Shown: positions 1 to 63,757, counted from the first letter of the stretch. The stretch is DNA of 63,757 nt from Bacteroidia bacterium (GCA_037969175.1 JBBKWX010000055.1:1-63757), one strand, 5' to 3'. Numbers and translations: made by a program. Notes: generated by a model from the sequence alone, not told the origin.

Positions 1-1071
1 AGCAATTCAGGAGCATTTTTGATGAAGACAGATTCTGCAGGAAATCAGATCTGGTATCAAACTTACTCTGGATTTGGTGTTACACAAGCAAAAAGCATGA
101 ATGTGAATCCGGATGGTACGATCATGATCATAGGTTTTCAAAGTGATTCTACGGGAAGCAATGATATCTGGCTGGCTAAGCTGGATGCATCAGGAAACAT
201 GATCTGGGAGCAAAAATACGGCGGAAGAGATAATGATTATGGAATGAATGTTTTTGATATACCCGGGGGAGATTACATGATCACCGGAGATACCAGATCG
301 AATTCGATAGGGGGTTATGATATTTATGCAGCCAGAATTGGACCTTTGGGAAATGTGATCTGGAATATTCTATTAGGAGATAGTCTTAATAATGGCTGCC
401 AGGGTGCGATCAAATGCAATGATGGTTCGATCCTGATCTATGGTGAAACAGAAGTATATTCCGGTTCTCCGTTCAATTATTATTTTACAAAAATTGATAC
501 TTCGGGGAATGTGCTATGGACCAATACTCAAGGCGGCCTTGGCTCTGATGCAGCCTTCACTGCTGTCGAGATCAATGGAGGATATGTTTTTGGAGGATAT
601 TCTAACAGTGATAATCCGGGATCTCCGGTACGGGCCGTGCTATGTAAAACAGATCTGAGTGGAAATATTCTATCCGAAGTGGTCCATGGGGCGGGAGGGA
701 TTCATATCATCTATTCGATCTATGATGTGCCCGGTATCGGACTATTTAGTGGGGGCAGTAGTACATTAAATGGAAATGATGTCTTTCTTATTCATTCAGA
801 TTTCAACGGCCTGGTAACAGTCCCGTCCATACTTACAGAGCATAGAACCGACATTTATCCCAACCCTGCAACTGAGTCTTTCAGAATAAAAGATCTTAAA
901 AGGGATGATCTGGTCAGGATCTATGATGTGTATGGGAAATGTCAGTTTCACGTAAAAGTTGATTCTAATGAAGAAATAAGTCCCAAGCTCAAAAACGGCT
1001 ATTATCTGGTTCATATCCTTTCTGTAACCAGAAACTATTCGCTCCCATTAATCATTAATGATCATCAATAG
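1..1071 (+). CDS. T9SS type A sorting domain protein with beta-propeller-like W..YGG...D repeats (5'-truncated by the window edge)
   Basis: Frame is open from base 1; repeated blades (IWYQTYSG, IWEQKYGGRDNDYG, VIWNILLGD, VLWTNTQGG); C-terminal T9SS CTD (IYPNPAT...IYDVYGK...NGYYLVHI). Confidence 0.8.
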   Translation, partial: SNSGAFLMKTDSAGNQIWYQTYSGFGVTQAKSMNVNPDGTIMIIGFQSDSTGSNDIWLAKLDASGNMIWEQKYGGRDNDYGMNVFDIPGGDYMITGDTRSNSIGGYDIYAARIGPLGNVIWNILLGDSLNNGCQGAIKCNDGSILIYGETEVYSGSPFNYYFTKIDTSGNVLWTNTQGGLGSDAAFTAVEINGGYVFGGYSNSDNPGSPVRAVLCKTDLSGNILSEVVHGAGGIHIIYSIYDVPGIGLFSGGSSTLNGNDVFLIHSDFNGLVTVPSILTEHRTDIYPNPATESFRIKDLKRDDLVRIYDVYGKCQFHVKVDSNEEISPKLKNGYYLVHILSVTRNYSLPLIINDHQ

Positions 1072-1095
1072 ATTTCTTTATTTGAATTTTTTGGA

Positions 1096-1103
1096 TAAAT
1101 TTG
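1096..1103 (+). promoter_or_regulatory. Bacteroidota sigma-70 -7 element TAAATTTG
   Basis: Exact TAnnTTTG match 21 nt upstream of ATG 1125. Confidence 0.55.
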
Positions 1104-1124
1104 AAGCCTAACTCAATTACCAAA

Positions 1125-1835
1125 ATGAAAAAACTTTACTCATTGGCTTTGAGCTTGATCATTGCATTAAGTATCAATGCACAAGCCCCTGTGCTTACCG
1201 ATATCACAACCAATCTCCTTGGTGATATCAATTTCCAGATTGACGCACATGTAAAAGTGATCAATCCCGGATCTTCTGATATGCTGTTATTGGTTGAAAG
1301 AACAATTGATGATCTGACTCCCGGACATTACAGCAATTTTTGTTTTGGACCCAGTTGTTATGGTCCGGTTACAAGCATTGCTCAGGATACGGTTACTCTT
1401 TCTGCAGGAAATAATGATAATACGTTTAAAGGAACTTTGAGTCCATATGGTATTGTTGGAAATAGCAATGTGACCTATTGTTTTTATGATTATCGCAATA
1501 TGTCCGATTCGGCTTGTGTTACCTTTAATTATATGATTACCGGTGTTGGAATAAGTGAAAGTTCATCTGTTGAAGAAGGACTTTCAGTTCCTTATCCAAA
1601 CCCTGCAGATAAAATGAGCACTTTTTCATATCGCGCAAGCAATACTTCAGAGACACTTTCCATGATAATTTATAATGTGGCAGGTGCTATGGTGTACAAA
1701 CAAGAGCTTGAAGGCAACGCAGGAGCAGCAATTCTCATTACATCTGAATTGCCATCAGGAATCTATGTGACCCGATTAGAGTCGGATAGCCAGGTTTTTG
1801 GTACCCGTAGGCTAGTTGTAGCGCATAAGAATTAA
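1125..1835 (+). CDS. Secreted T9SS type A sorting domain protein with Cys pair (FCFGPSCYGP)
   Basis: Signal peptide MKKLYSLALSLIIALSINAQ; CTD PYPNPA...IYNVAG...LPSGIYV...RRLVV. ATG 1125 preferred over TTG 1101, which overlaps the promoter motif. Confidence 0.8.
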   Translation: MKKLYSLALSLIIALSINAQAPVLTDITTNLLGDINFQIDAHVKVINPGSSDMLLLVERTIDDLTPGHYSNFCFGPSCYGPVTSIAQDTVTLSAGNNDNTFKGTLSPYGIVGNSNVTYCFYDYRNMSDSACVTFNYMITGVGISESSSVEEGLSVPYPNPADKMSTFSYRASNTSETLSMIIYNVAGAMVYKQELEGNAGAAILITSELPSGIYVTRLESDSQVFGTRRLVVAHKN

Positions 1836-1855
1836 TATTTCAATTAAGACACCCT

Positions 1856-1885
1856 GCCCGCAGATATGATCTGCGGGCTTTTTAT
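1856..1885 (+). terminator. Rho-independent terminator
   Basis: Perfect 10-bp stem GCCCGCAGAT-ATG-ATCTGCGGGC followed by TTTTTATT. Confidence 0.9.
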
Positions 1886-1975
1886 TGTTTATAAATTCCT
1901 TAAAGCAATGCTCATCAGAACAGGTTGCCGAGAATAAAATTTGTAATTTAGCCGCCCTTCGTTTAAGAAAGAAAG

Positions 1976-4249
1976 ATGCCGAAAGTAACACGAAAACAAG
2001 ATGCCCTCGATTATCATTCATCCGGAAGACCGGGTAAAATAGAGGTCGTACCGACTAAACCTTATAGCTCACAAAGTGATCTGGCACTTGCCTATTCACC
2101 GGGTGTTGCAGAACCTTGTTTGAGGATTGCAGAAAATCCGGAAGATGTTTATAAATATACGGCGAAAGGAAATCTGGTTGCTGTTATCTCTAACGGAACC
2201 GCTGTGCTGGGTTTGGGAGATATCGGTCCTGCTGCATCCAAGCCGGTGATGGAAGGTAAAGGATTGCTTTTCAAGATCTTTGCTGATATTGATGTCTTTG
2301 ATATTGAAATTGATGAGACAGATGTAGAGCAGTTTGTCAGAACTGTTAAAGCGATCTCTCCAACTTTTGGTGGGATCAACTTGGAAGATATTAAAGCACC
2401 GGAGTGTTTTGAGATAGAAAGACGCCTCAAAGAAGAGCTGAATATTCCGGTCATGCATGATGATCAGCATGGAACAGCAATTATCTCAGCTGCAGCTTTA
2501 CTCAATGCACTTGAGTTGGCAAAAAAGAAAATTGGTAAAGTTTTGATTGTGGTAAATGGAGCAGGAGCCTCTGCAATATCCTGCGCCAAGCTGTATTTAT
2601 CTCTGGGTGCAAAACTTGAGAATATTGTGATGGTGGATAGCAAAGGTGTTATCACGAAAGATAGAGACAATCTGGATGCCTCAAAAAAGTTCTTTGCGAC
2701 CTCCAGGAAAAAGCTGATAACCCTTGAAGATGCCATGAAAGACGCAGATGTTTTTCTTGGATTATCCAAAGGCGATGTGGTTACTCAGAAAATGGTGAAA
2801 TCTATGGCGAAAAACCCTATCGTTTTTGCTTTGGCAAACCCGGATCCGGAAATTGCATATGACCTCGCGGTAGCTTCCAGAAAAGATATTATCCTTGCTA
2901 CAGGTCGTTCTGATTATCCCAATCAGGTGAATAACGTTCTTGGTTTTCCATATATATTCCGTGGTGCTTTGGATGTAAGAGCAACACGTATCAATGAAGC
3001 TATGAAGCTGGCAGCTGTTAGAGCACTGGCTGAACTTACCAAGCAACCTGTTCCGGAGATCGTGAACCTGGCATACAATGAAAAGAACATGGTTTTTGGC
3101 AGGGATTATATTATTCCTAAACCTCTTGATCCAAGACTAATAATTCATGTGGCACCTGCAGTTGCAAAGGCTGCTATCGAATCCGGTGTAGCACAACATA
3201 AGATCACAAATTGGGAAGAATATTCCGAGGAGCTGGGTAAAAGGCTTGGACTTGATAATAAGCTGATTCGGGTTATCACAACAAAAGCAAAGCAAAATCC
3301 GAAGCGTGTTGTGTTTGCTGAAGCGGATACCTATAAGATCCTTAAAGCAGCTCAAATTGTTCGCGATGAAGGAATTGCGATTCCAATTTTACTAGGCAAT
3401 GTAGAAAAGATCCAGAAGCTGATCGAAGAGAATAATCTGGATCTGGGCGACACTACCATCATTGACCCCAGAGCAGATGAGGATAAATTGAAAAGGTTTG
3501 GTGAACTTTTTTTCAAGAAAAGAGGTCGCAGAGGGTTTACTCTATATGAAGCTCGAAAGATCATGCGTGAACGTAATTATTACGGCGCAATGATGGTGGA
3601 GATAGGAGAGGCAGATGCTTTGATCTCCGGGCTTACCCGTAAATACAGTGATACAATTCGTCCTTCGCTGCAGATCATTGGTACAGATAAAGAGATTAAC
3701 AGAGTAGCCGGAATGTATATCATGGTGACCAAGAAAGGTCCTGTTTTCTTTGCGGATACAACGATCAATGTGAATCCGACAGTGGATGAACTGGTTGAAA
3801 TTACTGTGTTGACAGCCAAGGCTGTTCAGCAGTTCAATATAAAGCCAAGGATAGCATTGCTTTCCTTTTCAAATTACGGAAGCTCTGAAGATCCCAATGC
3901 AAAGAAGATAAGTCTGGCGGTTGAAAAACTCCATGAGAAATATCCTGAACTGATCGTTGATGGAGAGTTACAGGGTAATTTTGCTTTAAACACTAACTTA
4001 TTGGAAGATAATTTTCCATTTTCATCCTTGGTGAATGGAGGAGCAAATACCTTGATTTTCCCGAATCTGGATTCAGGAAATATTTCTTACAAACTGCTTC
4101 AGGAATTGGGTGGTGCCGAGGCCATCGGTCCCGTTTTATTGGGTCTCAAAAAAGCTGTGCATATTCTTCAACTGGGAAGCAGTGTTAGGGAAATTGTAAA
4201 TATGATCACCATTGCAGTGGTTGATGCACAAAGCAGAGATCGCAAATGA
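1976..4249 (+). CDS. maeB: NADP-dependent malic enzyme with phosphotransacetylase-like C-terminal domain
   Basis: 757 aa; [44 protein letters not shown] motifs; PTA-like domain (RVVFAE..., DGELQ). Confidence 0.95.
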
Positions 4250-4827
4250 TAGAATTTCTTGAGGGCAGATTGATCGAAAAAACACCCACACATCTGGTGA
4301 TAGATGTAGGAGGCGTTGGTTATTTTGTAAATATTTCGCTGTACACATACGGCAAAGTTGGAACGGAAGAGAAGATCAAAGTACATACGCATCTGAGTAT
4401 CAAAGAAGATGCACATACCTTATATGGTTTCTTGGAAAAAGAAGAAAGAGAGTTGTTCAGACAATTGATCTCTGTAAATGGGGTGGGTGCCGGAACCGCT
4501 AGGATGATCTTATCATCACTTAGTCCTTCGGAAGTATCACAGGCTATAGCAAAAGGTGATGCAGGAACTTTACAGCGAATCAAAGGAATTGGAGCCAAAT
4601 CGGCATTAAGGATTATTATTGATCTGAAAGATAAGATAAGGACAGATGATAGTCATTTACTTTTGAAAGGTTCAGGCAATACCATGCGAGATGAGTCGTT
4701 AAGTGCACTCCTTGCCTTAGGTTTTGGTAAAGCCCAGATTGAAAAGGTAATGGATGGATTGGCTAAAAAAGGCGAATCTCCTTCAACAGTGGAGGAATTG
4801 ATAAAACTAGCATTGAAGAACCTTTGA
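4246..4827 (+). CDS. ruvA: Holliday junction branch migration protein RuvA
   Basis: VIDVGGVGY, LYGF, LISVNGVGAG and IKGIGAKSA HhH motifs; ALLALGF domain III. Confidence 0.95.
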   Translation: MIEFLEGRLIEKTPTHLVIDVGGVGYFVNISLYTYGKVGTEEKIKVHTHLSIKEDAHTLYGFLEKEERELFRQLISVNGVGAGTARMILSSLSPSEVSQAIAKGDAGTLQRIKGIGAKSALRIIIDLKDKIRTDDSHLLLKGSGNTMRDESLSALLALGFGKAQIEKVMDGLAKKGESPSTVEELIKLALKNL

Positions 4828-4874
4828 TAAGGAGTATTTTAGTAAAACAAGAGTAGATTAATTTGTATAATTTA

Positions 4875-4897
4875 GGCCCTTCAAACAGGGTTTTTTA
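4875..4897 (+). terminator. Weak terminator-like hairpin between ruvA and sprA
   Basis: GGCCCT-TCAAAC-AGGGTT followed by a T run; short stem with G-T pairs. Confidence 0.35.
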
Positions 4898-4960
4898 TTT
4901 TTCATCTGAACAATAACAAGTGTGATTCGGAGTAAATAAAATATAAGGACAGGAAAAGGA

Positions 4961-7900
4961 TTGAACAGTTTTATTAAATATTTCGGCGGAATGGGAGCCG
5001 CCGGTGTTATGCTTACGGGTGTATGGGCTGCTGCACCTGTTCATCTTAGCAAGAATTTTTTGGATCCGATGACCATGGCTCCGGCAGATTCTGATTCTAC
5101 AACCCTGCCTTATCCTTTTCCGGATAATATCGCAGATCCTTTCTCGAATAGTGGTTCTCAAAGTCCCATGTATATGGGCGATCCTTCAAATGTGAATACC
5201 ACGATTGAATATGATCCCTTTGACCGGCAATACAACATCAATCAAAATATTGGATCCATGTTTTACAGGAATCCTTCTTATATGCGATTTGATGATTTTG
5301 TAGAACAGGAATTTAGAAATTCTACACGAAATTACTGGAAGCAGAGAGCAGGAGAGGAAAGTCAGGTTGGCCGTAAAGGACTGATTCCGAAATTACATGT
5401 GGGTGGCCAGGTCTTCGACAGGATCTTTGGAGGAAACACGATAGATATAAGACCTCAGGGATCAGCCGAGCTGGTTTTTGGAGCTAATATTTCCCGAAAT
5501 GAAAATCCTTCTCTGCCTGAAAAACAAAGAAGTCTTAGCACATTCGATTTTAAGGAAAAGATCCAGATGAATGTGATCGGAAATATCGGCGACAAACTAA
5601 AGATCACAACAAATTATAATACAGAAGCGACATTTGATTTTGAGAATCAGATGAAGCTGGAATACACCGGATACGAAGATGAGATCATTAAAAAGATAGA
5701 AGCAGGTAACGTAACGCTTCCATTGACAGGCTCATTGATAACAGGAAGTCAAAGTCTTTTTGGAATAAAAACAGCGCTTCAGTTTGGTCGATTAACCATG
5801 ACCTCGGTATTTAGTCAACAAAAGGGAAAGACTTCATCAGTGCGCGTTACAGGTGGAGCTCAAACAAGTACATTTGATATTGCAGCTGATCAGTACGAAG
5901 CCAATAAACACTATTTTATTTCTCAATATTTTAGAGATAATTATGAAATTGCATTATCAAATTTGCCTATCATAAATTCTCCGGTAAACATTAACCGAAT
6001 AGAAGTTTGGGTAACAAATAGAACAGGCGTAGTTGACAATACAAGAAATATTGTAGCTTTCATGGATTTGGGAGAAAGGAATTTCTATAACCAGGGAAGT
6101 ATCATTCAACCCAACCCGAACGCTCCGATCTACCCAACAGATTCTGCCAATACACTCTATTCAGAACTTGTTACGAATTACAATCAGATACGAGATATCA
6201 ATGTTGTAAATACAAACAATGGATTATTACAACTCCAACCAAACTTCACATCTCCCACTGATTATGAAAAGTTAGAGAATGCAAGAAAACTTAATCCGGC
6301 TGAATATACATACAACGCTAGATTGGGATTCATTTCATTGAATCAGGCACTGAATGCAGATGAGGTGCTTGCAGTTGCATTTGAATATACCGTTGGAAAT
6401 ACGATCTACAGAGTAGGTGATCTGAGTACCGGTGGTATCAATGCACCAAGTGCACTTTTTGTAAAACTGTTGAAAAGTACGAATGTCAGTACCAAGCTTC
6501 CTACCTGGGGTTTGATGATGAAGAATATTTATTCAATAGGAGCATTTCAAGTAAATCAAAAAGATTTCAGGCTGGATGTTTTGTATTTCGATTCGAATAA
6601 TGGAAACTACATAAATTATATTCCTGCAGGACCAACGGAACCAAGAGTAAATGGAATTCCTTTGATTCAATTATTAAATCTCGACAGACTGAATTCTCAG
6701 AATGATCCGCAGCCGGATGGTGTTTTTGACTTTATTCCGGCAACCACGATCAATACCGCAAACGGTAGGGTCATATTTCCGGTCGTCGAACCATTCGGAA
6801 ATTATTTGAAATCAAAATTTGATACGCTCAATTCAAACTTGTTCAATAATTATGTTTTCAATGCGCTGTATGATTCGACAAGAAGTACAGCCCAGCAACA
6901 ATTTCCACAACTCAACAAATTTAGTCTGCGCGGATCTTACCAAAGCTCTTCCAGTTCTGAGATCCCTTTGAATGCGTTTAATATTCCTCAAGGTGCAGTG
7001 ACTGTTACGGCAGGTGGTATAAAACTTACAGAAAATATTGATTACACAGTAGATTATAACCTGGGTAGAGTAAAGATCATTAATCAGGGAATTTTAAATT
7101 CTGGTACACCGATCGATATCAGTTTGGAAAGTAATTCATTATTCTCCATCCAAAGTAAAACCCTGATCGGAACACGATTGGATTATCAAGTAAATAAAGA
7201 GTTCTCTTTAGGTGGAACGATCTTGCATTTAAATGAAAGACCGCTTACCAAAAAAATTAATATTGGAGATGAGCCGATCTCAAATACGATCTGGGGTCTT
7301 GACGGAACCTGGAGAACGGACTCCCGATTCATCACCAAAATGGTGGATAAGATTCCATTCATTGAAACCAAAGCTCCTTCACAAGTCACTGTCACCGGAG
7401 AGTTCGCACAGTTTGTTCCGGGCCATCCAAATTCAATCTCCAAAGAAGGTACTTCTTATATTGATGATTTTGAAGGAAGCCAAAGTACCATCGATCTAAA
7501 GAATATAGGATCCTGGTTCATGGCAAGTACACCACAAAATCAGACAGATCTTTTTCCTGAAGGAGCATTGAGTAATAATTTAACATTTGGTTTTAATCGG
7601 GCACGACTTGGTTGGTATATTATAGATCCATTATTCTACAGAAATAATTCGCTTACTCCTGATCATATCAAGAACGATCCCAATCAACAGAGTAATCATT
7701 ATGTAAGGGAAGTTTTGGAAACTGAAATATTTCCAAACAAAGAAAGCGCTACCGGACAAGCTACCAGTTTGTCAGTTTTGAATCTTGCATATTATCCAAA
7801 TGAAAGAGGCCCTTATAACTATGATGTGGATGGTCTTGCCGGATTCTCAAGCGGTTTGAACGCAGATGGTTCACTTGCAAATCCAACCAGCAGATGGGCA

Positions 7901-10900
7901 GGTATGCAAAGAAGAATTGAGACCAATGATTTTGAAGCAGCCAACGTAGAGTATATAGAATTCTGGATGCTTGATCCATTCATTTATGGAAATACAGCAG
8001 GTGGGGATCTTTATTTTAATCTGGGTAATGTTTCGGAAGATATTTTACGTGACGGCAGAAAAAGTTTTGAGAACGGTTTGCCCTCTCCAAATAATGTGGT
8101 GCCAACAGCAGCTACAGCATGGGGACTTGTTCCACAAAATCAAAGTATCGTAAATGCATTTGATAATGATGAAGCATCGAGGGCTTTTCAGGATGTTGGA
8201 TTGGATGGATTGAGAACGATTGATGAAAGAACTTTTTTTGACAGTACTTATGTTTCCAGAGTAGGACAAATTTTCGGTACAGGATCAACAGCATATATCA
8301 ATGCATTGGATGATCCGTCATCAGATAACTTTCATTATTTCAGAGGAAGCGATTTCGATAATGGACAGGTAACTATCCTGAATCGATACAAGAGATTCAA
8401 TAATCAGGAAGGAAATAGTCCAACTTCATCACAATCTACAGAATCATATCCTACTTCATCTACAACGATTCCTGATGGAGAAGATATCAATAGGGATAAT
8501 ACACTTAGTGAAGCAGAAAATTATTATCAGTATAAAGTAAAGATCACACCTACAGATCTTGAAGTAGGAAAGAATTTTATTACGGATAAAGTAACAGCAA
8601 CTGTTAAGCTGGCAAACAATAATGTAGAAACAGTAACCTGGTATCAGGTGAGGATTCCTGTTCAGGATCCTGAACGTGTAGTTGGTTCTATTGAAGATTT
8701 TAAATCGATCCGATTCATGCGCATGTTCATGAAAGGATTTGACTCTAATATCATTATAAGATTTGCAAAATTCCAACTTGTACGTGGTGAATGGAGAAAA
8801 TATAATTTTGATCTTTCTCAAGCGGGTGAATATGTTCCAATCGATAATAGTTCAGGAACAACATTCGATGTAGCAACAGTCAACATTGAAGAAAATTCAA
8901 ATCGTACTCCTATTCCTTATGTATTGCCACCGGGGATCGATCGCGAAACCAATATTGGAACAAGTAATCTGCAACAACTGAATGAGCAAAGTCTTGTGTT
9001 GAAGACATGCAATCTGGAAGACGGTCATGCAAGGGCTGCATACAAGACCACACAGTTTGATGTTCGTACTTACAAGCGTATAAAAATGTTTATCCATGCG
9101 GAAGCCGGTAAAGCAGGAGAAGTGCTCAAGAATGGTGACATGAGTGTGTTCATCAGATTTGGAACTGACTTTAACAGCAACTATTACGAATACGAAATTC
9201 CATTAACCATCACGCCGGATGGAACTACAAACCCGGATATTATTTGGCCATCATCTAACTTAATGGATATTGAATTAGAGAAGATGCAGCTGGTAAAACA
9301 ACAGAGAAATGTTGCAATGCAGCGTGACCCGCTGAATTTTTCTTTCATAACACCTTTCACAGGTAGTGATGGAACTAACAGAATAACAGTTGTCGGAAAT
9401 CCAAATTTGAGTAATGTGAGAACCATTATGATCGGTGTAAGGAATCCGAAAAAAGTTTCTCTTACGGATGGCGATGACGGGCTTGCAAAATGTGCAGAGA
9501 TCTGGGTAAATGAACTGCGTTTATCAGATTTTGATGAGAGCGGAGGATGGGCAGCAAATGCAAGGATCACTACTAAGCTTGCTGATTTTGGAACAGTGAC
9601 TTTAGCAGGAAGCAGAAGTACTTTTGGCTTTGGAAGTCTTGAGAAAAAGGTAGCTGAAAGAAGTCAGAATGACATTACAAGTTATGATGTTTCAAGCACA
9701 CTTGAATTAGGTAAATTCTTCCCTGAGAAAACCGGGATTCGTGTTCCCATGTATCTTGGATATTCTGAAACATTCAGCAACCCGCAATACAATCCGCTTG
9801 ATCCGGATATCAAATTGAAAACTGCTTTGGAAGCAGCTGAAAATAAAACGCAAAGAGATTCCATCATAAAACTTACCCAGGATTATACCATGCGTAAAGG
9901 TGTCAACTTTACCAATGTGAAAAAGGATAGAATAGGTTCGGCGAAAGCAAAAATTTATGATGTTGAGAATCTTTCGTTGACTTACGCTTACACTGAGGAA
10001 TTCAAACACAGTATCAATACTGAATTTGATTCCAGAAAAACATATAATGGAGCATTGGGTTATAATTTTTCTGCTCAACCTAAACACTTGACACCATTGA
10101 GTAAAGTGAATGTTTTTGGTAAATCCAAATACAGTAAACTCATCTCTGATCTCAACTTCAATTACAAGCCATCTACACTCGCTTTCAGAACAGATATAAA
10201 CAGAACATATCAGGAAGCACAAGTTAGAAATACAGCAGCGCTGAACATAAAACTGGATCCAACATATTACAAAGATTTCAGGTGGAATAGGAGATATGAA
10301 TTCCGCCATGACATCACAAAATCATTGAAGTTTGATTTTAATGCAAATAACGATTCTAGAGTTGATGAACCTGCAGGTAAACTAGACACGCAAGCAAAAA
10401 AGGATTCTCTTTGGGGAAATTTCTGGGATCTGGGAAGAAATACAAAGTATCATCATACCGGTAATGTAACCTATGCATTACCAATGTCAAAACTTCCTTT
10501 TCTGGATTGGACAACTGTGAATGCAAGATATACGGTTGACTATGACTGGCAGGCTCCTTCACTTGCAGCTATCAATTTTGGTAATACAATACAGAATTCA
10601 AACCGTAAAGAATTGAATACGCAATTCAACATGGTCAATCTGTATAATAAGATCAAAGTTCTTAAGAAGATCAATGACGAGAAACCTAAAAACACAGGTC
10701 GACCGTTGGCACCTTCACCACCCAAGAATCCAGCCGATTCATCCAAGAAAGAAAAGGTAATTCCTCCTGCAGTTAAAGTGGTAGCGAAATTCTTTATGGG
10801 AGTGAAAAATATCTCTGTGAATTATTCGGAAACGAATGGAACGATGCTTCCGGGCTATACACCCGGTTATACAGTTTTGGGTCAGGACTGGCAGCAACTG

Positions 10901-12124
10901 GCGCCAGGAACAGGATTCATTTTTGGTTCTCAAAAGGATATTCGCGATCAGGCGGTAGCCAACAACTGGTTAACAAAAGATACTACATTAAATGTTGCTT
11001 ATCTTACAAATAATACGAAAACATTAAATGGTCGGGCTACTATCGAGCCGGTTCAGAGTTTGCGTATCGAGCTTACGGCAAACAGGACAGAAAGTAATAA
11101 TCAAAGTGAATATTTCCGTGCAGATCAGAATGGGGTATTCCAATCATTTTCTCCACAGGAAGGAGGATCTTATTCAATTTCGTTCCTTACCTGGCAAACA
11201 GCATTTATTAAAGATAACAGTGATAAATCATCTCCTGTATTTGCAAACTTTGCTGAATTCCGCAAGACCATCTCGAATCGTTTAGGCGAACAGAATGCAA
11301 ATTCTATCGGACTTGGACCTGATGGATTCAGTGATGGATATGGTGGTACTTCACAAGAAGTTTTGACCATGGCATTTTTAGCTGCATATACAGGTAAGAA
11401 TGCTGACAATGTGAAGTTGAATATGTTCCCGCAAATTCCATTACCGAATTGGAGAATTACTTTCGATGGTTTGTCTAAACTTCCTTTTGCAAAAGAATTA
11501 TTTTCTTCCGTGAATTTGAGTCATGCATATCGTTCAACATATAATGTGAATTCATTTACCAGTAATCTGAACTATCTCCAGTCAGGAGGCACAAGTCGTG
11601 ATGCGAGCGGAAATTTTGTTCCGAGATATGAGATCGCACAGATAAGCATCTCCGAACAGTTCGCGCCACTGATGGGCATTGATGTAACCTGGAAAAATGG
11701 ATTTCAATCCAGAGTAGAAATTAAGAAAGACAGAACAGTTTCTCTGATCTATTCTCAGGTTCAAATGACAGAAGTTAAAGGAACCGATCTTGTGATAGGT
11801 GCCGGATATCGAATTCGTAAATTCAGATTACCTTTGAAATTGTTTGGAAGTACAACTAATCTGGAGAATGATCTGAATCTTTCTGCCGACTTGAGTATTC
11901 GTAAGAATCAAACGATCATCAGAAAACTGGTAGAACAAACAAATCAGTTGACTGCAGGAACAACAATTGTATCTATCAAGACAGCTGCGGATTATGTCAT
12001 CAATGACAGATTCAATATTCGTTTATTCTATGATCAGACATTAACGAATCCTGCAATATCTTCCAGTTTTCCAACGTCTAATACGAGTGTTGGACTTAGT
12101 CTAAGGTTTACGTTAGCACAATAA
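4961..12124 (+). CDS. sprA: T9SS outer-membrane translocon / cell surface protein SprA
   Basis: 2387 aa; FGGNTIDIRPQGSAEL, YNTEATFDFEN, KKIEAGNV, GDEPISNTIWG, WVNELRL motifs; C-terminal LRFTLAQ; ruvA-sprA-gcvH synteny typical of Bacteroidota. Confidence 0.95.
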   Translation: MNSFIKYFGGMGAAGVMLTGVWAAAPVHLSKNFLDPMTMAPADSDSTTLPYPFPDNIADPFSNSGSQSPMYMGDPSNVNTTIEYDPFDRQYNINQNIGSMFYRNPSYMRFDDFVEQEFRNSTRNYWKQRAGEESQVGRKGLIPKLHVGGQVFDRIFGGNTIDIRPQGSAELVFGANISRNENPSLPEKQRSLSTFDFKEKIQMNVIGNIGDKLKITTNYNTEATFDFENQMKLEYTGYEDEIIKKIEAGNVTLPLTGSLITGSQSLFGIKTALQFGRLTMTSVFSQQKGKTSSVRVTGGAQTSTFDIAADQYEANKHYFISQYFRDNYEIALSNLPIINSPVNINRIEVWVTNRTGVVDNTRNIVAFMDLGERNFYNQGSIIQPNPNAPIYPTDSANTLYSELVTNYNQIRDINVVNTNNGLLQLQPNFTSPTDYEKLENARKLNPAEYTYNARLGFISLNQALNADEVLAVAFEYTVGNTIYRVGDLSTGGINAPSALFVKLLKSTNVSTKLPTWGLMMKNIYSIGAFQVNQKDFRLDVLYFDSNNGNYINYIPAGPTEPRVNGIPLIQLLNLDRLNSQNDPQPDGVFDFIPATTINTANGRVIFPVVEPFGNYLKSKFDTLNSNLFNNYVFNALYDSTRSTAQQQFPQLNKFSLRGSYQSSSSSEIPLNAFNIPQGAVTVTAGGIKLTENIDYTVDYNLGRVKIINQGILNSGTPIDISLESNSLFSIQSKTLIGTRLDYQVNKEFSLGGTILHLNERPLTKKINIGDEPISNTIWGLDGTWRTDSRFITKMVDKIPFIETKAPSQVTVTGEFAQFVPGHPNSISKEGTSYIDDFEGSQSTIDLKNIGSWFMASTPQNQTDLFPEGALSNNLTFGFNRARLGWYIIDPLFYRNNSLTPDHIKNDPNQQSNHYVREVLETEIFPNKESATGQATSLSVLNLAYYPNERGPYNYDVDGLAGFSSGLNADGSLANPTSRWAGMQRRIETNDFEAANVEYIEFWMLDPFIYGNTAGGDLYFNLGNVSEDILRDGRKSFENGLPSPNNVVPTAATAWGLVPQNQSIVNAFDNDEASRAFQDVGLDGLRTIDERTFFDSTYVSRVGQIFGTGSTAYINALDDPSSDNFHYFRGSDFDNGQVTILNRYKRFNNQEGNSPTSSQSTESYPTSSTTIPDGEDINRDNTLSEAENYYQYKVKITPTDLEVGKNFITDKVTATVKLANNNVETVTWYQVRIPVQDPERVVGSIEDFKSIRFMRMFMKGFDSNIIIRFAKFQLVRGEWRKYNFDLSQAGEYVPIDNSSGTTFDVATVNIEENSNRTPIPYVLPPGIDRETNIGTSNLQQLNEQSLVLKTCNLEDGHARAAYKTTQFDVRTYKRIKMFIHAEAGKAGEVLKNGDMSVFIRFGTDFNSNYYEYEIPLTITPDGTTNPDIIWPSSNLMDIELEKMQLVKQQRNVAMQRDPLNFSFITPFTGSDGTNRITVVGNPNLSNVRTIMIGVRNPKKVSLTDGDDGLAKCAEIWVNELRLSDFDESGGWAANARITTKLADFGTVTLAGSRSTFGFGSLEKKVAERSQNDITSYDVSSTLELGKFFPEKTGIRVPMYLGYSETFSNPQYNPLDPDIKLKTALEAAENKTQRDSIIKLTQDYTMRKGVNFTNVKKDRIGSAKAKIYDVENLSLTYAYTEEFKHSINTEFDSRKTYNGALGYNFSAQPKHLTPLSKVNVFGKSKYSKLISDLNFNYKPSTLAFRTDINRTYQEAQVRNTAALNIKLDPTYYKDFRWNRRYEFRHDITKSLKFDFNANNDSRVDEPAGKLDTQAKKDSLWGNFWDLGRNTKYHHTGNVTYALPMSKLPFLDWTTVNARYTVDYDWQAPSLAAINFGNTIQNSNRKELNTQFNMVNLYNKIKVLKKINDEKPKNTGRPLAPSPPKNPADSSKKEKVIPPAVKVVAKFFMGVKNISVNYSETNGTMLPGYTPGYTVLGQDWQQLAPGTGFIFGSQKDIRDQAVANNWLTKDTTLNVAYLTNNTKTLNGRATIEPVQSLRIELTANRTESNNQSEYFRADQNGVFQSFSPQEGGSYSISFLTWQTAFIKDNSDKSSPVFANFAEFRKTISNRLGEQNANSIGLGPDGFSDGYGGTSQEVLTMAFLAAYTGKNADNVKLNMFPQIPLPNWRITFDGLSKLPFAKELFSSVNLSHAYRSTYNVNSFTSNLNYLQSGGTSRDASGNFVPRYEIAQISISEQFAPLMGIDVTWKNGFQSRVEIKKDRTVSLIYSQVQMTEVKGTDLVIGAGYRIRKFRLPLKLFGSTTNLENDLNLSADLSIRKNQTIIRKLVEQTNQLTAGTTIVSIKTAADYVINDRFNIRLFYDQTLTNPAISSSFPTSNTSVGLSLRFTLAQ

Positions 12125-12160
12125 GATATTCACAATTGAATGTGAGATATTAAATAATCT

Positions 12161-12168
12161 TATTTTTG
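12161..12168 (+). promoter_or_regulatory. -7 element TATTTTTG upstream of gcvH
   Basis: TAnnTTTG match 15 nt before ATG 12184. Confidence 0.45.
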
Positions 12169-12183
12169 AACAAATACTTTAAT

Positions 12184-12564
12184 ATGAATTTTCCTGAAGA
12201 ATTAAAATACACGAAAGATCACGAATGGGTAATGATCGATGGTGATATTGCAACTGTTGGTATCACTGAATTTGCACAGGGTGAGTTAGGTGATATTGTG
12301 TATGTTGAGATTGAAACACAAGGTGAAGCACTTGCGGTAGAAGAGGTTTTTGGAACCGTTGAAGCTGTAAAAACAGTTTCTGATCTGTTCATGCCTGTTA
12401 CCGGCGAGATCACAGAAGTAAATACTAAGCTGGAGTCAAATCCGGAATTAGTAAATACGGATCCGTATGGTGATGGTTGGATGGTAAAGATCAAAATGAA
12501 TGATGCCGCACAATCAGATATCCTGTTGAGCGCTGAACAGTACAAATCCTTAATTGGTCAATAA
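12184..12564 (+). CDS. gcvH: Glycine cleavage system H protein
   Basis: [25 protein letters not shown], lipoyl-lysine motif [17 protein letters not shown]. Confidence 0.97.
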
Positions 12565-12569
12565 TTCCT

Positions 12570-12959
12570 ATGTTTTTCCGGTATAATATACTGGGTATCT
12601 TATGGATAATTTTTATCCTGATACTCTGTGGATTGCCGGGCAGCGATTTTCCCGATCTCAGCTTCTGGAGTTTATTGTCGTTCGATAAAGTAGCACATGC
12701 TTTTGTATTTGCTGTATTGATAGTCGTATTAACAGTAGGTTTCATTAGGCAATACCGTTTCAGGGGCTTGCGATTCAGAGCGATTGAATCCGCATTCGGT
12801 TTTGGAGTATTTTATTCTGCTTTGACAGAGTACTTACAAGGGGCACTGTTTCATGACCGACATACAGATATCATGGACTTTACAGCAAACGTGATCGGTT
12901 GTGTGATAGGAGTTCTGGTTTTTAAAATGATCTATAGAGGCATACATTATGTCAAATAA
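12570..12959 (+). CDS. VanZ family membrane protein
   Basis: DKVAHAFVFAVL, ALTEYLQ, R..DIMDFTANVIG motifs. Confidence 0.85.
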   Translation: MFFRYNILGILWIIFILILCGLPGSDFPDLSFWSLLSFDKVAHAFVFAVLIVVLTVGFIRQYRFRGLRFRAIESAFGFGVFYSALTEYLQGALFHDRHTDIMDFTANVIGCVIGVLVFKMIYRGIHYVK

Positions 12960-13018
12960 ATACATTAAAGCATGAAATCCTGGTACATGTTTCTGTAATA
13001 ATTATTTGAAGCTTACAA

Positions 13019-13034
13019 TTCCGGACTACCGGAA
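13019..13034. repeat. Short perfect inverted repeat TTCCGG-ACTA-CCGGAA
   Basis: 6-bp stem with 4-nt loop downstream of vanZ; no U-tract. Confidence 0.35.
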
Positions 13035-13231
13035 ACGTTATCTGATTTGAAGGCCTGAATGGATTGTTAAATATAAACCCGTGTTTATCAGTTGATATTA
13101 AATTTTATTAATAAGATTTTGATATGATTTGTGGAATAATTGGATTAGGAACATCATTTAATTAATAGCGTCATTTCATTGTTTGCTTTTAAATTCATAC
13201 AAGTGATTTTCGTTATATTAAATACTAATAG

Positions 13232-13240
13232 TATATTCGC
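13232..13240 (+). promoter_or_regulatory. -7 element variant TATATTCGC upstream of tonB
   Basis: TAnnTTCG variant 24 nt before ATG 13265, after a long AT-rich upstream region. Confidence 0.5.
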
Positions 13241-13264
13241 CCTTCGGGCATAAAAAACAGCCAA

Positions 13265-13972
13265 ATGGAAGCTAAAAAATCTCCCAAAGCAGATCTTGAA
13301 AAAAAGAAATCCGTATTTCTTCAGATCGGTCTTATTGTATCATTAGGTCTTGCTATTCTTGCATTTCAATGGAAGACATTTGATAAAGTTGATTACAATT
13401 TAGGGCAGTTGAAAATGGATGATGTTCCTGAAGAGATCATCCCACTGACTGAGAGAGAATTAAAACCACCACCCCCACCACCACCACCGGCAATTGAGAT
13501 CAAGATCGTTGATGACAAGGTAGAAGTAAAAGAAGATCCTAAGATCATGGAAACTGAGGCTACTCAAGAGACCAAGATCGTTGTGGTCGAGCAAAGAAAG
13601 GAAGAGCCAACAGAAGCTGAGATCTTTACTATCGTTGAACGCATGCCTTCTTTCAGAGGATGTGAAGGTTTAGCTACCGAAGATCAGCGTACATCCTGTA
13701 CCTATAATAAGATCCAGGAATACCTTGGTAAGACTGTTGTTTACCCTAATATGGCTAAGGACAATGGTATCACAGGAACAGTTTATGTTACGTTCGTAAT
13801 TGGATCAGCAGGAGAAGTAAAAGATGCTAAGATCCTGAGAGGTATTGGAGGAGGATGTGATGAAGAAGCTTTACGCGCCGTTCGCGGTATGCCGAAATGG
13901 GGTGCAGGACAGCAAAGAGGTAAGTCTGTAAGTGTACAGTATAACCTGCCTGTTCGTTTCACATTGAAATAA
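13265..13972 (+). CDS. tonB: Energy transducer TonB
   Basis: Bacteroidota N-terminus MEAKKSPKADLE, TM helix, poly-Pro linker, C-terminal YP..A...GITGTVYV.F...CDEEALRAV..MPKW..G.QRGK.V. Confidence 0.9.
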   Translation: MEAKKSPKADLEKKKSVFLQIGLIVSLGLAILAFQWKTFDKVDYNLGQLKMDDVPEEIIPLTERELKPPPPPPPPAIEIKIVDDKVEVKEDPKIMETEATQETKIVVVEQRKEEPTEAEIFTIVERMPSFRGCEGLATEDQRTSCTYNKIQEYLGKTVVYPNMAKDNGITGTVYVTFVIGSAGEVKDAKILRGIGGGCDEEALRAVRGMPKWGAGQQRGKSVSVQYNLPVRFTLK

Positions 13973-13995
13973 GTTCAGATCAATAAAAATATAAG

Positions 13996-14022
13996 AGTCC
14001 TGCTTCGGCGGGACTTTTTTTT
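13996..14022 (+). terminator. Rho-independent terminator after tonB
   Basis: AGTCCTGC-TTCG-GCGGGACT stem-loop followed by a T run. Confidence 0.9.
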
Positions 14023-14085
14023 GTTTTCAGATCTCGATTTTGGATAAAGAATATGAGCATTTAGGAATTACATTCTATGTTCTCT

Positions 14086-14323
14086 TTGTGTCTGTGGTGA
14101 AATAATACCATAGAGAATCAGAGACATTGAGATTCACAAAGAATGAATATAAATCGTATCTCGTTATCTCTATTGTCCGGAAAGTAGATTCTTATAGTTT
14201 GCTTTTTTTTTCATTGTGTCTGTGATGAAATAATACCATAGAGAATCAGAGACATTGAGATTCACAAAGAATGAATATAATTCGTCTCTCGTAATTTCTA
14301 CTGTCCGGAAAGTAGATTCTTAT
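14086..14323. repeat. Two direct copies of a 110-bp unit (14086-14195 and 14214-14323) with internal imperfect palindrome
   Basis: Hand alignment: 6 mismatches in 110 bp, 128-bp period; contains ...TGTCTGTGGTGAAATAATACCATAGAGAATCAGAG... hairpin. Confidence 0.9.
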
Positions 14324-14428
14324 TCGCTTCAATTGAGCTCCTATTATTCAAAAGGAATACTCTATGTAATCTATGGTTAAAAAAGTTCTGATTAAAATCA
14401 TAAAGATAATTCCGGACAACTGTCTTTT

Positions 14429-14514
14429 GTAATTCGTAATTGTGTCAGGAGTATACACCTGACACCACGTATCTCGTAATTCAAATCGTTTCTCGTAATT
14501 CGTAATTCGTAATT
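14429..14514. repeat. CGTAATT heptamer repeats flanking an 8-bp hairpin (REP-like)
   Basis: CGTAATT at 14435, 14475 and tandem x3 at 14494-14514; perfect IR GTGTCAGG-AGTATACA-CCTGACAC at 14442-14465. Confidence 0.8.
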
Positions 14515-14558
14515 TTTTTGATTCACTCTATTATATGCGCTGTCTCTAAGGAATTCCC

Positions 14559-14566
14559 TACTTTTG
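14559..14566 (+). promoter_or_regulatory. -7 element TACTTTTG upstream of deoC
   Basis: Exact TAnnTTTG match 18 nt before ATG 14585. Confidence 0.55.
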
Positions 14567-14584
14567 TTTAGCATTTCAAAAAAT

Positions 14585-15496
14585 ATGATAAATACATACG
14601 CGAATCGTATAGTTGCAGATTCTCCTCCTATTGATCAGATAGGTATTGAAGAAAGGGTCTCCAGGCTTACAAAAAGAAGCATCAAGAAGGAATCGAAAAT
14701 GGTGGCTTTGAAAATGGCCATGAGCATGATCGATCTCACCACGCTGGATGCTAAAGACACACCGGGTAAAGTAAAACAACTCTGTGCAAAAGCACTGATG
14801 CCCGATATGGGAATGCCTGATGTGCCCAGAGTTGCGGCAGTTTGCGTGTATTCCAATATGGTCAGAGTTGCGAAGGAGGCATTGAAGGGAAGTAACATTT
14901 ATGTTGCTGCTGTATCAACGGCATTTCCAAGTGGAATGTCGACACGCAAAGTAAAGATAGAAGAGACAAAATATGCGGTCGCGGAAGGCGCGGATGAAAT
15001 AGATATGGTGATCTCTAGAGGGATGTTTCTGAGAGGAGAATACAATTTTGTATTTGACGAAATAGCCGCAGTGAAAGAAGCTTGCGGAAAAGCACATCTG
15101 AAAGTGATCCTTGAAACAGGAGAATTATCAACCTTGGATAATGTAAGAAGAGCTAGTGATCTTGCTATTGCTGCCGGTGGAGATTTCATCAAAACATCAA
15201 CTGGCAAAATTCAGCCGGCTGCTACGCTGCCGGTTACTCTGGTAATGCTTGAAGCTATCCGGGATCATTACTATAAAACCGGAGTGATGATAGGTATGAA
15301 GCCTGCGGGTGGGATTGCCACATCTAAAATAGCGATGCAATATTTGGTTACTGTGAGAGAAACTTTGGGCGAGGCATGGCTGGATCCAAACTATTTCCGA
15401 TTTGGTGCAAGTACACTTGCAAATGATCTGTTGATGCAGATCGCCAAACTAAAAACCGGTAATTATCAAAGTGCTGATTATTTTTCTAAAGACTAA
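14585..15496 (+). CDS. deoC: Deoxyribose-phosphate aldolase (long type)
   Basis: IDLTTL, GADEIDMVI, LKVILETGEL, DFIKTSTGK (Schiff-base Lys), KPAGGI, RFGAS. Confidence 0.93.
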   Translation: MINTYANRIVADSPPIDQIGIEERVSRLTKRSIKKESKMVALKMAMSMIDLTTLDAKDTPGKVKQLCAKALMPDMGMPDVPRVAAVCVYSNMVRVAKEALKGSNIYVAAVSTAFPSGMSTRKVKIEETKYAVAEGADEIDMVISRGMFLRGEYNFVFDEIAAVKEACGKAHLKVILETGELSTLDNVRRASDLAIAAGGDFIKTSTGKIQPAATLPVTLVMLEAIRDHYYKTGVMIGMKPAGGIATSKIAMQYLVTVRETLGEAWLDPNYFRFGASTLANDLLMQIAKLKTGNYQSADYFSKD

Positions 15497-15511
15497 AGCG
15501 GGAATTTTCAA

Positions 15512-17008
15512 ATGAATAAATCGAACACAAAAAGCAAATTGAAAACCGAACCAAAGCTGAATTTTAACACAGCCTGGGAATATGCACCTGCTCCTGAAAG
15601 TGCTGATCATATTAAGCTTCAAGAGAGTTATGATCTTTTTATAGATGGGAAATTTGTAAAGCCATCAAGCGGGAAATATTTTGATACGATCAATCCTTCG
15701 AATGAAAAAGTGATCGCAAAAATTGCTGAAGCAAATGAGAAAGATGTAGACAAAGCAGTGAAAGCTGCACGCAATGCCTACGATAAATACTGGTCGAAAA
15801 TGCCTGCAGCAGAGCGAGGCAAATATATTTACCGCATAGCCAGAATGCTTCAGGAAAGAGCACGTGAGTTTGCCATTGTTGAATCTATGGATGGTGGAAA
15901 ACCAATTCGTGAATCGAGAGATATAGATATTCCATTGGCGGCCGCTCATTTCTTCTATTATGCAGGATGGGCAGATAAACTGGATTATGCATTTCCGGGA
16001 AGATCGGCTAAACCACTGGGTGTAGCCGGACAGATCATTCCCTGGAACTTCCCTTTGTTGATGGCTGCATGGAAAATTGCTCCGGCATTGGCAGGAGGAA
16101 ACTGCGTGGTATTAAAACCTGCAGAAACAACACCGCTTACAGCTCTTTTACTGGCAGAACTGATCCGCGAGGCAGATCTGCCGCCGGGAGTAGTAAACAT
16201 CATTACAGGTGCAGGAAAGACCGGCTCAGCCCTGGTTTCTCATCCGGATATTGATAAGATAGCTTTCACAGGTTCTACGGATGTAGGCAAGATCATTCAG
16301 AGATCTATTGCCGGAAGCGGAAAGAAGTACACCCTTGAATTAGGTGGAAAAGCAGCGAATATTGTTTTTGAAGATGCTGCCATTGATCAGGCTGTCGAAG
16401 GAATTATCAATGGGATCTTCTTCAATCAGGGACATGTATGTTGTGCCGGAAGCAGATTGTTTGTGCAGGAGTCGATTCAAGATACCGTAATACGCAAACT
16501 TAAAGACAGACTGGAAACCCTGGTTATTGGCGACCCGCTGGATAAGAACACGGATATTGGTGCGATCAATTCCAAAGAGCAACTGAATAAGATCCAGGGG
16601 CTTTGCAAGACCGGAGTTAAAGAAGGTGGCGAGATGTATCAGTCATCCTGCAAATTACCGGGCAAAGGATTTTGGTTCAAACCAACTTTGTTTAGCGGTG
16701 TTGCTCAATCGAGTACCATCGTGCAGGAAGAGATCTTCGGACCTGTTTTAGCGATTCAGAGTTTCAGGACCGCTGAAGAAGTGATAGAAAAAGCTAACAA
16801 TACCCCTTATGGATTATCCGGAGGAGTATGGACAGATAAAGGCTCAAAAATATTTAAAGTAACATCCAAGATCAAAGCCGGGGTTATCTGGGCAAATACC
16901 TATAATAAATTTGATCCTACATCCCCTTTCGGAGGATACAAGGAAAGTGGTGTTGGGCGTGAAGGAGGATTGCACGGAATGGGTGCTTATGTAAATTTGG
17001 ATAAATAA
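15512..17008 (+). CDS. NAD-dependent aldehyde dehydrogenase (full length), probably acetaldehyde-oxidising
   Basis: IIPWNFPL, KPAE.TP, FTGST, LELGGK, FNQGHVCCAGSR (catalytic Cys), EEIFGPV. Confidence 0.93.
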   Translation: MNKSNTKSKLKTEPKLNFNTAWEYAPAPESADHIKLQESYDLFIDGKFVKPSSGKYFDTINPSNEKVIAKIAEANEKDVDKAVKAARNAYDKYWSKMPAAERGKYIYRIARMLQERAREFAIVESMDGGKPIRESRDIDIPLAAAHFFYYAGWADKLDYAFPGRSAKPLGVAGQIIPWNFPLLMAAWKIAPALAGGNCVVLKPAETTPLTALLLAELIREADLPPGVVNIITGAGKTGSALVSHPDIDKIAFTGSTDVGKIIQRSIAGSGKKYTLELGGKAANIVFEDAAIDQAVEGIINGIFFNQGHVCCAGSRLFVQESIQDTVIRKLKDRLETLVIGDPLDKNTDIGAINSKEQLNKIQGLCKTGVKEGGEMYQSSCKLPGKGFWFKPTLFSGVAQSSTIVQEEIFGPVLAIQSFRTAEEVIEKANNTPYGLSGGVWTDKGSKIFKVTSKIKAGVIWANTYNKFDPTSPFGGYKESGVGREGGLHGMGAYVNLDK

Positions 17009-17014
17009 GATCAG

Positions 17015-17953
17015 ATGGCAAAGTCAACAAAAGAAGCTCCAAAGCAAGCTTTGATAATAAAGACCAGTGAGAATGGTAATGGTACCTCTGCTTCAGGCAG
17101 GCTTCAGGTAAATAAGACCTATAAATTATATATAGACGGGAAATTTCCAAGATCGGAATCGGGTAGATATTTGATCATGAAAAATGCGGAAGGGCAGACC
17201 TATGCAAATTATTGTCAGGCCAGTCGCAAAGATTTCAGAGATGCTGTAGTAGTTGCGCGCAAAGCGCAGGAAGGCTGGGCTAAGCGAAGTGCATACAACA
17301 AAGGACAGATCCTGTACCGAATGGCTGAAGTGCTTGAAGGTCGCACGGCTCAGTTTGTATCCGAACTTGTAGATCAGGGGATGGATAAAGGGCATGCGCA
17401 GGCAGATGTGAGAGCATCTGTAGACAGATTGGTTTATTACGCAGGCTGGACAGATAAATTCATTCAGGTTTTTAGTTCTGTAAATCCGGTTGAGAGTTCA
17501 CATTTCAATTTCTCTGTTCCGGAGCCAACAGGAATCGTTTGTGCTTTAGCACCTGCTAGTCCGGGCTTATTGGGATTGGTTTCTGTAATGGCACCTATTA
17601 TTGCAGGCGGAAATGCTGCGATCATTCTGGCATCTGAAAAATATCCGCTTACTTCCATCACTTTTGCCGAAGTGCTTAACAGCTCGGATCTTCCGGGTGG
17701 AGTAGTGAATCTGCTTACAGGCCACAAGAAAGAATTGCTTTCGCATTTTGCATCACATATGGATGTAAATGCCTTTGTTTTAGCCGGTCAAACCGGAGCT
17801 GAAATGAAACTTGCTCAGGAAACGGCTGCTATCAATGTGAAGCGAACCATTGATTGGGAATGTTCAGATTGGTTTGCAGGTTCAGCAGCTTCTCCATATC
17901 ACATCATGGATTGCCAAGAGATAAAGACAACCTGGCATCCCATAGGTTTGTAA
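17015..17953 (+). CDS. Short aldehyde dehydrogenase-family protein lacking the catalytic domain
   Basis: LYIDGKFPRSESGR, YYAGWTDK, EPTGIV, GGNAAII, LPGGVVNLLTG present; no ELGGK or catalytic Cys segment; ends KTTWHPIG. Confidence 0.8.
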   Translation: MAKSTKEAPKQALIIKTSENGNGTSASGRLQVNKTYKLYIDGKFPRSESGRYLIMKNAEGQTYANYCQASRKDFRDAVVVARKAQEGWAKRSAYNKGQILYRMAEVLEGRTAQFVSELVDQGMDKGHAQADVRASVDRLVYYAGWTDKFIQVFSSVNPVESSHFNFSVPEPTGIVCALAPASPGLLGLVSVMAPIIAGGNAAIILASEKYPLTSITFAEVLNSSDLPGGVVNLLTGHKKELLSHFASHMDVNAFVLAGQTGAEMKLAQETAAINVKRTIDWECSDWFAGSAASPYHIMDCQEIKTTWHPIGL

Positions 17954-17974
17954 CCTGAAATCACCATTTTTTAG

Positions 17975-17982
17975 TAATTTCG
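17975..17982 (+). promoter_or_regulatory. -7 element variant TAATTTCG upstream of the sulfate/PAPS operon
   Basis: TAnnTTCG variant 35 nt before ATG 18018. Confidence 0.4.
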
Positions 17983-18017
17983 CCAAATTCGCCCCGACAT
18001 GTTTGGGGCGTTATTTT

Positions 18018-19826
18018 ATGGATATTAAAATAATAATAGTACTAGTTGTTCTAACCTTTTTAGTCACAGCCCTTTACAGGGACTGGTTCAGACCTGTACT
18101 GGTTTTTCTTATTTCTATCATTGCATTGAATTTAACAGGTGTACTCACAGCCGAAGACACTTTACATGGCTTTGCGAATAAGGAGATTGCTGTAGTATTG
18201 ATGTTGATCATACTTGCAGGGATTATAAAAAGACTTGGATTGATAGAAGGTTTATTCAGAAGCCTTCTGAAACCGAAAATGAGTTATAATTCCTTCCTGT
18301 TTAAAATGATGGCAGGGACCAGTCTAGTTTCCGGCTTTATCAATAACACTCCTTTGGTCGCCATAATGATCCCTTATGTCTCTAATTGGGCCAAGAAAAA
18401 GGGAATTACTCCCAGTAAAGTACTTATCCCGCTGTCATATGCTACAATTTTAGGAGGTACTCTGACACTTATTGGTACATCTACCAACCTGATTGTGAAT
18501 AGCCTGGTTATTGAAGAAAAAAAGAAGGGTATAGCACTGGGAATAGAGGGCTTACAGAATTTACAGGAGTTGCATTTGTTTGATTTTACAGCTGTTGGCT
18601 TTCCATTGTTGATCATTGGTTTGATATATCTGATGTTCGCCTCAAAGTATCTTTTACCAAGCAGGCTGGATGCAATAGACGAATTTAAGGTGCATAAACG
18701 CGAATACCTAGTTCAGACGGTTTTGAAGAAGAACTCCTCTCTGGTTGGAAAGACCATTGAAGAAGCAAAACTTCGCCATCTTCCCGGATTATTTTTGGTT
18801 GAGATCATCCGTCGGGAACGACATATAACTCCGGTTGGTCCGGGAGAAGTTATAGAAGCTGAAGACATACTCATGTTTGCCGGCGCCACCGGAACCGTTT
18901 TGGAATTGGTGGGATCTTCAGGGGAATTGGTCATTCCGGAATTTCAAAATACAGAATCGACCGGAAAACAAGATGTTGTGGAAGTAGTGATCTCATCTAA
19001 TTCACAGCTGGTTGATAAAAAGGTAAAAGACACGGATTTCAGGGGAGTTTTTGACGCAGCCATTGTTGCGATACATCGAAATGGAGAGAAGCTTGGAGGC
19101 AAGATCGGTGAAATGGTGCTTAAGCCCGGTGATCTGTTATTACTCCTGACAGGAAAAGATTTTAATCTGAGGATCTCAGAGGCAAGAGACATTTATACAG
19201 TTTCAAAAGTGATGGAAATAAATCGTCCTCATTTTGGAAAGAGTTTATTCGTTTTATTGGGGACACTGGCAGCAATTATTCTTGCTGCAATGCAGGTATT
19301 ACCCTTGTTTCAATCATTATTAATACTGATAATCGGAAGTATCTTTCTTAAGATAATTAATCTGAGTGATCTTAAAAAAATATTGGATTTTGATCTTATT
19401 CTTATTCTGGCATTTGCATTAGCCATAAGTAAAGCAATAGTTAATACCGGCTCAGCAGAATTCTTTTCTGCAAAAATGATAACTTTGTTCGAACCTTTGG
19501 GAGTCGTAGGAATATTGCTGGGCGTCTACCTCATCACTACATTATTGACAGAGATCATCACAAATGCTGCAGCTGCTTCTATAGTGTTCCCAATTGCAAT
19601 TCAAATAACGCTAAGTTTGGGAATCGATCCAAAACCTTTCATACTTGCCATTGCCTTTGCCGGCTCAGCGAGTTTTGCAACTCCTTTTGGATACCAAACC
19701 AATCTTATGGTGTACGGTCCGGGAGGTTATAAGTTTTCGGATTTTCTCAGAGTTGGGGTGCCGTTAAATATTATCAGTATGATCGTTACAGTTTCATTGC
19801 TTGCTTATTATTACAACTTATACTAG
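18018..19826 (+). CDS. SLC13/DASS family permease with two TrkA-C (RCK_C) domains, probable sulfate transporter
   Basis: GFINNTPLVA, TLIGTSTNL, TEIITNAAAA, ATPFGYQTNLMVYGPGGYKF.DF motifs; central RCK_C pair; stop codon overlaps the cysC start. Confidence 0.85.
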   Translation: MDIKIIIVLVVLTFLVTALYRDWFRPVLVFLISIIALNLTGVLTAEDTLHGFANKEIAVVLMLIILAGIIKRLGLIEGLFRSLLKPKMSYNSFLFKMMAGTSLVSGFINNTPLVAIMIPYVSNWAKKKGITPSKVLIPLSYATILGGTLTLIGTSTNLIVNSLVIEEKKKGIALGIEGLQNLQELHLFDFTAVGFPLLIIGLIYLMFASKYLLPSRLDAIDEFKVHKREYLVQTVLKKNSSLVGKTIEEAKLRHLPGLFLVEIIRRERHITPVGPGEVIEAEDILMFAGATGTVLELVGSSGELVIPEFQNTESTGKQDVVEVVISSNSQLVDKKVKDTDFRGVFDAAIVAIHRNGEKLGGKIGEMVLKPGDLLLLLTGKDFNLRISEARDIYTVSKVMEINRPHFGKSLFVLLGTLAAIILAAMQVLPLFQSLLILIIGSIFLKIINLSDLKKILDFDLILILAFALAISKAIVNTGSAEFFSAKMITLFEPLGVVGILLGVYLITTLLTEIITNAAAASIVFPIAIQITLSLGIDPKPFILAIAFAGSASFATPFGYQTNLMVYGPGGYKFSDFLRVGVPLNIISMIVTVSLLAYYYNLY

Positions 19827-20431
19827 TGAGTCAGAAGTCGACAAATATCTTTTTTCATTCACATAATGTGAACCGTGAAAAACGTGAAAAAGCTGCCGGG
19901 CATAAAGGTATGCTGGTCTGGTGTACCGGGCTTTCGGGCTCGGGAAAAAGCACTGTTGCGAATGATCTGGAAGAAAAATTGTTTGAGCTGGGAATCCGAA
20001 CCTATATTCTGGATGGAGATAATATCCGCACAGGATTGAATAAGGATCTAGGGTTTGGTGATGATGACAGAATAGAAAATATCAGAAGAATAGGAGAGAT
20101 CGCAAAACTATTTGTTGATGCCGGTGTAGTTGTGATCACTGCATTTATTTCACCTTTCAGATCAGAAAGAAAAAGTGTGATTGAGAATATCGGCGTTGAA
20201 AATGTTTTGCAGGTTTATGTTAATGCTCCGATAGAAGTATGTGAACAAAGAGATGTAAAAGGATTATATGCTAAGGCAAGAGCAGGAGAAATTAAAAATT
20301 TTACAGGAATAGATTCACCTTTTGAATCACCTGAAAATCCGGATGTGGAAGTTAATACAGATCGTGAAGATCTTGCTACATCTACATCGAAAATATTAGA
20401 AAAATTATTACCCAAAATAAAATTAATTTAA
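19826..20431 (+). CDS. cysC: Adenylyl-sulfate kinase
   Basis: W.TGLSGSGKST P-loop, LDGDNIR.GLNKDLGF, ENIRRIGE, CEQRDVKGLY, FTGIDSPFE.P. Confidence 0.97.
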   Translation: MSQKSTNIFFHSHNVNREKREKAAGHKGMLVWCTGLSGSGKSTVANDLEEKLFELGIRTYILDGDNIRTGLNKDLGFGDDDRIENIRRIGEIAKLFVDAGVVVITAFISPFRSERKSVIENIGVENVLQVYVNAPIEVCEQRDVKGLYAKARAGEIKNFTGIDSPFESPENPDVEVNTDREDLATSTSKILEKLLPKIKLI

Positions 20432-20434
20432 AAG

Positions 20435-21340
20435 ATGTTATCCTATAATTTAAGCCATCTAAGGGAACTTGAATCGGAATCCATCTTCATCATCCGTGAA
20501 GTGGCTGCCCAATTTGAAAAACCGGTATTGTTATTTTCCGGTGGGAAAGATTCCATTGTAATGGCACATTTAGCACGTAAAGCTTTTTGGCCGGCTAAAG
20601 TTCCTTTTCCTTTGATGCATATTGATACCGGACATAACTTTGAAGAAACTATTTCTTACAGGGATGAAATGGTAAAGAGAAACGGGTTCCAATTGATCGT
20701 TGCCAGTGTGCAGGAGAGTATTAATTCCGGAAGAGCTGTAGAAGAAAAGGGACCCAATGCAAGTAGAAATGCTTTGCAAACTACAACGCTGTTGGATTCA
20801 TTAGAGCTCTATAAATTTGATGCAGCCTTAGGCGGCGCAAGGAGAGATGAAGAAAAGGCCAGAGCAAAAGAAAGATTCTTTTCTCATCGTGATGATTTTG
20901 GACAATGGGATCCGAAGAATCAAAGACCGGAATTATGGAATCTTTTTAATGGTAAGAAAAGAGTTGGAGAACACTTCCGTATTTTTCCGTTGAGCAACTG
21001 GACAGAGATGGATATTTGGCAATATTTATATGCTGAGAATATTGATATTCCAAGCATTTATTTTAGTCATGAAAGAGAATGTTTTATTCGCGATGGTGTG
21101 ATCTATGGCAATTGCGAGTTCATGACTTTGAGAGAGAATGAAAAAGTAGAAAAAATGATCGTGCGTTTTCGTACGATCGGTGATATGACATGCACCGGAG
21201 CGGTAAGTTCAGAGGCTGCTACGCTTGAAGATATAATCGCAGAAGTTAGCGCCAGCAGGGTGACGGAACGTGGAGGAAGATCTGATGATAAACGATCAGA
21301 GACTGCAATGGAAGACAGAAAAAAGCAAGGATATTTCTAA
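20435..21340 (+). CDS. cysD: Sulfate adenylyltransferase subunit 2
   Basis: LFSGGKDS, GGARRDEEKARAKER, PKNQRPELW, RFRTIGD..CTGA, MEDRKKQGYF. Confidence 0.97.
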   Translation: MLSYNLSHLRELESESIFIIREVAAQFEKPVLLFSGGKDSIVMAHLARKAFWPAKVPFPLMHIDTGHNFEETISYRDEMVKRNGFQLIVASVQESINSGRAVEEKGPNASRNALQTTTLLDSLELYKFDAALGGARRDEEKARAKERFFSHRDDFGQWDPKNQRPELWNLFNGKKRVGEHFRIFPLSNWTEMDIWQYLYAENIDIPSIYFSHERECFIRDGVIYGNCEFMTLRENEKVEKMIVRFRTIGDMTCTGAVSSEAATLEDIIAEVSASRVTERGGRSDDKRSETAMEDRKKQGYF

Positions 21341-21353
21341 AGAATTAATTTTA

Positions 21354-22631
21354 ATGGATACGAATACTATAACTGATAATTACAATAATATGGAGTTGCT
21401 TCGCTTCACTACTGCCGGTAGTGTTGATGATGGAAAGAGCACTCTCATTGGAAGATTATTGTTTGACAGCAAATCAATTTTTGAAGATCAGCTGGAAGCA
21501 GTAACGCAAACGAGTCAGCAAAAAGGATATGATTATGTAGATCTGGCCTTGCTGACAGACGGATTGCGTGCCGAAAGAGAACAGGGTATTACCATCGATG
21601 TAGCCTACAGATATTTTGCAACTCCCAAAAGGAAATTTATCATTGCAGATACTCCGGGGCATATTCAATATACCCGAAACATGGTTACGGGAGCGTCTAC
21701 TGCTAACTGTGCCCTGATCCTTATCGATGCGCGGAAAGGCATAGTGGAGCAAACCTGCAGACATTCTTTCATCGCATCTTTACTACAGATTCCGCACGTA
21801 ATTGTTTGTATTAACAAGATGGATCTGGTTGATTATTCTGAAACTGTATTTGACAAAATTGTCAGTGAGTTTAAACAGTTCAGTGCAAAGCTTGATGTCA
21901 AGGATATTCAGTTCATTCCTATCTCGGCTTTAAAAGGAGATAATGTTGTAGACCGTTCAACCAAAATGGATTGGTACGAAGGATCTACATTATTATACTT
22001 GCTGGAACATGTACATATCAGCGGAGATCATAATCATATTGATTGTCGTTTTCCGGTTCAGTATGTGATCCGCCCACAGAGTGAAGAGTATCATGATTTT
22101 CGCGGTTATGCCGGAAGAATTGCAGGTGGAATTTTCAAACCCGGTGATAAAGTAATGGTACTTCCTTCCGGTTTTACTTCTACTATCAAATCGATTGAAA
22201 CTATTGATGGACCCATACCTGAAGCATTTGCTCCTATGTCTGTCACGATGACTTTGAATGATGAGATCGATATCAGCAGAGGAGATATGATCGTTCGTGA
22301 GAATAATGTTCCGAACAATGATCAAGAGGTGGAGTTAATGGTTTGTTGGTTGAATCCAAAACCACTTGAGTTGAACGGGAAATATACAATTCGTCACACA
22401 ACAAGAGAAGCACGTTGCATCGTAAAAGAGATCCGATATAAAATGGATATCAATACGCTTCACAGAAATGAAGGAGATAAAGTGATCGCGATGAATGATA
22501 TTGCCAGAGTACATGTTCGAACAACTGTTCCTTTATTTTTTGACAGTTATAGAAAAAACAGGATCACCGGAAGTGTCATTTTAGTGGATGAAGGAACTAA
22601 TGAAACCGTTGCAGCCGGCATGATCATATAA
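21354..22631 (+). CDS. cysN: Sulfate adenylyltransferase subunit 1 (GTPase)
   Basis: TAGSVDDGKSTLIGRLL, EREQGITIDVAYRYF, DTPGH.QYTRNMVTGAS, NKMD; no fused kinase. Start moved downstream of the cysD stop. Confidence 0.95.
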   Translation: MDTNTITDNYNNMELLRFTTAGSVDDGKSTLIGRLLFDSKSIFEDQLEAVTQTSQQKGYDYVDLALLTDGLRAEREQGITIDVAYRYFATPKRKFIIADTPGHIQYTRNMVTGASTANCALILIDARKGIVEQTCRHSFIASLLQIPHVIVCINKMDLVDYSETVFDKIVSEFKQFSAKLDVKDIQFIPISALKGDNVVDRSTKMDWYEGSTLLYLLEHVHISGDHNHIDCRFPVQYVIRPQSEEYHDFRGYAGRIAGGIFKPGDKVMVLPSGFTSTIKSIETIDGPIPEAFAPMSVTMTLNDEIDISRGDMIVRENNVPNNDQEVELMVCWLNPKPLELNGKYTIRHTTREARCIVKEIRYKMDINTLHRNEGDKVIAMNDIARVHVRTTVPLFFDSYRKNRITGSVILVDEGTNETVAAGMII

Positions 22632-23440
22632 TGAGTGAAAACTTGAACAACTTTACTTTACTGGCATGTCGTGCTTCTATTGAAGCGGGTGAAGCGATCA
22701 TGAAAGTATATTCCCGTCCTATTGAAGTGGAATTCAAAGAAGATAATTCTCCCTTGACGGAAGCGGATAAATCTTCTAATATGATCATCATGAATTACCT
22801 GGCTGAAACAGGTATTCCGGTGCTGAGTGAAGAAGGAAAAACGATAAGCTATGAAGAGCGTAGTGAGTGGGATGAGTTCTGGTTGGTAGACCCTTTGGAT
22901 GGAACAAAGGAGTTTATAAAACGCAATGGTGAATTTACAGTAAACATTGCGCTTATCAGAAATGGAAAACCTGAAATGGGAGTGATCTATGTACCGGCTA
23001 CAGATATTTTATACGTTGGAATGGGCGCAGGGAAAGCATATAAATTTGAACAAGCAGCTTTGAAACCGGAAGTATTTGAAGACATAGCTCTTTTAAAAAG
23101 CGTAGGTGCTTTGTTACCTGTTGAGAGTGCGAGCCGAAATTACACGGTAGTAGCATCGCGTTCTCATTTAAGTTCAGAAACTGAAAGTTTTATTAAAGCT
23201 CTTGAAGCAGAACATGGAGAAGTGGATCTTATTTCTTCCGGCAGCTCATTAAAAATTTGTTTAGTAGCTGAAGGAAAAGCAGATGTTTATCCTAGACTTG
23301 CACCTACTATGGAATGGGACACCGGGGCGGGGCAAGCTATAGCCGAAGCCGCAGGGAAACATGTTTTTGTTTATAATGAGGAATCGGAATTGTCCTATAA
23401 TAAACCGGATCTGCTGAACCCCTGGTTTATTGTTAGATAA
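22631..23440 (+). CDS. cysQ: 3'(2'),5'-bisphosphate nucleotidase (PAP phosphatase)
   Basis: K.DNSPLTEAD, LSEE, WLVDPLDGTKEF, GSSLKICLVAEG, TMEWDTGAG. Confidence 0.95.
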   Translation: MSENLNNFTLLACRASIEAGEAIMKVYSRPIEVEFKEDNSPLTEADKSSNMIIMNYLAETGIPVLSEEGKTISYEERSEWDEFWLVDPLDGTKEFIKRNGEFTVNIALIRNGKPEMGVIYVPATDILYVGMGAGKAYKFEQAALKPEVFEDIALLKSVGALLPVESASRNYTVVASRSHLSSETESFIKALEAEHGEVDLISSGSSLKICLVAEGKADVYPRLAPTMEWDTGAGQAIAEAAGKHVFVYNEESELSYNKPDLLNPWFIVR

Positions 23441-23498
23441 GAAAAGAGAGATCAATTTTATTGTAGAATTAGGTATCTTGCCGGCTCATAAACATGCT

Positions 23499-25094
23499 AT
23501 GAGAACAATAAAGAATTGCCAACTTTTTTTATTCTTTCTTCTATTTGTTTCCACTACCGTTTTTGCTCAGGATAATTACCTTCCGCTGAGCCGTGAATAT
23601 GGAACCAGATATGAATCCTTTTTGAATCGGATCGATAGTGATATGCACACCTCTATCAAGCCCTATTCATCAAACGAAGTAAAAGCTTATTCACCTTTTG
23701 ATTCTTTGAATCAAAGTCTGGTAAAAGACTCTAAGTTCACACGGACCTTGGTCGGTCGTAAACTTTTAAAGGAACATTTATTTGTTGTAGATAAGGAAGA
23801 CTTTAAATTAAATATCGATCCTGCTTTTGATTTTCAAGTGGGAAATGAATCTGAAAAATCTGTTAATACATATACAAATACAAGAGGGTATTATGTTACC
23901 GGTAGTATCGGTAAACAAGTTTCTTTTCAAAGTTCCTTCTATGAGAATCAGGCGGTTTTTCCGGGATTCATTAAAAATTATGTGAGCTCAACAGGCGTAG
24001 TTCCGGGCCAGGGAAAAACGAAGACATTCAATACTTCCTATGATTACGCTATGGCAACAGGAAGTGTTGTTTACACCCCATCAAAACATTTCACATTTCA
24101 ATTTGGGAATGACAAGAACTTCATAGGAGATGGCTATCGTAGTTTGCTACTTTCTGATAATTCATTTTCTTATCCTTTTCTTAAAGTAACAACTACTGTT
24201 TGGAAATTGAAATACATGAATCTCTTTACTGCATTTCAGGATCTTACTGGAGGTGGCACACCTGATGTTGGGTTCAAAAGGAAGTATGGAAGTTTTCATT
24301 ATCTCGATCTGAATATAGGCAAACATGTAAGTGTTGGATTTTTTGAAGCTATCATCTGGAGAGGGGATACGCTTAACAGAGGGTATGATATCCATTATTT
24401 GAATCCGGTTATTTTTCTCAGACCGGTTGAGTTTTCTGTTGGATCTCCTGACAACGTGATGATGGGATTGAATGTCAAAGCCAAGATCTTCAGCGGACAT
24501 GTAGTATATGGGCAACTGATGCTGGATGAATTTAAGATCGATGAAGTGAGAAGTGGCAAAGGCTGGTGGGCAAACAAGCAAGCATTTCAATTAGGATATA
24601 AAGGTTTCAATATTGGCATTCCCAATTTGGGTTTTCAAACGGAGTTTAATTTTGTCAGACCCTATACCTATCAACACAGAACTACACTTCAGAATTATGC
24701 ACATTATAATCAAGCGCTTGCTCATCCTCTGGGAGCAAATTTTTCTGAGTCAGTGAGTATTTTGGATTATAGATTTAAGGATATTCTTTTCTCTGCGAAA
24801 TTGCAGATTGCAAGAATTGGTTTAGATACAGCAGGCATCAATTACGGTCAGGATATATTCAGGGATTATCTTGATTTTCCAAATCTATATGGCAATAATA
24901 TGTATCAGGGATTGGATTCAGATCTGTTCAGTGCTGATCTGCGAATTGGATATATGATCAACCCCAACTACAACATGAGAATTGAGGCTGGTTTGATGGT
25001 CAGGGAATTATCTAATTCAATGTTTGTTTCAAAAACCAATTGGATCATGTTTGGAATCAAGACAGGATTAGTGAATAAGTACTATGATTTTTAA
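23499..25094 (+). CDS. Outer-membrane beta-barrel, capsule assembly Wzi / RemB-like family
   Basis: Signal peptide; GNDKNFIGDGYRSLLLSDN, YLNPVIF.RPVEF, LAHPLGANF motifs of Bacteroidota Wzi/RemB-like proteins; aromatic C-terminus. Confidence 0.7.
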   Translation: MRTIKNCQLFLFFLLFVSTTVFAQDNYLPLSREYGTRYESFLNRIDSDMHTSIKPYSSNEVKAYSPFDSLNQSLVKDSKFTRTLVGRKLLKEHLFVVDKEDFKLNIDPAFDFQVGNESEKSVNTYTNTRGYYVTGSIGKQVSFQSSFYENQAVFPGFIKNYVSSTGVVPGQGKTKTFNTSYDYAMATGSVVYTPSKHFTFQFGNDKNFIGDGYRSLLLSDNSFSYPFLKVTTTVWKLKYMNLFTAFQDLTGGGTPDVGFKRKYGSFHYLDLNIGKHVSVGFFEAIIWRGDTLNRGYDIHYLNPVIFLRPVEFSVGSPDNVMMGLNVKAKIFSGHVVYGQLMLDEFKIDEVRSGKGWWANKQAFQLGYKGFNIGIPNLGFQTEFNFVRPYTYQHRTTLQNYAHYNQALAHPLGANFSESVSILDYRFKDILFSAKLQIARIGLDTAGINYGQDIFRDYLDFPNLYGNNMYQGLDSDLFSADLRIGYMINPNYNMRIEAGLMVRELSNSMFVSKTNWIMFGIKTGLVNKYYDF

Positions 25095-25124
25095 GGAAAT
25101 CGATATAAAAACAAGGGATTTCAG

Positions 25125-25132
25125 TATATTCG
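25125..25132 (+). promoter_or_regulatory. -7 element variant TATATTCG upstream of wecB
   Basis: Same variant as at 13232 and 48490; 25 nt before GTG 25158. Confidence 0.5.
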
Positions 25133-25157
25133 TATCCCCAAACCCAATAAACACAAA

Positions 25158-26306
25158 GTGAAGCGTAAGATATTGTTCGTATTTGGCACCAGGCCTGAAG
25201 CGATCAAATTAGCACCCCTTATTCTTGCATTCAAAAAGCAACAGGATAAATTTGATACAAGAGTTTGTGTTTCAGCACAACACAGAGAGATGCTTGATCA
25301 GGTTATGGACTTTTTTGAATTAGAATCCGATCATGATCTGGATTTGATGCAACCGGGACAGAGCTTATTTGATATTACAGCCAGAGGTCTGAAGGCTTTA
25401 GAAGCAGTGCTTGATCTAGAAAAACCGGATGTTGTATTTGTGCAAGGCGATACTACTACTGCATTTATTGGAGCCTTGGCTGCATTTTACAAACAGGTCA
25501 AGGTTGCTCATATAGAAGCAGGCTTGCGAAGTGGAGATAAATATTCTCCCTTTCCTGAAGAAATGAATCGATTGCTTGCCGGTCGTCTTGCCGATTTTCA
25601 CTTCACACCAACGCCTTCTGCAAGCAGGAATCTTGAACTGGAAGCTATGAAAGGCGAGATCTTCATGGTTGGAAATACAGTGATCGATGCACTGATGCTT
25701 GGCTTAGAGCTGATCAATAATAAATCAGGAATAGATTATTCTTCAAAATTCAATTTTTTGGAAGCTGAAGAAAAAATAGTTTTGATCACCGGCCACAGAA
25801 GAGAAAGTTTCGGAGAACCATTTGAGGAATTATGTTCAGCTATCAGAGATCTGGCCCTTGAATTTCCGGAAGTTCGTTTTGTATATCCTGTGCATTTGAA
25901 TCCAAATGTCAGAGAACCGGTGAACCGGATCTTAAGCGATCTGAAAAATATTAATCTTATAGAACCTTTGGATTACCCGCATTTTCTTTGGCTGATGAAC
26001 AGATCCTATTTGGTTTTGACAGACAGTGGAGGATTACAGGAAGAGGCACCTTCACTAGGAAAACCTGTACTTGTGATGCGTGATGTAACCGAACGGACTG
26101 AAGGGATTGAAGCCGGTACAGCAAAGTTGGTAGGTACTTCAAGGAAAGTTATAGTTGAAGAAGCAAGAGCATTGCTATCAGATAAAGCTGCATGGGAGAA
26201 AATGGCAAAAGCGGTTAACCCTTACGGAGACGGTCATTCATGTGATAAGATCGTGAAGCAAATGGAAAAGATATTTTTTAATCAGGAGGTATTAGGAATT
26301 GAATAA
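25158..26306 (+). CDS. wecB: UDP-N-acetylglucosamine 2-epimerase (non-hydrolysing)
   Basis: FGTRPEAIK, QHREMLDQ, VQGDTTT, H.EAGLRS, HRRESF, TDSGGLQEEAPSLGKPV. Confidence 0.96.
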   Translation: MKRKILFVFGTRPEAIKLAPLILAFKKQQDKFDTRVCVSAQHREMLDQVMDFFELESDHDLDLMQPGQSLFDITARGLKALEAVLDLEKPDVVFVQGDTTTAFIGALAAFYKQVKVAHIEAGLRSGDKYSPFPEEMNRLLAGRLADFHFTPTPSASRNLELEAMKGEIFMVGNTVIDALMLGLELINNKSGIDYSSKFNFLEAEEKIVLITGHRRESFGEPFEELCSAIRDLALEFPEVRFVYPVHLNPNVREPVNRILSDLKNINLIEPLDYPHFLWLMNRSYLVLTDSGGLQEEAPSLGKPVLVMRDVTERTEGIEAGTAKLVGTSRKVIVEEARALLSDKAAWEKMAKAVNPYGDGHSCDKIVKQMEKIFFNQEVLGIE

Positions 26307-27510
26307 TCAAATTGTAGTCGTGATGGGCCTGGGTTATATTGGGCTGCCTACTGCTGCCTTGATAGCCAGCAAAGGAGTGCAAGTACATGGTGTTGATATC
26401 AGTCCAAAGGTGATCGATACGATCAACAAAGGACAGATCCATATCGTTGAACCTGACCTGGATGGGCTGGTAAAAAGTGCTGTGGAAAGAGGCAAGTTGA
26501 AAGCCTCTGATCAACCCATAGAAGCAGATGTATTTCTTATTGCAGTTCCAACTCCCTTCAAAGGAGATCATCAGCCGGATATATCCTACGTAGAAGCTGC
26601 AACCCGCATGCTTATTCCATTTTTAAAAGCCGGGAATCTGGTTATTCTTGAAAGTACAAGCCCGGTTGGGACCACTGAAAAAGTTGCTGAGTTGATCTAC
26701 GCAAACAGACCCGGATTGAAAGGTAGGATGCATATTGCATATTGTCCTGAGAGAGTATTACCCGGAAAGGTCATTTTTGAATTAGAACAAAATGATCGTG
26801 TGATCGGAGGATTGGATCAGGGTGCAACGGATGCTGCATGTAAATTTTACAGCAGTTTTGTAAGAGGAGAATTACATCAAACAAAAGCCAGAACAGCCGA
26901 GATGTGCAAGTTGGTTGAAAATGCAAGCAGAGATGTGAATATTGCTTTTGCAAATGAACTTAGTTTGATCTGTGATGAAGCGGATATAAATGTTTGGGAA
27001 TTGATCAATCTTGCAAATAAACATCCCCGTGTAAATATCTTACAACCCGGAACCGGTGTTGGCGGGCATTGTATTGCTGTTGATCCTTGGTTTATCGTTT
27101 CTGATTTTCCATCGCAGGCAAAGATCATACGTCAGGCCCGTGAGATCAATAATTACAAATCAGAGTGGGTGGTAGAGAAGATCATGCAACGTACAAAAGA
27201 GTTGCATGATAAGTTGGGAAGAGAACCCAAAGTTGCTTGTATGGGTTTAGCATTTAAACCTGACATTGATGATCTCAGAGAATCACCTGCACTTGAAGTT
27301 GTGCATGAGCTGATACAAAAGGGGGTACATGTATTACCTGTTGAACCCAATCTTGAAGATCATGCAACATTGAATTTATATTATACCGATAAAGCGATTG
27401 AACAGGCAGATCTTATTTGCTTTTTAGTAAAGCATGCTGCTTTCAAACATATCGATACAGGCGAAACTGACATTTTGGATTTTTGTGGATTAACCTTTCA
27501 TAGTAAATAA
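26299..27510 (+). CDS. wecC: UDP-N-acetyl-D-mannosamine dehydrogenase
   Basis: GLGYIGLPTA, AVPTPF, ESTSPVG, YCPERVLPG, KL.EN..RDVNIAFANE, GVGGHCIAVDPWF, KPDIDDLRESP. Confidence 0.93.
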   Translation: MNNQIVVVMGLGYIGLPTAALIASKGVQVHGVDISPKVIDTINKGQIHIVEPDLDGLVKSAVERGKLKASDQPIEADVFLIAVPTPFKGDHQPDISYVEAATRMLIPFLKAGNLVILESTSPVGTTEKVAELIYANRPGLKGRMHIAYCPERVLPGKVIFELEQNDRVIGGLDQGATDAACKFYSSFVRGELHQTKARTAEMCKLVENASRDVNIAFANELSLICDEADINVWELINLANKHPRVNILQPGTGVGGHCIAVDPWFIVSDFPSQAKIIRQAREINNYKSEWVVEKIMQRTKELHDKLGREPKVACMGLAFKPDIDDLRESPALEVVHELIQKGVHVLPVEPNLEDHATLNLYYTDKAIEQADLICFLVKHAAFKHIDTGETDILDFCGLTFHSK

Positions 27511-28485
27511 ATGAGTGCATCTTCAAAACATATTTTAGTCACCGGGGGAGCAGGTTTTATAGGTAGTCACTTATGTGATGAATTATTGGACAAAGGCTAT
27601 CGGGTAACAGCGATAGATAATTTTGATAATTTTTATCCTAGAAGTTTTAAAGAAGATAATATTTCTGAAGCTCTTAAGCATAGTAATTTCAGATTAATAG
27701 AAGGTGATATCAGAGATGAATCTGTGTATGCTGAACTAAGATCTGAGACGTTTGAAGCGATAGTGCATCTGGCTGCCAAGGCCGGAGTCAGACCTTCGAT
27801 CATCGATCCAATCGGATATCAGGATGTGAATGTAAATGGCACAATGAAACTTTTGGAATTTGCAAAAGAACAAGGCATTAAGCAATTTGTTTTTGCTTCC
27901 TCAAGTAGTGTTTATGGTGTGAATGAGAATGTGCCCTGGTCAGAATCTGATCATGTGTTATTGCCAATAAGTCCTTATGCCGGAACAAAAGTTACCGGAG
28001 AATTGATGGGCCATGTGTATTCAAAATTGCATGGAATACGTTTTGTCGCTCTTCGGTTTTTTACCGTTATCGGACCACGACAAAGACCTGATCTGGCAAT
28101 ACACAAGTTTTCACAATTGATGCTGGAAGGAAAAAGTATTCCGGTTTTTGGTAATGGTGAAACCCGACGTGATTATACCTATGTGAAAGATACAGTACAA
28201 GGAATCATTTCAGCTATCAATTACAAGAATGCGGATTATGCAATTTTTAATTTGGGAAATAATCAAACGATAAGTTTATCAGAAATGATAAATGCAATTG
28301 CGAAAGCATTGGATATTGAACCTAAAATTGAAAAGTTAGCTGAACAACCCGGAGATGTACCACAGACCTGGGCTGACATAAGTGAAGCAAGTGCGGAATT
28401 GAATTATTTACCCGCCACACCTTTTCAAACGGGAGTAGAGAAATTTACTTTTTGGTTGAAAAAAAAGAATAGAATTGAAGTATAG
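27511..28485 (+). CDS. NAD-dependent epimerase, UDP-glucuronate 4-epimerase-like
   Basis: TGGAGFIG, HLAAKAGVR.S, SSSSVYG, PISPYAGTK, RFFTV.GPRQRPDLAIHKF. Confidence 0.85.
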   Translation: MSASSKHILVTGGAGFIGSHLCDELLDKGYRVTAIDNFDNFYPRSFKEDNISEALKHSNFRLIEGDIRDESVYAELRSETFEAIVHLAAKAGVRPSIIDPIGYQDVNVNGTMKLLEFAKEQGIKQFVFASSSSVYGVNENVPWSESDHVLLPISPYAGTKVTGELMGHVYSKLHGIRFVALRFFTVIGPRQRPDLAIHKFSQLMLEGKSIPVFGNGETRRDYTYVKDTVQGIISAINYKNADYAIFNLGNNQTISLSEMINAIAKALDIEPKIEKLAEQPGDVPQTWADISEASAELNYLPATPFQTGVEKFTFWLKKKNRIEV

Positions 28486-28539
28486 AAAATAGGACATGGA
28501 ATTGAATTCATGTAGTATAGAATTTTTGAAAAAAATAAA

Positions 28540-29526
28540 ATGGATTTAAAAGGCAAAAAATTTCTTGTTATAGGTGGAGCAGGTTTTATAGGCTCTCACA
28601 TTGTTGACCAGCTTCTAAAGGAAGATGTGAAAGAGGTTATTATTTATGATAATTTTTTTCGTGGAAGAATGGATAATCTTACCGAAGCATTAAAAGATCC
28701 GCGTTGCAAAATATTTGAATTAGGTGGAGAGATTCTTCACAGCGATATACTTGAAAAAGCGATGGAAGGGGTAGATGGTGTTTTCCATCTTGCTGCTATG
28801 TGGTTGCTTCATTGTTATGATTATCCGCGTACAGCTTTTGATGTGAATATTCGTGGTACATACAATGTGATTGAATCGGCAGTAAAGCAGAAAGTGGGCA
28901 GGGTAGTTTATTCATCGAGCGCATCTGTGTATGGAAATGCATTGGAACTTCCGATGACTGAAGATCACGCATACAACAATGATACATTTTATGGAGCTAC
29001 CAAGATCGCGGGTGAGCATATGTTCAAGTCGATGGGAGTGAGATACGATCTGCCTTGGGTTGGTTTACGTTACATGAATGTATATGGGCCAAGACAAGAT
29101 TATAAAGGAGCTTACATTGCAGTGATGCATAAGATACTTGACCGTTTGGAGCAAGGTCTGAAACCTATGGTTTTCGGCGATGGTTCACAACAGTATGATT
29201 TCATTTCTGTGGAAGATATAGCAAGAGCAAATATTTGCGCTATGAAATCTGATGCAACGGGTGAATGTTATAATGTAGGTCGTGGAATAGGGACATCTAT
29301 AAAAGATCTGACTGATCTGCTTATCAGATTAAGTGGAATACAATCAGATATTCAATATGAACCGGCCGGATTAACATTTGTAACAAACAGGATTGGCAGT
29401 ATTGAAAAAGCAATGAAAGATATTGATTTCAAATGGTCGATCGATCTAGAAGAAGGGATGCAATCTCTTATAGATTGGAGACGTACACATATCGCAGAAT
29501 TAGAATCTAGAAGAGCAGGAGTATAA
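28540..29526 (+). CDS. Extended SDR, NAD-dependent nucleotide-sugar epimerase/dehydratase
   Basis: GGAGFIG, SSSASVYG, YGATK, RYMNVYGPRQ; substrate not assignable by eye. Confidence 0.85.
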   Translation: MDLKGKKFLVIGGAGFIGSHIVDQLLKEDVKEVIIYDNFFRGRMDNLTEALKDPRCKIFELGGEILHSDILEKAMEGVDGVFHLAAMWLLHCYDYPRTAFDVNIRGTYNVIESAVKQKVGRVVYSSSASVYGNALELPMTEDHAYNNDTFYGATKIAGEHMFKSMGVRYDLPWVGLRYMNVYGPRQDYKGAYIAVMHKILDRLEQGLKPMVFGDGSQQYDFISVEDIARANICAMKSDATGECYNVGRGIGTSIKDLTDLLIRLSGIQSDIQYEPAGLTFVTNRIGSIEKAMKDIDFKWSIDLEEGMQSLIDWRRTHIAELESRRAGV

Positions 29527-29528
29527 TT

Positions 29529-30674
29529 ATGGAAACGATGAAAAGAAATATTCCAATTTCACTTCCAGCATTGGGAGAAGAAGAGTGGATGGCAGTTAAA
29601 GACCCGATCATGAGTGGCTGGGTTACACAAGGACCGAAAGTAAAAGAGTTTGAAACACTTTTTGCGGAGCGTCATGAAGTATCACATGCACTTGCAGTAA
29701 CAAGTGCTACAACTGCATTGCATCTTGCATTGCTATCCGTAGGAGTTGGTCCGGGAGATGAAGTTATTGTGCCTGCATTTACCTGGGTAGCCACTGCAAA
29801 TGCTGTTTTATATTGCGGAGCAACTCCGGTATTTGTTGATATCGATCCCTTAACTTTTAATATCGATCCTAAAGATCTTCCTCGTCGTATCACGGAAAAA
29901 ACCAAAGCAATAATTCCTGTTCATCTTTTTGGATTATGTGCGGATATGGATGCGATCAAAAAACTTGCACCCGGAATATTTTTAATAGAAGACGGTGCTT
30001 GCGCTGCAGGCGCTGCATATATGGGAACACCTGCCGGAGCACTTGGTGATCTGGGTTGTTTTTCTTTTCATCCAAGAAAATCTGTTACTACCGGTGAAGG
30101 TGGAATGATCACAACTCAAGATGAAGAATTGGCACGCACTATTGATATGCTACGCAATCATGGTGCATCTGTTTCTGAGGAACAGCGTCACCATGGACCA
30201 CGTCCATATATTCTACCGGATTTCAATGTGATGGGATTTAATTATCGCATGACGGATCTGCAGGGTGCTGTAGGTGTCGTTCAAATCAAGAAGCTGGATA
30301 AGTTCATTGACGAGCGTCATGAATGGGCTAAGTATTATACCCGTGAACTTGCCGGTATTGATTGGCTCAGAACACCGATTGTGCCTGAAGGATACAAACA
30401 TGGCTGGCAGAGTTATGTAACATTTGTAGATGAGGAAAAAGCACCTTGTTCCAGAAATGAAATTATGGAAAGATTGCAACAAGAAGGTATCAGTACGCGT
30501 CCCGGAACCCACGCTGTTCACATGCTTGGCTTCTATGCACAAAATTATAATTTGCAACCTCAGGATTTTCCGGGAGCATATGCAGCAAATGAATTCTCAA
30601 TGGCAATACCGCTTCACAACCGTATGGTTGCTGAAGATTTTGAATATGTAGTAAAAGCATTGAAGTCTTTATAA
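29529..30674 (+). CDS. DegT/DnrJ/EryC1/StrS PLP-dependent sugar aminotransferase
   Basis: SATTALHL, VPAFTW.AT, PVHLFG, IEDGAC, FSFHPRK.VTTGEGG, GFNYRMTD. Confidence 0.93.
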   Translation: METMKRNIPISLPALGEEEWMAVKDPIMSGWVTQGPKVKEFETLFAERHEVSHALAVTSATTALHLALLSVGVGPGDEVIVPAFTWVATANAVLYCGATPVFVDIDPLTFNIDPKDLPRRITEKTKAIIPVHLFGLCADMDAIKKLAPGIFLIEDGACAAGAAYMGTPAGALGDLGCFSFHPRKSVTTGEGGMITTQDEELARTIDMLRNHGASVSEEQRHHGPRPYILPDFNVMGFNYRMTDLQGAVGVVQIKKLDKFIDERHEWAKYYTRELAGIDWLRTPIVPEGYKHGWQSYVTFVDEEKAPCSRNEIMERLQQEGISTRPGTHAVHMLGFYAQNYNLQPQDFPGAYAANEFSMAIPLHNRMVAEDFEYVVKALKSL

Positions 30675-30675
30675 T

Positions 30676-32565
30676 ATGTGTGGAATAGCCGGGGTATTTA
30701 ATCTGAATGGAGATCCAGTTTCATACCGTCTTGTGGCGGATATGAGTGAAGCGTTAGCACACAGAGGCCCGGATGGAGAAGGTGTTTATACTGAAGAAAA
30801 TATTGGACTTGGTCATAGGAGACTTTCAATTTTAGATGTATCTCCTAAAGGTGCTCAACCCATGTCATCCAAGGATGGTGATTGGGTGGTGGTATTCAAT
30901 GGATGCATCTATAATTTCAGCAGGTTAAAATTGGAATTACAAGCAAAAGGGCATCAGTTTGTTTCAACTTCTGATACCGAAGTTCTTGTAGAAGGTTTGG
31001 CTGAATATGGGATTTCTTTTTTTGAACGACTTGATGGAATGTTTGCGGTTGGAGCCTGGCACAAACCTACCAAGACCTTGTATCTGAGTCGTGACCGATA
31101 CGGGGTCAAGCCTTTATATTATTGGTTCAATGGCAAGAGTCTTTGTTTTGCTTCAGAGATAAAAGCATTTATGAAGCATCCTGCTTTTCGTGTTGAGTTG
31201 AATCCTGAAGCATTGAATGAATATTTTACATTCCAAAACTTATTTAAATATCATACACTTTTCAAAGGTGTACATATGTTGCCTCCGGCGAATACGGTAA
31301 AGATCGATTCAAGCATCAGTTTTGTAAAACATAACAGTTGGTGGGATTATGATTTTTCCAAACCGGATGAAAGCATGAGTTTTGAAGATGCTAAGATCGG
31401 TACTGAAAAATTATTGATCAATGCAGTAGCTAAGCAAATGGTTGCTGATGTTCCGGTTGGTTCCTACTTAAGTGGCGGTATGGATTCAGGTTCTATTACT
31501 TCTTTGGCCAGCCGACATGTTAAAAGATTATCCACGTTTACTGCAGGTTTTGAACTAAGTGAAGTGCATGGTCCGGAAGCAAATTTTGATGAAAGGGTGG
31601 ATGCAGAGATGATGGCAAATCATTTCAAAACTGAACATTACGAGCAGGTAATTAACGCCGGTGATTTAAGCTGGTCGCTTCCCAGAGTTGTTTGGCATCT
31701 TGAAGATCTGAGAGTGGGGATGAGTTATCCCAATTATTATATAAGCAGACTTGCGAGCAAATTTGTAAAAGTATGCTTGCAAGGAACCGGCGGAGATGAG
31801 TTGTATGGCGGATATCCCTGGAGATATTACAGAGTGCATAAATCGCTGGATCAAAAAGAATTTTTTAGTAATTACTATGGGTTCTGGCAGCGCCTTGTTC
31901 CCGATAGTGACAAATCGAAATTATTCAGACCCTCGATGTTGAGTCAAATGGAATTGACTGCTCCGCGACAAGCTTTTGAGAATGTATTTAATTTCAATAA
32001 AAATTTGAAATACGATTCTCCCGAAGATCATATTCAGAACAGTCTATACTTTGAAATAAAAACCTTCCTTCCGGGATTACTGATAGTTGGAGATAAGCTG
32101 AGTATGGCGAATGGATTAGAAGAACGGTTTCCTTTCCTTGATAATGATCTTGTTGATTTTGCACAGAAAATTCCGATACGGCACAAGCTTGCCAATCTCG
32201 AGAATATGAAACGGATCGATGAGAATGAAGTGGGAAGAAATAAATTGTATTATCAGGAATTTGATGACGGAAAGAATGTGCTGAGAAAAGCTATGGCTGA
32301 CTTGCTGCCAGATAAGATAATTAACAGAAAAAAACAGGGATTCAGTGCGCCTGACGAAAGTTGGTATCGGGGTGAAAATGCTCGCTATATCAAAGAGTTA
32401 TTGCTGAATAAAAATGCCGCTTATCCAGAGTTTATTGACCCGGACTACGTAAAAAAAATAATTGATGAGCATATCAATCAGCATATAAATCACAGACTTT
32501 TATTGTGGTCTTTGATGAATTTTGAATGGTGGTGTAAAATTTTCCTGAATAACGAAAAGATCTAG
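30676..32565 (+). CDS. asnB: Asparagine synthase (glutamine-hydrolysing)-like amidotransferase, probably uronamide-forming
   Basis: N-terminal MCGIAG (Ntn Cys), HRGPDG, GHRRLSI.D, YLSGG.DS, G.GGDE..GGY, E.RFPFLD; lies within a glycan locus. Confidence 0.9.
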   Translation: MCGIAGVFNLNGDPVSYRLVADMSEALAHRGPDGEGVYTEENIGLGHRRLSILDVSPKGAQPMSSKDGDWVVVFNGCIYNFSRLKLELQAKGHQFVSTSDTEVLVEGLAEYGISFFERLDGMFAVGAWHKPTKTLYLSRDRYGVKPLYYWFNGKSLCFASEIKAFMKHPAFRVELNPEALNEYFTFQNLFKYHTLFKGVHMLPPANTVKIDSSISFVKHNSWWDYDFSKPDESMSFEDAKIGTEKLLINAVAKQMVADVPVGSYLSGGMDSGSITSLASRHVKRLSTFTAGFELSEVHGPEANFDERVDAEMMANHFKTEHYEQVINAGDLSWSLPRVVWHLEDLRVGMSYPNYYISRLASKFVKVCLQGTGGDELYGGYPWRYYRVHKSLDQKEFFSNYYGFWQRLVPDSDKSKLFRPSMLSQMELTAPRQAFENVFNFNKNLKYDSPEDHIQNSLYFEIKTFLPGLLIVGDKLSMANGLEERFPFLDNDLVDFAQKIPIRHKLANLENMKRIDENEVGRNKLYYQEFDDGKNVLRKAMADLLPDKIINRKKQGFSAPDESWYRGENARYIKELLLNKNAAYPEFIDPDYVKKIIDEHINQHINHRLLLWSLMNFEWWCKIFLNNEKI

Positions 32566-32566
32566 A

Positions 32567-33451
32567 ATGAAAGTCCTCTTTACAGGTGCCAGCAAGTTTG
32601 GATTCCGCTGTCTGAAAGAGATTGTGGGACTTGATGGTATTGAGGTCTGTGGGGTTTTAACTAACCCAAAAACATTCAACATATCTTATAATAAAGCAGG
32701 AGTCAATAATGTACTCCATGCTGATGTGCAGACATTTGCTGAAGAAGCAGGTATTCCATCATACTGCATGGAAAACAATATGAAGGAGGAGGGCTTGCTG
32801 CAATTTATTGATAAAATACAACCTGATTTTGCAGTTGTAGCCGGATGGTATCATATGGTCCCTGCTACATTGTTGGAAAAATTCCCCTGGTCAGGATTGC
32901 ACGCATCTTTGCTGCCTGATTACAGTGGAGGAGCTCCATTGGTATGGGCAATTATAAATGGAGAACAGCAAACGGGCATTTCCTTTTTTCTGATGGATAA
33001 AGGCGTTGATAATGGAGATATAATTGGCCAGGCAGAAACAGAAATTGTATGGGAAGATACCATCTCGACAGTTTACGAACGCATAGAACTTTTAGGTGTG
33101 GAGCTCTTGGAGAAACACCTTCCAGATATTGCTTCCGGCACTGCAAAATATATAAAGCAAGATGAAAGTTTGCGTCGCGTTTTTCCACAACGATCGGAAC
33201 CTGATGGTTTGATAAACTGGAAGCTTGATGCGTATGATATCTATAATTTCGTAAGAGCACAAACAAGACCTTACCCGGGAGCTTTTACATTTATCGGAGA
33301 CCACAAAATGAGAGTGTGGGCCGGAGAGATTGTCGATGAAGATATGAATGTACCCAAAGGTTCTTTTTTTAAAAATGAATTCGGATATGGTTTTATCACC
33401 GGAGATAAAAAATGGTTTCGTATCATAGATTCTGAAATGGTAGATAAATAA
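32567..33451 (+). CDS. Sugar N-formyltransferase (Fmt-like fold)
   Basis: GLHASLLP.YSGGAPLVWAIING, D.GDII, VRAQTRPYPGAF; lacks the tRNA-Fmt context. Confidence 0.85.
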   Translation: MKVLFTGASKFGFRCLKEIVGLDGIEVCGVLTNPKTFNISYNKAGVNNVLHADVQTFAEEAGIPSYCMENNMKEEGLLQFIDKIQPDFAVVAGWYHMVPATLLEKFPWSGLHASLLPDYSGGAPLVWAIINGEQQTGISFFLMDKGVDNGDIIGQAETEIVWEDTISTVYERIELLGVELLEKHLPDIASGTAKYIKQDESLRRVFPQRSEPDGLINWKLDAYDIYNFVRAQTRPYPGAFTFIGDHKMRVWAGEIVDEDMNVPKGSFFKNEFGYGFITGDKKWFRIIDSEMVDK

Positions 33452-34179
33452 TGAAATTTAAATTTGGGAAAATATCAGAGATCAATATTCATGATGAAAG
33501 CTCATGGAGAGATAAGTTCTTTATCACAATTGATATTGATTGGGCACCTGATCATGTTATTCAATATGCACATAAACTACTAGCCGACGCAGGTGTGGTT
33601 TCTACCTGGTTTGTGACTCATGAAACTGAGATGTTGAATCAATTGAAACAAGACCCATTGATAGATCTGGGTTTGCATCCAAACTTCAACCCATTGCTCA
33701 TGCAAGGAAAGGATACTAAAGGTAAGGATGCAGAAACCGTTATAAGAAATATCCAGCATCTTGTTCCGGAAACTAAGTTGATACGTAGTCATTCACTGAC
33801 TCAGAGCTCTACGCTTTTGAACTTATTTGCAGATGGGGGTTTCAGTCATGAATGTAATATGTACCTTCCCCTTAATTCCGGGATAGAAGCAAAACCATTT
33901 TCTCATTCAGAGGGCATGTTACGTTGCCCTCATATCTGGGAGGATGATCTGTCTTTGTTCGATGAGTATGGATTTGAACAAGTATTTACAAAACTTGTTG
34001 ATGCTAAAGGATTAAAAATACTTGGTTTTCATCCTATCCATATTTATTTGAATACGGATAAGTTGGAAAGATATGAGAGTGTGAAAATGATGATGGAGGA
34101 TGAAGCAAAACTGAAGAATAGCAGAAATTCCGAAGCAAAAGGAATTGAAGATTTTATCAAATTATTTTTTAATAATTAG
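33451..34179 (+). CDS. WbmS-like polysaccharide deacetylase/deformylase
   Basis: TIDIDWAPD, TWFVTH, GLHPNF, RSHSL, FHPIHIYLN motifs; start overlaps the formyltransferase stop. Confidence 0.75.
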   Translation: MKFKFGKISEINIHDESSWRDKFFITIDIDWAPDHVIQYAHKLLADAGVVSTWFVTHETEMLNQLKQDPLIDLGLHPNFNPLLMQGKDTKGKDAETVIRNIQHLVPETKLIRSHSLTQSSTLLNLFADGGFSHECNMYLPLNSGIEAKPFSHSEGMLRCPHIWEDDLSLFDEYGFEQVFTKLVDAKGLKILGFHPIHIYLNTDKLERYESVKMMMEDEAKLKNSRNSEAKGIEDFIKLFFNN

Positions 34180-34193
34180 AATAATTTTAGCGA

Positions 34194-35081
34194 GTGAAAG
34201 TCAGCATAAATAGGATAGCAACAAGCCTTGGTATTGAAAAGGAATATACGGGGGAATTCGCTTTGCTTGGATTGGTGAATTCAAATACACCGGGGACTCT
34301 CACATATATTGATACTGAAAAATTTATCCCTCAATTACTTTCAAATGAAAACATTACAGGAGTAATTGCAACTAAAGAAATCGCTTCAAAAATAACAAAT
34401 GAAACTATCCTGGTTTTTGTTGTTGATGAACCGAGATATCATTTTTTTACCATTTATAATGCCCTTGCTCAAGAGAATTATAAGCACTTTGATAGTATCA
34501 TTTCTCCCTCAGCTAAGATTCACCCCAGAGCATATGTCTCTGCTAATAATGTGATAATTGGGGATAATGTTATTGTAGGTGCTAACGCAAGTATACTTGC
34601 CGATGTTGAAATTGGAAATGATTGTATTATCCGGGAGGGAGCTGTTCTGGGCAGTGATTATTACGAATTCAAAAAAACATCGAAAGGGATTTTGTCCGTT
34701 ATCCATGATGGGAAATTATTAATGGGTGAGAAAGTATATGTTGGAAACAACGCTACAATTTACAAAGGTTTTGCTTTTAAGGATACTAAGATCGGAGACG
34801 AAACCAAAATTGAGAATCTGGTAGAAATAGCGCATGGAACATGGATAGGAAAGCGTTGCTTTCTAATCGGGCATGCTATGGTATGTGGGAGTTGCGAGAT
34901 CGGTGATGATGTATGGATAGGTCCCGGGGCTATAATCTTAAATCAGGTTAATATTGGAAACAGAGCTGTTGTCTCTATAGGATCTGTTGTAACTAAGCAT
35001 GTAAAGGATGATCAAAGAGTGACCGGGAATTTTGCAATTGATCACCAGAAATTCCTTGATAATTTGAAAAAGAAATTATGA
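34194..35081 (+). CDS. LpxD-like hexapeptide-repeat acyltransferase
   Basis: N-terminal LpxD-type domain then left-handed beta-helix (ISPSAKIHP, IGDNVIVG, IGDETKIENLVEIAHG, IGDDVWIG). Confidence 0.8.
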   Translation: MKVSINRIATSLGIEKEYTGEFALLGLVNSNTPGTLTYIDTEKFIPQLLSNENITGVIATKEIASKITNETILVFVVDEPRYHFFTIYNALAQENYKHFDSIISPSAKIHPRAYVSANNVIIGDNVIVGANASILADVEIGNDCIIREGAVLGSDYYEFKKTSKGILSVIHDGKLLMGEKVYVGNNATIYKGFAFKDTKIGDETKIENLVEIAHGTWIGKRCFLIGHAMVCGSCEIGDDVWIGPGAIILNQVNIGNRAVVSIGSVVTKHVKDDQRVTGNFAIDHQKFLDNLKKKL

Positions 35082-35121
35082 ATTCCCGGCACAGAAATTT
35101 TTATAGATTAATTAAAGATAT

Positions 35122-36693
35122 ATGCCATTGGATATAATAATGGAGTTGGTATTATTGTTTGGATTCAATTTCATTCTTCGAATCATATTTTCCATTTCAA
35201 AATCAAATGATGAATATATTCATTTGTGGGTGATCGATCGTTTGGCGAATAAAGGATACTCTTATCAAGTAAACAATGCTGTTCACGGGGACCATTTAGG
35301 ATACCCATCTTTGGCACATTATATTATCAGCAGATTTAAACGCAAGAATTGGATACTGGCAGGCTCAATTCTAAATGCAATTTACGATTGTATTGCTGTT
35401 TTATTAATTTATGTTTTTGGAATTCTGCTCCTGCATTCAGGCTATCTTAATGGAATTGATCCTGATTTGAATTTGCCATTTTATGCAGCATTGATCTTCG
35501 GTACAAGCCCAATCCTTTTCCCCATAACAGCCAGGTTGAAGACCTTTGGTGGCAGGACTTTCGGTGGATTATTCTCGCTTTTGTATTATGCATCTATGTT
35601 CCTTGCTTTGCAAGAACCACTGAGTATATTCAGTGTGATGACAGCATTATTTGCATTTATCATCATTATTAGTTCAGTTTTCACAACACAAAGTATTGTT
35701 ATCATCACTGTATTTATAAGTGCGTGCTATCTGAGTATTATTCCAATTGTTTTAATGCTGGCAGGATTTTTAATCGGAATGCTGTTCCCGGTATTCAATG
35801 TGAAACAACTTGTCACATTCAAGTTTAAACACATGGATTGGTACAAAAGAAATAAGGCAGGAACAAAAGCGAATGACAGGAATATCTTGAAAGAATATTT
35901 TTTACTGCCTGTTTATTTATTTACTAAGCCTAAGAAATCACTCAATTTAATTTTCAATAAATTAACATTGGTAATAGCAATTTATTCTATTCCTGTATTG
36001 GTGTTAGTTTCGTTTTTTTTTATAATTAGGCAGGAAGTATTTATAGAATATCTAACTGATCCTCTTTTAAAATTTCTGATAATAGTGACAGGTGGTGGAG
36101 TATTTGCATTCGGGCTTATTTCCTTAAAACGTTTTAGTCATTGGGGGCAGGCAGAGCGCTACCTTGAATATATTGCTCCAACAGTAAGCTTGTTATTATT
36201 GATCCTGATCGGGTACTATCAGTTATCCCAAATCTGGCTTTTACCGCTAGTTTTGATACAGATCACCACAATTTTAGTTTTGTATTTGTTCATTCAACAG
36301 AATGAATTTAGAAAGAACATTAAATTGCATGACCGCACTTCCAAAGAAGTATTGAGTTGGATCAATAATGCTCGCGTTGACACAAAAATTCTGACTATCC
36401 CACTTAAGAATAGTTATTCACTATCATGCCTTGCCGCAAATGAGAATGTAAAGTATTATTATAATTTTCTTTGCAGCAAAGATGAAGGTATGGAGTATAT
36501 GGAACGAGATTCCATAGTTTATAATACTCCTGTAAAGGATCTTTCACATTTCAATAAAATCTATGGCATCAATACATTGATCGTTGAGAAAAAGTGGACC
36601 CATGACGGGATTTATAATGGAGTAGAATATGATCTCAAATCTCTTGAAGTTCTTCTTGAAGCGGATGATTATATAATTTATAGGCTGGGTTGA
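35122..36693 (+). CDS. Polytopic membrane protein, possible GT-C-fold glycosyltransferase
   Basis: About 11-12 hydrophobic segments, acidic DE in the first loop (SNDEYIH), GYPSLAH motif, soluble C-terminal domain. Confidence 0.5.
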   Translation: MPLDIIMELVLLFGFNFILRIIFSISKSNDEYIHLWVIDRLANKGYSYQVNNAVHGDHLGYPSLAHYIISRFKRKNWILAGSILNAIYDCIAVLLIYVFGILLLHSGYLNGIDPDLNLPFYAALIFGTSPILFPITARLKTFGGRTFGGLFSLLYYASMFLALQEPLSIFSVMTALFAFIIIISSVFTTQSIVIITVFISACYLSIIPIVLMLAGFLIGMLFPVFNVKQLVTFKFKHMDWYKRNKAGTKANDRNILKEYFLLPVYLFTKPKKSLNLIFNKLTLVIAIYSIPVLVLVSFFFIIRQEVFIEYLTDPLLKFLIIVTGGGVFAFGLISLKRFSHWGQAERYLEYIAPTVSLLLLILIGYYQLSQIWLLPLVLIQITTILVLYLFIQQNEFRKNIKLHDRTSKEVLSWINNARVDTKILTIPLKNSYSLSCLAANENVKYYYNFLCSKDEGMEYMERDSIVYNTPVKDLSHFNKIYGINTLIVEKKWTHDGIYNGVEYDLKSLEVLLEADDYIIYRLG

Positions 36694-36703
36694 TAGATTA
36701 GGC

Positions 36704-38179
36704 ATGGCTTACAAAGAATTCAAAACGTTAGGTAAGGATATTCTCATATATGGGGTCATGGGTGTTGTGGCTCGAAGTGTAGGGCTATTGTTACTGCCTA
36801 TTTTTACACGCATCTTCTCAGTTGCTGAATATGGAACTGTAGATATCCTGGCTACGTTTTCAAGTTTGCTTGCAATGGCAATCAATCTCAGCTTGCCAAG
36901 TGCATTAGCGAGATATTATTTTATTAAGGAATATAAGCCGGCCGTTTTATTTAGCACACTATTAAGCGTTATTGCATTATTGAGTGGAGTGTTTTTTCTA
37001 ATTGTATGGGTCTTTGCAGATCCGATTTCATTATTTATTTCCGGTGAAGAAGATGTTTCACTTTATCTTTTACTTGCTGCATTGGCTGCATGCTTTCAGG
37101 GATTGAACAGATTCAGTGATGTGATGTTAAGAATGCAGAAAAGAATTGTTGCTTTCAATAGTTTGAAAATTGGAATAACACTTTTTACTGCGGCACTTTC
37201 ATTGATTGCTGTACTGGTTTTAAATTTAGGCGTTCTTGGAGTTTTCCTTGCCGGAGCCATTGGAGCATTTGCAGATCTGGTAATAGGAATCTGGATGAAT
37301 AGAAATTACCTTACCACCAAATTATCCTTAACTGTTCTTAAATTATCTTATAGATTCTCCATTCCTATGTTTCCCGCTGTTTTTGTGACATGGGCTAATG
37401 CACAAACAAGCAGAGTATTATTGCTGACAACTCTAGGGCTAGGAGGAGTGGGTGTTTTTGGTGCGGGAGCAAAAGTAGCCAGTATAGTTTTGCTTTTCAT
37501 CACTGTCTTTCAACAAGCCTGGACTCCTTTTGCAATGGAAATGTTGGAAAAAGCAAACCGAAATTTAGTCTATGAGAAATCAATGAAATATTATTCAGGT
37601 GTTTTTGCATGGATGGGTTTGGTCTTAACCTGTTTTGCTCCTGAAATTATTCGAGTTGTAGCACCTTCAGAATATTTTGAAGCATACACAGTAATTCCCT
37701 GGCTGGTTGGTGCAACGTTTATCCATGGTACCGCTCAGCTTACAAATTTAGGTTCTATCGTTTCCGAGAAAACAGGAATAAATTCAATTGCTGCCTGGTT
37801 GGGTTTTTTAGTGAATTTGAGTTTGTCCTGGTTATTGATCTCGAGATATGGAATTATGGGAGCAGCAGTAGGATCTTTTATTGCTGAAATAATTTTCTCC
37901 GGATTATTATGGAGAAACACGATCAAACAAAGTGATATAAAGTTTGAATCCGGATCGATCTTGAAAATGCTATTTTTATATATTGTAATCAGTTGTGTCA
38001 CACTGTTTATCGTGCATCAGTTTTTAAGTGCTCCATTGATTTCCATAACAGCAAGAATTTTTATTGCTATCATATCCACCTTCTTCTTTTACAATTTGAC
38101 TATCGATCCAATGGCGAAGGCCGGTATGACGAAAGCTATTGTAAGTTTCAAAGGCAAATTGAATCGTCGCAAGCACTAA
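36704..38179 (+). CDS. wzx: Wzx oligosaccharide flippase
   Basis: K..LIYG...V.RSVGLLLLPIFTRIFS.AEYG..D, RFSIPMFP, many TM helices (MOP family). Confidence 0.88.
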   Translation: MAYKEFKTLGKDILIYGVMGVVARSVGLLLLPIFTRIFSVAEYGTVDILATFSSLLAMAINLSLPSALARYYFIKEYKPAVLFSTLLSVIALLSGVFFLIVWVFADPISLFISGEEDVSLYLLLAALAACFQGLNRFSDVMLRMQKRIVAFNSLKIGITLFTAALSLIAVLVLNLGVLGVFLAGAIGAFADLVIGIWMNRNYLTTKLSLTVLKLSYRFSIPMFPAVFVTWANAQTSRVLLLTTLGLGGVGVFGAGAKVASIVLLFITVFQQAWTPFAMEMLEKANRNLVYEKSMKYYSGVFAWMGLVLTCFAPEIIRVVAPSEYFEAYTVIPWLVGATFIHGTAQLTNLGSIVSEKTGINSIAAWLGFLVNLSLSWLLISRYGIMGAAVGSFIAEIIFSGLLWRNTIKQSDIKFESGSILKMLFLYIVISCVTLFIVHQFLSAPLISITARIFIAIISTFFFYNLTIDPMAKAGMTKAIVSFKGKLNRRKH

Positions 38180-39000
38180 TGAATCCAAATTTTATAATAG
38201 CCGGAACACAAAAAGGAGGAACCACTTCTCTTCAGTATTATCTGGATGAGCATCCGGCTTTATGTATGTCTGAGAAAAAGGAAATTCATTTTTTTGATCT
38301 CAATTTTGATAAAACGATTGACTGGTATTTAAAGCATTTTGAAAATTGCAATGAAAACATGATTGCAGGTGAAGCTACTCCATACTATATGTTTCATCCT
38401 GAAGTAGCAAAAAGGATCTATCAAACTTTACCTGGAGTTAAAATAATTTTTGTGCTTCGTGATCCCACGCAAAGAGCGTGGTCGCATTACTGGCATGAAG
38501 TAGTGAAAGGTCGGGAGACACTGAGTTTTGAAAGAGCTCTTGAATTGGAAGAGCAAAGAATTAATTCTGACCCCGCTGCGCATCAGTATAAGTCCTACCG
38601 CAGTAGAGGAGAATATTCAAGACAGATCCAACCATTTATGGAATTATTTGGTAAGGATCAGATTTTGATTCTTTTGAGTGAAGAACTTCGATCCGCTCCT
38701 GAATCAAACCTGAAAAGAATTTTTGAATTTTTGAATGTTGACCCTGATTTTAAATGCAACCGTATTTATGAGAAAGTACGTTATGAAGGACGAGTGCCAA
38801 GAAATAAAAGTCTGAATGCATTGATACAAAATGGATTACTAAGGAATATCCCATTTCTTAAAGGAATCAATAATATCCTTAATTTTGCATCCCGTTCAGA
38901 GCAAATGAACCCGGAGACGAAAAGTGTTCTTGATTCTTATTATCAACCATTTAATAAAGAACTTGCACAACTTCTAAACCGACAATCACTCTGGGCATAG
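38179..39000 (+). CDS. PAPS-dependent sulfotransferase (Sulfotransfer_1 type, HS3ST/NDST-like motifs)
   Basis: 5'PSB loop IIAGTQKGGTTSL, KEIHFFD, GEATP.Y, 3'PB LRDPTQRAWSHY; ATG overlaps the wzx stop. Confidence 0.88.
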   Translation: MNPNFIIAGTQKGGTTSLQYYLDEHPALCMSEKKEIHFFDLNFDKTIDWYLKHFENCNENMIAGEATPYYMFHPEVAKRIYQTLPGVKIIFVLRDPTQRAWSHYWHEVVKGRETLSFERALELEEQRINSDPAAHQYKSYRSRGEYSRQIQPFMELFGKDQILILLSEELRSAPESNLKRIFEFLNVDPDFKCNRIYEKVRYEGRVPRNKSLNALIQNGLLRNIPFLKGINNILNFASRSEQMNPETKSVLDSYYQPFNKELAQLLNRQSLWA

Positions 39001-39014
39001 ATTATACATTCCCA

Positions 39015-39956
39015 ATGAATTCAACACAATTGGTTTTTCTGGCTTACATCAACAGATCAGGGTCTACATTCCTGGCTGAATTGATAAGCGCACATCCCAA
39101 TGTCTGTGTTTGCCCGGAAGCAGAAGTGTTGATACGCATTCTGTTAAGAAAGGAGAAAGAGGAAATATATGATAAAGAAGTTACGATAAAGAAGATCCTT
39201 GCTGCTTTAGCTGAAGATGAAAAATTTTCTTCCTGGGGAATGGATTCGGGCATGATGGCTCTAAGACTTCAACAGGCAGGAAGCAAATTCGAATTGTTTG
39301 AAGTTGTCTTACATGCCTACAGAGATCTTGTAAAACCGGATGCAAGTATAATTGTTTTTAAGGGTACAGAATTACTTAAGGTGTATGGTGAGTTTAATTC
39401 TGAATCAAAACCCATTTGTATTGTAGTTACCCGGGATGGAAGAGCCGCCTTTGCAAGTCAAAAAAAATCAAAGGGTTCATTAAGTGGAATGCCTATGCAG
39501 GTTAGCCCTGTTATTGCTGCAAAACACTGGGCGAATTTTACCAACAAGGTAATTGCCGATGATTCTATCCTCCACATTAAGTATGAAGATCTGGTTGAGA
39601 ATAATACTGAGACCTTAGAACGTGTTTGGTTATTCTTGAATTTAGAATTATCAATTTCTGTGATTCATGAAGGGGATCTTACTTCACGAATTCCGGAAAA
39701 TCAAAAACATTTACATACGAATATTGGAAAAGGACCTATCAAGTCGCGCATTGATTCCTGGAAGAAAGAACTGAGTCCCTCAGAGATTACTTTGTTTGAG
39801 TCAGAAGCCGGAGAAACATTGGCTTCTTTAGATTATCAATTACTTAAACCAATAAAGCAGGGATTTTCAATTTTGATTGCCAGAGTATATTTTGGCATCC
39901 GACATTTTATGAACCAACTCCTGAATCGGATTATTTTAAGATTCAAAAATTCATGA
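39015..39956 (+). CDS. PAPS-dependent sulfotransferase (Sulfotransfer_3 type)
   Basis: YINRSGSTFL 5'PSB loop, RDGRAAFAS 3'PB motif, IKYEDLV, WKKELS. Confidence 0.85.
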   Translation: MNSTQLVFLAYINRSGSTFLAELISAHPNVCVCPEAEVLIRILLRKEKEEIYDKEVTIKKILAALAEDEKFSSWGMDSGMMALRLQQAGSKFELFEVVLHAYRDLVKPDASIIVFKGTELLKVYGEFNSESKPICIVVTRDGRAAFASQKKSKGSLSGMPMQVSPVIAAKHWANFTNKVIADDSILHIKYEDLVENNTETLERVWLFLNLELSISVIHEGDLTSRIPENQKHLHTNIGKGPIKSRIDSWKKELSPSEITLFESEAGETLASLDYQLLKPIKQGFSILIARVYFGIRHFMNQLLNRIILRFKNS

Positions 39957-41155
39957 TAGAACCTTCAGACAATCCTATTTTGATATGCTCTCCTTCCGCA
40001 CCTCCATTGAATTCAGGTGCAGGAACCAATGCGCATAATTTCGGATTGCATTTGATCAAATATGGTTTTAAAGTCAATCATTTTAGCTTCAATTGGAATA
40101 TGAGTTTTCCATCTGTCAGTAATGATTCAGGATTGAAGATCATCAGAGCTCCTTATTTCAAATATAATCCGCTTACAAGAGCAGTATCTGCGCTATTCAC
40201 AGTTCCTGTAATGTTGTATTGTACTTTATTTGCCCGTACCATTTTTATCTATGGCCCAATGAAAGGCTACTTGTTTCTAATCCTGTTTGGTAAATTGACA
40301 GGAAAGAAAGTGGTTTTCAGATCTACGATGTTGGGAGATGATGATATTGTCTCTTTGATTCATAAGTATCCTTATTTTAAATCCTTCCGTAAATGGGCTT
40401 TGTCAAAACTGGGAATGTATTATGCATTGAACCCGGGATTTACAGCTGCTTATTTGAGAACATTTGATTCTAAAGAGAAAGTATTTGAAAGTCCTCAAGG
40501 ATTAGATCTGGAGAGATTCAAGCCGGTTGATGAAAATGAGAAGATCCAACTTCGTGCAGAATTGGGATTACCTGGTAATCTGCCTGTCCTGGTTAGTGTT
40601 GGTTATTTAATAAAAAGAAAAGGATACAGCGAACTGTTCGAGAGTCTTTCAAAATTAAATAGAGATTTCAGGTATGTGGTCATTGGGGATCATACTGTTG
40701 GCCCGGAGCATAATTTATTTTCGAAAAAAGCTGAAATGCAGGCTTTGTATGATAACGGGAAACAACTTCTGGGTGATAAATTGATCTTCACGGGTCCTTT
40801 GCCGGATGTAACAAAATACTTGCAGGCAGCTGATATCTTTTTATTGAATTCTGAGAAAGAGGGAGTTCCTAACGTATTGCTGGAATCAATGGCTTGTGGT
40901 TGTGTACCGGTGATCAAGGAGATAGAAGGCCTCAACGGATTTATCACATTTCCGGGTACAAACGCAATCGTGTATACAGATATTGAAGCACTGAATCCTC
41001 ATTTAGATAAACTTTTGTCTGATGATGCTCTGAGATTCAAGTTAGCAGAAAAATCATTAGATTTCGTAACTGAAAATCTTGACTTCAGAAAAGTCACCAC
41101 AAGAATAATGAATAAATTAGGAGTTCAAATACATCAACTGGAACATGATCAGTAG
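39953..41155 (+). CDS. Glycosyltransferase family 4
   Basis: SVGYLIKRKGY, ADIFLL.SEKEGVPNVLLESMACG. Confidence 0.9.
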   Translation: MIEPSDNPILICSPSAPPLNSGAGTNAHNFGLHLIKYGFKVNHFSFNWNMSFPSVSNDSGLKIIRAPYFKYNPLTRAVSALFTVPVMLYCTLFARTIFIYGPMKGYLFLILFGKLTGKKVVFRSTMLGDDDIVSLIHKYPYFKSFRKWALSKLGMYYALNPGFTAAYLRTFDSKEKVFESPQGLDLERFKPVDENEKIQLRAELGLPGNLPVLVSVGYLIKRKGYSELFESLSKLNRDFRYVVIGDHTVGPEHNLFSKKAEMQALYDNGKQLLGDKLIFTGPLPDVTKYLQAADIFLLNSEKEGVPNVLLESMACGCVPVIKEIEGLNGFITFPGTNAIVYTDIEALNPHLDKLLSDDALRFKLAEKSLDFVTENLDFRKVTTRIMNKLGVQIHQLEHDQ

Positions 41156-42413
41156 AATATTTAAATACAGTTTTGCGTTCCTGATTTTTTTTCTGTTTCT
41201 ATATTTCAGTTACATTAAAGTTTTTGGTGCGGAGATAAATCTGCTTTGGAAGATTCCAATTCTGATCTATGCCGTTTTTCTTTTCATTGCTAATTTCAAT
41301 GGAACATTTCCAAAGTATTTTTTTTACGGGATTCTGTTCTCCATAAAAAACCTGATCAACGTAGGTCCAATATCCTATTTTTTGGCATCTATGATGGAAC
41401 TTTTTAAATATTCAGTTATTCCATTATTTACTGAAATGTTTAGAATAATTTATCGGAGGAAGCCATTAAAATTGGAAGGCCTGGCCAAAATTATAAGTGT
41501 TTTTATAATCTTATCAGCTCTGCCTTTTTTGCTTGGAATTGTTAATCAACCCGTAGCATCTGACAACCTGGAGAAATTTGGTTTATCGAATGCACATATT
41601 TTTATTGGTGTATTTTTAAAAGGCCACTCTGCTTCTATCTCATTTTCTTCAGCAGCTCTTATGTTACTGATCTATTTTAATCGTGAAAAAGATCAGCTGA
41701 CGAAATTATTTTACTTCTTGTTAATAGCTTTAGCTACGTATGTAATTTACAAGACCTATGTAAGAACCGGATGGGTGATTTATCTTGCAGGTGGATTTTT
41801 CATTTATTTCTGGGGACAAAAATTCTCAGTTATAATTAAAAGAGTGCCGTTATTGTTGGTGGGAATTGGAGGTCTCGCTGCATTATACTTAAGTTCACCG
41901 GCCTTACAATTGCGATTAACAGATAGCAATATCTGGAAAGAAGAGCAGAATGTGGAAACTGTAAATCTGGGTTCAGGAAGATTGAAATATGCTGAGACTT
42001 CGATTAATTACTGGACAGATAGTGGAGTAGGAGGTATTGTATTAGGACTGGGGATAGAACATGCCAGGGATCTGATGGCTGATGCTGTTGGTAAGCGACT
42101 TGTAGCTCATAATGGATTTATTAATATAATTCAAAATACAGGATTGTTGGGTGTATTACTATTTGGACTTTTTTCCTACTACATGATTAAAATTACCCTG
42201 AATCTGAGAAAGAGTTCATTATTACGATTACCGCTTAATACATTGATGCTTGCCTATTTTTTCACACTTTTATTTCAAGGTGCGCATTATATCTGGATCC
42301 AGATCTTGCTTTCAATATATTTGGCATTGGCCCTGCTGGAGCAAGAACAATATAAAATACAAAACGCCAAATTAGCTGAGTTGGAAAAAGGGAAAGACAG
42401 TGATGAAAAATAA
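41145..42413 (+). CDS. O-antigen ligase/polymerase family (Wzy/WaaL-like) membrane protein
   Basis: Polytopic; TYVRTGW, SGRL, LG.G, AHNGFINII motifs of the O-antigen ligase-related fold. Confidence 0.75.
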   Translation: MISRIFKYSFAFLIFFLFLYFSYIKVFGAEINLLWKIPILIYAVFLFIANFNGTFPKYFFYGILFSIKNLINVGPISYFLASMMELFKYSVIPLFTEMFRIIYRRKPLKLEGLAKIISVFIILSALPFLLGIVNQPVASDNLEKFGLSNAHIFIGVFLKGHSASISFSSAALMLLIYFNREKDQLTKLFYFLLIALATYVIYKTYVRTGWVIYLAGGFFIYFWGQKFSVIIKRVPLLLVGIGGLAALYLSSPALQLRLTDSNIWKEEQNVETVNLGSGRLKYAETSINYWTDSGVGGIVLGLGIEHARDLMADAVGKRLVAHNGFINIIQNTGLLGVLLFGLFSYYMIKITLNLRKSSLLRLPLNTLMLAYFFTLLFQGAHYIWIQILLSIYLALALLEQEQYKIQNAKLAELEKGKDSDEK

Positions 42414-43248
42414 AGACAATTCTTTGGTATGCTTTGTACACATTGAGAAAGCTGCAGGCACTACCTTACATCATATTTTCATCAATAACATTCCTACGTA
42501 TGTAACGCTTAAGCCTTGGTACTATTGGTCGAATCAACCGGGAAATGACCTTAATACGGATGAGGCGAAATTTCTGCTTTCCAAAATCCCAAAACTAAAA
42601 GCATTCGGTGGTCATACAGTAAGATCCTATCATGATTATGAAAGTGCACTGGGAAGAAAAATTCAATATTTTACATTCTTGAGACAGCCTGTATCACGCT
42701 ATATTTCTCACTTTCGCTATCAGCGTGATATCATGAATAAAGACTGGACCATTGAAACATTTTTAGCAGAGAAGAGATTTGATAATTATATGACTCGCCG
42801 AATTTCTCCATCAGGAGATGTGAATGAAGCGATGGATGTGTTAAAGAATAAATATGCATTCACCGGATTGATGGAGGATTTTGACAGAAGTCTTTTATTG
42901 ATGAAAGATAATTTGGATCTGATTGACTTTGATGTTGCTTACGAAATACAGAATACCAATGTGAAGAGTGATAAGAAGAAAGATGAACGAATGAATGATG
43001 CAACCATGGCTGCTATTCTGGAATCGAATAAAGATGATATCCTTCTTTATGATTTTGTAAAGAATGAATTGTATCCTTCTTACATTGCTCAATATTCAGG
43101 GAACCTTGATAATGAATTGGCTGAACTTTTAGTTAGAAATGAAACATTTAGCTTTAGTTTTAAAAATAAATATTTTGCAAAAATATTCCAGTTAGGATAT
43201 TACAATCCGCTCGAGCGAATCGGGAAATTTCTTTATCATCGGAGCTAA
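42403..43248 (+). CDS. PAPS-dependent sulfotransferase (Sulfotransfer_2 type)
   Basis: FVHIEKAAGTT 5'PSB loop, TFLRQPVSRYISHF 3'PB motif, DNYMTR, GLMEDFD.S. Confidence 0.8.
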   Translation: MKNKDNSLVCFVHIEKAAGTTLHHIFINNIPTYVTLKPWYYWSNQPGNDLNTDEAKFLLSKIPKLKAFGGHTVRSYHDYESALGRKIQYFTFLRQPVSRYISHFRYQRDIMNKDWTIETFLAEKRFDNYMTRRISPSGDVNEAMDVLKNKYAFTGLMEDFDRSLLLMKDNLDLIDFDVAYEIQNTNVKSDKKKDERMNDATMAAILESNKDDILLYDFVKNELYPSYIAQYSGNLDNELAELLVRNETFSFSFKNKYFAKIFQLGYYNPLERIGKFLYHRS

Positions 43249-43260
43249 TTGCAAGTTGCT

Positions 43261-44298
43261 ATGAAAAAAAGACGTTTGCTTTTAATAGGTCCTTTTCCTG
43301 ATCCCAAAGGAGGTGTAAGTATACATCTTGTGCGATTGAGCAGGCTGATGGCAAACGATTTCATACTCGATACAATAGATGAAAGTCCTATAATTAAAGC
43401 TTCCTATTTTAACATTCGCTCTCTCAATATTTTTAAATATCTGGCGAAGATCATCAAGTCGGATATCATTCATATACATAGTAGTATATCCGTTTTGCGT
43501 TATCTCCATTTTGTTGTTGGTAAATTATTTTTTAAAAAGATCATAGTCACCATGCACAGTTGGAGCATGGAAAATAAAAGTGTAGCAGAAACAAAACGCA
43601 ACGCTTTTTTGCTCCGGAATGTAGATAATGTCATTACTGTTAATGATATTATTCCACAGTACTTTAACTTAAAGAACTATTTGATCCAACCGGCTTTTAT
43701 CCCACCATTTATGAAGGATGAAAATCCTTTGCCTGCAGAACTGATCTCTGTCATTGAAAACAAACGAAAAGAAGGAAGATCGATTCTGGTTGCTAATGCA
43801 TACCGACTGGATGATTATCAGGGTGTAGATCTGTATGGTCTTGACATGTGTATTGACCTTGTGAAAGATTTTGTCAAGAATGAGGACGAAAGTATTTTCC
43901 TCATATTCATCGTTTCCAGTTTGGCAAAAGGAGCTGAAAAATATGCAGCATTTCAAAAAAGAATACAAGACGAGAAACTTGAATCCGGTATTTTACTTGC
44001 GCATTTAGATCTCAGTTTTGTAAAACTAATAGAGAGTGCAGATATAGTGCTCAGGCCAACAAACACGGATGGGGATGCATTAACTATCAGAGAGGCTTTG
44101 TTTCTAAATAAAGTAATTATTTCTTCGGATGTTGTATCGCGTCCTGATGGTACAGTCCTGTTCAAGACAAGAGATCCGGATGATCTTTTAGAAAAGGTAA
44201 GACTCTCTTTACATACGAATTCGGTAAAAGAGAATACGCAGAATGATGCTGAATTCTACCAAGAATTTTATAGTCAATTGTATTCTGAGCTTTTTTAG
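43261..44298 (+). CDS. Glycosyltransferase family 4
   Basis: GPFPDPKGGVSIH, IIHIH, ADIVLRPTNTDGDALTIREAL. Confidence 0.85.
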   Translation: MKKRRLLLIGPFPDPKGGVSIHLVRLSRLMANDFILDTIDESPIIKASYFNIRSLNIFKYLAKIIKSDIIHIHSSISVLRYLHFVVGKLFFKKIIVTMHSWSMENKSVAETKRNAFLLRNVDNVITVNDIIPQYFNLKNYLIQPAFIPPFMKDENPLPAELISVIENKRKEGRSILVANAYRLDDYQGVDLYGLDMCIDLVKDFVKNEDESIFLIFIVSSLAKGAEKYAAFQKRIQDEKLESGILLAHLDLSFVKLIESADIVLRPTNTDGDALTIREALFLNKVIISSDVVSRPDGTVLFKTRDPDDLLEKVRLSLHTNSVKENTQNDAEFYQEFYSQLYSELF

Positions 44299-44332
44299 CC
44301 GGCGACAAGTCCAATTTATCCACCCTTATTTG

Positions 44333-44340
44333 TATTTTTG
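44333..44340 (+). promoter_or_regulatory. Possible internal -7 element TATTTTTG
   Basis: TAnnTTTG match in the 148-bp gap before the bi-domain oxidoreductase; about 105 nt from the ATG. Confidence 0.3.
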
Positions 44341-44446
44341 AGCCCTGGTTTAAGCGGGATATTTTCCTTTTATGGATTTTCATGAGGATAGATAGACCAG
44401 ATGCTTGGCTTTTAATTGCAATTGCATTTTTTGGTGAATACGACAT

Positions 44447-46621
44447 ATGAAACAAGTGATTCAGAATTTTAAAACAGGAAAGTTATATGTGGAGGATCTC
44501 CCGGCACCAACATTAAGTTCAGGTATGGTGCTGGTTGAAAATCGTTGTTCATTGATAAGTGCAGGCACTGAGCGTGGTACAGTAAAAGCGGGGAAAGCCA
44601 GTCTTTTAGGTAAAGCAAGGCAAAGACCGGATCTTGTGAAGCAAGTTCTGCAAAATGTAAAGAAAGTAGGACTGAAAGCTACACTAGAAAAAGTTAGAAC
44701 AAAATTAGATTCTTTGGCAGCTCTGGGCTATAGCAGTTCGGGTGTCGTGAGTGCATCCATGGATACCAGTGGAATGTTCAGAGAGGGCGACCGCGTTGCT
44801 TGTGCGGGAGCAGGTTATGCTTCCCATGCTGATATCATCTCCGTGCCTCAAAACCTGGTTGTTAAGATCCCGGATTCTGTTTCTTTTGAGGAAGCAGCTT
44901 TTACAACTCTCGGTGCTATTGCTATGCAAGGCGTACGTCAGGCTGATGCAAGGCTGGGAGAAAAGATCTGTGTCATCGGACTTGGTTTGCTTGGACAAAT
45001 AACTTGTCAGCTCTTGGAAGCCAATGGCTGTAGTGTATTTGGAATTGATCTCTCCACTGAAATGGTCAATCTGGCAAACAAGACCACGCAAACAAAAGCA
45101 TACAGCCGAAATGATGCTAATTTGATGAAGGCTATTGAAAATTTCACCAATGGCCGTGGTTTCGATAGTGTGATCATAACTGCTGCTGCATCAAGCAACG
45201 ATCCTGTTGAACTTTCAGCTGAGATCAGCCGGAAAAAAGGAAAGATCATTATGGTTGGTGCTGTCAAGATGGATCTTCCACGCGAACCGCATTTTTTCAA
45301 GAAGGAGCTCGATCTTAGAATGAGCTGTTCCTATGGCCCCGGTAGATACGATAGTTCTTATGAAGAGAACGGTCATGATTATCCATATGCCTATGTGAGA
45401 TTCACAGAGCAAAGAAATATGGAAGCTTTTCTGGATCTTATTGCATCCGGTAAGATCGATCTTAAACCACTTATTACACATACCTTTCCGGTAGAGCAAG
45501 CCGAAGCAGCTTACGCTTTGGTTTTGGGTGAGGTCAACGAATTTTATATCGGCATTGTACTAACTTACGCAGATAAAAAAGATACTACCCGATTGATCGA
45601 TATCAATCCATTAAAAAGGGAGAAAATAAATGTAGCCTTTATTGGAGCAGGAAGTTTTGCTCAAAGCAACCTGGTTCCTTATGTGAAATCCGCAGGGGCT
45701 TCGCTTGAAACAGTTATCACAAACAGAGGGATCAATGCAAGGAATGCTGCCGAGAAACTGGGCTTCGCGCAAGCCGGTACGGAGGCATCCATGGTTTTGG
45801 ATAATGAAAATATCAATACCGTTTTTATAGCTACTCAACATGATTCTCACGCAGCTTATGTGATGGATAGTATCCGTGCCGGTAAAGATGTATTTGTTGA
45901 AAAACCTTTGTCCATGAAAGAAGAAGATCTTGATGAATTGATCAAGGTGTATTCGGCTTCAGGGAAATCGCGGGTGATGGTTGGTTTCAATCGTAGATTC
46001 GCTCCGGTGAGTGTTGCTTTGAAATCGGAATTTAAAGGTGTGTCAGAACCACTGGTGATGAACTTCAGGATCAATGCAGGATTTCTTCCACTTGACCATT
46101 GGACTCAGGATGCTGAAAAAGGTGGAGGTAGAATTGTGGGTGAGATTTGTCATTTCATCGACCTCATGCAATATTTTTCCGATTCAGATCCGGTAAAGGT
46201 TTATGCTTCTTGTATCAAAACCTCAAATACCGCTATCCGCAAAGAAGACAACATAAGCATCACTGTCGATTTTGCAGACGGATCAATCGGGAATCTGATT
46301 TATCTGGCCAATGCCGATAGCAGTGTTGCCAAGGAGAGAATTGAGATCAGTGCAGGTGGAGTGATGGGATTAATAGATGATTTCCGTGAAGGCTTTATAT
46401 TCCGGAATAATAAAGCTCAAAAATTGAAGCTGCAAGGCAAAGGACATAAACAAGAAGTTGAAGCATTTATTCAGGCTATAAGCGATGGAAATGATTCACC
46501 GATCTCTTTTGAATCAGCTGTGCTTACTACCCGTACTACTTTCAGAATTCAGGATGCTCTTCATACCGGCTTACCTCAACGCATTACGTTAGAGCATGGA
46601 CAGGATCAGGAAGAGCTTTAG
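44447..46621 (+). CDS. Bi-domain oxidoreductase (MDR/Zn-type alcohol dehydrogenase fold fused to Gfo/Idh/MocA)
   Basis: MKQV.QN...G, SAGTE, LGYSSSG, GLGLLG, SYGPGRYD..YE, R.TEQRN; second domain FIGAGSFA, VFVEKP, GFNRRF, GEICHFID. Confidence 0.88.
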   Translation: MKQVIQNFKTGKLYVEDLPAPTLSSGMVLVENRCSLISAGTERGTVKAGKASLLGKARQRPDLVKQVLQNVKKVGLKATLEKVRTKLDSLAALGYSSSGVVSASMDTSGMFREGDRVACAGAGYASHADIISVPQNLVVKIPDSVSFEEAAFTTLGAIAMQGVRQADARLGEKICVIGLGLLGQITCQLLEANGCSVFGIDLSTEMVNLANKTTQTKAYSRNDANLMKAIENFTNGRGFDSVIITAAASSNDPVELSAEISRKKGKIIMVGAVKMDLPREPHFFKKELDLRMSCSYGPGRYDSSYEENGHDYPYAYVRFTEQRNMEAFLDLIASGKIDLKPLITHTFPVEQAEAAYALVLGEVNEFYIGIVLTYADKKDTTRLIDINPLKREKINVAFIGAGSFAQSNLVPYVKSAGASLETVITNRGINARNAAEKLGFAQAGTEASMVLDNENINTVFIATQHDSHAAYVMDSIRAGKDVFVEKPLSMKEEDLDELIKVYSASGKSRVMVGFNRRFAPVSVALKSEFKGVSEPLVMNFRINAGFLPLDHWTQDAEKGGGRIVGEICHFIDLMQYFSDSDPVKVYASCIKTSNTAIRKEDNISITVDFADGSIGNLIYLANADSSVAKERIEISAGGVMGLIDDFREGFIFRNNKAQKLKLQGKGHKQEVEAFIQAISDGNDSPISFESAVLTTRTTFRIQDALHTGLPQRITLEHGQDQEEL

Positions 46622-47768
46622 TGATCTTCGCACTTGGTGTGAAATAGAGCATTTCAGAGGTTGGGATCCTTACGACGGTCTTAATTCCAAGCTTTTCAAA
46701 CTTACTCCATTCTACCGGTTTAAATGGACTCGTTTGATCTGGATGCAGGCTTTCAAACATTTGCCTGTAAATCTTAGATCGATCACGCTTGTTCCTAAAG
46801 AAGAAAATCCGGCAGGCTTGGGTGTTTTTCTTGCAGGTTATTGTGTGCTTTTTAAGAGTGGAAAAGATAAAGGGGAGTTGGCAAAAAGCAGGATTATAAA
46901 ACTTGCTGATCAGCTATTGGATTTGCAAACTCCGGGATGGTCAGGGAGCTGTTGGGGCTACAATTTTCCTTGGCAATCAAGAGCCTTTTTTCTTCCAAAA
47001 TATTATCCTACCATCGTCGCAACTTCACATATTGCAAATGCCTTGCTCGATGCCTATGAGATCACATCGGATGAAAGATATAAGCTTGCTGCTCGATCAG
47101 CGTGTGATTTTATTTTGAAAGATCTCAACAGAAGTGAAAATGAAAACGGTGATTTTATTTTTTCATATTCACCTTCAGATACTACCCGGGTTTATAATGC
47201 ATCTTTATTAGGTTCAAGACTTCTTGCCAGAGTTGCTGCATTGACCAGTGAAAAGGAACTGCTGATTCCGGCAAAAAAAAGTGTGGATTATTGCATGAAA
47301 GATCAGCAAGCCGATGGTTCATGGCTGTATGGCAAGTTGGAGATCCAGGATTGGATAGATAGTTTCCATACAGGGTATAACCTGGAATCACTTTATTATT
47401 ATGCTGAATTTTCAGGTGATCATAGCCATAATGATGGAGTTGCAAAAGGACTGAAATTTTATTTGGAGAATTTCTTTGAACCGGATGGATCTGCGAAATA
47501 TTATCATAACAGAAAATATCCAATAGATCTTAATCCACCCGCTCAATTGATCTTGACCTTATTGGCTGCCGGTAAACTTGAAGAACAAAATGATCTTGCT
47601 AAAAACGTATTGCTTCATGCAATTGAAAAAATGCAGGACAAGAAAGGATATTTTTATTTTCAGGATAAGGGCAAGTTCAAAATCAGGATGCCCTATATGA
47701 GATGGGTGCAAGCCTGGATGTTCTATGCCATGGCAGTTTATCTGTCAAATACAGATTCGGAAAATTAA
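46596..47768 (+). CDS. Cytoplasmic (alpha/alpha)-toroid protein of glycan loci (epimerase/lyase-like, function unknown)
   Basis: GWDPYDGLNS, CWGYNFPWQSR, YNASLLG, WIDSFHTGYNL, YMRW.QAWM; repeated helix-loop pattern; no signal peptide. Confidence 0.6.
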   Translation: MDRIRKSFSDLRTWCEIEHFRGWDPYDGLNSKLFKLTPFYRFKWTRLIWMQAFKHLPVNLRSITLVPKEENPAGLGVFLAGYCVLFKSGKDKGELAKSRIIKLADQLLDLQTPGWSGSCWGYNFPWQSRAFFLPKYYPTIVATSHIANALLDAYEITSDERYKLAARSACDFILKDLNRSENENGDFIFSYSPSDTTRVYNASLLGSRLLARVAALTSEKELLIPAKKSVDYCMKDQQADGSWLYGKLEIQDWIDSFHTGYNLESLYYYAEFSGDHSHNDGVAKGLKFYLENFFEPDGSAKYYHNRKYPIDLNPPAQLILTLLAAGKLEEQNDLAKNVLLHAIEKMQDKKGYFYFQDKGKFKIRMPYMRWVQAWMFYAMAVYLSNTDSEN

Positions 47769-48463
47769 AGTTGATTCGTCAAATAAAGCCAATAGAATTT
47801 AAGCACCGTTTTTTGTCGCGGTAATTTTTTAGGATCGATCAATGCACGATACAAACCTTCATGTGCAATATATTTTTCCCACCACCAGGGAACATCAGCA
47901 ACTTTACCTGCATAAAGATCAAAACTCCCACCCAGTCCGAAGTATAATGCGGGGTGCAGCTTCATCAGGTCATCCATCAGATATTCCTGTTTAGGCGATC
48001 CCATAGCAACAAATACGGCATCCGGTTTTCTTTCCAGAATATCTTTTTTCGTTGCTTCTATGGTTGCAGCATCCAGAAATCCATTCCGGAAATTAGCAAT
48101 TTGTATCCCCGGAAAATCTATGTTTAATCGCTCCACCGTTTTATCAATGATCTCTTGTGATGCACCAATAAAATAAAATTTCTTGGTTTTATAATGCCTT
48201 GAGATATAATCCAGCCATAATTTACAACCGGGATATTTTATTGCCGAAATACCTTTTTTCTTCAAGCCTTTTACAACACTTGACCCATCAGCATAAGCCG
48301 TATGTGTATTTATTAATTGGGTGATACGTTCTTCATGCGTAATGATCTTTGGAGCGCTGAGGGCAATGACCAGAGTAGATGGGAGGCTGTCTAAATAGTC
48401 CAGGAATTCCTCCTTTTCCGTGAAGGCATGTACTTGCTTGTTATAAAATTTATGCTTTTGCAT
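47765..48463 (-). CDS. wecG: WecB/TagA/CpsF family glycosyltransferase (UDP-ManNAcA transferase-like)
   Basis: YADG.SVV, YFIGA, RNGF, PDAVFVAMGSPKQE, GLGGSFD; the only clear minus-strand gene in the window. Confidence 0.85.
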   Translation of the reverse strand: MQKHKFYNKQVHAFTEKEEFLDYLDSLPSTLVIALSAPKIITHEERITQLINTHTAYADGSSVVKGLKKKGISAIKYPGCKLWLDYISRHYKTKKFYFIGASQEIIDKTVERLNIDFPGIQIANFRNGFLDAATIEATKKDILERKPDAVFVAMGSPKQEYLMDDLMKLHPALYFGLGGSFDLYAGKVADVPWWWEKYIAHEGLYRALIDPKKLPRQKTVLKFYWLYLTNQL

Positions 48464-48489
48464 TGGATATCCCAAGGGCTAAAATTATG

Positions 48490-48497
48490 TATATTCG
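48490..48497 (+). promoter_or_regulatory. -7 element variant TATATTCG for the methyltransferase operon
   Basis: Same variant as at 13232 and 25125. Confidence 0.5.
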
Positions 48498-48524
48498 CCT
48501 GTTCATAGAAGAATGATAGGATTG

Positions 48525-48532
48525 CAAAGTTA
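48525..48532 (-). promoter_or_regulatory. -7 element TAACTTTG for wecG (minus strand)
   Basis: CAAAGTTA on the plus strand is an exact TAnnTTTG on the minus strand, followed by C. Confidence 0.6.
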
Positions 48533-48546
48533 GCATTCCCATTCTT

Positions 48547-49335
48547 TTGCTCAAAGGAAGAAAACTTAAATCAAACAAAGTGAACATCAAGCGACTGCTA
48601 AAAGGACTCAATTATCTGCTGATAAATCCAAGATATTTTTATCTGTATTACAATTCCAATGTTGATACAATACTGCAGCGAGTAAATCCGGAAGCAAAAC
48701 CTTTTTCGGAGTATATGGCGGAATTGGATGCTAACACAGCCTATAACACGGAGCTACAGGAAAAAAGTCTTAGCATTGGAAAACGCACTTTCAAGCTTCG
48801 CCCCGAGCATTATTTTTTATACGCGGTTGTTCGTGCCCTTAAACCTGCAAAGATGATGGAAACCGGTGTATTCAATGGATTCTTCACCTCTTGTTATCTG
48901 GCGGCCTTGCATAAGAATCACCTGGAGGGCGGACCTAAAGGTCTTTTGGTATCTATCGATCTTCCGCCGGTTAGTGCTATCAGTGAAAGCACCGACAGGA
49001 TGAGTAAAACCCGACTTCCTGAAGGTCACGGTTCAGGATGGGTGATACCTGATTTCTTACGCGAATATTGGGAATTACATTTGGGAGACAGCAAGGAACT
49101 TTTACCTGCCCTGGTTAAGAAAAATACGGATCTCACCTTGTTCTTTCATGATAGTCTGCATACCTATGAACACATGATGTTTGAATATGAAGTAGTGTGG
49201 CCCTATTTGAAGAATGGCTCCCTGCTTATGAGTCATGATGTACACTGGAACAAAGCATTTCCACATATTGCAACAAAATATTCTCAGAGGGATACCATGT
49301 ACAAAGGAGTTGGATTAATTAAAAAAGTATCCTGA
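48547..49335 (+). CDS. Class I SAM-dependent methyltransferase (Methyltransf_24-like)
   Basis: ETGV.NG..T, L.SIDLP, GSGWVIP, LGDSKELLP, FFHDSLHTYEHMMFEY, HDV.WN. Confidence 0.85.
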   Translation: MLKGRKLKSNKVNIKRLLKGLNYLLINPRYFYLYYNSNVDTILQRVNPEAKPFSEYMAELDANTAYNTELQEKSLSIGKRTFKLRPEHYFLYAVVRALKPAKMMETGVFNGFFTSCYLAALHKNHLEGGPKGLLVSIDLPPVSAISESTDRMSKTRLPEGHGSGWVIPDFLREYWELHLGDSKELLPALVKKNTDLTLFFHDSLHTYEHMMFEYEVVWPYLKNGSLLMSHDVHWNKAFPHIATKYSQRDTMYKGVGLIKKVS

Positions 49336-49353
49336 TCTCCCGATTCCGGACTG

Positions 49354-50487
49354 ATGAAAATTATCCTGACGGATATACTGCACCGCAAGGGATTTGATGT
49401 TTATAATATTCTGAGAAGAAATTATAAACGTGACGAGATCGTATTATTTCTTGACAAACCAGGTGCCTGGAGAAGATTCATGGCAAAGGTTGTTTATGGA
49501 GGCAAGATCCATGACTTGAACAAAGCCTCAGCAAACGATTTTTCTCAAGCTATTAACACTGCCGGTGATCTTAGTGATGCGGTCTTCATCCCTGTTGAAG
49601 AGGACAGTATTAGTTTGTTTTTAGAAGGAGTCGATGCGAATTTGATTAGAAATAAAAAGTATTTACTTCCTTCACAAAATAATTTTTTGCTTGCAGCCGA
49701 TAAACTTTTACTTACTCGTTTTTGTAATCAAAATGATATTCCTGCACCGGAAGAAATAGATCCGTTTGATAGCGAAAGTGAATTTCGCCCATTTATTGCA
49801 AAACCACGTCGTGGCTCCGGTTCAAGCGGAATTGTTATCGTTGAATTTGAAAAGGATCTGGAGAAAATTTCGGGTCTCAGAAAAGATGATTTTGTATTCC
49901 AATCTTTATTGCCCGATGGAAAAAATGTGAAAGGGACTTTTCATCTTTTTCATCAGGGAAAACAAATATCGGCTTATGGACATCAGCGGATCCGTACCTT
50001 TCCACCGGAAGGCGGAGTGACAGTGTATTCCAGATTGGATACAACTGCCGAAGCAATTGAAACCGGTAAATTATTATTGGAAAAACTAAATTGGAATGGA
50101 TTAGCTATGGTGGAGACATTATATGATCCTACAGAAAAAAAACATAAAGTAATTGAAGTAAACCCCCGATTGTGGGGCTCCATTTTACTATCCGAATTTA
50201 CAGGCATACATATGCTAAATGATTATGTAAGATTAGCCTTGTCTATGGATATCAAGCAACATGAGTTGAAGACCAAGGCATATATCAGATGGATTTTTCC
50301 TTTCGATCTTATTGCATATATCAGATCCGGTTTCAGGATAAAAGGATTTTGGAATTTTAATTTTTCTACTACCTGTTATATTAATATGACCTATGCGGGT
50401 TTTTGGAGATCTTTTTTCTTTATATTGATGGGAATACTAGATCCTGCATCAATGCGGAAATTTATTAGAAAAATTTTTAATGGATAA
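49354..50487 (+). CDS. ATP-grasp carboxylate-amine ligase
   Basis: ADK, KPRRGSGSSG, RTFPPEGG, AMVE, IEVNPRLWGS. Confidence 0.85.
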   Translation: MKIILTDILHRKGFDVYNILRRNYKRDEIVLFLDKPGAWRRFMAKVVYGGKIHDLNKASANDFSQAINTAGDLSDAVFIPVEEDSISLFLEGVDANLIRNKKYLLPSQNNFLLAADKLLLTRFCNQNDIPAPEEIDPFDSESEFRPFIAKPRRGSGSSGIVIVEFEKDLEKISGLRKDDFVFQSLLPDGKNVKGTFHLFHQGKQISAYGHQRIRTFPPEGGVTVYSRLDTTAEAIETGKLLLEKLNWNGLAMVETLYDPTEKKHKVIEVNPRLWGSILLSEFTGIHMLNDYVRLALSMDIKQHELKTKAYIRWIFPFDLIAYIRSGFRIKGFWNFNFSTTCYINMTYAGFWRSFFFILMGILDPASMRKFIRKIFNG

Positions 50488-51094
50488 AAAAAGAATACTC
50501 TTTGATTTTGATAAGACCCTTACCTACGACGATTCTTTGCTGGGGTTTTTCGCCTATTGCACTCCCAAAGGATTCCTGTTTCCATTTAAACTCTTGCTGT
50601 ATTTTGTGTACATGGTCTTAGCCAAGTTGAAGATCAAAAGCATCTTGTCTTTAAAGAACTTTGGGATCAGTTTGTTTATTTCAGGAATTGAAAAAGAGAA
50701 ACTTCTGAAATTATCAACTGAATACGCTTTCCGGATCAAAACGAATAAGGTTTACAAGGAAATGTATAAATATGAACACAAGAACGATGAGAAGATAGTA
50801 GTGAGTGCATCCTTTTCGGAATACGTAAAGCCTCTGTTTCCGGATGCTTTGTTGTTGTGTTCTGAATTGATTTACAAAGACAATAAACCCTATAAAGTGG
50901 GTCGACATTGCTTTGGAAAAGAGAAAGTGAAGATGTTACAAGAGCAGGGTATTGAAAGCGTTTATGAGTGCTATACAGATAGTCTGCATGACCTTCCCCT
51001 GATTGAGATGTCCCTGAATAAATTTCTTGTTCGAGGTGATTCCATCATAAGATGTATGTCTGTAGATGAATTTCGTAAATTGGCCGCTCGATGA
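50480..51094 (+). CDS. HAD-IB family hydrolase/phosphatase
   Basis: FDFDKTLT motif I, VVSAS motif II, CFGKEK, YTDSLHDLP motif IV. Confidence 0.85.
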   Translation: MDKKRILFDFDKTLTYDDSLLGFFAYCTPKGFLFPFKLLLYFVYMVLAKLKIKSILSLKNFGISLFISGIEKEKLLKLSTEYAFRIKTNKVYKEMYKYEHKNDEKIVVSASFSEYVKPLFPDALLLCSELIYKDNKPYKVGRHCFGKEKVKMLQEQGIESVYECYTDSLHDLPLIEMSLNKFLVRGDSIIRCMSVDEFRKLAAR

Positions 51095-51939
51095 ACATTC
51101 TCACATTTGACATAGAAGAATGGTTTCATATTCTCGACCATCCAGCAACAAGAACTGAAAAACAATGGGGGAACTTTCCTTCCAGAATCCATTCAAACAT
51201 GGAAAGGATACTTTCAGTTTTGGAAGCTCAGGAACTTAAGGCAACTTTTTTTTGTTTGGGTTGGATAGCTCAAAAATATCCTGAAGTGATACGGCAAATA
51301 AGTGATGCCGGATTTGAAATCGCCAGTCATTCTTCTACTCACCAACTGGTCTATGAGCAAAACAGATCCGAATTTCGGGATGACCTGAAAAGATCGATTC
51401 AAGTGCTGGAAGATGCGACAGGAAAAAAAGTAAGTACGTACAGAGCTCCGGGTTTTTCAATTACATCTAGTGAAAAATGGGCATTTGAAGTAATGGCAGA
51501 ATTAGGTATCGATACAGATTGTTCGATCTTCCCTGCCTCAAGAGGACATGGAGGTTTCAGTGAGTTCGGCTACGCACAACCATGCACGATAAGTTATAAT
51601 GGAATTGAATTAAAAGAATTTCCTATTAATACACATCGGTTTCTGGGCAAGGATATTATTTTCAGCGGAGGTGGCTTTTTTCGAATTTTGCCCTATCCAT
51701 TGATCAGGAAAATGATGAAATCAAGTACCTATGTAATGACCTATTTTCATCCGAGAGATTTTGACCCGGGGCAACCTGTAATAGCGGATCTGCCATTATC
51801 CAGGAAGTTTAAATGTTATGTTGGTTTAAAAAATGCCTTGCCGAAATTTAAGACGTTAACTCAGGAGTTTGAATTTATTGATATTGAACAAGCAAAATCC
51901 TTAATAGATTGGCAACAAGTACCCAAGATCACGCTCTGA
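51091..51939 (+). CDS. Polysaccharide deacetylase (CE4, DUF3473-associated type)
   Basis: LTFDIEEWFH, ATFFCLGW, EIASH, YRAPGFS, DCSIFP, GGGFFR, YFHP.DFD. Confidence 0.88.
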   Translation: MNILTFDIEEWFHILDHPATRTEKQWGNFPSRIHSNMERILSVLEAQELKATFFCLGWIAQKYPEVIRQISDAGFEIASHSSTHQLVYEQNRSEFRDDLKRSIQVLEDATGKKVSTYRAPGFSITSSEKWAFEVMAELGIDTDCSIFPASRGHGGFSEFGYAQPCTISYNGIELKEFPINTHRFLGKDIIFSGGGFFRILPYPLIRKMMKSSTYVMTYFHPRDFDPGQPVIADLPLSRKFKCYVGLKNALPKFKTLTQEFEFIDIEQAKSLIDWQQVPKITL

Positions 51940-51991
51940 TCAGTATTAATTTCTTTTTAATAGAATATGATTGTAAACTAAGTCAAAACGC

Positions 51992-51999
51992 TACATTTG
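51992..51999 (+). promoter_or_regulatory. -7 element TACATTTG upstream of wecA
   Basis: Exact TAnnTTTG followed by C, 25 nt before ATG 52025. Confidence 0.6.
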
Positions 52000-52024
52000 C
52001 TCCGTTAATTTTTATGTTTGTAGT

Positions 52025-53092
52025 ATGCAAGTGTTCCTCTATGGCTTTTTGACAGCGTTTGTAGTAACGTATGTTGCAATTCCTTCGATTATTGGAGTAG
52101 CCAAAGTGAAGCATCTATATGATGTGCCAAGCGGACGGAAGACACATAAGTCAAGTGTACCTACTTTAGGCGGTTTGGCGATTTTTGCAGGTTTTATTTT
52201 TTCATATACATTTTGGAGTGCAGAGATAGTTTTCCCGGCCCGGCCTTATATTTTATCGGCTGTTATAATTTTGTTTTTCATAGGGATCAAAGATGACCTG
52301 ATCGATATCAGTCCTTTAAAAAAATTGATCGGCCAGTTTGCTGCAGCAAGTATTTTGGTCTTTTATGCCAATTGTCGCATACAGTCATTTTATGGTATTC
52401 TGGGGATTCATGAATTATCCTATGTTGCAAGTGCAGCGTTTTCAATACTTACTATTCTCATTATAGTAAATGCATATAATCTAATTGATGGCATTGACGG
52501 TCTTGCCGGTGGGATAGGCGTTATCTCCGCATCTGTTTTTGGAGTTTACTTTATCTTGAATCATCAATACGGGGAGGCGTTAATGGCTTTTGTACTTGTT
52601 GGTAGCCTGGTCGCATTTTTGAAGTTTAATTTTTCCCCGGCAAAGATCTTTATGGGAGATACAGGTTCGCTGGTGGTCGGATTTATTTTGGCATATTTGG
52701 CGATAACTTTTATTCAAGGGTCGAGCAATTCAATTGTAGCGATCAATACAGATAGCAATAGACCAGCAATAGCTGTTTCTATTTTATTTATCCCTTTGTA
52801 CGACACATTAAGAGTGATCATTATTAGATTGATCAAAAAAAACTCACCCTTTTCACCCGATAATAATCACATCCATCATTCACTTATAGATATGGGATTG
52901 AGTCATATGCAAGTTTGTATCGTGCTATATATTGTGAATATTAGTTTCATCTTTTTCACATTTAGTTTACAAAATCTGGGAGGTGCTGAACTGCTGCTTT
53001 TTGTTTTTATTGGTGCAGTGCTATTATCCTTTCTTACCTACTTTGTAAAACGCTGGTATAAATCTTACTGGGTCTCTCATCATACAGAATGA
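52025..53092 (+). CDS. wecA: Undecaprenyl-phosphate alpha-N-acetylglucosaminyl 1-phosphate transferase (MraY/WecA family)
   Basis: RKTH...VPTLGGLAI, IGIKDD, NAYNLIDGIDGLA, PAKIFMGDTGS, PD.NHIHH. Confidence 0.9.
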   Translation: MQVFLYGFLTAFVVTYVAIPSIIGVAKVKHLYDVPSGRKTHKSSVPTLGGLAIFAGFIFSYTFWSAEIVFPARPYILSAVIILFFIGIKDDLIDISPLKKLIGQFAAASILVFYANCRIQSFYGILGIHELSYVASAAFSILTILIIVNAYNLIDGIDGLAGGIGVISASVFGVYFILNHQYGEALMAFVLVGSLVAFLKFNFSPAKIFMGDTGSLVVGFILAYLAITFIQGSSNSIVAINTDSNRPAIAVSILFIPLYDTLRVIIIRLIKKNSPFSPDNNHIHHSLIDMGLSHMQVCIVLYIVNISFIFFTFSLQNLGGAELLLFVFIGAVLLSFLTYFVKRWYKSYWVSHHTE

Positions 53093-53178
53093 TCTGAATA
53101 CCTTTATTTGTTTGGTGCTTTCTTAAATTATTGATAAACTTGCACCCCTAAACAAACCCCCTTTCGCCCCTTAAGTTA

Positions 53179-54078
53179 ATGTACCAATCCGAAGTACAGA
53201 TAGTTGATAAACAGGGTGTTTTGAGCTCGAAGATGCAAGATTACGCTCAGTTGGCCAAGCTCAGGCTCACCTCATTGGTTGTCTTTTCTGCTGCCATGGG
53301 ATTCCTCATGGGGAATACTGGACCCGTAAACTGGCTTACATTCACCATGCTTATTCTTGGTGGTTTGTTGGTTACAGGCGCATCAAATGCTTTTAATCAG
53401 GTTCTTGAAAAAGAAACGGATAAATTGATGGATCGCACCGCCGACCGCCCATTACCCGATAATCGACTGAGTCTTCAACAAGCTACCGTTGCCGCTTTCA
53501 TTATGGGTGTGCTGGGTGTAGCAGTTCTATATGTCTTTGTTAATACTTTATCTGCGATCTTAGGTGCGCTTGCCATGGCACTTTATGCTTTGGCTTATAC
53601 ACCCATGAAAAAACGCAGTCCATTTGCTGTTTTCATAGGCGCCATTCCGGGTGCAATGCCTCCCATGTTGGGTTGGGTAGCTGCCACAGGTTTTATTGGC
53701 TTTGAGGCCTGGGCGTTGTTCGTTATTCAGTTTATGTGGCAGTTCCCGCATTTTTGGGCTATTGCCTGGGTGCTGGATGATGATTACCGCAAAGCAGGCT
53801 TTAAGATGTTGCCTTCTACAGAAGGCCGTACACGTAGTTCTGCTTTCCAGATTCTTGTCTATACTTTTTGTATGATCCCTGCCGGCTTGATCCCTTGGTA
53901 TTTCGGATTGAGTGGAGGAATATCTGCGATCTTTATTACTTTATGTGCTATTGGGATGCTGATCTATGCGATCCGCTTATTCAAGGAATGCAGCCTGGAA
54001 GCCGCCAGAAAACTGATGTTCGGTTCTTTTATATATCTCCCATTGGTACAAATTGCACTTGTACTCGATAATATTTAA
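53179..54078 (+). CDS. cyoE: Protoheme IX farnesyltransferase (heme O synthase)
   Basis: NAFNQVLE..TD..M.RT..RPLP, YTPMK, GAIPGAMPP..GW, WQFPHFWAIAW. Confidence 0.95.
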   Translation: MYQSEVQIVDKQGVLSSKMQDYAQLAKLRLTSLVVFSAAMGFLMGNTGPVNWLTFTMLILGGLLVTGASNAFNQVLEKETDKLMDRTADRPLPDNRLSLQQATVAAFIMGVLGVAVLYVFVNTLSAILGALAMALYALAYTPMKKRSPFAVFIGAIPGAMPPMLGWVAATGFIGFEAWALFVIQFMWQFPHFWAIAWVLDDDYRKAGFKMLPSTEGRTRSSAFQILVYTFCMIPAGLIPWYFGLSGGISAIFITLCAIGMLIYAIRLFKECSLEAARKLMFGSFIYLPLVQIALVLDNI

Positions 54079-54083
54079 TTAAG

Positions 54084-54656
54084 ATGACTGAATTAACACT
54101 TTCACACGAACAAAAAGCGATCATTTCCAGCAAAAAATTATTGCTTTGGTTAGGTATCGTTAGTATCCTGATGATCTTCGCTGCCTTTACTTCAGCTTAT
54201 ATTGTTAGACAAGCGGAAGGAAACTGGGTAGTTTTTGAAATGCCGCAATTGTTTTTCATTAGTACAGCTTTGATTTTGATCAGCAGTTCTACGATGTTTT
54301 ACGCCGCCGCCGGGGTGAAAAAGAATAACAGCAGGCAAATTGGGACAGGTCTTAAGTTGACTTTGCTTTTGGGTTTAGGGTTTGCCTTAACACAGTTTTT
54401 GGGATGGCAAGCACTTGTTGATCAGGGAGTTTTCCTGGTTGGGAACCCGTCTGGTTCCTTCTTTTATGTGATCTCAGCGGTTCACCTGGCTCACGTCATT
54501 GGAGGAATAATTGTACTTTTATTTACCCTCAGAAGTAACGCAAAAGGCTTATATACAGCCGATAACCGTACAGGCATACAACTTTGTTCAATATATTGGC
54601 ACTTTTTGGATGTGTTGTGGGTGTATTTATTTTTATTTTTGTGGCTTGTTCGCTGA
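54084..54656 (+). CDS. Cytochrome c oxidase subunit III-like protein (first of two)
   Basis: LW..IVS..M.FA..TSAY, GNPSGSFFY....H.AH, YWHFLD.LW. Confidence 0.9.
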   Translation: MTELTLSHEQKAIISSKKLLLWLGIVSILMIFAAFTSAYIVRQAEGNWVVFEMPQLFFISTALILISSSTMFYAAAGVKKNNSRQIGTGLKLTLLLGLGFALTQFLGWQALVDQGVFLVGNPSGSFFYVISAVHLAHVIGGIIVLLFTLRSNAKGLYTADNRTGIQLCSIYWHFLDVLWVYLFLFLWLVR

Positions 54657-54677
54657 ACAATCTTTTAACTAACCTTT

Positions 54678-55382
54678 ATGGCTAACGAATCTATTGATCT
54701 AAATCCGAAGAAAAACCTCTGGGGTGGGGGTGTTTCACCTTTCAACGTGAGTTGGGGTAAAATGTATATGTGGTTCTTCCTCGTATCGGATGCATTTACG
54801 TTCTCAGGATTGCTAATTGCATATGGTACACTAAGACACAAATATGCTGAATCATGGCCTGTGGCTAATGAAGTATTTACCCACTTCCCTTTTGTTCACG
54901 GGGATATGCCTTTGGCATTTGTTGGATTGATGACCTTTATCCTGATCATGAGTTCGGTTACAATGGTTCTTGCCGTTGATGCAGGTCATCGTATGGATAG
55001 AAAAGGTGTAATTATGTGGCTGGGACTTACGATCATTGGTGGATTTATTTTCCTGGGTTCTCAAGCATGGGAGTGGTCACATTTCATTCACGGTACCGAA
55101 GCCGGAAAAATGCTTGCTGATGGAAGCATATTACAAGGAGCCAATCTTATCTCGAATGAATACGGACATCCTTTATTCGCAGGATTCTTTTTCTTCATTA
55201 CAGGCTTTCACGGATTCCACGTATTCAGTGGTGTAGTGATAAACATAATTATATTCTTCAATGCCATCAACGGAGTGTATGACAGAAGAGGCCATTATGA
55301 GCAGGTAGAAAAAACCGGTTTGTATTGGCATTTTGTCGATCTGGTTTGGGTATTTGTATTTACATTCTTTTATCTCGTTTAA
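54678..55382 (+). CDS. Cytochrome c oxidase subunit III-like protein (second of two)
   Basis: WGK..MWFFLVSDAFTFS, FFFITGFHGFHV..G, GLYWHFVDLVWVFVFTFFYL. Confidence 0.92.
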   Translation: MANESIDLNPKKNLWGGGVSPFNVSWGKMYMWFFLVSDAFTFSGLLIAYGTLRHKYAESWPVANEVFTHFPFVHGDMPLAFVGLMTFILIMSSVTMVLAVDAGHRMDRKGVIMWLGLTIIGGFIFLGSQAWEWSHFIHGTEAGKMLADGSILQGANLISNEYGHPLFAGFFFFITGFHGFHVFSGVVINIIIFFNAINGVYDRRGHYEQVEKTGLYWHFVDLVWVFVFTFFYLV

Positions 55383-55405
55383 TCCTTCAACAACAATTAA
55401 GTAAT

Positions 55406-55774
55406 ATGGAAGATAATAAACCACACGGACATGAAACCGGAGATATTCATCACCAGTTTGTTGAAGAACATCACGCTCCTTCTTCTAAGAAGTTGATATG
55501 GAGAGTATTTTGGATTCTGTTAGGCGTAACAATAGTAGAAGTTGGATTGGCAGAATTGAATCATATGTATCATTTCCTGTCGAAGAGCATTATGAACTAT
55601 GTGCTTATTGGCCTTACTATCGTAAAAGCTTACTTTATCGTAGCTTATTTTATGCATCTTAAACATGAAGCATTAAGTATGCGATATATCATAATTTTAC
55701 CCTTCTTACTTATCGCTTACCTGATTGCTATTGCACTTTACGAAGGTAGTTTCTTAGGTACAGTCATCGGTTAA
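55406..55774 (+). CDS. Cytochrome c oxidase subunit IV family protein
   Basis: IW.VFWIL..VT.VEV, LTIVKA.FIVAYFMHLKHE; His-rich N-terminus. Confidence 0.88.
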   Translation: MEDNKPHGHETGDIHHQFVEEHHAPSSKKLIWRVFWILLGVTIVEVGLAELNHMYHFLSKSIMNYVLIGLTIVKAYFIVAYFMHLKHEALSMRYIIILPFLLIAYLIAIALYEGSFLGTVIG

Positions 55775-55807
55775 TCTTCAATTCCTTTTGAGGAATTGCT
55801 TTAGAAA

Positions 55808-56467
55808 ATGTCCAATAAAAGCACGCGGAATCTGTTGATCGTTTTAGTGATCCTGATTCTCCCTTCATTATTCTATCTCTTTTTAACACGAGGAAAGAAT
55901 AATTATAATACAATTGAGATCTATGGTCCTAGAGACTATGATCCTCAATCGGGTGATACCGTCTATCATACAATACCTGAATTCTCATTTGTCAATTTTG
56001 ACAGTTCAATTGTTACTTTAGAGACTTTCAAAGACAAATATTTTGTCACAGATTTCTTCTTTGCTACTTGCCCTACTATTTGTCCTAAGATGAATAGTCA
56101 CATGGGGAAAGTGCAATATGAATTCAAAGATGATAGTGATGTGATGTTGCTTTCACATACTGTGAATCCGGAAGCTGACTCAGTACCTGTTCTTAGCGAG
56201 TATGCTAAAAAGTATGGCGCTAAGCCCGGGAAATGGTTCATCGTGACCGGGTACAAGCCGGAAATTTATGATCTGGCACGTCAGGGATATTTCATCAGTG
56301 CAACCGAAGGAAACGGTGGACCCAATGATTTTGTTCATAGTGAAATGATTGTGCTGGTTGATAAAAACAAACAAATCAGAGGGTATTATGAAGGCACAAA
56401 TTTGATGGAGATAAATCGTCTTATTGATGATATCAATCTGTTGAAATATGAGGATAAGAAAAAGTAG
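55808..56467 (+). CDS. SCO family copper chaperone
   Basis: DFFFATCPTICP (CxxxC), TVNPE.D, HSE..VLVD....IRG.Y. Confidence 0.92.
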   Translation: MSNKSTRNLLIVLVILILPSLFYLFLTRGKNNYNTIEIYGPRDYDPQSGDTVYHTIPEFSFVNFDSSIVTLETFKDKYFVTDFFFATCPTICPKMNSHMGKVQYEFKDDSDVMLLSHTVNPEADSVPVLSEYAKKYGAKPGKWFIVTGYKPEIYDLARQGYFISATEGNGGPNDFVHSEMIVLVDKNKQIRGYYEGTNLMEINRLIDDINLLKYEDKKK

Positions 56468-56478
56468 ATTCGTAAAGG

Positions 56479-57027
56479 ATGAGCGATCAGGTTCTAAAAA
56501 ACTATTCAGATAAAGGAATAAGCCGGGCAATTGTGATCATCAGTACAATTGTAGTTTTGACCGTAGTGGTGCTTTTTAATTTGCCTAAAGCTACAACCAT
56601 CCCGGGTTTCGTTAGCTGGCTTCCTAAATTGAATGCCATAATTAATTCGCTCTGCAGCATCATTTTGATCACATCTTTCATAATGATCCGCAAAAGAAAT
56701 ATATTAATGCACAGAAATCTTAATCTTGCTGCATTTTCACTCTCCGCACTGTTTCTGATCTCATATATCATCTTTCATTCTTTTGGTATAGAAACGAAAT
56801 TCCCTGCAGAAAATTCACTTCGTCCTGTCTATCTTATTATTCTCCTAACCCATATTGTACTTGCTACTATCGTTTTGCCTCTGGTGCTTTTTGCTTTTTA
56901 CAGAGGTCTTAATATGCAAGTAGAAAAGCATAAAAAGATAGTGAGATGGGCTTTCCCGATCTGGTTATATGTAACTTTATCCGGAGTTGTTGTATATTTG
57001 ATGATATCACCTCATTACAATTTTTGA
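56479..57027 (+). CDS. DUF420 family membrane protein
   Basis: LP.LNA.IN, HRNLN..AF.LS.LFL.SY, HI.LA, HKK.VRW.FPIWLYV..SGV.VY. Confidence 0.9.
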   Translation: MSDQVLKNYSDKGISRAIVIISTIVVLTVVVLFNLPKATTIPGFVSWLPKLNAIINSLCSIILITSFIMIRKRNILMHRNLNLAAFSLSALFLISYIIFHSFGIETKFPAENSLRPVYLIILLTHIVLATIVLPLVLFAFYRGLNMQVEKHKKIVRWAFPIWLYVTLSGVVVYLMISPHYNF

Positions 57028-57029
57028 TC

Positions 57030-57287
57030 ATGCAAAAAAGAAATATATTCCTAAGCCTGATTTTATCAGTATTCCTTCTTTCCAGCCCTGTGGCCTCATT
57101 TGCGCAATGTGCCATGTGTAAAACATCTGTCGAGTCAAACATGGGCAAAGACGAAAGTAAAATTGGAGCTGGTCTCAATAAGGGTATCTTATATCTGATG
57201 GGCATACCTTACGCATTGGGGATTGTTGGTGGAATTGTCTGGTATGTGAATCGTAAAAAGTTGAGTCGAGAAAGTGAAACTGAGTAA
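57030..57287 (+). CDS. Small exported membrane-anchored protein with AQCAMC motif
   Basis: Signal peptide ending SFA-Q, CAMC, GLNKGILYL, C-terminal TM helix; 2 nt after the DUF420 stop. Confidence 0.75.
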   Translation: MQKRNIFLSLILSVFLLSSPVASFAQCAMCKTSVESNMGKDESKIGAGLNKGILYLMGIPYALGIVGGIVWYVNRKKLSRESETE

Positions 57288-57314
57288 TATCATGTTTTGC
57301 ACCTGTTCAATTCG

Positions 57315-57322
57315 TAAATTTG
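57315..57322 (+). promoter_or_regulatory. -7 element TAAATTTG upstream of trhO
   Basis: Exact TAnnTTTG followed by C, 20 nt before ATG 57343. Confidence 0.6.
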
Positions 57323-57342
57323 CGGTTGTACAATAATTTATC

Positions 57343-58383
57343 ATGTTGCTTCATAATCGTGTCAATAAAGAAGAGCTCAAAAAGCGTCTTATGGATGAAC
57401 CATTCCGTAGGATAACACTTTCCTTTTATCGCTATATCTTAATTCAGAACACATCCATTTTCCGGGATCAGCTTTATTTTGATCTGGATCAACTCGGTGT
57501 ATTCGGAAGAATTTATATTGCACGCGAAGGGATCAATGCGCAGATCTCTGTGCCGGAAGCAAACTGGAAAGCATTTGAAGACTATCTCGAGTCGAATTTG
57601 TTCTTGAAGGATGTTCCGCTCAAGATCGCTGTGGAAGATGATGGGAAGTCGTTCTATATGCTCAATGTGAAGATCCGGAAAAAGCTTGTAGCTGATGGAC
57701 TGGATGATGATTCTTTTGATGTGACGAATGTTGGAAGACACCTTGACGCTGTTGAGTTCAATGAGATCACTGCTCAGGATGATGCCATTCTGGTTGATAT
57801 GCGGAATCATTATGAATCCGAAATTGGCCATTTCGAAGGAGCTATTTGTCCGGATGCAGATACATTTAGAGAAGAACTCCCCCTGGTACTTGATCTTTTA
57901 AAAGACAAGAAAGATAAACCGATCGTGCTTTATTGTACAGGTGGTATCAGATGTGAAAAAGCCAGCGCTTTTCTCAAACACCATGGATTTGAAAATGTAA
58001 ATCAATTGTATGGTGGAATCATTGCCTATGCAAGTCAGGTAAAGGAATCAGGACTGGAGAATCGCTTCAAAGGAAAGAATTTTGTTTTTGATGAAAGACT
58101 GGGTGAGCGGATCAGTGACGAGATCGTAAGTAAATGCCACCAGTGTGGTAATCCTGCCGATACCCACACAAATTGTGCAAACAGCGATTGCCATTTACTT
58201 TTTATTCAGTGCTCTGAATGTGCTGAAAAAATGCAGGGTTGCTGCTCGGATACCTGTTTTGAATTTATTCAACTCCCATTGGATCAGCAGAAAGAACTAA
58301 GAAAAGGAAAGAAAGATGGGGAGGCTTATATCCATCATAAATCCAGATTAAGACCCAAACTCAGAGAATTAAAAAGATCCTGA
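57343..58383 (+). CDS. trhO: Rhodanese-domain tRNA uridine(34) hydroxylase (YceA/TrhO family)
   Basis: GRIYIAREGINAQ, D.RN.YE..IGHF.GA, YCTGGIRCEKAS, L.GGII.Y, F.GKNFVFDER, Cys-rich C-terminus. Confidence 0.9.
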   Translation: MLLHNRVNKEELKKRLMDEPFRRITLSFYRYILIQNTSIFRDQLYFDLDQLGVFGRIYIAREGINAQISVPEANWKAFEDYLESNLFLKDVPLKIAVEDDGKSFYMLNVKIRKKLVADGLDDDSFDVTNVGRHLDAVEFNEITAQDDAILVDMRNHYESEIGHFEGAICPDADTFREELPLVLDLLKDKKDKPIVLYCTGGIRCEKASAFLKHHGFENVNQLYGGIIAYASQVKESGLENRFKGKNFVFDERLGERISDEIVSKCHQCGNPADTHTNCANSDCHLLFIQCSECAEKMQGCCSDTCFEFIQLPLDQQKELRKGKKDGEAYIHHKSRLRPKLRELKRS

Positions 58384-58405
58384 TTTGTTTTTCTTGTATT
58401 TTCAC

Positions 58406-58413
58406 TAAATTTG
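58406..58413 (+). promoter_or_regulatory. -7 element TAAATTTG driving the SAM riboswitch leader
   Basis: Exact match; TTTG at 58384-58387 is a plausible -33 element. Confidence 0.65.
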
Positions 58414-58431
58414 TAGCTGTTCTTTAAAATA

Positions 58432-58535
58432 ACTTATCAAGAAAGGTGGAGGGACTGAGCCCTTTGAAGCCTTGGCAACCCCGGACTCCGGTAAGGTGCC
58501 AAATCCTGTTCCGCAATATGCGGATTAAGATAAGC
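58432..58535 (+). promoter_or_regulatory. SAM-I (S-box) riboswitch
   Basis: P1 CTTATC/GATAAG; ATCAAGA; P2 kink-turn GGTGGAGGGACTGAGCCC..GAAGCC; P3 GGCAACC..CCGGACTCCGG..GGTGCC; AAATCC; P4 TCCGCA-ATA-TGCGGA; T tract at 58594-58600. Confidence 0.92.
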
Positions 58536-58621
58536 TGTAGAAAATCCATGATATATCCTGCGATTTCTCCGGCTTGCTTCGGAGCATGTCTTCTTTTTTT
58601 GATCTGTTATAATCCGGATCA

Positions 58622-59290
58622 ATGATACGCAGCATACAATTAACAGAAGACGGTAGTCATACAGTGCTTTGTCACGATACTGGCGAGAGTTTCCACTCTG
58701 ATCAAGGAGCGGTGATGGAGAGTATGCATGTTTTTATTGAAAATGGTTTAAAGCATGTTAGCATACAAACAGATCCACTGAGGATTTTTGAAGTTGGCTT
58801 CGGCACAGGACTTAATGCATTGCTGACCTTTGATCAAAATGCTTTATCAAACAGAAAAATTAGTTACGAAACGGTTGAACTTTATCCCATCGAAAAGGAA
58901 GTTTATGTTAAATTAAATTTCAGTTCAAAAATAAATAGTGATCAAAGAAATATTTTACAAGAACTACATAATTCAGAATGGGAAATTGAACATGCATTCG
59001 GAAATTTTAATTTTCAGAAACATCGTATTTCACTACTTGATTTTATTCCAAATAAAAAATTTCATCTGATTTATTTCGACGCATTCTCACCTGATAACCA
59101 GCTTGATTTATGGAGTCTTGAAGTTTTCAAGAAACTATATGAACACACGGAACCGGGAGGAATATTAGTTACTTATTGTGCGAAAGGAGTTGTGAGACGT
59201 ACACTTCAAGCTGTTGGTTTTACAGTGGAAAGATTAACGGGTGCCGGCCGTAAAAGAGAAATGATCCGTGCAACCAAATTAACAAATTAG
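58622..59290 (+). CDS. mnmD: Stand-alone tRNA (mnm5s2U34) methyltransferase MnmD-like
   Basis: T.DGSHT, FHS..GA..ES.HVFI..G, EVGFGTGLN, YFDAFSP...LW, TYCAKG.VRR.L. Confidence 0.85.
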   Translation: MIRSIQLTEDGSHTVLCHDTGESFHSDQGAVMESMHVFIENGLKHVSIQTDPLRIFEVGFGTGLNALLTFDQNALSNRKISYETVELYPIEKEVYVKLNFSSKINSDQRNILQELHNSEWEIEHAFGNFNFQKHRISLLDFIPNKKFHLIYFDAFSPDNQLDLWSLEVFKKLYEHTEPGGILVTYCAKGVVRRTLQAVGFTVERLTGAGRKREMIRATKLTN

Positions 59291-59299
59291 ATCTGCATT

Positions 59300-62200
59300 A
59301 TGACTGATATAAGAGAAGAGTTAAAGAAGAGAATACTGGTTATTGATGGTGCTATGGGGACCATGATACAACGGTATAAGTTGGAAGAGGAGGATTACCG
59401 TGGTGAGCAGTTTGCTAATTGGCATGTGGATGTGAAAGGTAATAATGATCTGCTTTCTCTGACTCGTCCTGACATTATCAAACAGATCCATCTTGATTAT
59501 CTCGAAGCCGGTTCGGATATCATCGAGACAAATACATTTAATTCTACATCCATCTCAATGGCGGATTATGAAATGCAGGAATTTGTGTATGATATTAATT
59601 TAGCTGCTGCTAAGATTGCAAGATCAGCTGCCGACGAAGTAACAAAAAAGAATCCTGCTCAACCCCGTTTTGTGGCCGGTGCATTTGGACCTACAAGCAA
59701 GACAGCATCCATGTCTCCTGATGTAAATGATCCCGGTTATCGTGCCGTAAAATTTGATGATCTGGTTGCAACATATAAAGAGCAAGCTCGTGGCTTGATA
59801 GATGGAGGCGTAGATCTTTTATTGGTGGAAACCGTATTCGATACTTTGAATGCAAAAGCTGCATTGTTTGGAATTCAGGAATATCTAAAGGAGATCGGTC
59901 GCATCATGCCGGTAATGGTGAGTGGTACGATAACAGATGCAAGCGGACGCACTTTAAGCGGACAAACAGCAGAAGCTTTTCTTACTTCCATTTCTCATGT
60001 CGATCTGCTTAGCGTTGGCCTGAACTGCGCTCTGGGAGCCCATGAGATGAGACCTCACATTCAGGAACTTTCAGAAAAAGCACCTTTTTATATCAGCGCA
60101 TATCCAAATGCAGGATTACCAAATCAATTCGGAGAATACGATGAAAGTCCGGAAGATATGGGGCATCATATTCATGACTTTATTGAAAGTGGATTTCTAA
60201 ATATTGTTGGAGGATGTTGCGGTACAACTCCGGATCACATTCGGAAAATTGCTTCACTTGCTGCTGCTGCAAAACCGCGGCTTCTTCCGGTTCGGGATCA
60301 CATGTTACACTTAAGTGGACTCGAACCTTTAGTACTTCGTCCGGAAAGTAACTTCATGAATATTGGAGAACGGACCAATGTAACGGGCTCAAGAAAATTT
60401 GCAAAGTTGATCCTTTCCGGAGATTATGACAGCGCACTCGCTGTAGCCAGAGACCAGGTGGAAGGCGGAGCTCAGGCGATCGATGTAAACATGGATGAAG
60501 GAATGTTGGATGCAGAAGCTGCAATGGTAAAGTTTCTGAATCTGATCGCCGCCGAACCGGATATTGCAAGAGTGCCTATCATGATCGACTCTTCAAAATG
60601 GAATGTGATAGAAGCCGGATTAAAATGTGTTCAAGGGAAAGCGATCGTGAATTCTATCAGCATGAAGGAAGGCGAAACGCAATTTCTTGAGCAAGCTGAA
60701 AAGATCAAGATGTATGGTGCTGCAGTTGTGGTGATGGCTTTCGATGAAGCAGGACAAGCAGATACGTATGAAAGAAGAATTCAGATCTGTGAACGTGCTT
60801 ATAAATTACTTACAGAAAAATTGAATTTTCCTCCCCAGGATATCATTTTTGATCCCAATATTTTTCCTGTTGCTACAGGAATGGATGAGCATAGAAAAAA
60901 TGCGATCGATTTTTATAGTGCCACAAAATGGATCAAGGAAAATCTTCCGCATGCCAAAGTTAGCGGTGGCGTTAGCAATGTGTCATTTAGCTTCAGAGGA
61001 AATGATGTGGTGCGTGAAGCCATGCACTCTGCATTTTTATATCACGGAATAAAAGCGGGTATGGATATGGGTATTGTAAACCCGGCTATGCTGCAAGTTT
61101 ACGATGAGATCCCCGCTGAACTTTTGATAAAAGTTGAAGATGTTTTATTGGATCGAAATGATGATGCTACAGAAAATTTGATTGAATATGCAGAGCGTGT
61201 CAGAGGAACAGGAATAAAAGATGAAAAGGTGGAGGCTGAATGGAGAAAAGAAAGTGTAGAATCAAGATTGAGTCATTCTTTGATAAAAGGAATTACTGAT
61301 TTTATTGAACAAGACATGGAAGAAGCAAGACCTAAATTCAAAAGAGGTCTTGAACTGATAGAAGGTCCATTGATGGATGGGATGAATATCGTTGGGGATC
61401 TTTTCGGATCCGGAAAAATGTTCCTCCCGCAAGTGGTCAAAAGTGCAAGAGTGATGAAGAAAGCTGTTGCTTGGTTATTACCCTATATTGAAGCAGAAAA
61501 AATTGAAGGTGAAGTAAGTCGTAAAGCAGGTGTTGTGCTGATGGCAACTGTGAAAGGGGATGTACATGATATTGGAAAAAATATTGTCGGTGTAGTTTTG
61601 GGATGTAACAATTACGATGTTATTGACATGGGAGTGATGGTTCCTGCAGATAAGATTCTGGATAAAGCAGAAGAGATAGGAGCTGATGTGATTGGCCTCA
61701 GTGGTTTGATCACACCGAGCCTCGATGAAATGGTTCATGTTGCAAAAGAAATGAAACGCAGAGGAATGAATAAACCTTTGCTCATTGGTGGAGCTACTAC
61801 TTCAAGGATCCATACCGCTGTCAAAATTGCACCGCATTATGATCATCCTGTGATCCATGTTAATGATGCGTCTCGCTGTGTGGGTGTGGTAAGCAATTTA
61901 TTAAGCCAAAATAACAGATTAGATTTTCTTTCTTCAATTAAGAACGAATATGAAGAATTAAGAATCAATCATAGTAACAGAAAAGTACAGGATATTTTTG
62001 TCAGCCTTGAAGAAGCGAGAGCAAATGGATATAAATTTGAATGGCAAATGGAACGGCCTAAAGCACCTGCTTTCGTTGGTCTGAAATCATGGACCTATTA
62101 TCCTTTAGAAGAACTTGTAAATTATATCGACTGGTCTCCATTTTTTCATGCCTGGGAATTGAAAGGAGTTTATCCAAAAATACTTGAGGATGAATATGTC

Positions 62201-62983
62201 GGTGAAGAAGCAAAAAATCTTCATCGCGATGCACTTTCTATGCTGGATAAAATAGTAAAAGAGAAATGGATCCAGGCCAGTGGCACCATGTTCATTTATC
62301 CTGCTCAGAGCAATGGTAAAGAAGACGTCATTGTTTACGATCCGCGCATGCGTACTGAAAAGATCGCAACTTTGCACATGCTTCGTCAGCAAACTCGTAA
62401 ACCGGCCGGACAAGCCAATATGTGTCTTGCGGATCTGTTGCCTCCGGTATCCAGCAATGTAATGGGATATATAGGTGGTTTTGCAATTACAGCCGGACTT
62501 GGTATTGATGAGCATGTAGCCCGGTTTGAAGCAGATCATGACGACTACAGTAGCATCATGTTAAAGGCATTGGCTGACAGGCTTGCAGAAGCATTTGCAG
62601 AGCGCATGCATGAACGTGTCCGTAAGGAATTTTGGGGTTATGCAGCAGACGAAAATTTCTCTCCTGCAGAATTGGTGAAAGAAAAGTATGAAGGAATTCG
62701 CCCTGCCCCGGGTTACCCGGCTTGTCCTGATCATACCGAGAAAGCAACCTTGTTTGAGATGTTGGATGCGACAAACAGGACTGGGATCGTGCTTACCGAA
62801 AACATGGCCATGTTCCCAACTGCAGCGGTAAGTGGATACTATTTTTCTCAACCCGGAGTTCCCTATTTTGGGGTCGGTAAAATAAATCGTGATCAGGTTG
62901 AAGACTACGCTTTAAGAAAAGGAAAATCGGTAGAAGAAATTGAAAGATGGCTTGCACCAAATCTTGGATATCAGATGGTTTAG
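59300..62983 (+). CDS. metH: Cobalamin-dependent methionine synthase (full length)
   Basis: [44 protein letters not shown] (B12 binding), RPAPGYP.CPDH; 1227 aa. Confidence 0.97.
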
Positions 62984-63064
62984 GCCCAATTCGTTAATAA
63001 CCTTATTTTTTTTATATTTTTGAGGGACACAGGATTCAATTCTAAGCCTTTAAATCTGTTTTTT

Positions 63065-63757
63065 ATGCAACAGTCGCATACCCTTTTCTCAAGGCCCGGC
63101 AAATTCCAACTTCTATTTTGGAGTCTGCTTTTGGTTTTTTCTACTATCTCGTTTAAAGCAAGTTCACAGTCGGCAAAAGTTTGGACACTAAAAGAATGTG
63201 TCGATCATGCTTTGGAGAATAATATTCAGATCAAACAAAGTAGTTTGAATATGGAACTTGCAGCGGATGGTAAAACGCTGAGCTTTGCTGCCATGTTCCC
63301 ATCGTTGAATGCGACTGCATCACATAATTATAATTTTGGAAGAAATGTGGATCCCACAACTAACCTTTTTACCAATGATCAGGTACAGAGTAATAGTTTT
63401 TCCTTGTCCTCAAATCTAACATTGTTCAATGGATTTCAAATGCAGAATTCGTTGAAGCAATCAGGCATAGATCTTATTGCCAGCAAATATGATCTGGAGA
63501 AAATGAAGGATGATATCGCCATGAATGTGGTGAGCGCATATCTCCAAGTTTTATATGCAAAAGATCAATTGAAGAGTAGTGAAGAGCAGTTCAACACAAC
63601 CAAAAAGCAAAGAGAGCGTATTGCAAAATTCGTTGAAGTAGGCAGTCAGCCCAGAGGCGCTTTACTTGACATCGAATCTCAAGTAGCGAGTGATGATTAT
63701 TTGGTTATTAACGCCAAAAATAATCTTGATATTTCTTTATTATCCTTGGCTCAATTG
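63065..63757 (+). CDS. TolC family outer-membrane protein (3'-truncated by the window edge; absent from the ORF track)
   Basis: Translated by hand: MQQSHTLFSRPGKFQLLFWSLLLVFSTISFKASSQSAKVWTLKECVDHALENNIQIKQ...; LFNGFQ; no stop before the window end; TATTTTTG at 63015-63022 upstream. Confidence 0.85.
   Translation, partial: MQQSHTLFSRPGKFQLLFWSLLLVFSTISFKASSQSAKVWTLKECVDHALENNIQIKQSSLNMELAADGKTLSFAAMFPSLNATASHNYNFGRNVDPTTNLFTNDQVQSNSFSLSSNLTLFNGFQMQNSLKQSGIDLIASKYDLEKMKDDIAMNVVSAYLQVLYAKDQLKSSEEQFNTTKKQRERIAKFVEVGSQPRGALLDIESQVASDDYLVINAKNNLDISLLSLAQL

Follow-up and report, generated by a model that had tools for sequence, protein, structure and literature searches.

A stretch of 63,757 nt from a Bacteroidia bacterium (GCA_037969175.1 JBBKWX010000055.1:1-63757), here called the window in its whole length, was analysed over the span 18018-53092. 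An SLC13-type permease and cysC-cysD-cysN-cysQ (18018-23440) are followed by a Wzx/Wzy-type glycan locus that ends at WecA (53092). The span likely encodes synthesis of a surface polysaccharide, capsule or O-antigen, by the Wzx/Wzy route in an uncultured member of the Bacteroidia, with a PAPS supply alongside. Because the cysCDN-cysQ set lies beside a surface-glycan operon with three sulfotransferases, the organism's product is probably a multiply sulfated capsule or O-antigen. The analysis directly established what the genes are, that the motifs are intact, that the operon genes are coupled and that the comparative association exists. Gene identities were judged against curated HMM cut-offs, and the Pfam scan covered nearly all long ORFs of the window, all but two shorter ones.

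PAPS module

The first part of the span contained the following features.

17990-18010, +, terminator-like hairpin at the upstream boundary of the cys module (8-bp stem, 6 GC pairs, T-run), within the 64-nt gap that precedes the permease ATG
18018-19826, +, SLC13/DASS-like anion permease, 602 aa, with two TrkA_C domains, putative sulfate importer (PF03600 1.3e-52, PF02080 twice, PF00939 1.2e-12)
19826-20431, +, cysC, APS kinase (PF01583 1.2e-66; NF003013 289 bits, cut-off 163)
20435-21340, +, cysD, sulfate adenylyltransferase small subunit (NF003587 461.6 bits, cut-off 195; TIGR02039 438.6 bits, over cut-off)
21354-22631, +, cysN, sulfate adenylyltransferase GTPase subunit, unfused to cysC (NF003478 610, cut-off 590; TIGR02034 566 bits, over cut-off)
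22631-23440, +, cysQ, 3'(2'),5'-bisphosphate nucleotidase, which removes PAP (TIGR01331 276.5 bits, cut-off 228.8)

The initial annotation had described the permease and the four cys genes as coupled by at most 13 nt and the window as free of APS/PAPS reductase and sulfite reductase, and both descriptions were borne out. The successive junctions were -1, +3, +13 and -1 nt, every gene was recovered at its coordinates, and all four cys genes scored over curated cut-offs. Neither type of reductase was found by Pfam in the 63.7-kb window, where the sole PAPS_reduct-family match was CysD. Three components of a PAPS supply were present, namely a heterodimeric ATP sulfurylase (CysD/CysN), an APS kinase (CysC) and a PAP phosphatase (CysQ). 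The permease matched CitMHS and Na_sulph_symp in Pfam and scored 102.5 bits with the NCBIfam DASS model TIGR00785, under the cut-off of 198.6.

The first sugar gene begins 1.7 kb downstream of the module, on the same strand, and no convincing terminator was seen in the intergenic sequence between the two; the terminator-like matches past 18010 were all intragenic.

Sulfotransferases and glycan assembly genes

The remainder of the span contained the features below, with the three sulfotransferases named ST1, ST2 and ST3.

23499-25094, +, distant Wzi-like outer-membrane protein, 531 aa, between cysQ and the first sugar gene, assigned via family members
25158-35081, +, nucleotide-sugar block (Pfam and NCBIfam matches; junctions -8 to +54 nt)
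35122-36693, +, polytopic membrane protein, 523 aa (no Pfam or NCBIfam match)
36704-38179, +, Wzx-type flippase (PF01943 8.2e-13, PF13440)
38179-39000, +, ST1, akin to heparan-sulfate 3-O-sulfotransferases and the NDST sulfotransferase domain (PF00685 4.6e-16)
39015-39956, +, ST2, akin to tyrosylprotein sulfotransferases (TPST) and CurM (PF13469 2.9e-11)
39953-41155, +, GT4 glycosyltransferase, overlapping ST2 by 4 nt (PF00534 3.3e-23)
41145-42413, +, Wzy-type polymerase of the Wzy_C family (PF04932 34.8 bits, gathering score 31.7)
42403-43248, +, ST3, akin to heparan-sulfate 2-O/6-O-sulfotransferases and Gal-3-O-sulfotransferase (PF03567 28.3 bits, gathering score 22)
43249-47768, +, weak GT4, 724-aa ADH_zinc_N and GFO/IDH/MocA fusion oxidoreductase, and 390-aa protein with weak GH88/(alpha/alpha)6-like matches (Pfam)
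47765-48475, -, WecG/TagA-family glycosyltransferase, the only minus-strand gene of the locus (PF03808 8.7e-35)
48547-51939, +, modification genes: Methyltransf_24, ATP-grasp, HAD hydrolase, and polysaccharide deacetylase with DUF3473 (Pfam)
52025-53092, +, WecA-type initiating phosphoglycosyl transferase, end of the locus (PF00953 7.1e-41; TIGR02380 5.2e-48, under cut-off)

The HMM search placed PF00685, PF13469 and PF03567 once each, at 38179, 39015 and 42403, in agreement with the earlier proposal of three sulfotransferases of distinct motif classes. Profile HMMs of these classes gave no further sulfotransferase in the window. ST1 matched 3rnl (8e-37), heparan-sulfate 3-O-sulfotransferase 5 (2e-23) and NDST (8.6e-15) in the PDB, and it carries the motifs GTQKGGTTS, KEIHFFD and RDPTQRAWS; KE-x-HFFD is a motif characteristic of 3-O-sulfotransferases. 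In ST2, the family invariants were R140, S148 and E35 and the RSGST motif was near-invariant; an invariant Glu follows the RSGST loop at a distance of 21 residues, the spacing of the TPST catalytic base. The AF2 model of ST2 (pLDDT 92.6) had TPST1/2 as top folds (E 4e-9), with CurM and olefin-synthase sulfotransferase domains also among the best matches; the substrates of these closest solved structures are protein tyrosine or polyketides rather than sugars. Relatives of ST2 are rare (only 47 in 5.8e9 proteins). For ST3, whose relatives additionally match PF06990, the invariants were G19, R94, P96, R99 and S102, and the AF2 model (pLDDT 92.9) had heparan-sulfate 2-O-sulfotransferase 4ndz as top fold (E 1e-6).

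The 5'-phosphosulfate and 3'-phosphate binding motifs were kept in ST1, ST2 and ST3, and the AF2 models of ST2 and ST3 gave sulfotransferase folds, so the intact PAPS-binding sites on which the first reading depended were recovered. On these motifs and models, all three are credible PAPS-dependent sulfotransferases. None has a signal peptide, and the C-terminal helices of two may be amphipathic. The genes stand in a coupled run, wzx-ST1-ST2-GT4-wzy-ST3-GT4, in which the junctions range from -11 to +14 nt, and the start of ST1 overlaps the wzx stop by 1 nt.

The nucleotide-sugar block comprises a UDP-GlcNAc 2-epimerase, a UDP-sugar 6-dehydrogenase, two SDR epimerase/dehydratases and a DegT aminotransferase, together with an AsnB-type amidotransferase, a formyltransferase, a WbmS-like protein and a hexapeptide acyltransferase. 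By analogy with Wbp/Wbm-type enzyme sets, it would make 2,3-diamino uronic acid (amide, N-acyl) sugars. The core of a Wzx/Wzy pathway (initiating transferase, Wzx and Wzy) is complete. No gene for Wza, Wzc, Wzz or WaaL was found in the window, which had no Poly_export or Wzz match in Pfam and only the distant Wzi-like gene; export and chain-length genes may be encoded elsewhere, as in many Bacteroidota. The Wzi-like protein itself gave no match in Pfam, NCBIfam or PDB, while 6 of 25 members of its family match PF14052 (Caps_assemb_Wzi, best E 1.9e-8). No PDB sequence matched the (alpha/alpha)6-like protein at 46596. Among the modification genes at 48547-51939, a match to TIGR03006 (XrtA-system deacetylase) reached 249.8 bits, slightly under the cut-off of 276. 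Downstream of WecA lie the housekeeping genes cyoE and COX3.

For the route to the product, we infer the substrates, the number and positions of the sulfates, the sugar identities and the assignment to capsule or O-antigen, as well as any exclusive use of the PAPS supply, from the gene set. Sulfate would be imported by the SLC13-like permease and converted to APS by CysDN, and CysC would phosphorylate APS to PAPS. WecA would begin the repeat unit on undecaprenyl phosphate; amino- and diamino-uronic sugars, products of the 25-35 kb block, would then be added by two GT4 enzymes and the WecG-type transferase. Still lipid-linked, the unit would next be sulfated by the three cytoplasmic sulfotransferases at the membrane's inner face, where PAPS is available, and CysQ would hydrolyse the inhibitory by-product PAP. 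The sulfated unit would be flipped by Wzx and polymerised by Wzy, and the Wzi-like outer-membrane protein may hold the polymer on the cell.

Relation to known systems

PAPS genes adjoin the polysaccharide cluster and sulfotransferase genes with intact motifs lie inside it, as in sulfated-polysaccharide clusters of the Cobetia/Vibrio/synechan type. In Cobetia marina KMM 1449 and Vibrio sp. KMM 8419, cysN/C, cysD and sulfotransferases occur within the polysaccharide cluster, that of Cobetia additionally holding cysQ and a sulfate permease; the authors regard PAPS genes with sulfotransferases as a hallmark of the synthesis of sulfated polysaccharides, and NMR showed that the products are sulfated (PMC11766843, PMC11641403). 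The window shares the placement of PAPS and sulfotransferase genes in or beside such a cluster. Those two are gammaproteobacterial systems with ABC-transporter (Kps) export and rhamnose-based repeats, and with a fused CysNC in Cobetia, whereas the window is from Bacteroidota, is of Wzx/Wzy type, and has a separate cysC and diamino-uronic sugar genes. The synechan (xss) cluster of Synechocystis PCC 6803, from another phylum, likewise combines Wzx/Wzy-dependent exopolysaccharide machinery with more than one sulfotransferase (xssA, xssE); it differs in its XssQ/R/S regulator set, and the available portion of the source mentions no PAPS genes for it (PMC13125312).

Within the same phylum, BT_0411-BT_0415 of Bacteroides thetaiotaomicron are putative PAPS-biosynthesis enzymes, with BT_0412 proposed as sulfate importer and BT_0413-BT_0415 completing PAPS synthesis, and they lie directly beside the PAPS-dependent sulfotransferase BT_0416, whose sulfonation they supply and whose acceptors are cholesterol and other steroids (PMC9417993). 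The likeness to the window, compared by family-level HMMs only, is the PAPS module beside a sulfotransferase. The Bacteroides cluster has one sulfotransferase and no polysaccharide genes, in contrast to three inside a Wzx/Wzy operon here.

The design of PAPS genes plus sulfotransferases is therefore already published in other bacteria. The initial annotation knew of no characterised Bacteroidota example, and no chemically characterised sulfated polysaccharide from Bacteroidota was indeed found in the literature; the wider novelty was overstated in view of the BT_0411-0416 module (PMC9417993) and the published capsule hallmark (PMC11641403, PMC11766843).

ST1-ST3 have their fold and PAPS-binding motifs in common with animal heparan-sulfate sulfotransferases (3-O-, 2-O-, 6-O- and NDST domain) and tyrosylprotein sulfotransferases, at 12-19% sequence identity for ST2 and ST3. 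The window enzymes differ in being bacterial, cytoplasmic and without Golgi anchors, and they very probably act on a bacterial repeat unit linked to lipid. Fold resemblance to heparan-sulfate enzymes is no evidence for a heparan-like product. Heparan-sulfate-type (glycosaminoglycan) biosynthesis, defined by a uronyl C5-epimerase together with a KfiA/KfiC- or EXT-like synthase of GlcA/GlcNAc copolymers, is not supported: no GT45, GT47 or GT64-type synthase was found in the window, whose sugar genes belong to the Wbp/Wbm diamino-uronic type.

Comparison across cysD loci and alternative readings

The comparison covered 80 cysD loci, mostly from Bacteroidota (58 cysC-linked, 22 cysC-less). CysQ was found beside 23/58 cysC-linked and 0/22 cysC-less cysDN, glycan genes beside 24/58 and 0/22, and cysH within 10 kb of 0/58 as against 4/22; since the genomes are related and the contigs of unequal length, the p-values of these associations are only indicative. 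Of the cysC-linked loci, eight contain 1-4 sulfotransferases, and a Wzx-type gene is also present in six of these. Across the loci, cysC-linked cysDN tracked cysQ and glycan genes and not cysH, and the comparison supports sulfation over assimilation.

A purely assimilatory role of the cys genes, feeding cysteine synthesis through reductases encoded elsewhere and with the sulfotransferases incidental, is highly improbable. Some bacteria do begin PAPS-route assimilation with CysDN and CysC, but no reductase lies within 63.7 kb, three intact PAPS-dependent sulfotransferases stand 15 kb downstream on the same strand, and the assimilatory arrangement among the 80 loci was cysD-cysN-cysH without cysC and cysQ. 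A non-glycan acceptor, such as protein tyrosine, a lipid or a small molecule, is also unlikely for any of the three sulfotransferases. The TPST, CurM and olefin-synthase matches of ST2 and the sterol-sulfating enzyme beside the same module in Bacteroides point that way; against this, ST1 and ST3 are similar to enzymes that sulfate carbohydrates, the ST2 gene is translationally coupled to its neighbours on either side, ST1 and a GT4 gene, and ST2 relatives in three loci (L081, L082, L084) adjoin Wzx, Wza, Wzc, GT or deacetylase genes.

It is quite possible that the permease-cysCDNQ set is a general PAPS source, serving this glycan but also other sulfotransferases or assimilation via a reductase elsewhere, and that it merely keeps a conserved position beside a hypervariable glycan site. 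The synteny sprA-gcvH-tonB-deoC-ALDH...cysCDN is conserved in six loci (L010, L026, L052, L054, L064, L068), three of which (L052, L054, L064) have the order cysCDN-cysQ-SDR-SDR-Wzi-like-WecA and lack a sulfotransferase in the 10 kb covered. The Wzi-like gene, a conserved WecA neighbour in Bacteroidota, adjoins WecA in 30/80 loci and often lies beside cyoE-COX3; in the window a 27-kb glycan block separates the two, and GC content falls to 0.34-0.37 in the 34-44 kb core, below the flanks. With the module at a conserved chromosomal site in relatives that lack a sulfotransferase in 10 kb, its adjacency to this variable block may therefore be partly positional. Contrary evidence is the absence of cysH beside cysC-linked cysDN (0/58), the tracking of cysC by cysQ and glycan genes, and the description of the same module in Bacteroides as the PAPS supply of a sulfotransferase. 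A general source opposes exclusivity only and is compatible with glycan sulfation. Of the initial claim that the module is dedicated to glycan sulfation and not to cysteine synthesis, the second half accords with cysC-linked cysDN occurring with glycan genes and never with cysH, while dedication is weakened by the conserved site.

Sulfation of a surface glycan also agrees with the longer contigs examined for ST2 or ST3 relatives, all of which were polysaccharide loci (L081, L082/L083, L084, L086, L087). Two of these, L081 and L086 (Winogradskyella poriferorum-type), likewise join several sulfotransferase classes to Wzx and Wzy. The sub-cassette ST3-GT4-fusion oxidoreductase-GH88-like-WecG recurs in the same order in L086 (38-45% identity), where Wza and Wzc are adjacent, and partly in L087.

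PAPS genes and the adjoining glycan locus

Nearly all genes between 14.5 kb and 53 kb were carried on the + strand. The features around the genes for PAPS (the sulfotransferase donor) were as follows.

PAPS module and its 5' edge
14564-17953, +, deoC, an aldehyde dehydrogenase (ALDH, 498 aa) and a half-length ALDH-like protein (312 aa)
17990-18010, +, strong terminator-like hairpin 7 nt ahead of the permease ATG, CGCCCCGACATGTTTGGGGCG with a T-run
18018-19826, +, permease by family search (CitMHS/Na_sulph_symp, two TrkA_C domains, 602 aa)
19826-20431, +, CysC, above the curated NCBIfam cut-off
20435-21340, +, CysD, above the curated NCBIfam cut-off
21354-22631, +, CysN (ATG at 21354), above the curated NCBIfam cut-off
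22631-23440, +, CysQ, above the curated NCBIfam cut-off

The initial annotation had described the permease, cysC, cysD, cysN and cysQ as tightly coupled, and the junctions were -1, +3, +13 and -1 nt in that order. It had also reported the absence of APS/PAPS reductase and sulfite reductase from the window, and family searches found no member of the PAPS_reduct or sulfite-reductase families there besides CysD. The hairpin ended the deoC-ALDH unit immediately 5' of the permease; it lies so close to the ATG of the permease that transcription of the cys module must start further upstream or rely on read-through, and the hairpin could act as an attenuator of the module. All terminator-like matches from this hairpin through 47768 lay within coding regions. 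A sigma-70 promoter scan stayed at chance level and was uninformative, because Bacteroidota promoters differ from the sigma-70 consensus. The Rfam search of the locus showed no RNA element, and it contained no tRNA genes.

The ALDH-like protein was conserved at half length, aligning to ALDH profile positions 5-232 only, and about 15-19 of 80 Bacteroidota loci had the deoC-ALDH-ALDH-like trio linked to cysCDN, in colinear and divergent forms. Membership of the trio in the sulfur module was rejected as the main reading: the deoC product scored above the TIGR00126 equivalog cut-off for deoxyribose-phosphate aldolase, and the hairpin and the wider sprA-gcvH-tonB synteny also counted against it.

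Glycan locus
23499-25094, +, putative Wzi-like protein (531 aa, signal-peptide-like N-terminus, C-terminal ...YYDF), after a 58-nt gap from cysQ
within 25158-35081, +, UDP-GlcNAc 2-epimerase, UDP-sugar 6-dehydrogenase, two SDR enzymes and DegT aminotransferase
within 25158-35081, +, AsnB-type amidotransferase, formyltransferase, WbmS-like protein and hexapeptide acyltransferase
35122-36693, +, polytopic membrane protein (523 aa) just 5' of wzx, no Pfam or NCBIfam family
36704, +, Wzx
38179, +, sulfotransferase ST1
39015, +, sulfotransferase ST2
39953, +, GT4 glycosyltransferase
41145, +, Wzy_C protein
42403, +, sulfotransferase ST3
43249, +, weak GT4
44447, +, ADH_zinc_N and GFO/IDH/MocA fusion
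46596, +, protein with weak (alpha/alpha)6-like matches
47765-48475, -, WecG/TagA
48547-51939, +, methyltransferase, ATP-grasp protein, HAD hydrolase, and deacetylase plus DUF3473 protein
52025-53092, +, WecA, last gene of the locus, followed by cyoE, COX3 and SCO1

The nucleotide-sugar genes appear to resemble the Wbp/Wbm sets that make 2,3-diacetamido uronic acids, including their amide and formyl variants. The 523-aa membrane protein has 'NDEY' after its first hydrophobic segment, which we take to be reminiscent of GT-C enzymes. The fusion protein matched generic GFO/IDH/MocA and alcohol dehydrogenases only. A role for the 46596 protein as a uronyl C5-epimerase or heparinase-like enzyme was set aside as speculation, since a PDB sequence search up to E 10 gave no match. 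The window contained no gene for Wza, Wzc, Wzz or WaaL, so the product may be either capsule or O-antigen.

The protein at 23499-25094 had no direct match in Pfam, NCBIfam or PDB, and a 25-sequence profile of its family found nothing in PDB. Its designation as Wzi-like is indirect, through the 6 of 25 homologues that matched PF14052 (best E 1.9e-8). The family is a large Bacteroidota outer-membrane family of about 530 aa (7978 matches at E<=1e-10) whose relationship to Wzi (PF14052) is only a distant one; its members are called 'hypothetical protein' wherever the listed source names them. Among 80 family loci (L168-L247), the gene neighboured WecA in 30 and cyoE-COX3 in 10.

Three sulfotransferases and their relatives

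Class HMM searches of the window recovered exactly the three sulfotransferases claimed, one per class: ST1 (PF00685), ST2 (PF13469) and ST3 (PF03567). As all genes named in the initial annotation were found, with neither a reductase nor a further sulfotransferase in the window, its observation was confirmed. The PAPS-binding motifs, on which the proposal depends, were kept in all three. ST1 starts with MNPNFIIAGTQKGGTTS, the 5'-phosphosulfate loop, has VLRDPTQRAWS as its 3'-phosphate motif and carries KEIHFFD, the Glu/His/Asp motif of heparan-sulfate 3-O-sulfotransferases; its PDB matches were the bacterial sulfotransferase structure 3rnl (8e-37), heparan-sulfate 3-O-sulfotransferase 5 (2e-23) and the NDST sulfotransferase domain (about 1e-14). 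ST2 contained NRSGSTF and TRDGRAAFAS; in an alignment with 47 relatives R140, S148, E35, K70, K116 and H234 were invariant and R14-S15-G16-S17-T18 near-invariant, and its AF2 model (pLDDT 92.6) matched tyrosylprotein sulfotransferases (TPST) 1 and 2 (E 4e-9) and also the CurM sulfotransferase domain. ST3 contained HIEKAAGTT and FLRQPVSRYIS, with G19, R94, P96, R99 and S102 invariant and GGH (69-71) nearly invariant among 42 sequences; the best match of its model (pLDDT 92.9) was heparan-sulfate 2-O-sulfotransferase 4ndz (E 1e-6, TM 0.55), followed by a 6-O-sulfotransferase. The Glu of KEIHFFD in ST1, E35 in ST2 and H71 in ST3 are candidate catalytic residues. No signal peptide was found in ST1, ST2 or ST3, which predicts activity in the cytoplasm, the site of PAPS synthesis.

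Translational coupling also placed the three enzymes within glycan assembly, with junctions of -1 (wzx/ST1), +14 (ST1-ST2), -4 (ST2/GT4), -11 (GT4/wzy), -11 (wzy/ST3) and 0 nt (ST3/GT4). The ST2 family was rare (47 relatives among 5.8e9 proteins), and its members lay in polysaccharide loci on each longer contig inspected. No record matched the ST2 sequence exactly in a look-up. Gene orders were Wza-Wzz-...-ST2-like-Wzx in L084, deacetylase-ST2-like-...-GT-sulfotransferase in L082/L083 and Wzx-ST2-like-Wzy-GT-ST3-like in L081, the last together with a PF00685 sulfotransferase, WecG, exosortase EpsH/EpsI and a PF00953 transferase. ST3 had 43 relatives, Winogradskyella and Caldithrix proteins among them, and on the longer contigs inspected these likewise lay in polysaccharide loci. 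One contig type (L086), met 23 times and bearing a protein listed by NCBI under Winogradskyella poriferorum, had the order sulfotransferase(PF13469)-Wzx-?-Wzy-sulfotransferase(PF00685)-ST3-like-GT4, continuing with ADH/GFO fusion-GH88-like-WecG-epimerase-WecA-Wza-Wzc. The sub-cassette ST3-GT4-fusion-GH88-like-WecG was common to this contig and the window at 38-45% identity and was found again in part in L087.

This sub-cassette (43249-47768 plus ST3 in the window, with a fusion of ~720 aa) was kept at 38-46% identity between otherwise unrelated loci. L081, a 67.8-kb ENA contig (ERZ25072999), carried the window's three sulfotransferase Pfam classes around Wzx and Wzy, and an IS66 transposase set adjoined its sulfotransferase locus; this context suggests transfer of the sulfation cassette from one EPS system to another.

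Comparison of cysD loci and the source of PAPS

A total of 80 cysD loci with 10-kb flanks were compared, from species representatives that were mostly Bacteroidota. SDRs, WecA, UDP-sugar dehydrogenase, DegT, Wzx, Bac_transf and Wzi-like genes were counted as glycan genes.

Genes within 10 kb of cysDN (cysC-linked; cysC-less)
cysQ: 23/58; 0/22
glycan genes: 24/58; 0/22 (p about 1e-4, indicative only)
cysH: 0/58; 4/22 (p about 0.005, indicative only)

The p-values are indicative only, because the loci are related and the contigs of unequal length. The cysH of cysC-less loci was a PAPS_reduct gene of about 245 aa immediately 3' of cysN. In this sample, cysC-linked cysDN tracked cysQ and glycan genes and never cysH. 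Eight cysC-linked loci (L015, L026, L027, L028, L030 from Winogradskyella pacifica R3187, L031, L051 and L076) had 1-4 sulfotransferases, and six of the eight also a Wzx-type gene. Three (L015, L028, L076) were colinear with the window, with cysC-cysD-cysN-cysQ and then sulfotransferases, and L015 also had a permease 5' of cysC. In L030 the order was cysCDN-cysQ-...-sulfotransferase.

The cys module may instead be the cell's general PAPS source. The synteny sprA-gcvH-tonB-deoC-ALDH-ALDH-like...cysCDN was common to the window and several Flavobacteriales-type genomes, and the Wzi-like gene usually adjoined WecA (30/80 loci), often with cyoE-COX3 next, as in the window. A conserved frame, cys module-Wzi-like ... 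WecA-cyoE, thus appears to surround a 27-kb variable glycan block here. GC content fell to 0.34-0.37 at 34000-44000, where the wzx/wzy/sulfotransferase core lies, from 0.38-0.42 on either side; such a drop is a usual trait of serotype-variable regions that are exchanged horizontally. Some relatives had only cysQ-SDR-SDR-Wzi-like-WecA at the site and no sulfotransferase within the 10 kb read. With this frame, these relatives and a reading confined to one window of the genome, a general source is possible. Of the dedicated PAPS supply first proposed, the part that stood, with good support, is that the window glycan is one client of the module; a role as its sole client was unsupported, given the conserved chromosomal frame.

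Known systems and significance

The cysC-linked loci with sulfotransferases agree with the published Bacteroides arrangement, described as a sulfotransferase, BT_0416, whose PAPS comes from the adjoining BT_0411-0415 (PMC9417993). The capsule cluster of Cobetia marina contains cysN/C, cysD, cysQ, a sulfate permease and sulfotransferases, with an NMR-proven sulfated product, and in Vibrio sp. KMM 8419 cysC, cysN and cysD occur as second copies alongside three sulfotransferases; the authors of the latter regard PAPS and sulfotransferase genes together as the hallmark of a sulfated-polysaccharide cluster (PMC11766843, PMC11641403). Synechan is made by a Wzx/Wzy system with two sulfotransferases (PMC13125312). 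The design is thus already known and no surprise in principle; the window is set apart by a new phylum, a Wzx/Wzy-type system and three sulfotransferase classes, and similar uncharacterised loci recur in Bacteroidota. A 2024 review puts the bacterial genera with sulfated polysaccharides at six and names no Bacteroidota. A search of the literature on sulfated polysaccharides of Bacteroidota or Flavobacteriaceae found nothing relevant, in line with the earlier claim that none is characterised.

Sulfated polysaccharides are rare in bacteria and their decorating sulfotransferases almost uncharacterised, and such enzymes are sought for animal-free heparin- and chondroitin-sulfate-like polymers. The window and about a dozen related loci, cultured Winogradskyella included, indicate that in polysaccharide loci of Bacteroidota the pairing of a PAPS module with several sulfotransferases recurs. 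Should the chemistry be borne out, a major environmental phylum would join the known producers of sulfated polysaccharide, and three families of bacterial carbohydrate sulfotransferases, compact and soluble (47 relatives for ST2), would be available to test. The locus would also be a natural case in which a lipid-linked repeat unit is sulfated in the cytoplasm ahead of Wzx flipping. The value of the locus lies in candidates for experiment, the idea itself not being new.

A densely sulfated glycosaminoglycan-mimetic capsule, with an amino-uronic repeat unit sulfated at three positions by ST1-ST3 while lipid-linked in the cytoplasm, is considered very unlikely. The three positions would be sulfated by the 3-O-/NDST-like ST1, the 2-O/6-O-like ST3 and the TPST-like ST2, and N-sulfation could possibly follow de-N-acetylation by the locus's own deacetylases. 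If true, a bacterium would yield a natively sulfated heparin-like polymer, and the 2-O-sulfotransferase-like/GT4/oxidoreductase-fusion/(alpha/alpha)6-like sub-cassette would be a transferable sulfation unit.

Elsewhere in the window, 19-1835 and 4961-12124 (+) encoded two proteins bearing C-terminal sorting domains for type IX secretion, along with SprA (2387 aa), which places the organism in Bacteroidota. The best matches in species-representative genomes were 78% identical for CysD (the best of the 80 loci) and at most 67% for MetH, so that collection includes neither the source genome nor a close relative.

Methionine genes
58622-59290, +, Methyltransf_30-domain protein (222 aa)
59300-62983, +, metH, B12-dependent methionine synthase

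A SAM riboswitch (RF00162, 83.9 bits) was found at 58431-58536 (+), 5' of these two genes.

What the first reader, a model, noticed from the sequence alone, without database searches (positions are those of the whole stretch)
38179..51939. Possible bacterial parallel of heparan-sulfate maturation (deacetylase, N/O-sulfotransferases, epimerase-like toroid)
Seen: ST 38179 has IIAGTQKGGTTSL...LRDP..RAWSHY, resembling the HS3ST/NDST sulfotransferase domain. ST 42403 has the FxH(I/V)xK(T/A)AGT loop of the Sulfotransfer_2 class, which includes HS 2-O- and chondroitin sulfotransferases. The locus also has a CE4 de-N-acetylase (51091), an (alpha/alpha)-toroid protein (46596) and uronic-acid/hexosamine precursor enzymes. 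Inference: de-N-acetylation, N-sulfation, C5-epimerisation and O-sulfation of a HexNAc-uronate repeat could give a GAG-like polymer, useful as a source of enzymes for chemoenzymatic heparinoids. These motif classes are widespread in bacteria, so the analogy is speculative.
Basis: inference. Interest (0 to 1): 0.55.

Follow-up and report, generated by a model that had tools for sequence, protein, structure and literature searches.

The report
Sulfated surface-polysaccharide gene cluster
An uncultured Bacteroidota bacterium carries a 35-kb surface-sugar gene cluster with its own sulfate-activation genes and three heparan-type sulfotransferases, so it very probably makes a sulfated polysaccharide, a known kind of system built repeat unit by repeat unit rather than by heparan-style maturation of a finished polymer.

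Summary
The observed genes are real. ST 38179 is an HS3ST/NDST-type sulfotransferase. ST 42403 is a Sulfotransfer_2 enzyme whose best solved folds are heparan 2-O and 6-O sulfotransferases. The CE4 deacetylase and an (alpha/alpha)6 toroid are also present.

The heparan-maturation reading is only partly supported. This is a Wzx/Wzy repeat-unit locus with WecA, WecG and two GT4 enzymes, a UDP-ManNAcA precursor and no heparosan-type synthase. All tailoring enzymes lack export signals, so they should act in the cytoplasm.

The CE4's recurrent partner in other genomes is an ATP-grasp ligase, GNAT or formyltransferase. That favours de-N-acetylation followed by re-acylation (Wbp/Vim-like), not N-sulfation.

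The toroid belongs to a conserved cassette (bi-domain oxidoreductase-toroid-WecG-WecB) that occurs without sulfotransferases. It is still a remote relative of the glucuronyl C5-epimerase family and keeps the Tyr500 and Asn510 equivalents. An epimerase role is therefore open, but independent of sulfation.

The scan has noted comparable PAPS-plus-sulfotransferase glycan loci in other genomes. Verdict: new member of a known kind.

The parts
18003..19826 (+). SLC13/CitMHS-type anion (sulfate) transporter with TrkA_C domains
   Evidence: Pfam CitMHS 1.3e-52, Na_sulph_symp 1.2e-12
19826..20431 (+). CysC, APS kinase
   Evidence: PF01583 1.2e-66
20435..21340 (+). CysD, ATP sulfurylase small subunit. 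It is the only PAPS_reduct-family gene found in the genome, so no CysH was found.
   Evidence: PF01507 1.8e-46; own-genome scan
21270..22631 (+). CysN, ATP sulfurylase GTPase subunit
   Evidence: GTP_EFTU 6.4e-44
22631..23440 (+). CysQ-like 3'(2'),5'-bisphosphate nucleotidase (PAP removal)
   Evidence: Inositol_P 1.6e-45
23430..25094 (+). RemB/Wzi-like protein with no Pfam hit. In the sister family it lies next to CE4.
   Evidence: Atlas clusters 'gliding motility protein RemB' and Caps_assemb_Wzi at 15%; synteny
25158..27510 (+). WecB (UDP-GlcNAc 2-epimerase) and WecC (UDP-ManNAc dehydrogenase), giving UDP-ManNAcA
   Evidence: TIGR00236 486.8 bits; NF008286 558.3 bits, both above cut-off
27511..35081 (+). 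Amino-sugar tailoring block: two SDR epimerase/dehydratases, a DegT aminotransferase, an AsnB/WbpS-like amidotransferase, a formyltransferase, a WbmS-like deacetylase and a hexapeptide N-acyltransferase
35122..36693 (+). Polytopic membrane protein of about 8 TM segments, unassigned
   Evidence: no Pfam or NCBIfam hit; hydropathy
36704..38179 (+). Wzx flippase
   Evidence: Polysacc_synt 8.2e-13
38179..39000 (+). ST1, an HS3ST/NDST-type PAPS sulfotransferase, cytoplasmic
39015..39956 (+).
   Evidence: PF13469 2.9e-11; TPST2 9e-5
39953..41155 (+). GT4 glycosyltransferase
   Evidence: Glycos_transf_1 3.3e-23
41145..42413 (+). Wzy polymerase
   Evidence: Wzy_C 1.7e-8; 9 hydrophobic segments
42403..43248 (+). 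ST2, a Sulfotransfer_2 enzyme with an HS2ST/HS6ST-like fold
43249..44298 (+). GT4-like glycosyltransferase (weak hit)
   Evidence: recurs upstream of the cassette in 13 of 61 loci
44447..46621 (+). Bi-domain oxidoreductase (MDR/ADH_zinc_N plus Gfo/Idh/MocA). Its end overlaps the toroid start by 26 nt.
   Evidence: adjacent to the toroid in 39 of 61 loci
46596..47768 (+). (alpha/alpha)6 toroid. It belongs to a large uncharacterised family that is remotely related to the GLCE C-terminal domain.
47765..48475 (-). WecG/TagA-family (GT26) ManNAc(A) transferase. It is inverted here but co-directional in related loci.
   Evidence: PF03808 8.7e-35; 47 of 61 loci
48547..51094 (+). Methyltransferase (Methyltransf_24), ATP-grasp ligase and HAD-IB phosphatase
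51091..51939 (+). CE4 plus DUF3473 deacetylase (near TIGR03006). The HSSTH and RAP motifs are present.
52025..53092 (+). WecA-type initiating GlcNAc-1-P transferase. This is the end of the locus; UbiA and cox genes follow.
   Evidence: PF00953 7.1e-41; TIGR02380 5.2e-48

Best explanation
The stretch 18003-53092 is one Wzx/Wzy-dependent surface-polysaccharide (capsule or O-antigen type) locus with a built-in sulfation system.

Shown: the gene content.

Inferred pathway:
1. Sulfate is imported and activated to PAPS by CysD, CysN and CysC, and PAP is removed by CysQ.
2. WecA starts a repeat unit on undecaprenyl phosphate with GlcNAc-1-P.
3. WecG adds ManNAcA made by WecB and WecC, and two GT4 enzymes add further modified amino sugars or uronic acids. 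These may be amidated by the AsnB-like enzyme, and N-formylated or N-acylated.
4. Three cytoplasmic PAPS-dependent sulfotransferases (HS3ST-type, TPST-like and HS2ST/6ST-like) each sulfate a defined position of the lipid-linked unit or its nucleotide-sugar precursor. These are most probably hydroxyl groups.
5. The CE4 enzyme removes an N-acetyl group so that the ATP-grasp ligase can re-acylate the amine. This parallels VimE and VimA in the Wbp/Vim linking-sugar pathway.
6. The bi-domain oxidoreductase and the toroid form a separate conserved module tied to WecG and WecB. They probably change the stereochemistry of the ManNAc(A)-type residue. C5-epimerisation of a uronate is the best single guess.
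7. Wzx flips the finished unit and Wzy polymerises it.
For: Sulfation system. All three sulfotransferases have intact PSB and PB motifs, and ST1 is closest to the HS3STs. The genome's only sulfotransferases and its only CysD-family gene are in this locus, and no CysH was found, so the PAPS is made for sulfation.

Location of tailoring. No signal peptide or TM segment is seen in ST1, ST3, ST2, CE4 or the toroid.

Conservation. A sister family keeps a compact version at the same chromosomal site, in the order CysCDNQ-Wzx-Wzy-ST-GT4-GT4-GNAT-CE4-RemB-like, followed by WecA in most. This was seen in 14 of 16 loci fetched.

CE4 partners. Outside the order, CE4 orthologues sit next to an ATP-grasp or HAD gene (4 loci), a GNAT (2) or a formyltransferase (3), out of 14 loci. 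An ST1-like gene lies nearby in only 1.

Toroid cassette. The bi-domain oxidoreductase-toroid-WecG-WecB cassette appears in 39-47 of 61 loci of at least 17 kb, and fusions of the toroid to WecG, GT4, GT2 and AsnB domains exist.

Toroid homology. hhalign to PF06662 proteins gives 94.7%, E 5.6e-8, in register. The AGE family gives 87% and GH88 64%, both out of register. Y191 and N201 are invariant and match GLCE Y500 and N510 (PMC13308652).

Precedents. PAPS genes plus sulfotransferases in a polysaccharide cluster are described as a hallmark of sulfated CPS (PMC11641403). The Wbp/Vim pathway is described in PMC7468200.
Against: There is no chemistry: the glycan is unknown and no enzyme here has been assayed.

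N- and O-sulfation cannot be told apart from sequence.

The toroid lacks the GLCE Glu499 equivalent (Ser190) and has His258/Phe257 at the Tyr578 position. Structure searches put GH76 and AGE epimerases on top, and GLCE is not among the 50 listed.

A UDP-sugar 6-dehydrogenase was found within 10 kb of the toroid in only 15 of 61 loci.

A VimA-family (TIGR03019) gene was not found in this genome.

The genome is a 92%-complete draft.
Confidence: 0.78

Rival explanations
1. A HexNAc-uronate backbone is matured as heparan sulfate is: CE4 de-N-acetylates, ST1 N-sulfates the free amine, the toroid C5-epimerises the uronate, and the other sulfotransferases O-sulfate. The product is a GAG-like polymer.
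For: ST1 is homologous to the NDST1 sulfotransferase domain (9e-15). The NDST1 deacetylase domain is also a metal-dependent (beta/alpha)7 His-His-Asp deacetylase (PMC10864358). In the sister family, a single ST and the CE4 are kept in one compact locus with the PAPS genes. The toroid is a remote homologue of the GLCE C-terminal family. ST2 resembles HS2ST and HS6ST.
Against: - ST1 is closer to the 3-O-sulfotransferases and has their E-I-H-F-F-D motif.
- The CE4's nearest neighbours are N-acylating enzymes, both here and in 9 of 14 loci outside the order. A sulfotransferase is nearby in only 1 of 14.
- The toroid cassette occurs with no sulfotransferase or CE4 in 61 of 61 loci.
- No heparosan-type synthase is present, the uronate precursor is ManNAcA, and assembly is by Wzx/Wzy.
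- The enzymes are cytoplasmic.
- The CE4 profile gives no sequence hit to NDST.
Confidence: 0.08
2. The locus is a composite of two glycan systems at one site. One is a conserved core: the PAPS genes, the CE4 with its acylating partner, the RemB/Wzi-like protein, WecA, WecB and WecC. This core would be related to the anchor or linking-sugar glycan used by type IX secretion in Bacteroidota. The other is an inserted, strain-variable O-antigen or capsule block carrying the three sulfotransferases.
For: The core genes are syntenic with the sister family's compact locus. The segment from about 34 to 44 kb is AT-richer (GC 0.34-0.37 against 0.38-0.42). ST1 has no relative above about 46% identity in 40 related genomes or in the metagenomes searched. 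The window encodes T9SS CTD proteins. The Wbp/Vim elements AsnB (WbpS-like), DegT, hexapeptide transferase and CE4 are present (PMC7468200).
Against: Only one Wzx and one Wzy are present in the window. No VimA-family gene was found. The DegT best matches 4-aminotransferases, not WbpE.
Confidence: 0.25
3. The sulfotransferases modify something other than the polysaccharide, for example a glycolipid, lipid A/core or a small metabolite, and are only co-located with the glycan genes.
For: Bacterial sulfotransferases of these Pfam families also act on glycolipids and Nod factors (PMC11625862).
Against: The three genes are interleaved and tightly packed with Wzx, GT4 and Wzy (36704-44298). The ST1 start overlaps the Wzx stop.
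Confidence: 0.05

Closest known systems
Sulfated capsular polysaccharide clusters of Vibrio sp. KMM 8419 and Cobetia marina KMM 1449 (PMC11641403, PMC11766843), and the synechan xss cluster of Synechocystis (PMC8205485)
   Same: Extra cysD, cysN and cysC (and cysQ or a permease) copies sit with several sulfotransferase genes inside a polysaccharide assembly cluster. Sulfation is predicted to occur in the cytoplasm before export.
   Different: This locus is in an uncultured Bacteroidota genome. It is purely Wzx/Wzy-dependent, has three sulfotransferases from three Pfam families, and uses ManNAcA and amino-uronate chemistry. The genome appears to have no assimilatory CysH, so the PAPS module is dedicated to sulfation.
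Animal heparan sulfate maturation (NDST, GLCE, HS2ST, HS6ST, HS3ST)
   Same: The sulfotransferase families are homologous: ST1 matches HS3ST5 at 2e-23, and the ST2 fold matches HS2ST and HS6ST. A metal-dependent deacetylase is present. The toroid is a remote homologue of the GLCE C-terminal domain and keeps the Tyr500 and Asn510 equivalents.
   Different: There is no GlcA-GlcNAc synthase. Modification is at repeat-unit level in the cytoplasm, not at polymer level in a lumen. The deacetylase is coupled to an ATP-grasp ligase. The toroid lacks the GLCE beta domains and Glu499, and it is genetically independent of the sulfotransferases.
Halobacterium salinarum N-glycan pathway: Agl32 C5-epimerase plus two sulfotransferases (PMC12624080, PMC13308652, PMC11980604)
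   Different: Sequence homology to Agl32 or AglQ could not be tested here because no sequence reference was available. Agl32 is reported to lack all GLCE catalytic residues, whereas this toroid keeps two or three of them. The substrate here would be a ManNAcA-type residue, not GlcA.
Wbp/Vim linking-sugar pathway of Porphyromonas gingivalis and Tannerella forsythia (PMC7468200)
   Same: It has a CE4 deacetylase (VimE) paired with an enzyme that puts an amino acid on the freed 2-amine, a WbpS-type AsnB amidotransferase, a DegT aminotransferase, a hexapeptide acetyltransferase and GT4 enzymes. The host phylum uses T9SS.
   Different: An ATP-grasp ligase and a HAD phosphatase stand where VimA (FemAB/GNAT-like) would be. 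TIGR03019 was not found in the genome. No sulfation is known in the Wbp/Vim pathway.

Membership tests
Sulfotransfer_1, HS3ST/NDST branch (ST1) | Pfam PF00685 score above the gathering cut-off | tested here: met
   60.2 bits against 22
Sulfotransfer_1, HS3ST/NDST branch (ST1) | 5'-PSB loop with catalytic Lys, 3'-PB Arg/Ser, and catalytic Glu in E-x-H-F-F-D | tested here: met
   QKGGTT, LRDP..RAWS and KEIHFFD aligned to HS3ST5 RKGGTR and QEIHFFD
Sulfotransfer_1, HS3ST/NDST branch (ST1) | N-sulfotransferase-specific Lys833 loop of NDST1 (PMC3733922) | tested here: inconclusive
   The alignment to NDST1 ends at query residue 191-192, before that loop
Sulfotransfer_1, HS3ST/NDST branch (ST1) | Activity on heparan-type GlcN (3-OH or N) | not testable with these tools
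   Needs a PAPS assay
Sulfotransfer_2 (ST2) | Pfam PF03567 above cut-off, and a fold like HS2ST/HS6ST | tested here: met
   28.3 bits against 22. Foldseek gives 4ndz 7.8e-7 and 5t03 1.7e-4 with TM about 0.5. Homologues carry PF03567 and PF06990.
D-glucuronyl C5-epimerase (PF06662 / GLCE) (toroid) | Pfam PF06662 hit above the gathering cut-off | tested here: not met
   No hit at E<=0.01 for P0004. No match in the own genome. Nine of 65 family members give weak hits, best 4.9e-7.
D-glucuronyl C5-epimerase (PF06662 / GLCE) (toroid) | Detectable homology to the family by profile-profile comparison | tested here: met
   hhalign 94.7%, E 5.6e-8, 236 columns, in register. Controls: AGE 87.4% and GH88 64.4%, both out of register.
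D-glucuronyl C5-epimerase (PF06662 / GLCE) (toroid) | Catalytic residues E499, Y500, N510, Y560, Y578 (PMC13308652) | tested here: not met
   Y191 matches Y500 and N201 matches N510; both are 65/65 invariant with spacing 10. Y245 may match Y560 with a one-residue shift. S190 stands at E499, and H258/F257 at Y578.
D-glucuronyl C5-epimerase (PF06662 / GLCE) (toroid) | N-terminal beta-hairpin and beta-sandwich domains (animal GLCE) | tested here: not met
   The 390-aa model is all-alpha. Bacterial PF06662 proteins found in the phylum are also short, at 309-352 aa.
AGE superfamily 2-epimerases/isomerases (toroid) | Fold similarity and the catalytic His pair | tested here: inconclusive
CE4 / XrtA-type polysaccharide deacetylase TIGR03006 (CE4) | Pfam PF01522 and PF11959 above cut-off, and the NCBIfam equivalog cut-off | tested here: inconclusive
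   Pfam is met at 80.3 and 113.9 bits. TIGR03006 scores 249.8 bits, below its cut-off of 276.2. The HSSTH and RAP motifs are present.
Sulfated-polysaccharide biosynthetic cluster (PAPS genes + sulfotransferases + assembly genes) | cysD/N/C, at least one sulfotransferase, and GT/Wzx/Wzy genes in one cluster (PMC11641403) | tested here: met
Heparan-sulfate-type maturation pathway | GlcA-HexNAc backbone made by a processive synthase and modified at polymer level outside the cytoplasm | tested here: not met
   Only WecA, GT26 and GT4 transferases are present with Wzx/Wzy. The modifiers have no export signals. The uronate dehydrogenase is of the UDP-ManNAc type.
Wbp/Vim linking-sugar pathway | VimE-type CE4 paired with a VimA (TIGR03019) aminoacyl transferase | tested here: not met
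   CE4 is present, but TIGR03019 was not found in G000. An ATP-grasp ligase is adjacent instead.

The most novel reading that the evidence does not exclude
The 46596 toroid represents a very large, uncharacterised bacterial family, often mislabelled 'delta-aminolevulinic acid dehydratase'. It may be a new branch of uronate or hexosaminuronate C5-epimerases related to GLCE.

In this reading it works with the fused MDR and Gfo/Idh/MocA oxidoreductase on the ManNAc(A) residue handled by WecG and WecB, producing rare L-configured amino-uronic acids such as L-GulNAcA. It would be a bacterial counterpart of archaeal Agl32.

In this particular locus, epimerisation and triple sulfation of a lipid-linked unit would together give a truly GAG-like glycan.
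Probability: 0.3. Interest if true: 0.7.

Novelty: new member of a known kind. Interest (0 to 1): 0.45.

Why it matters
Bacterial sulfated polysaccharides are rare in the literature, and their sulfotransferases are almost all uncharacterised.

This locus offers three soluble, signal-less sulfotransferases. All are related to heparan 3-O, 2-O/6-O or tyrosyl-protein sulfotransferases, and all come from a genome whose PAPS pathway seems to exist only to feed them. That makes them reasonable candidates for chemoenzymatic sulfation.

The wider result is that the toroid family occurs in thousands of glycan loci, is tied to WecG and WecB, and is remotely related to glucuronyl C5-epimerase. If that holds, it would assign a function to a common unknown gene and might explain how L-hexosaminuronic acids are made.

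The sister family's strictly conserved sulfated-glycan locus also suggests a conserved, not serotype-variable, sulfated surface glycan in this lineage.

Tried and rejected
- Metagenome scan for close ST1 relatives: nothing above 45% identity over the best aligned segment (41-44% over comparable lengths), and no syntenic locus.
- Sequence search of the toroid against PDB chains: no single-sequence hits. The profile hits only cellobiose 2-epimerases and squalene cyclases weakly.
- GLCE does not appear among the 50 rows listed by either structure search. This does not exclude it.
- NCBIfam has no model for the sulfotransferases, the toroid or the two unassigned proteins.
- Naming the organism failed. 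Conserved proteins are singletons at 90% identity with no named members.
- VimA family TIGR03019: not found in this genome. In the four sister-family genomes searched it gave only weak sub-threshold hits on other contigs.
- Literature search for the oxidoreductase plus heparinase-like pair gave nothing.
- Rejected idea: that ST-CE4 linkage in the sister family proves NDST-like coupling. There a GNAT sits directly upstream of CE4, and outside the order CE4 pairs with acylating enzymes.
- The tallies include the unpublished genome G018.

Full report
**What is there**

The window is almost entirely + strand and comes from a Bacteroidota genome. T9SS C-terminal sorting domains lie at 1-1835, and a 2387-aa ORF at 4961-12124 was not scanned. 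The assembly is a 3.09-Mb, 254-contig draft, 92% complete.

From 18003 to 53092 the window holds one polysaccharide locus. Its genes, in order:
- An SLC13-type anion transporter, CysC, CysD, CysN and a CysQ-like nucleotidase.
- A RemB/Wzi-like protein.
- WecB and a UDP-ManNAc dehydrogenase, both above NCBIfam cut-offs.
- Two SDRs and a DegT aminotransferase whose best matches are 4-aminotransferases.
- An AsnB/WbpS-like amidotransferase, a formyltransferase, a WbmS-like deacetylase and a hexapeptide acyltransferase.
- An 8-TM protein with no assignment, then Wzx.
- ST1, ST3, a GT4 enzyme, Wzy, ST2 and a GT4-like enzyme.
- A 724-aa fused MDR plus Gfo/Idh/MocA oxidoreductase, then the toroid.
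- An inverted WecG.
- A methyltransferase, an ATP-grasp ligase, a HAD-IB phosphatase, the CE4+DUF3473 deacetylase and WecA.

UbiA and cytochrome oxidase genes follow.

**Checking the observation**

ST1 scores 60 bits on Sulfotransfer_1. After a bacterial structural-genomics sulfotransferase (3rnl, 8e-37), its best solved relatives are HS3ST5 (2e-23), HS3ST1, HS3ST3A1 and then NDST1 (9e-15). Its KEIHFFD motif lies on HS3ST5's QEIHFFD.

ST2 passes the Sulfotransfer_2 cut-off. Its homologues carry PF03567 and PF06990. A confident model (pLDDT 92.7) has HS 2-O-sulfotransferase (7.8e-7) and HS 6-O-sulfotransferase (1.7e-4) as its only clear Foldseek matches, with TM about 0.5.

The CE4 has the HSSTH and RAP motifs.

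The toroid model (pLDDT 97.5) is a complete (alpha/alpha)6 barrel.

**It is a dedicated sulfation system**

In this genome the three sulfotransferases are the only members of their families. The only PAPS_reduct-family gene is the CysD of this locus, so no CysH was found (92% completeness applies). PAPS is therefore made for sulfate transfer, not for cysteine synthesis.

None of ST1, ST3, ST2, CE4 or the toroid has a signal peptide or TM segment. Together with Wzx and Wzy, this places tailoring on the cytoplasmic face, on nucleotide sugars or on the undecaprenyl-linked repeat unit. That differs from heparan sulfate, where a finished GlcA-GlcNAc polymer is modified in the Golgi lumen.

The transferases are WecA, a GT26 (WecG) and GT4 enzymes. 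There is no heparosan- or chondroitin-type synthase, and the uronate precursor is UDP-ManNAcA.

Published sulfated capsule clusters from Vibrio and Cobetia show the same design: extra cysDNC copies plus several sulfotransferases. The authors call that combination a hallmark of sulfated polysaccharide synthesis (PMC11641403).

**The deacetylase**

In a sister family of the same order, CE4 orthologues (45-59% identity) occur in 49 of 54 genomes sampled.

Sixteen CE4 loci were fetched from the order: 14 from the sister family and 2 from two other families. All 14 sister-family loci have the same compact arrangement: CysC-CysD-CysN-CysQ-Wzx-Wzy-ST-GT4-GT4-GNAT-CE4-RemB-like, followed by WecA in most. 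WecB, WecC, a second Wzx and a heparinase II/III-like gene often come next. In the one locus examined in detail (L103) the flanks match the window's: a half-length aldehyde-dehydrogenase-like gene upstream and UbiA downstream.

The window's locus is therefore an expanded version of a lineage-wide sulfated-glycan locus.

This linkage first looked like support for an NDST-like pair. Three points argue against that:
- The gene directly upstream of CE4 there is a GNAT.
- The sister-family ST has KEPCFY in place of KEIHFFD.
- Outside the order, CE4 orthologues are preceded by or next to an ATP-grasp or HAD gene in 4 loci, a GNAT in 2 and a formyltransferase in 3, out of 14. Only one has an ST1-like gene within 10 kb.

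Sulfotransferases of the ST1 type are common in the order (30 of 41 genomes), often in tandem arrays and often without the CE4.

The recurring logic is deacetylate and then re-acylate. That is what VimE and VimA do for the T9SS linking sugar in Porphyromonas and Tannerella (PMC7468200). A VimA-family gene was not found here, and the ATP-grasp ligase is the likely substitute.

N-sulfation is not excluded, but nothing points to it.

**The toroid**

The family is very large. There were 6452 hits among the 8000 candidates scored, and 2803 cluster representatives at E<=1e-3. It is highly conserved, at about 55% identity among the closest hits. It is commonly mislabelled 'delta-aminolevulinic acid dehydratase' or 'YesR'.

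It occurs fused to WecG, GT4, GT2, DUF354 and AsnB domains.

Sixty-one genome loci had at least 17 kb of sequence. The toroid's neighbours in them were:
- WecG in 47.
- The bi-domain oxidoreductase in 39.
- WecB in 35.
- AsnB in 20.
- WecC in 15.
- No sulfotransferase and no CE4 at the 50%-coverage threshold.

The usual order is [GT4][AsnB]-oxidoreductase-toroid-WecG-WecB, all on one strand. In the window WecG is inverted. The toroid is therefore not part of a sulfation pathway.

Pfam gives sub-threshold hits across the clan. Among 65 family members the counts were GH88 25, Pec_lyase 22, C5-epim_C 9 and GH127 9.

I then collected 11 true PF06662 proteins from the same phylum. Profile-profile comparison gave:
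- Against PF06662: 94.7% probability, E 5.6e-8, 236 columns, in register.
- Against an AGE-family control: 87.4%, shifted by hairpins.
- Against a GH88 control: 64.4% over 115 columns.

Human GLCE aligns to the PF06662 profile at 2e-51. This fixes the motifs YEEY(500)PTTPSSFVLN(510)G, TIY(560)DL and RWDY(578)HTTH. The catalytic residue list comes from PMC13308652.

How the toroid matches those positions:
- S190-Y191...N201 has the same Tyr-to-Asn spacing of 10, and both residues are invariant in 65 of 65 sequences.
- W243-x-Y245 lies near the Y560 position, with Tyr in 64 of 65.
- F257-H258-T259 lies at the Y578 position, with His in 65 of 65.
- Glu499 is not conserved.

This is homology with a partly different catalytic set. 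It is not family membership.

A relevant precedent is Halobacterium Agl32. It is a stand-alone 372-aa alpha-toroid whose best solved match is also cellobiose 2-epimerase 5ZIG. It epimerises GlcA to IdoA within a short N-glycan tetrasaccharide, and sulfation follows (PMC12624080, PMC13308652). I could not test sequence homology to Agl32.

My reading, which is inference, is that the oxidoreductase-toroid pair alters the configuration of the ManNAc(A)-type residue handled by WecG. C5-epimerisation is the best single guess, at about 0.3. One caveat is that a 6-dehydrogenase is not consistently adjacent.

**Verdict**

The locus is a sulfated Wzx/Wzy polysaccharide system, a known kind that this scan has also noted in other genomes (e1-4552098, e1-4235914 and others).

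The heparan analogy holds at the level of enzyme families: 3-OST-like, 2-OST/6-OST-like, a metal-dependent deacetylase and a GLCE-related toroid. It does not hold at the level of pathway architecture or gene coupling.

The sulfotransferase block is AT-richer than its surroundings and has no close relatives in related genomes or the metagenomes searched, as expected for a variable serotype region.

**Limits**

The tallies include one unpublished genome (G018), but no claim depends on it.

Noticed in passing
L102-L113, L116, L117 (sister-family genomes); window 17015-25094 and 51091-54078: A sister family of the same order keeps a strictly conserved compact sulfated-glycan locus. The order is CysC-CysD-CysN-CysQ-Wzx-Wzy-ST-GT4-GT4-GNAT-CE4-RemB-like, followed by WecA in most. 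It was found in all 14 sister-family loci examined, and in L103 it lies at the same chromosomal site as the window's locus. Such conservation is unusual for a Wzy-dependent locus and suggests a lineage-wide sulfated common glycan.
   Followed up: partly
window 47765-48475 (-): WecG is the only inverted gene of the locus, and its stop overlaps the toroid's stop. In 47 of 61 related loci WecG follows the toroid on the same strand, and in some genomes the two are fused. The inversion is therefore a local rearrangement of a conserved cassette.
   Followed up: partly
window 20435-21340; whole genome G000: No CysH or other PAPS_reduct-family gene was found elsewhere in the 92%-complete genome. The organism may lack assimilatory sulfate reduction and make PAPS only for sulfation.
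   Followed up: partly
window 17015-17953; L103:629-1558: A half-length aldehyde-dehydrogenase-like ORF of about 310 aa, matching only the N-terminal half of the Pfam model, follows a full-length Aldedh gene. A similar one is found in front of the sister-family locus L103, so it is probably not a simple pseudogene.
   Followed up: no
window 46596-47768 and its family (P0051, P0067, P0079): Members of the toroid family are annotated in public records as 'delta-aminolevulinic acid dehydratase' or 'rhamnogalacturonyl hydrolase YesR'. Neither name fits the fold, the cytoplasmic location or the gene context.
   Followed up: partly
L103:17926-19503: The sister-family locus L103 ends with a heparinase II/III-like protein (Hepar_II_III_N and _C) next to a second Wzx. 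It is another lyase/epimerase-type toroid inside a biosynthetic locus, and it is absent from the window.
   Followed up: no
window 32567-34179: The formyltransferase and the WbmS-like deacetylase have overlapping stop and start. CE4 orthologues in three other phylum members also sit next to a formyltransferase. This suggests a deacetylate-then-formylate route to N-formyl amino sugars.
   Followed up: no
window 35122-36693: A 523-aa protein with about 8 hydrophobic segments has no Pfam or NCBIfam match and no homologue near the toroid or CE4 in any fetched locus.
   Followed up: no
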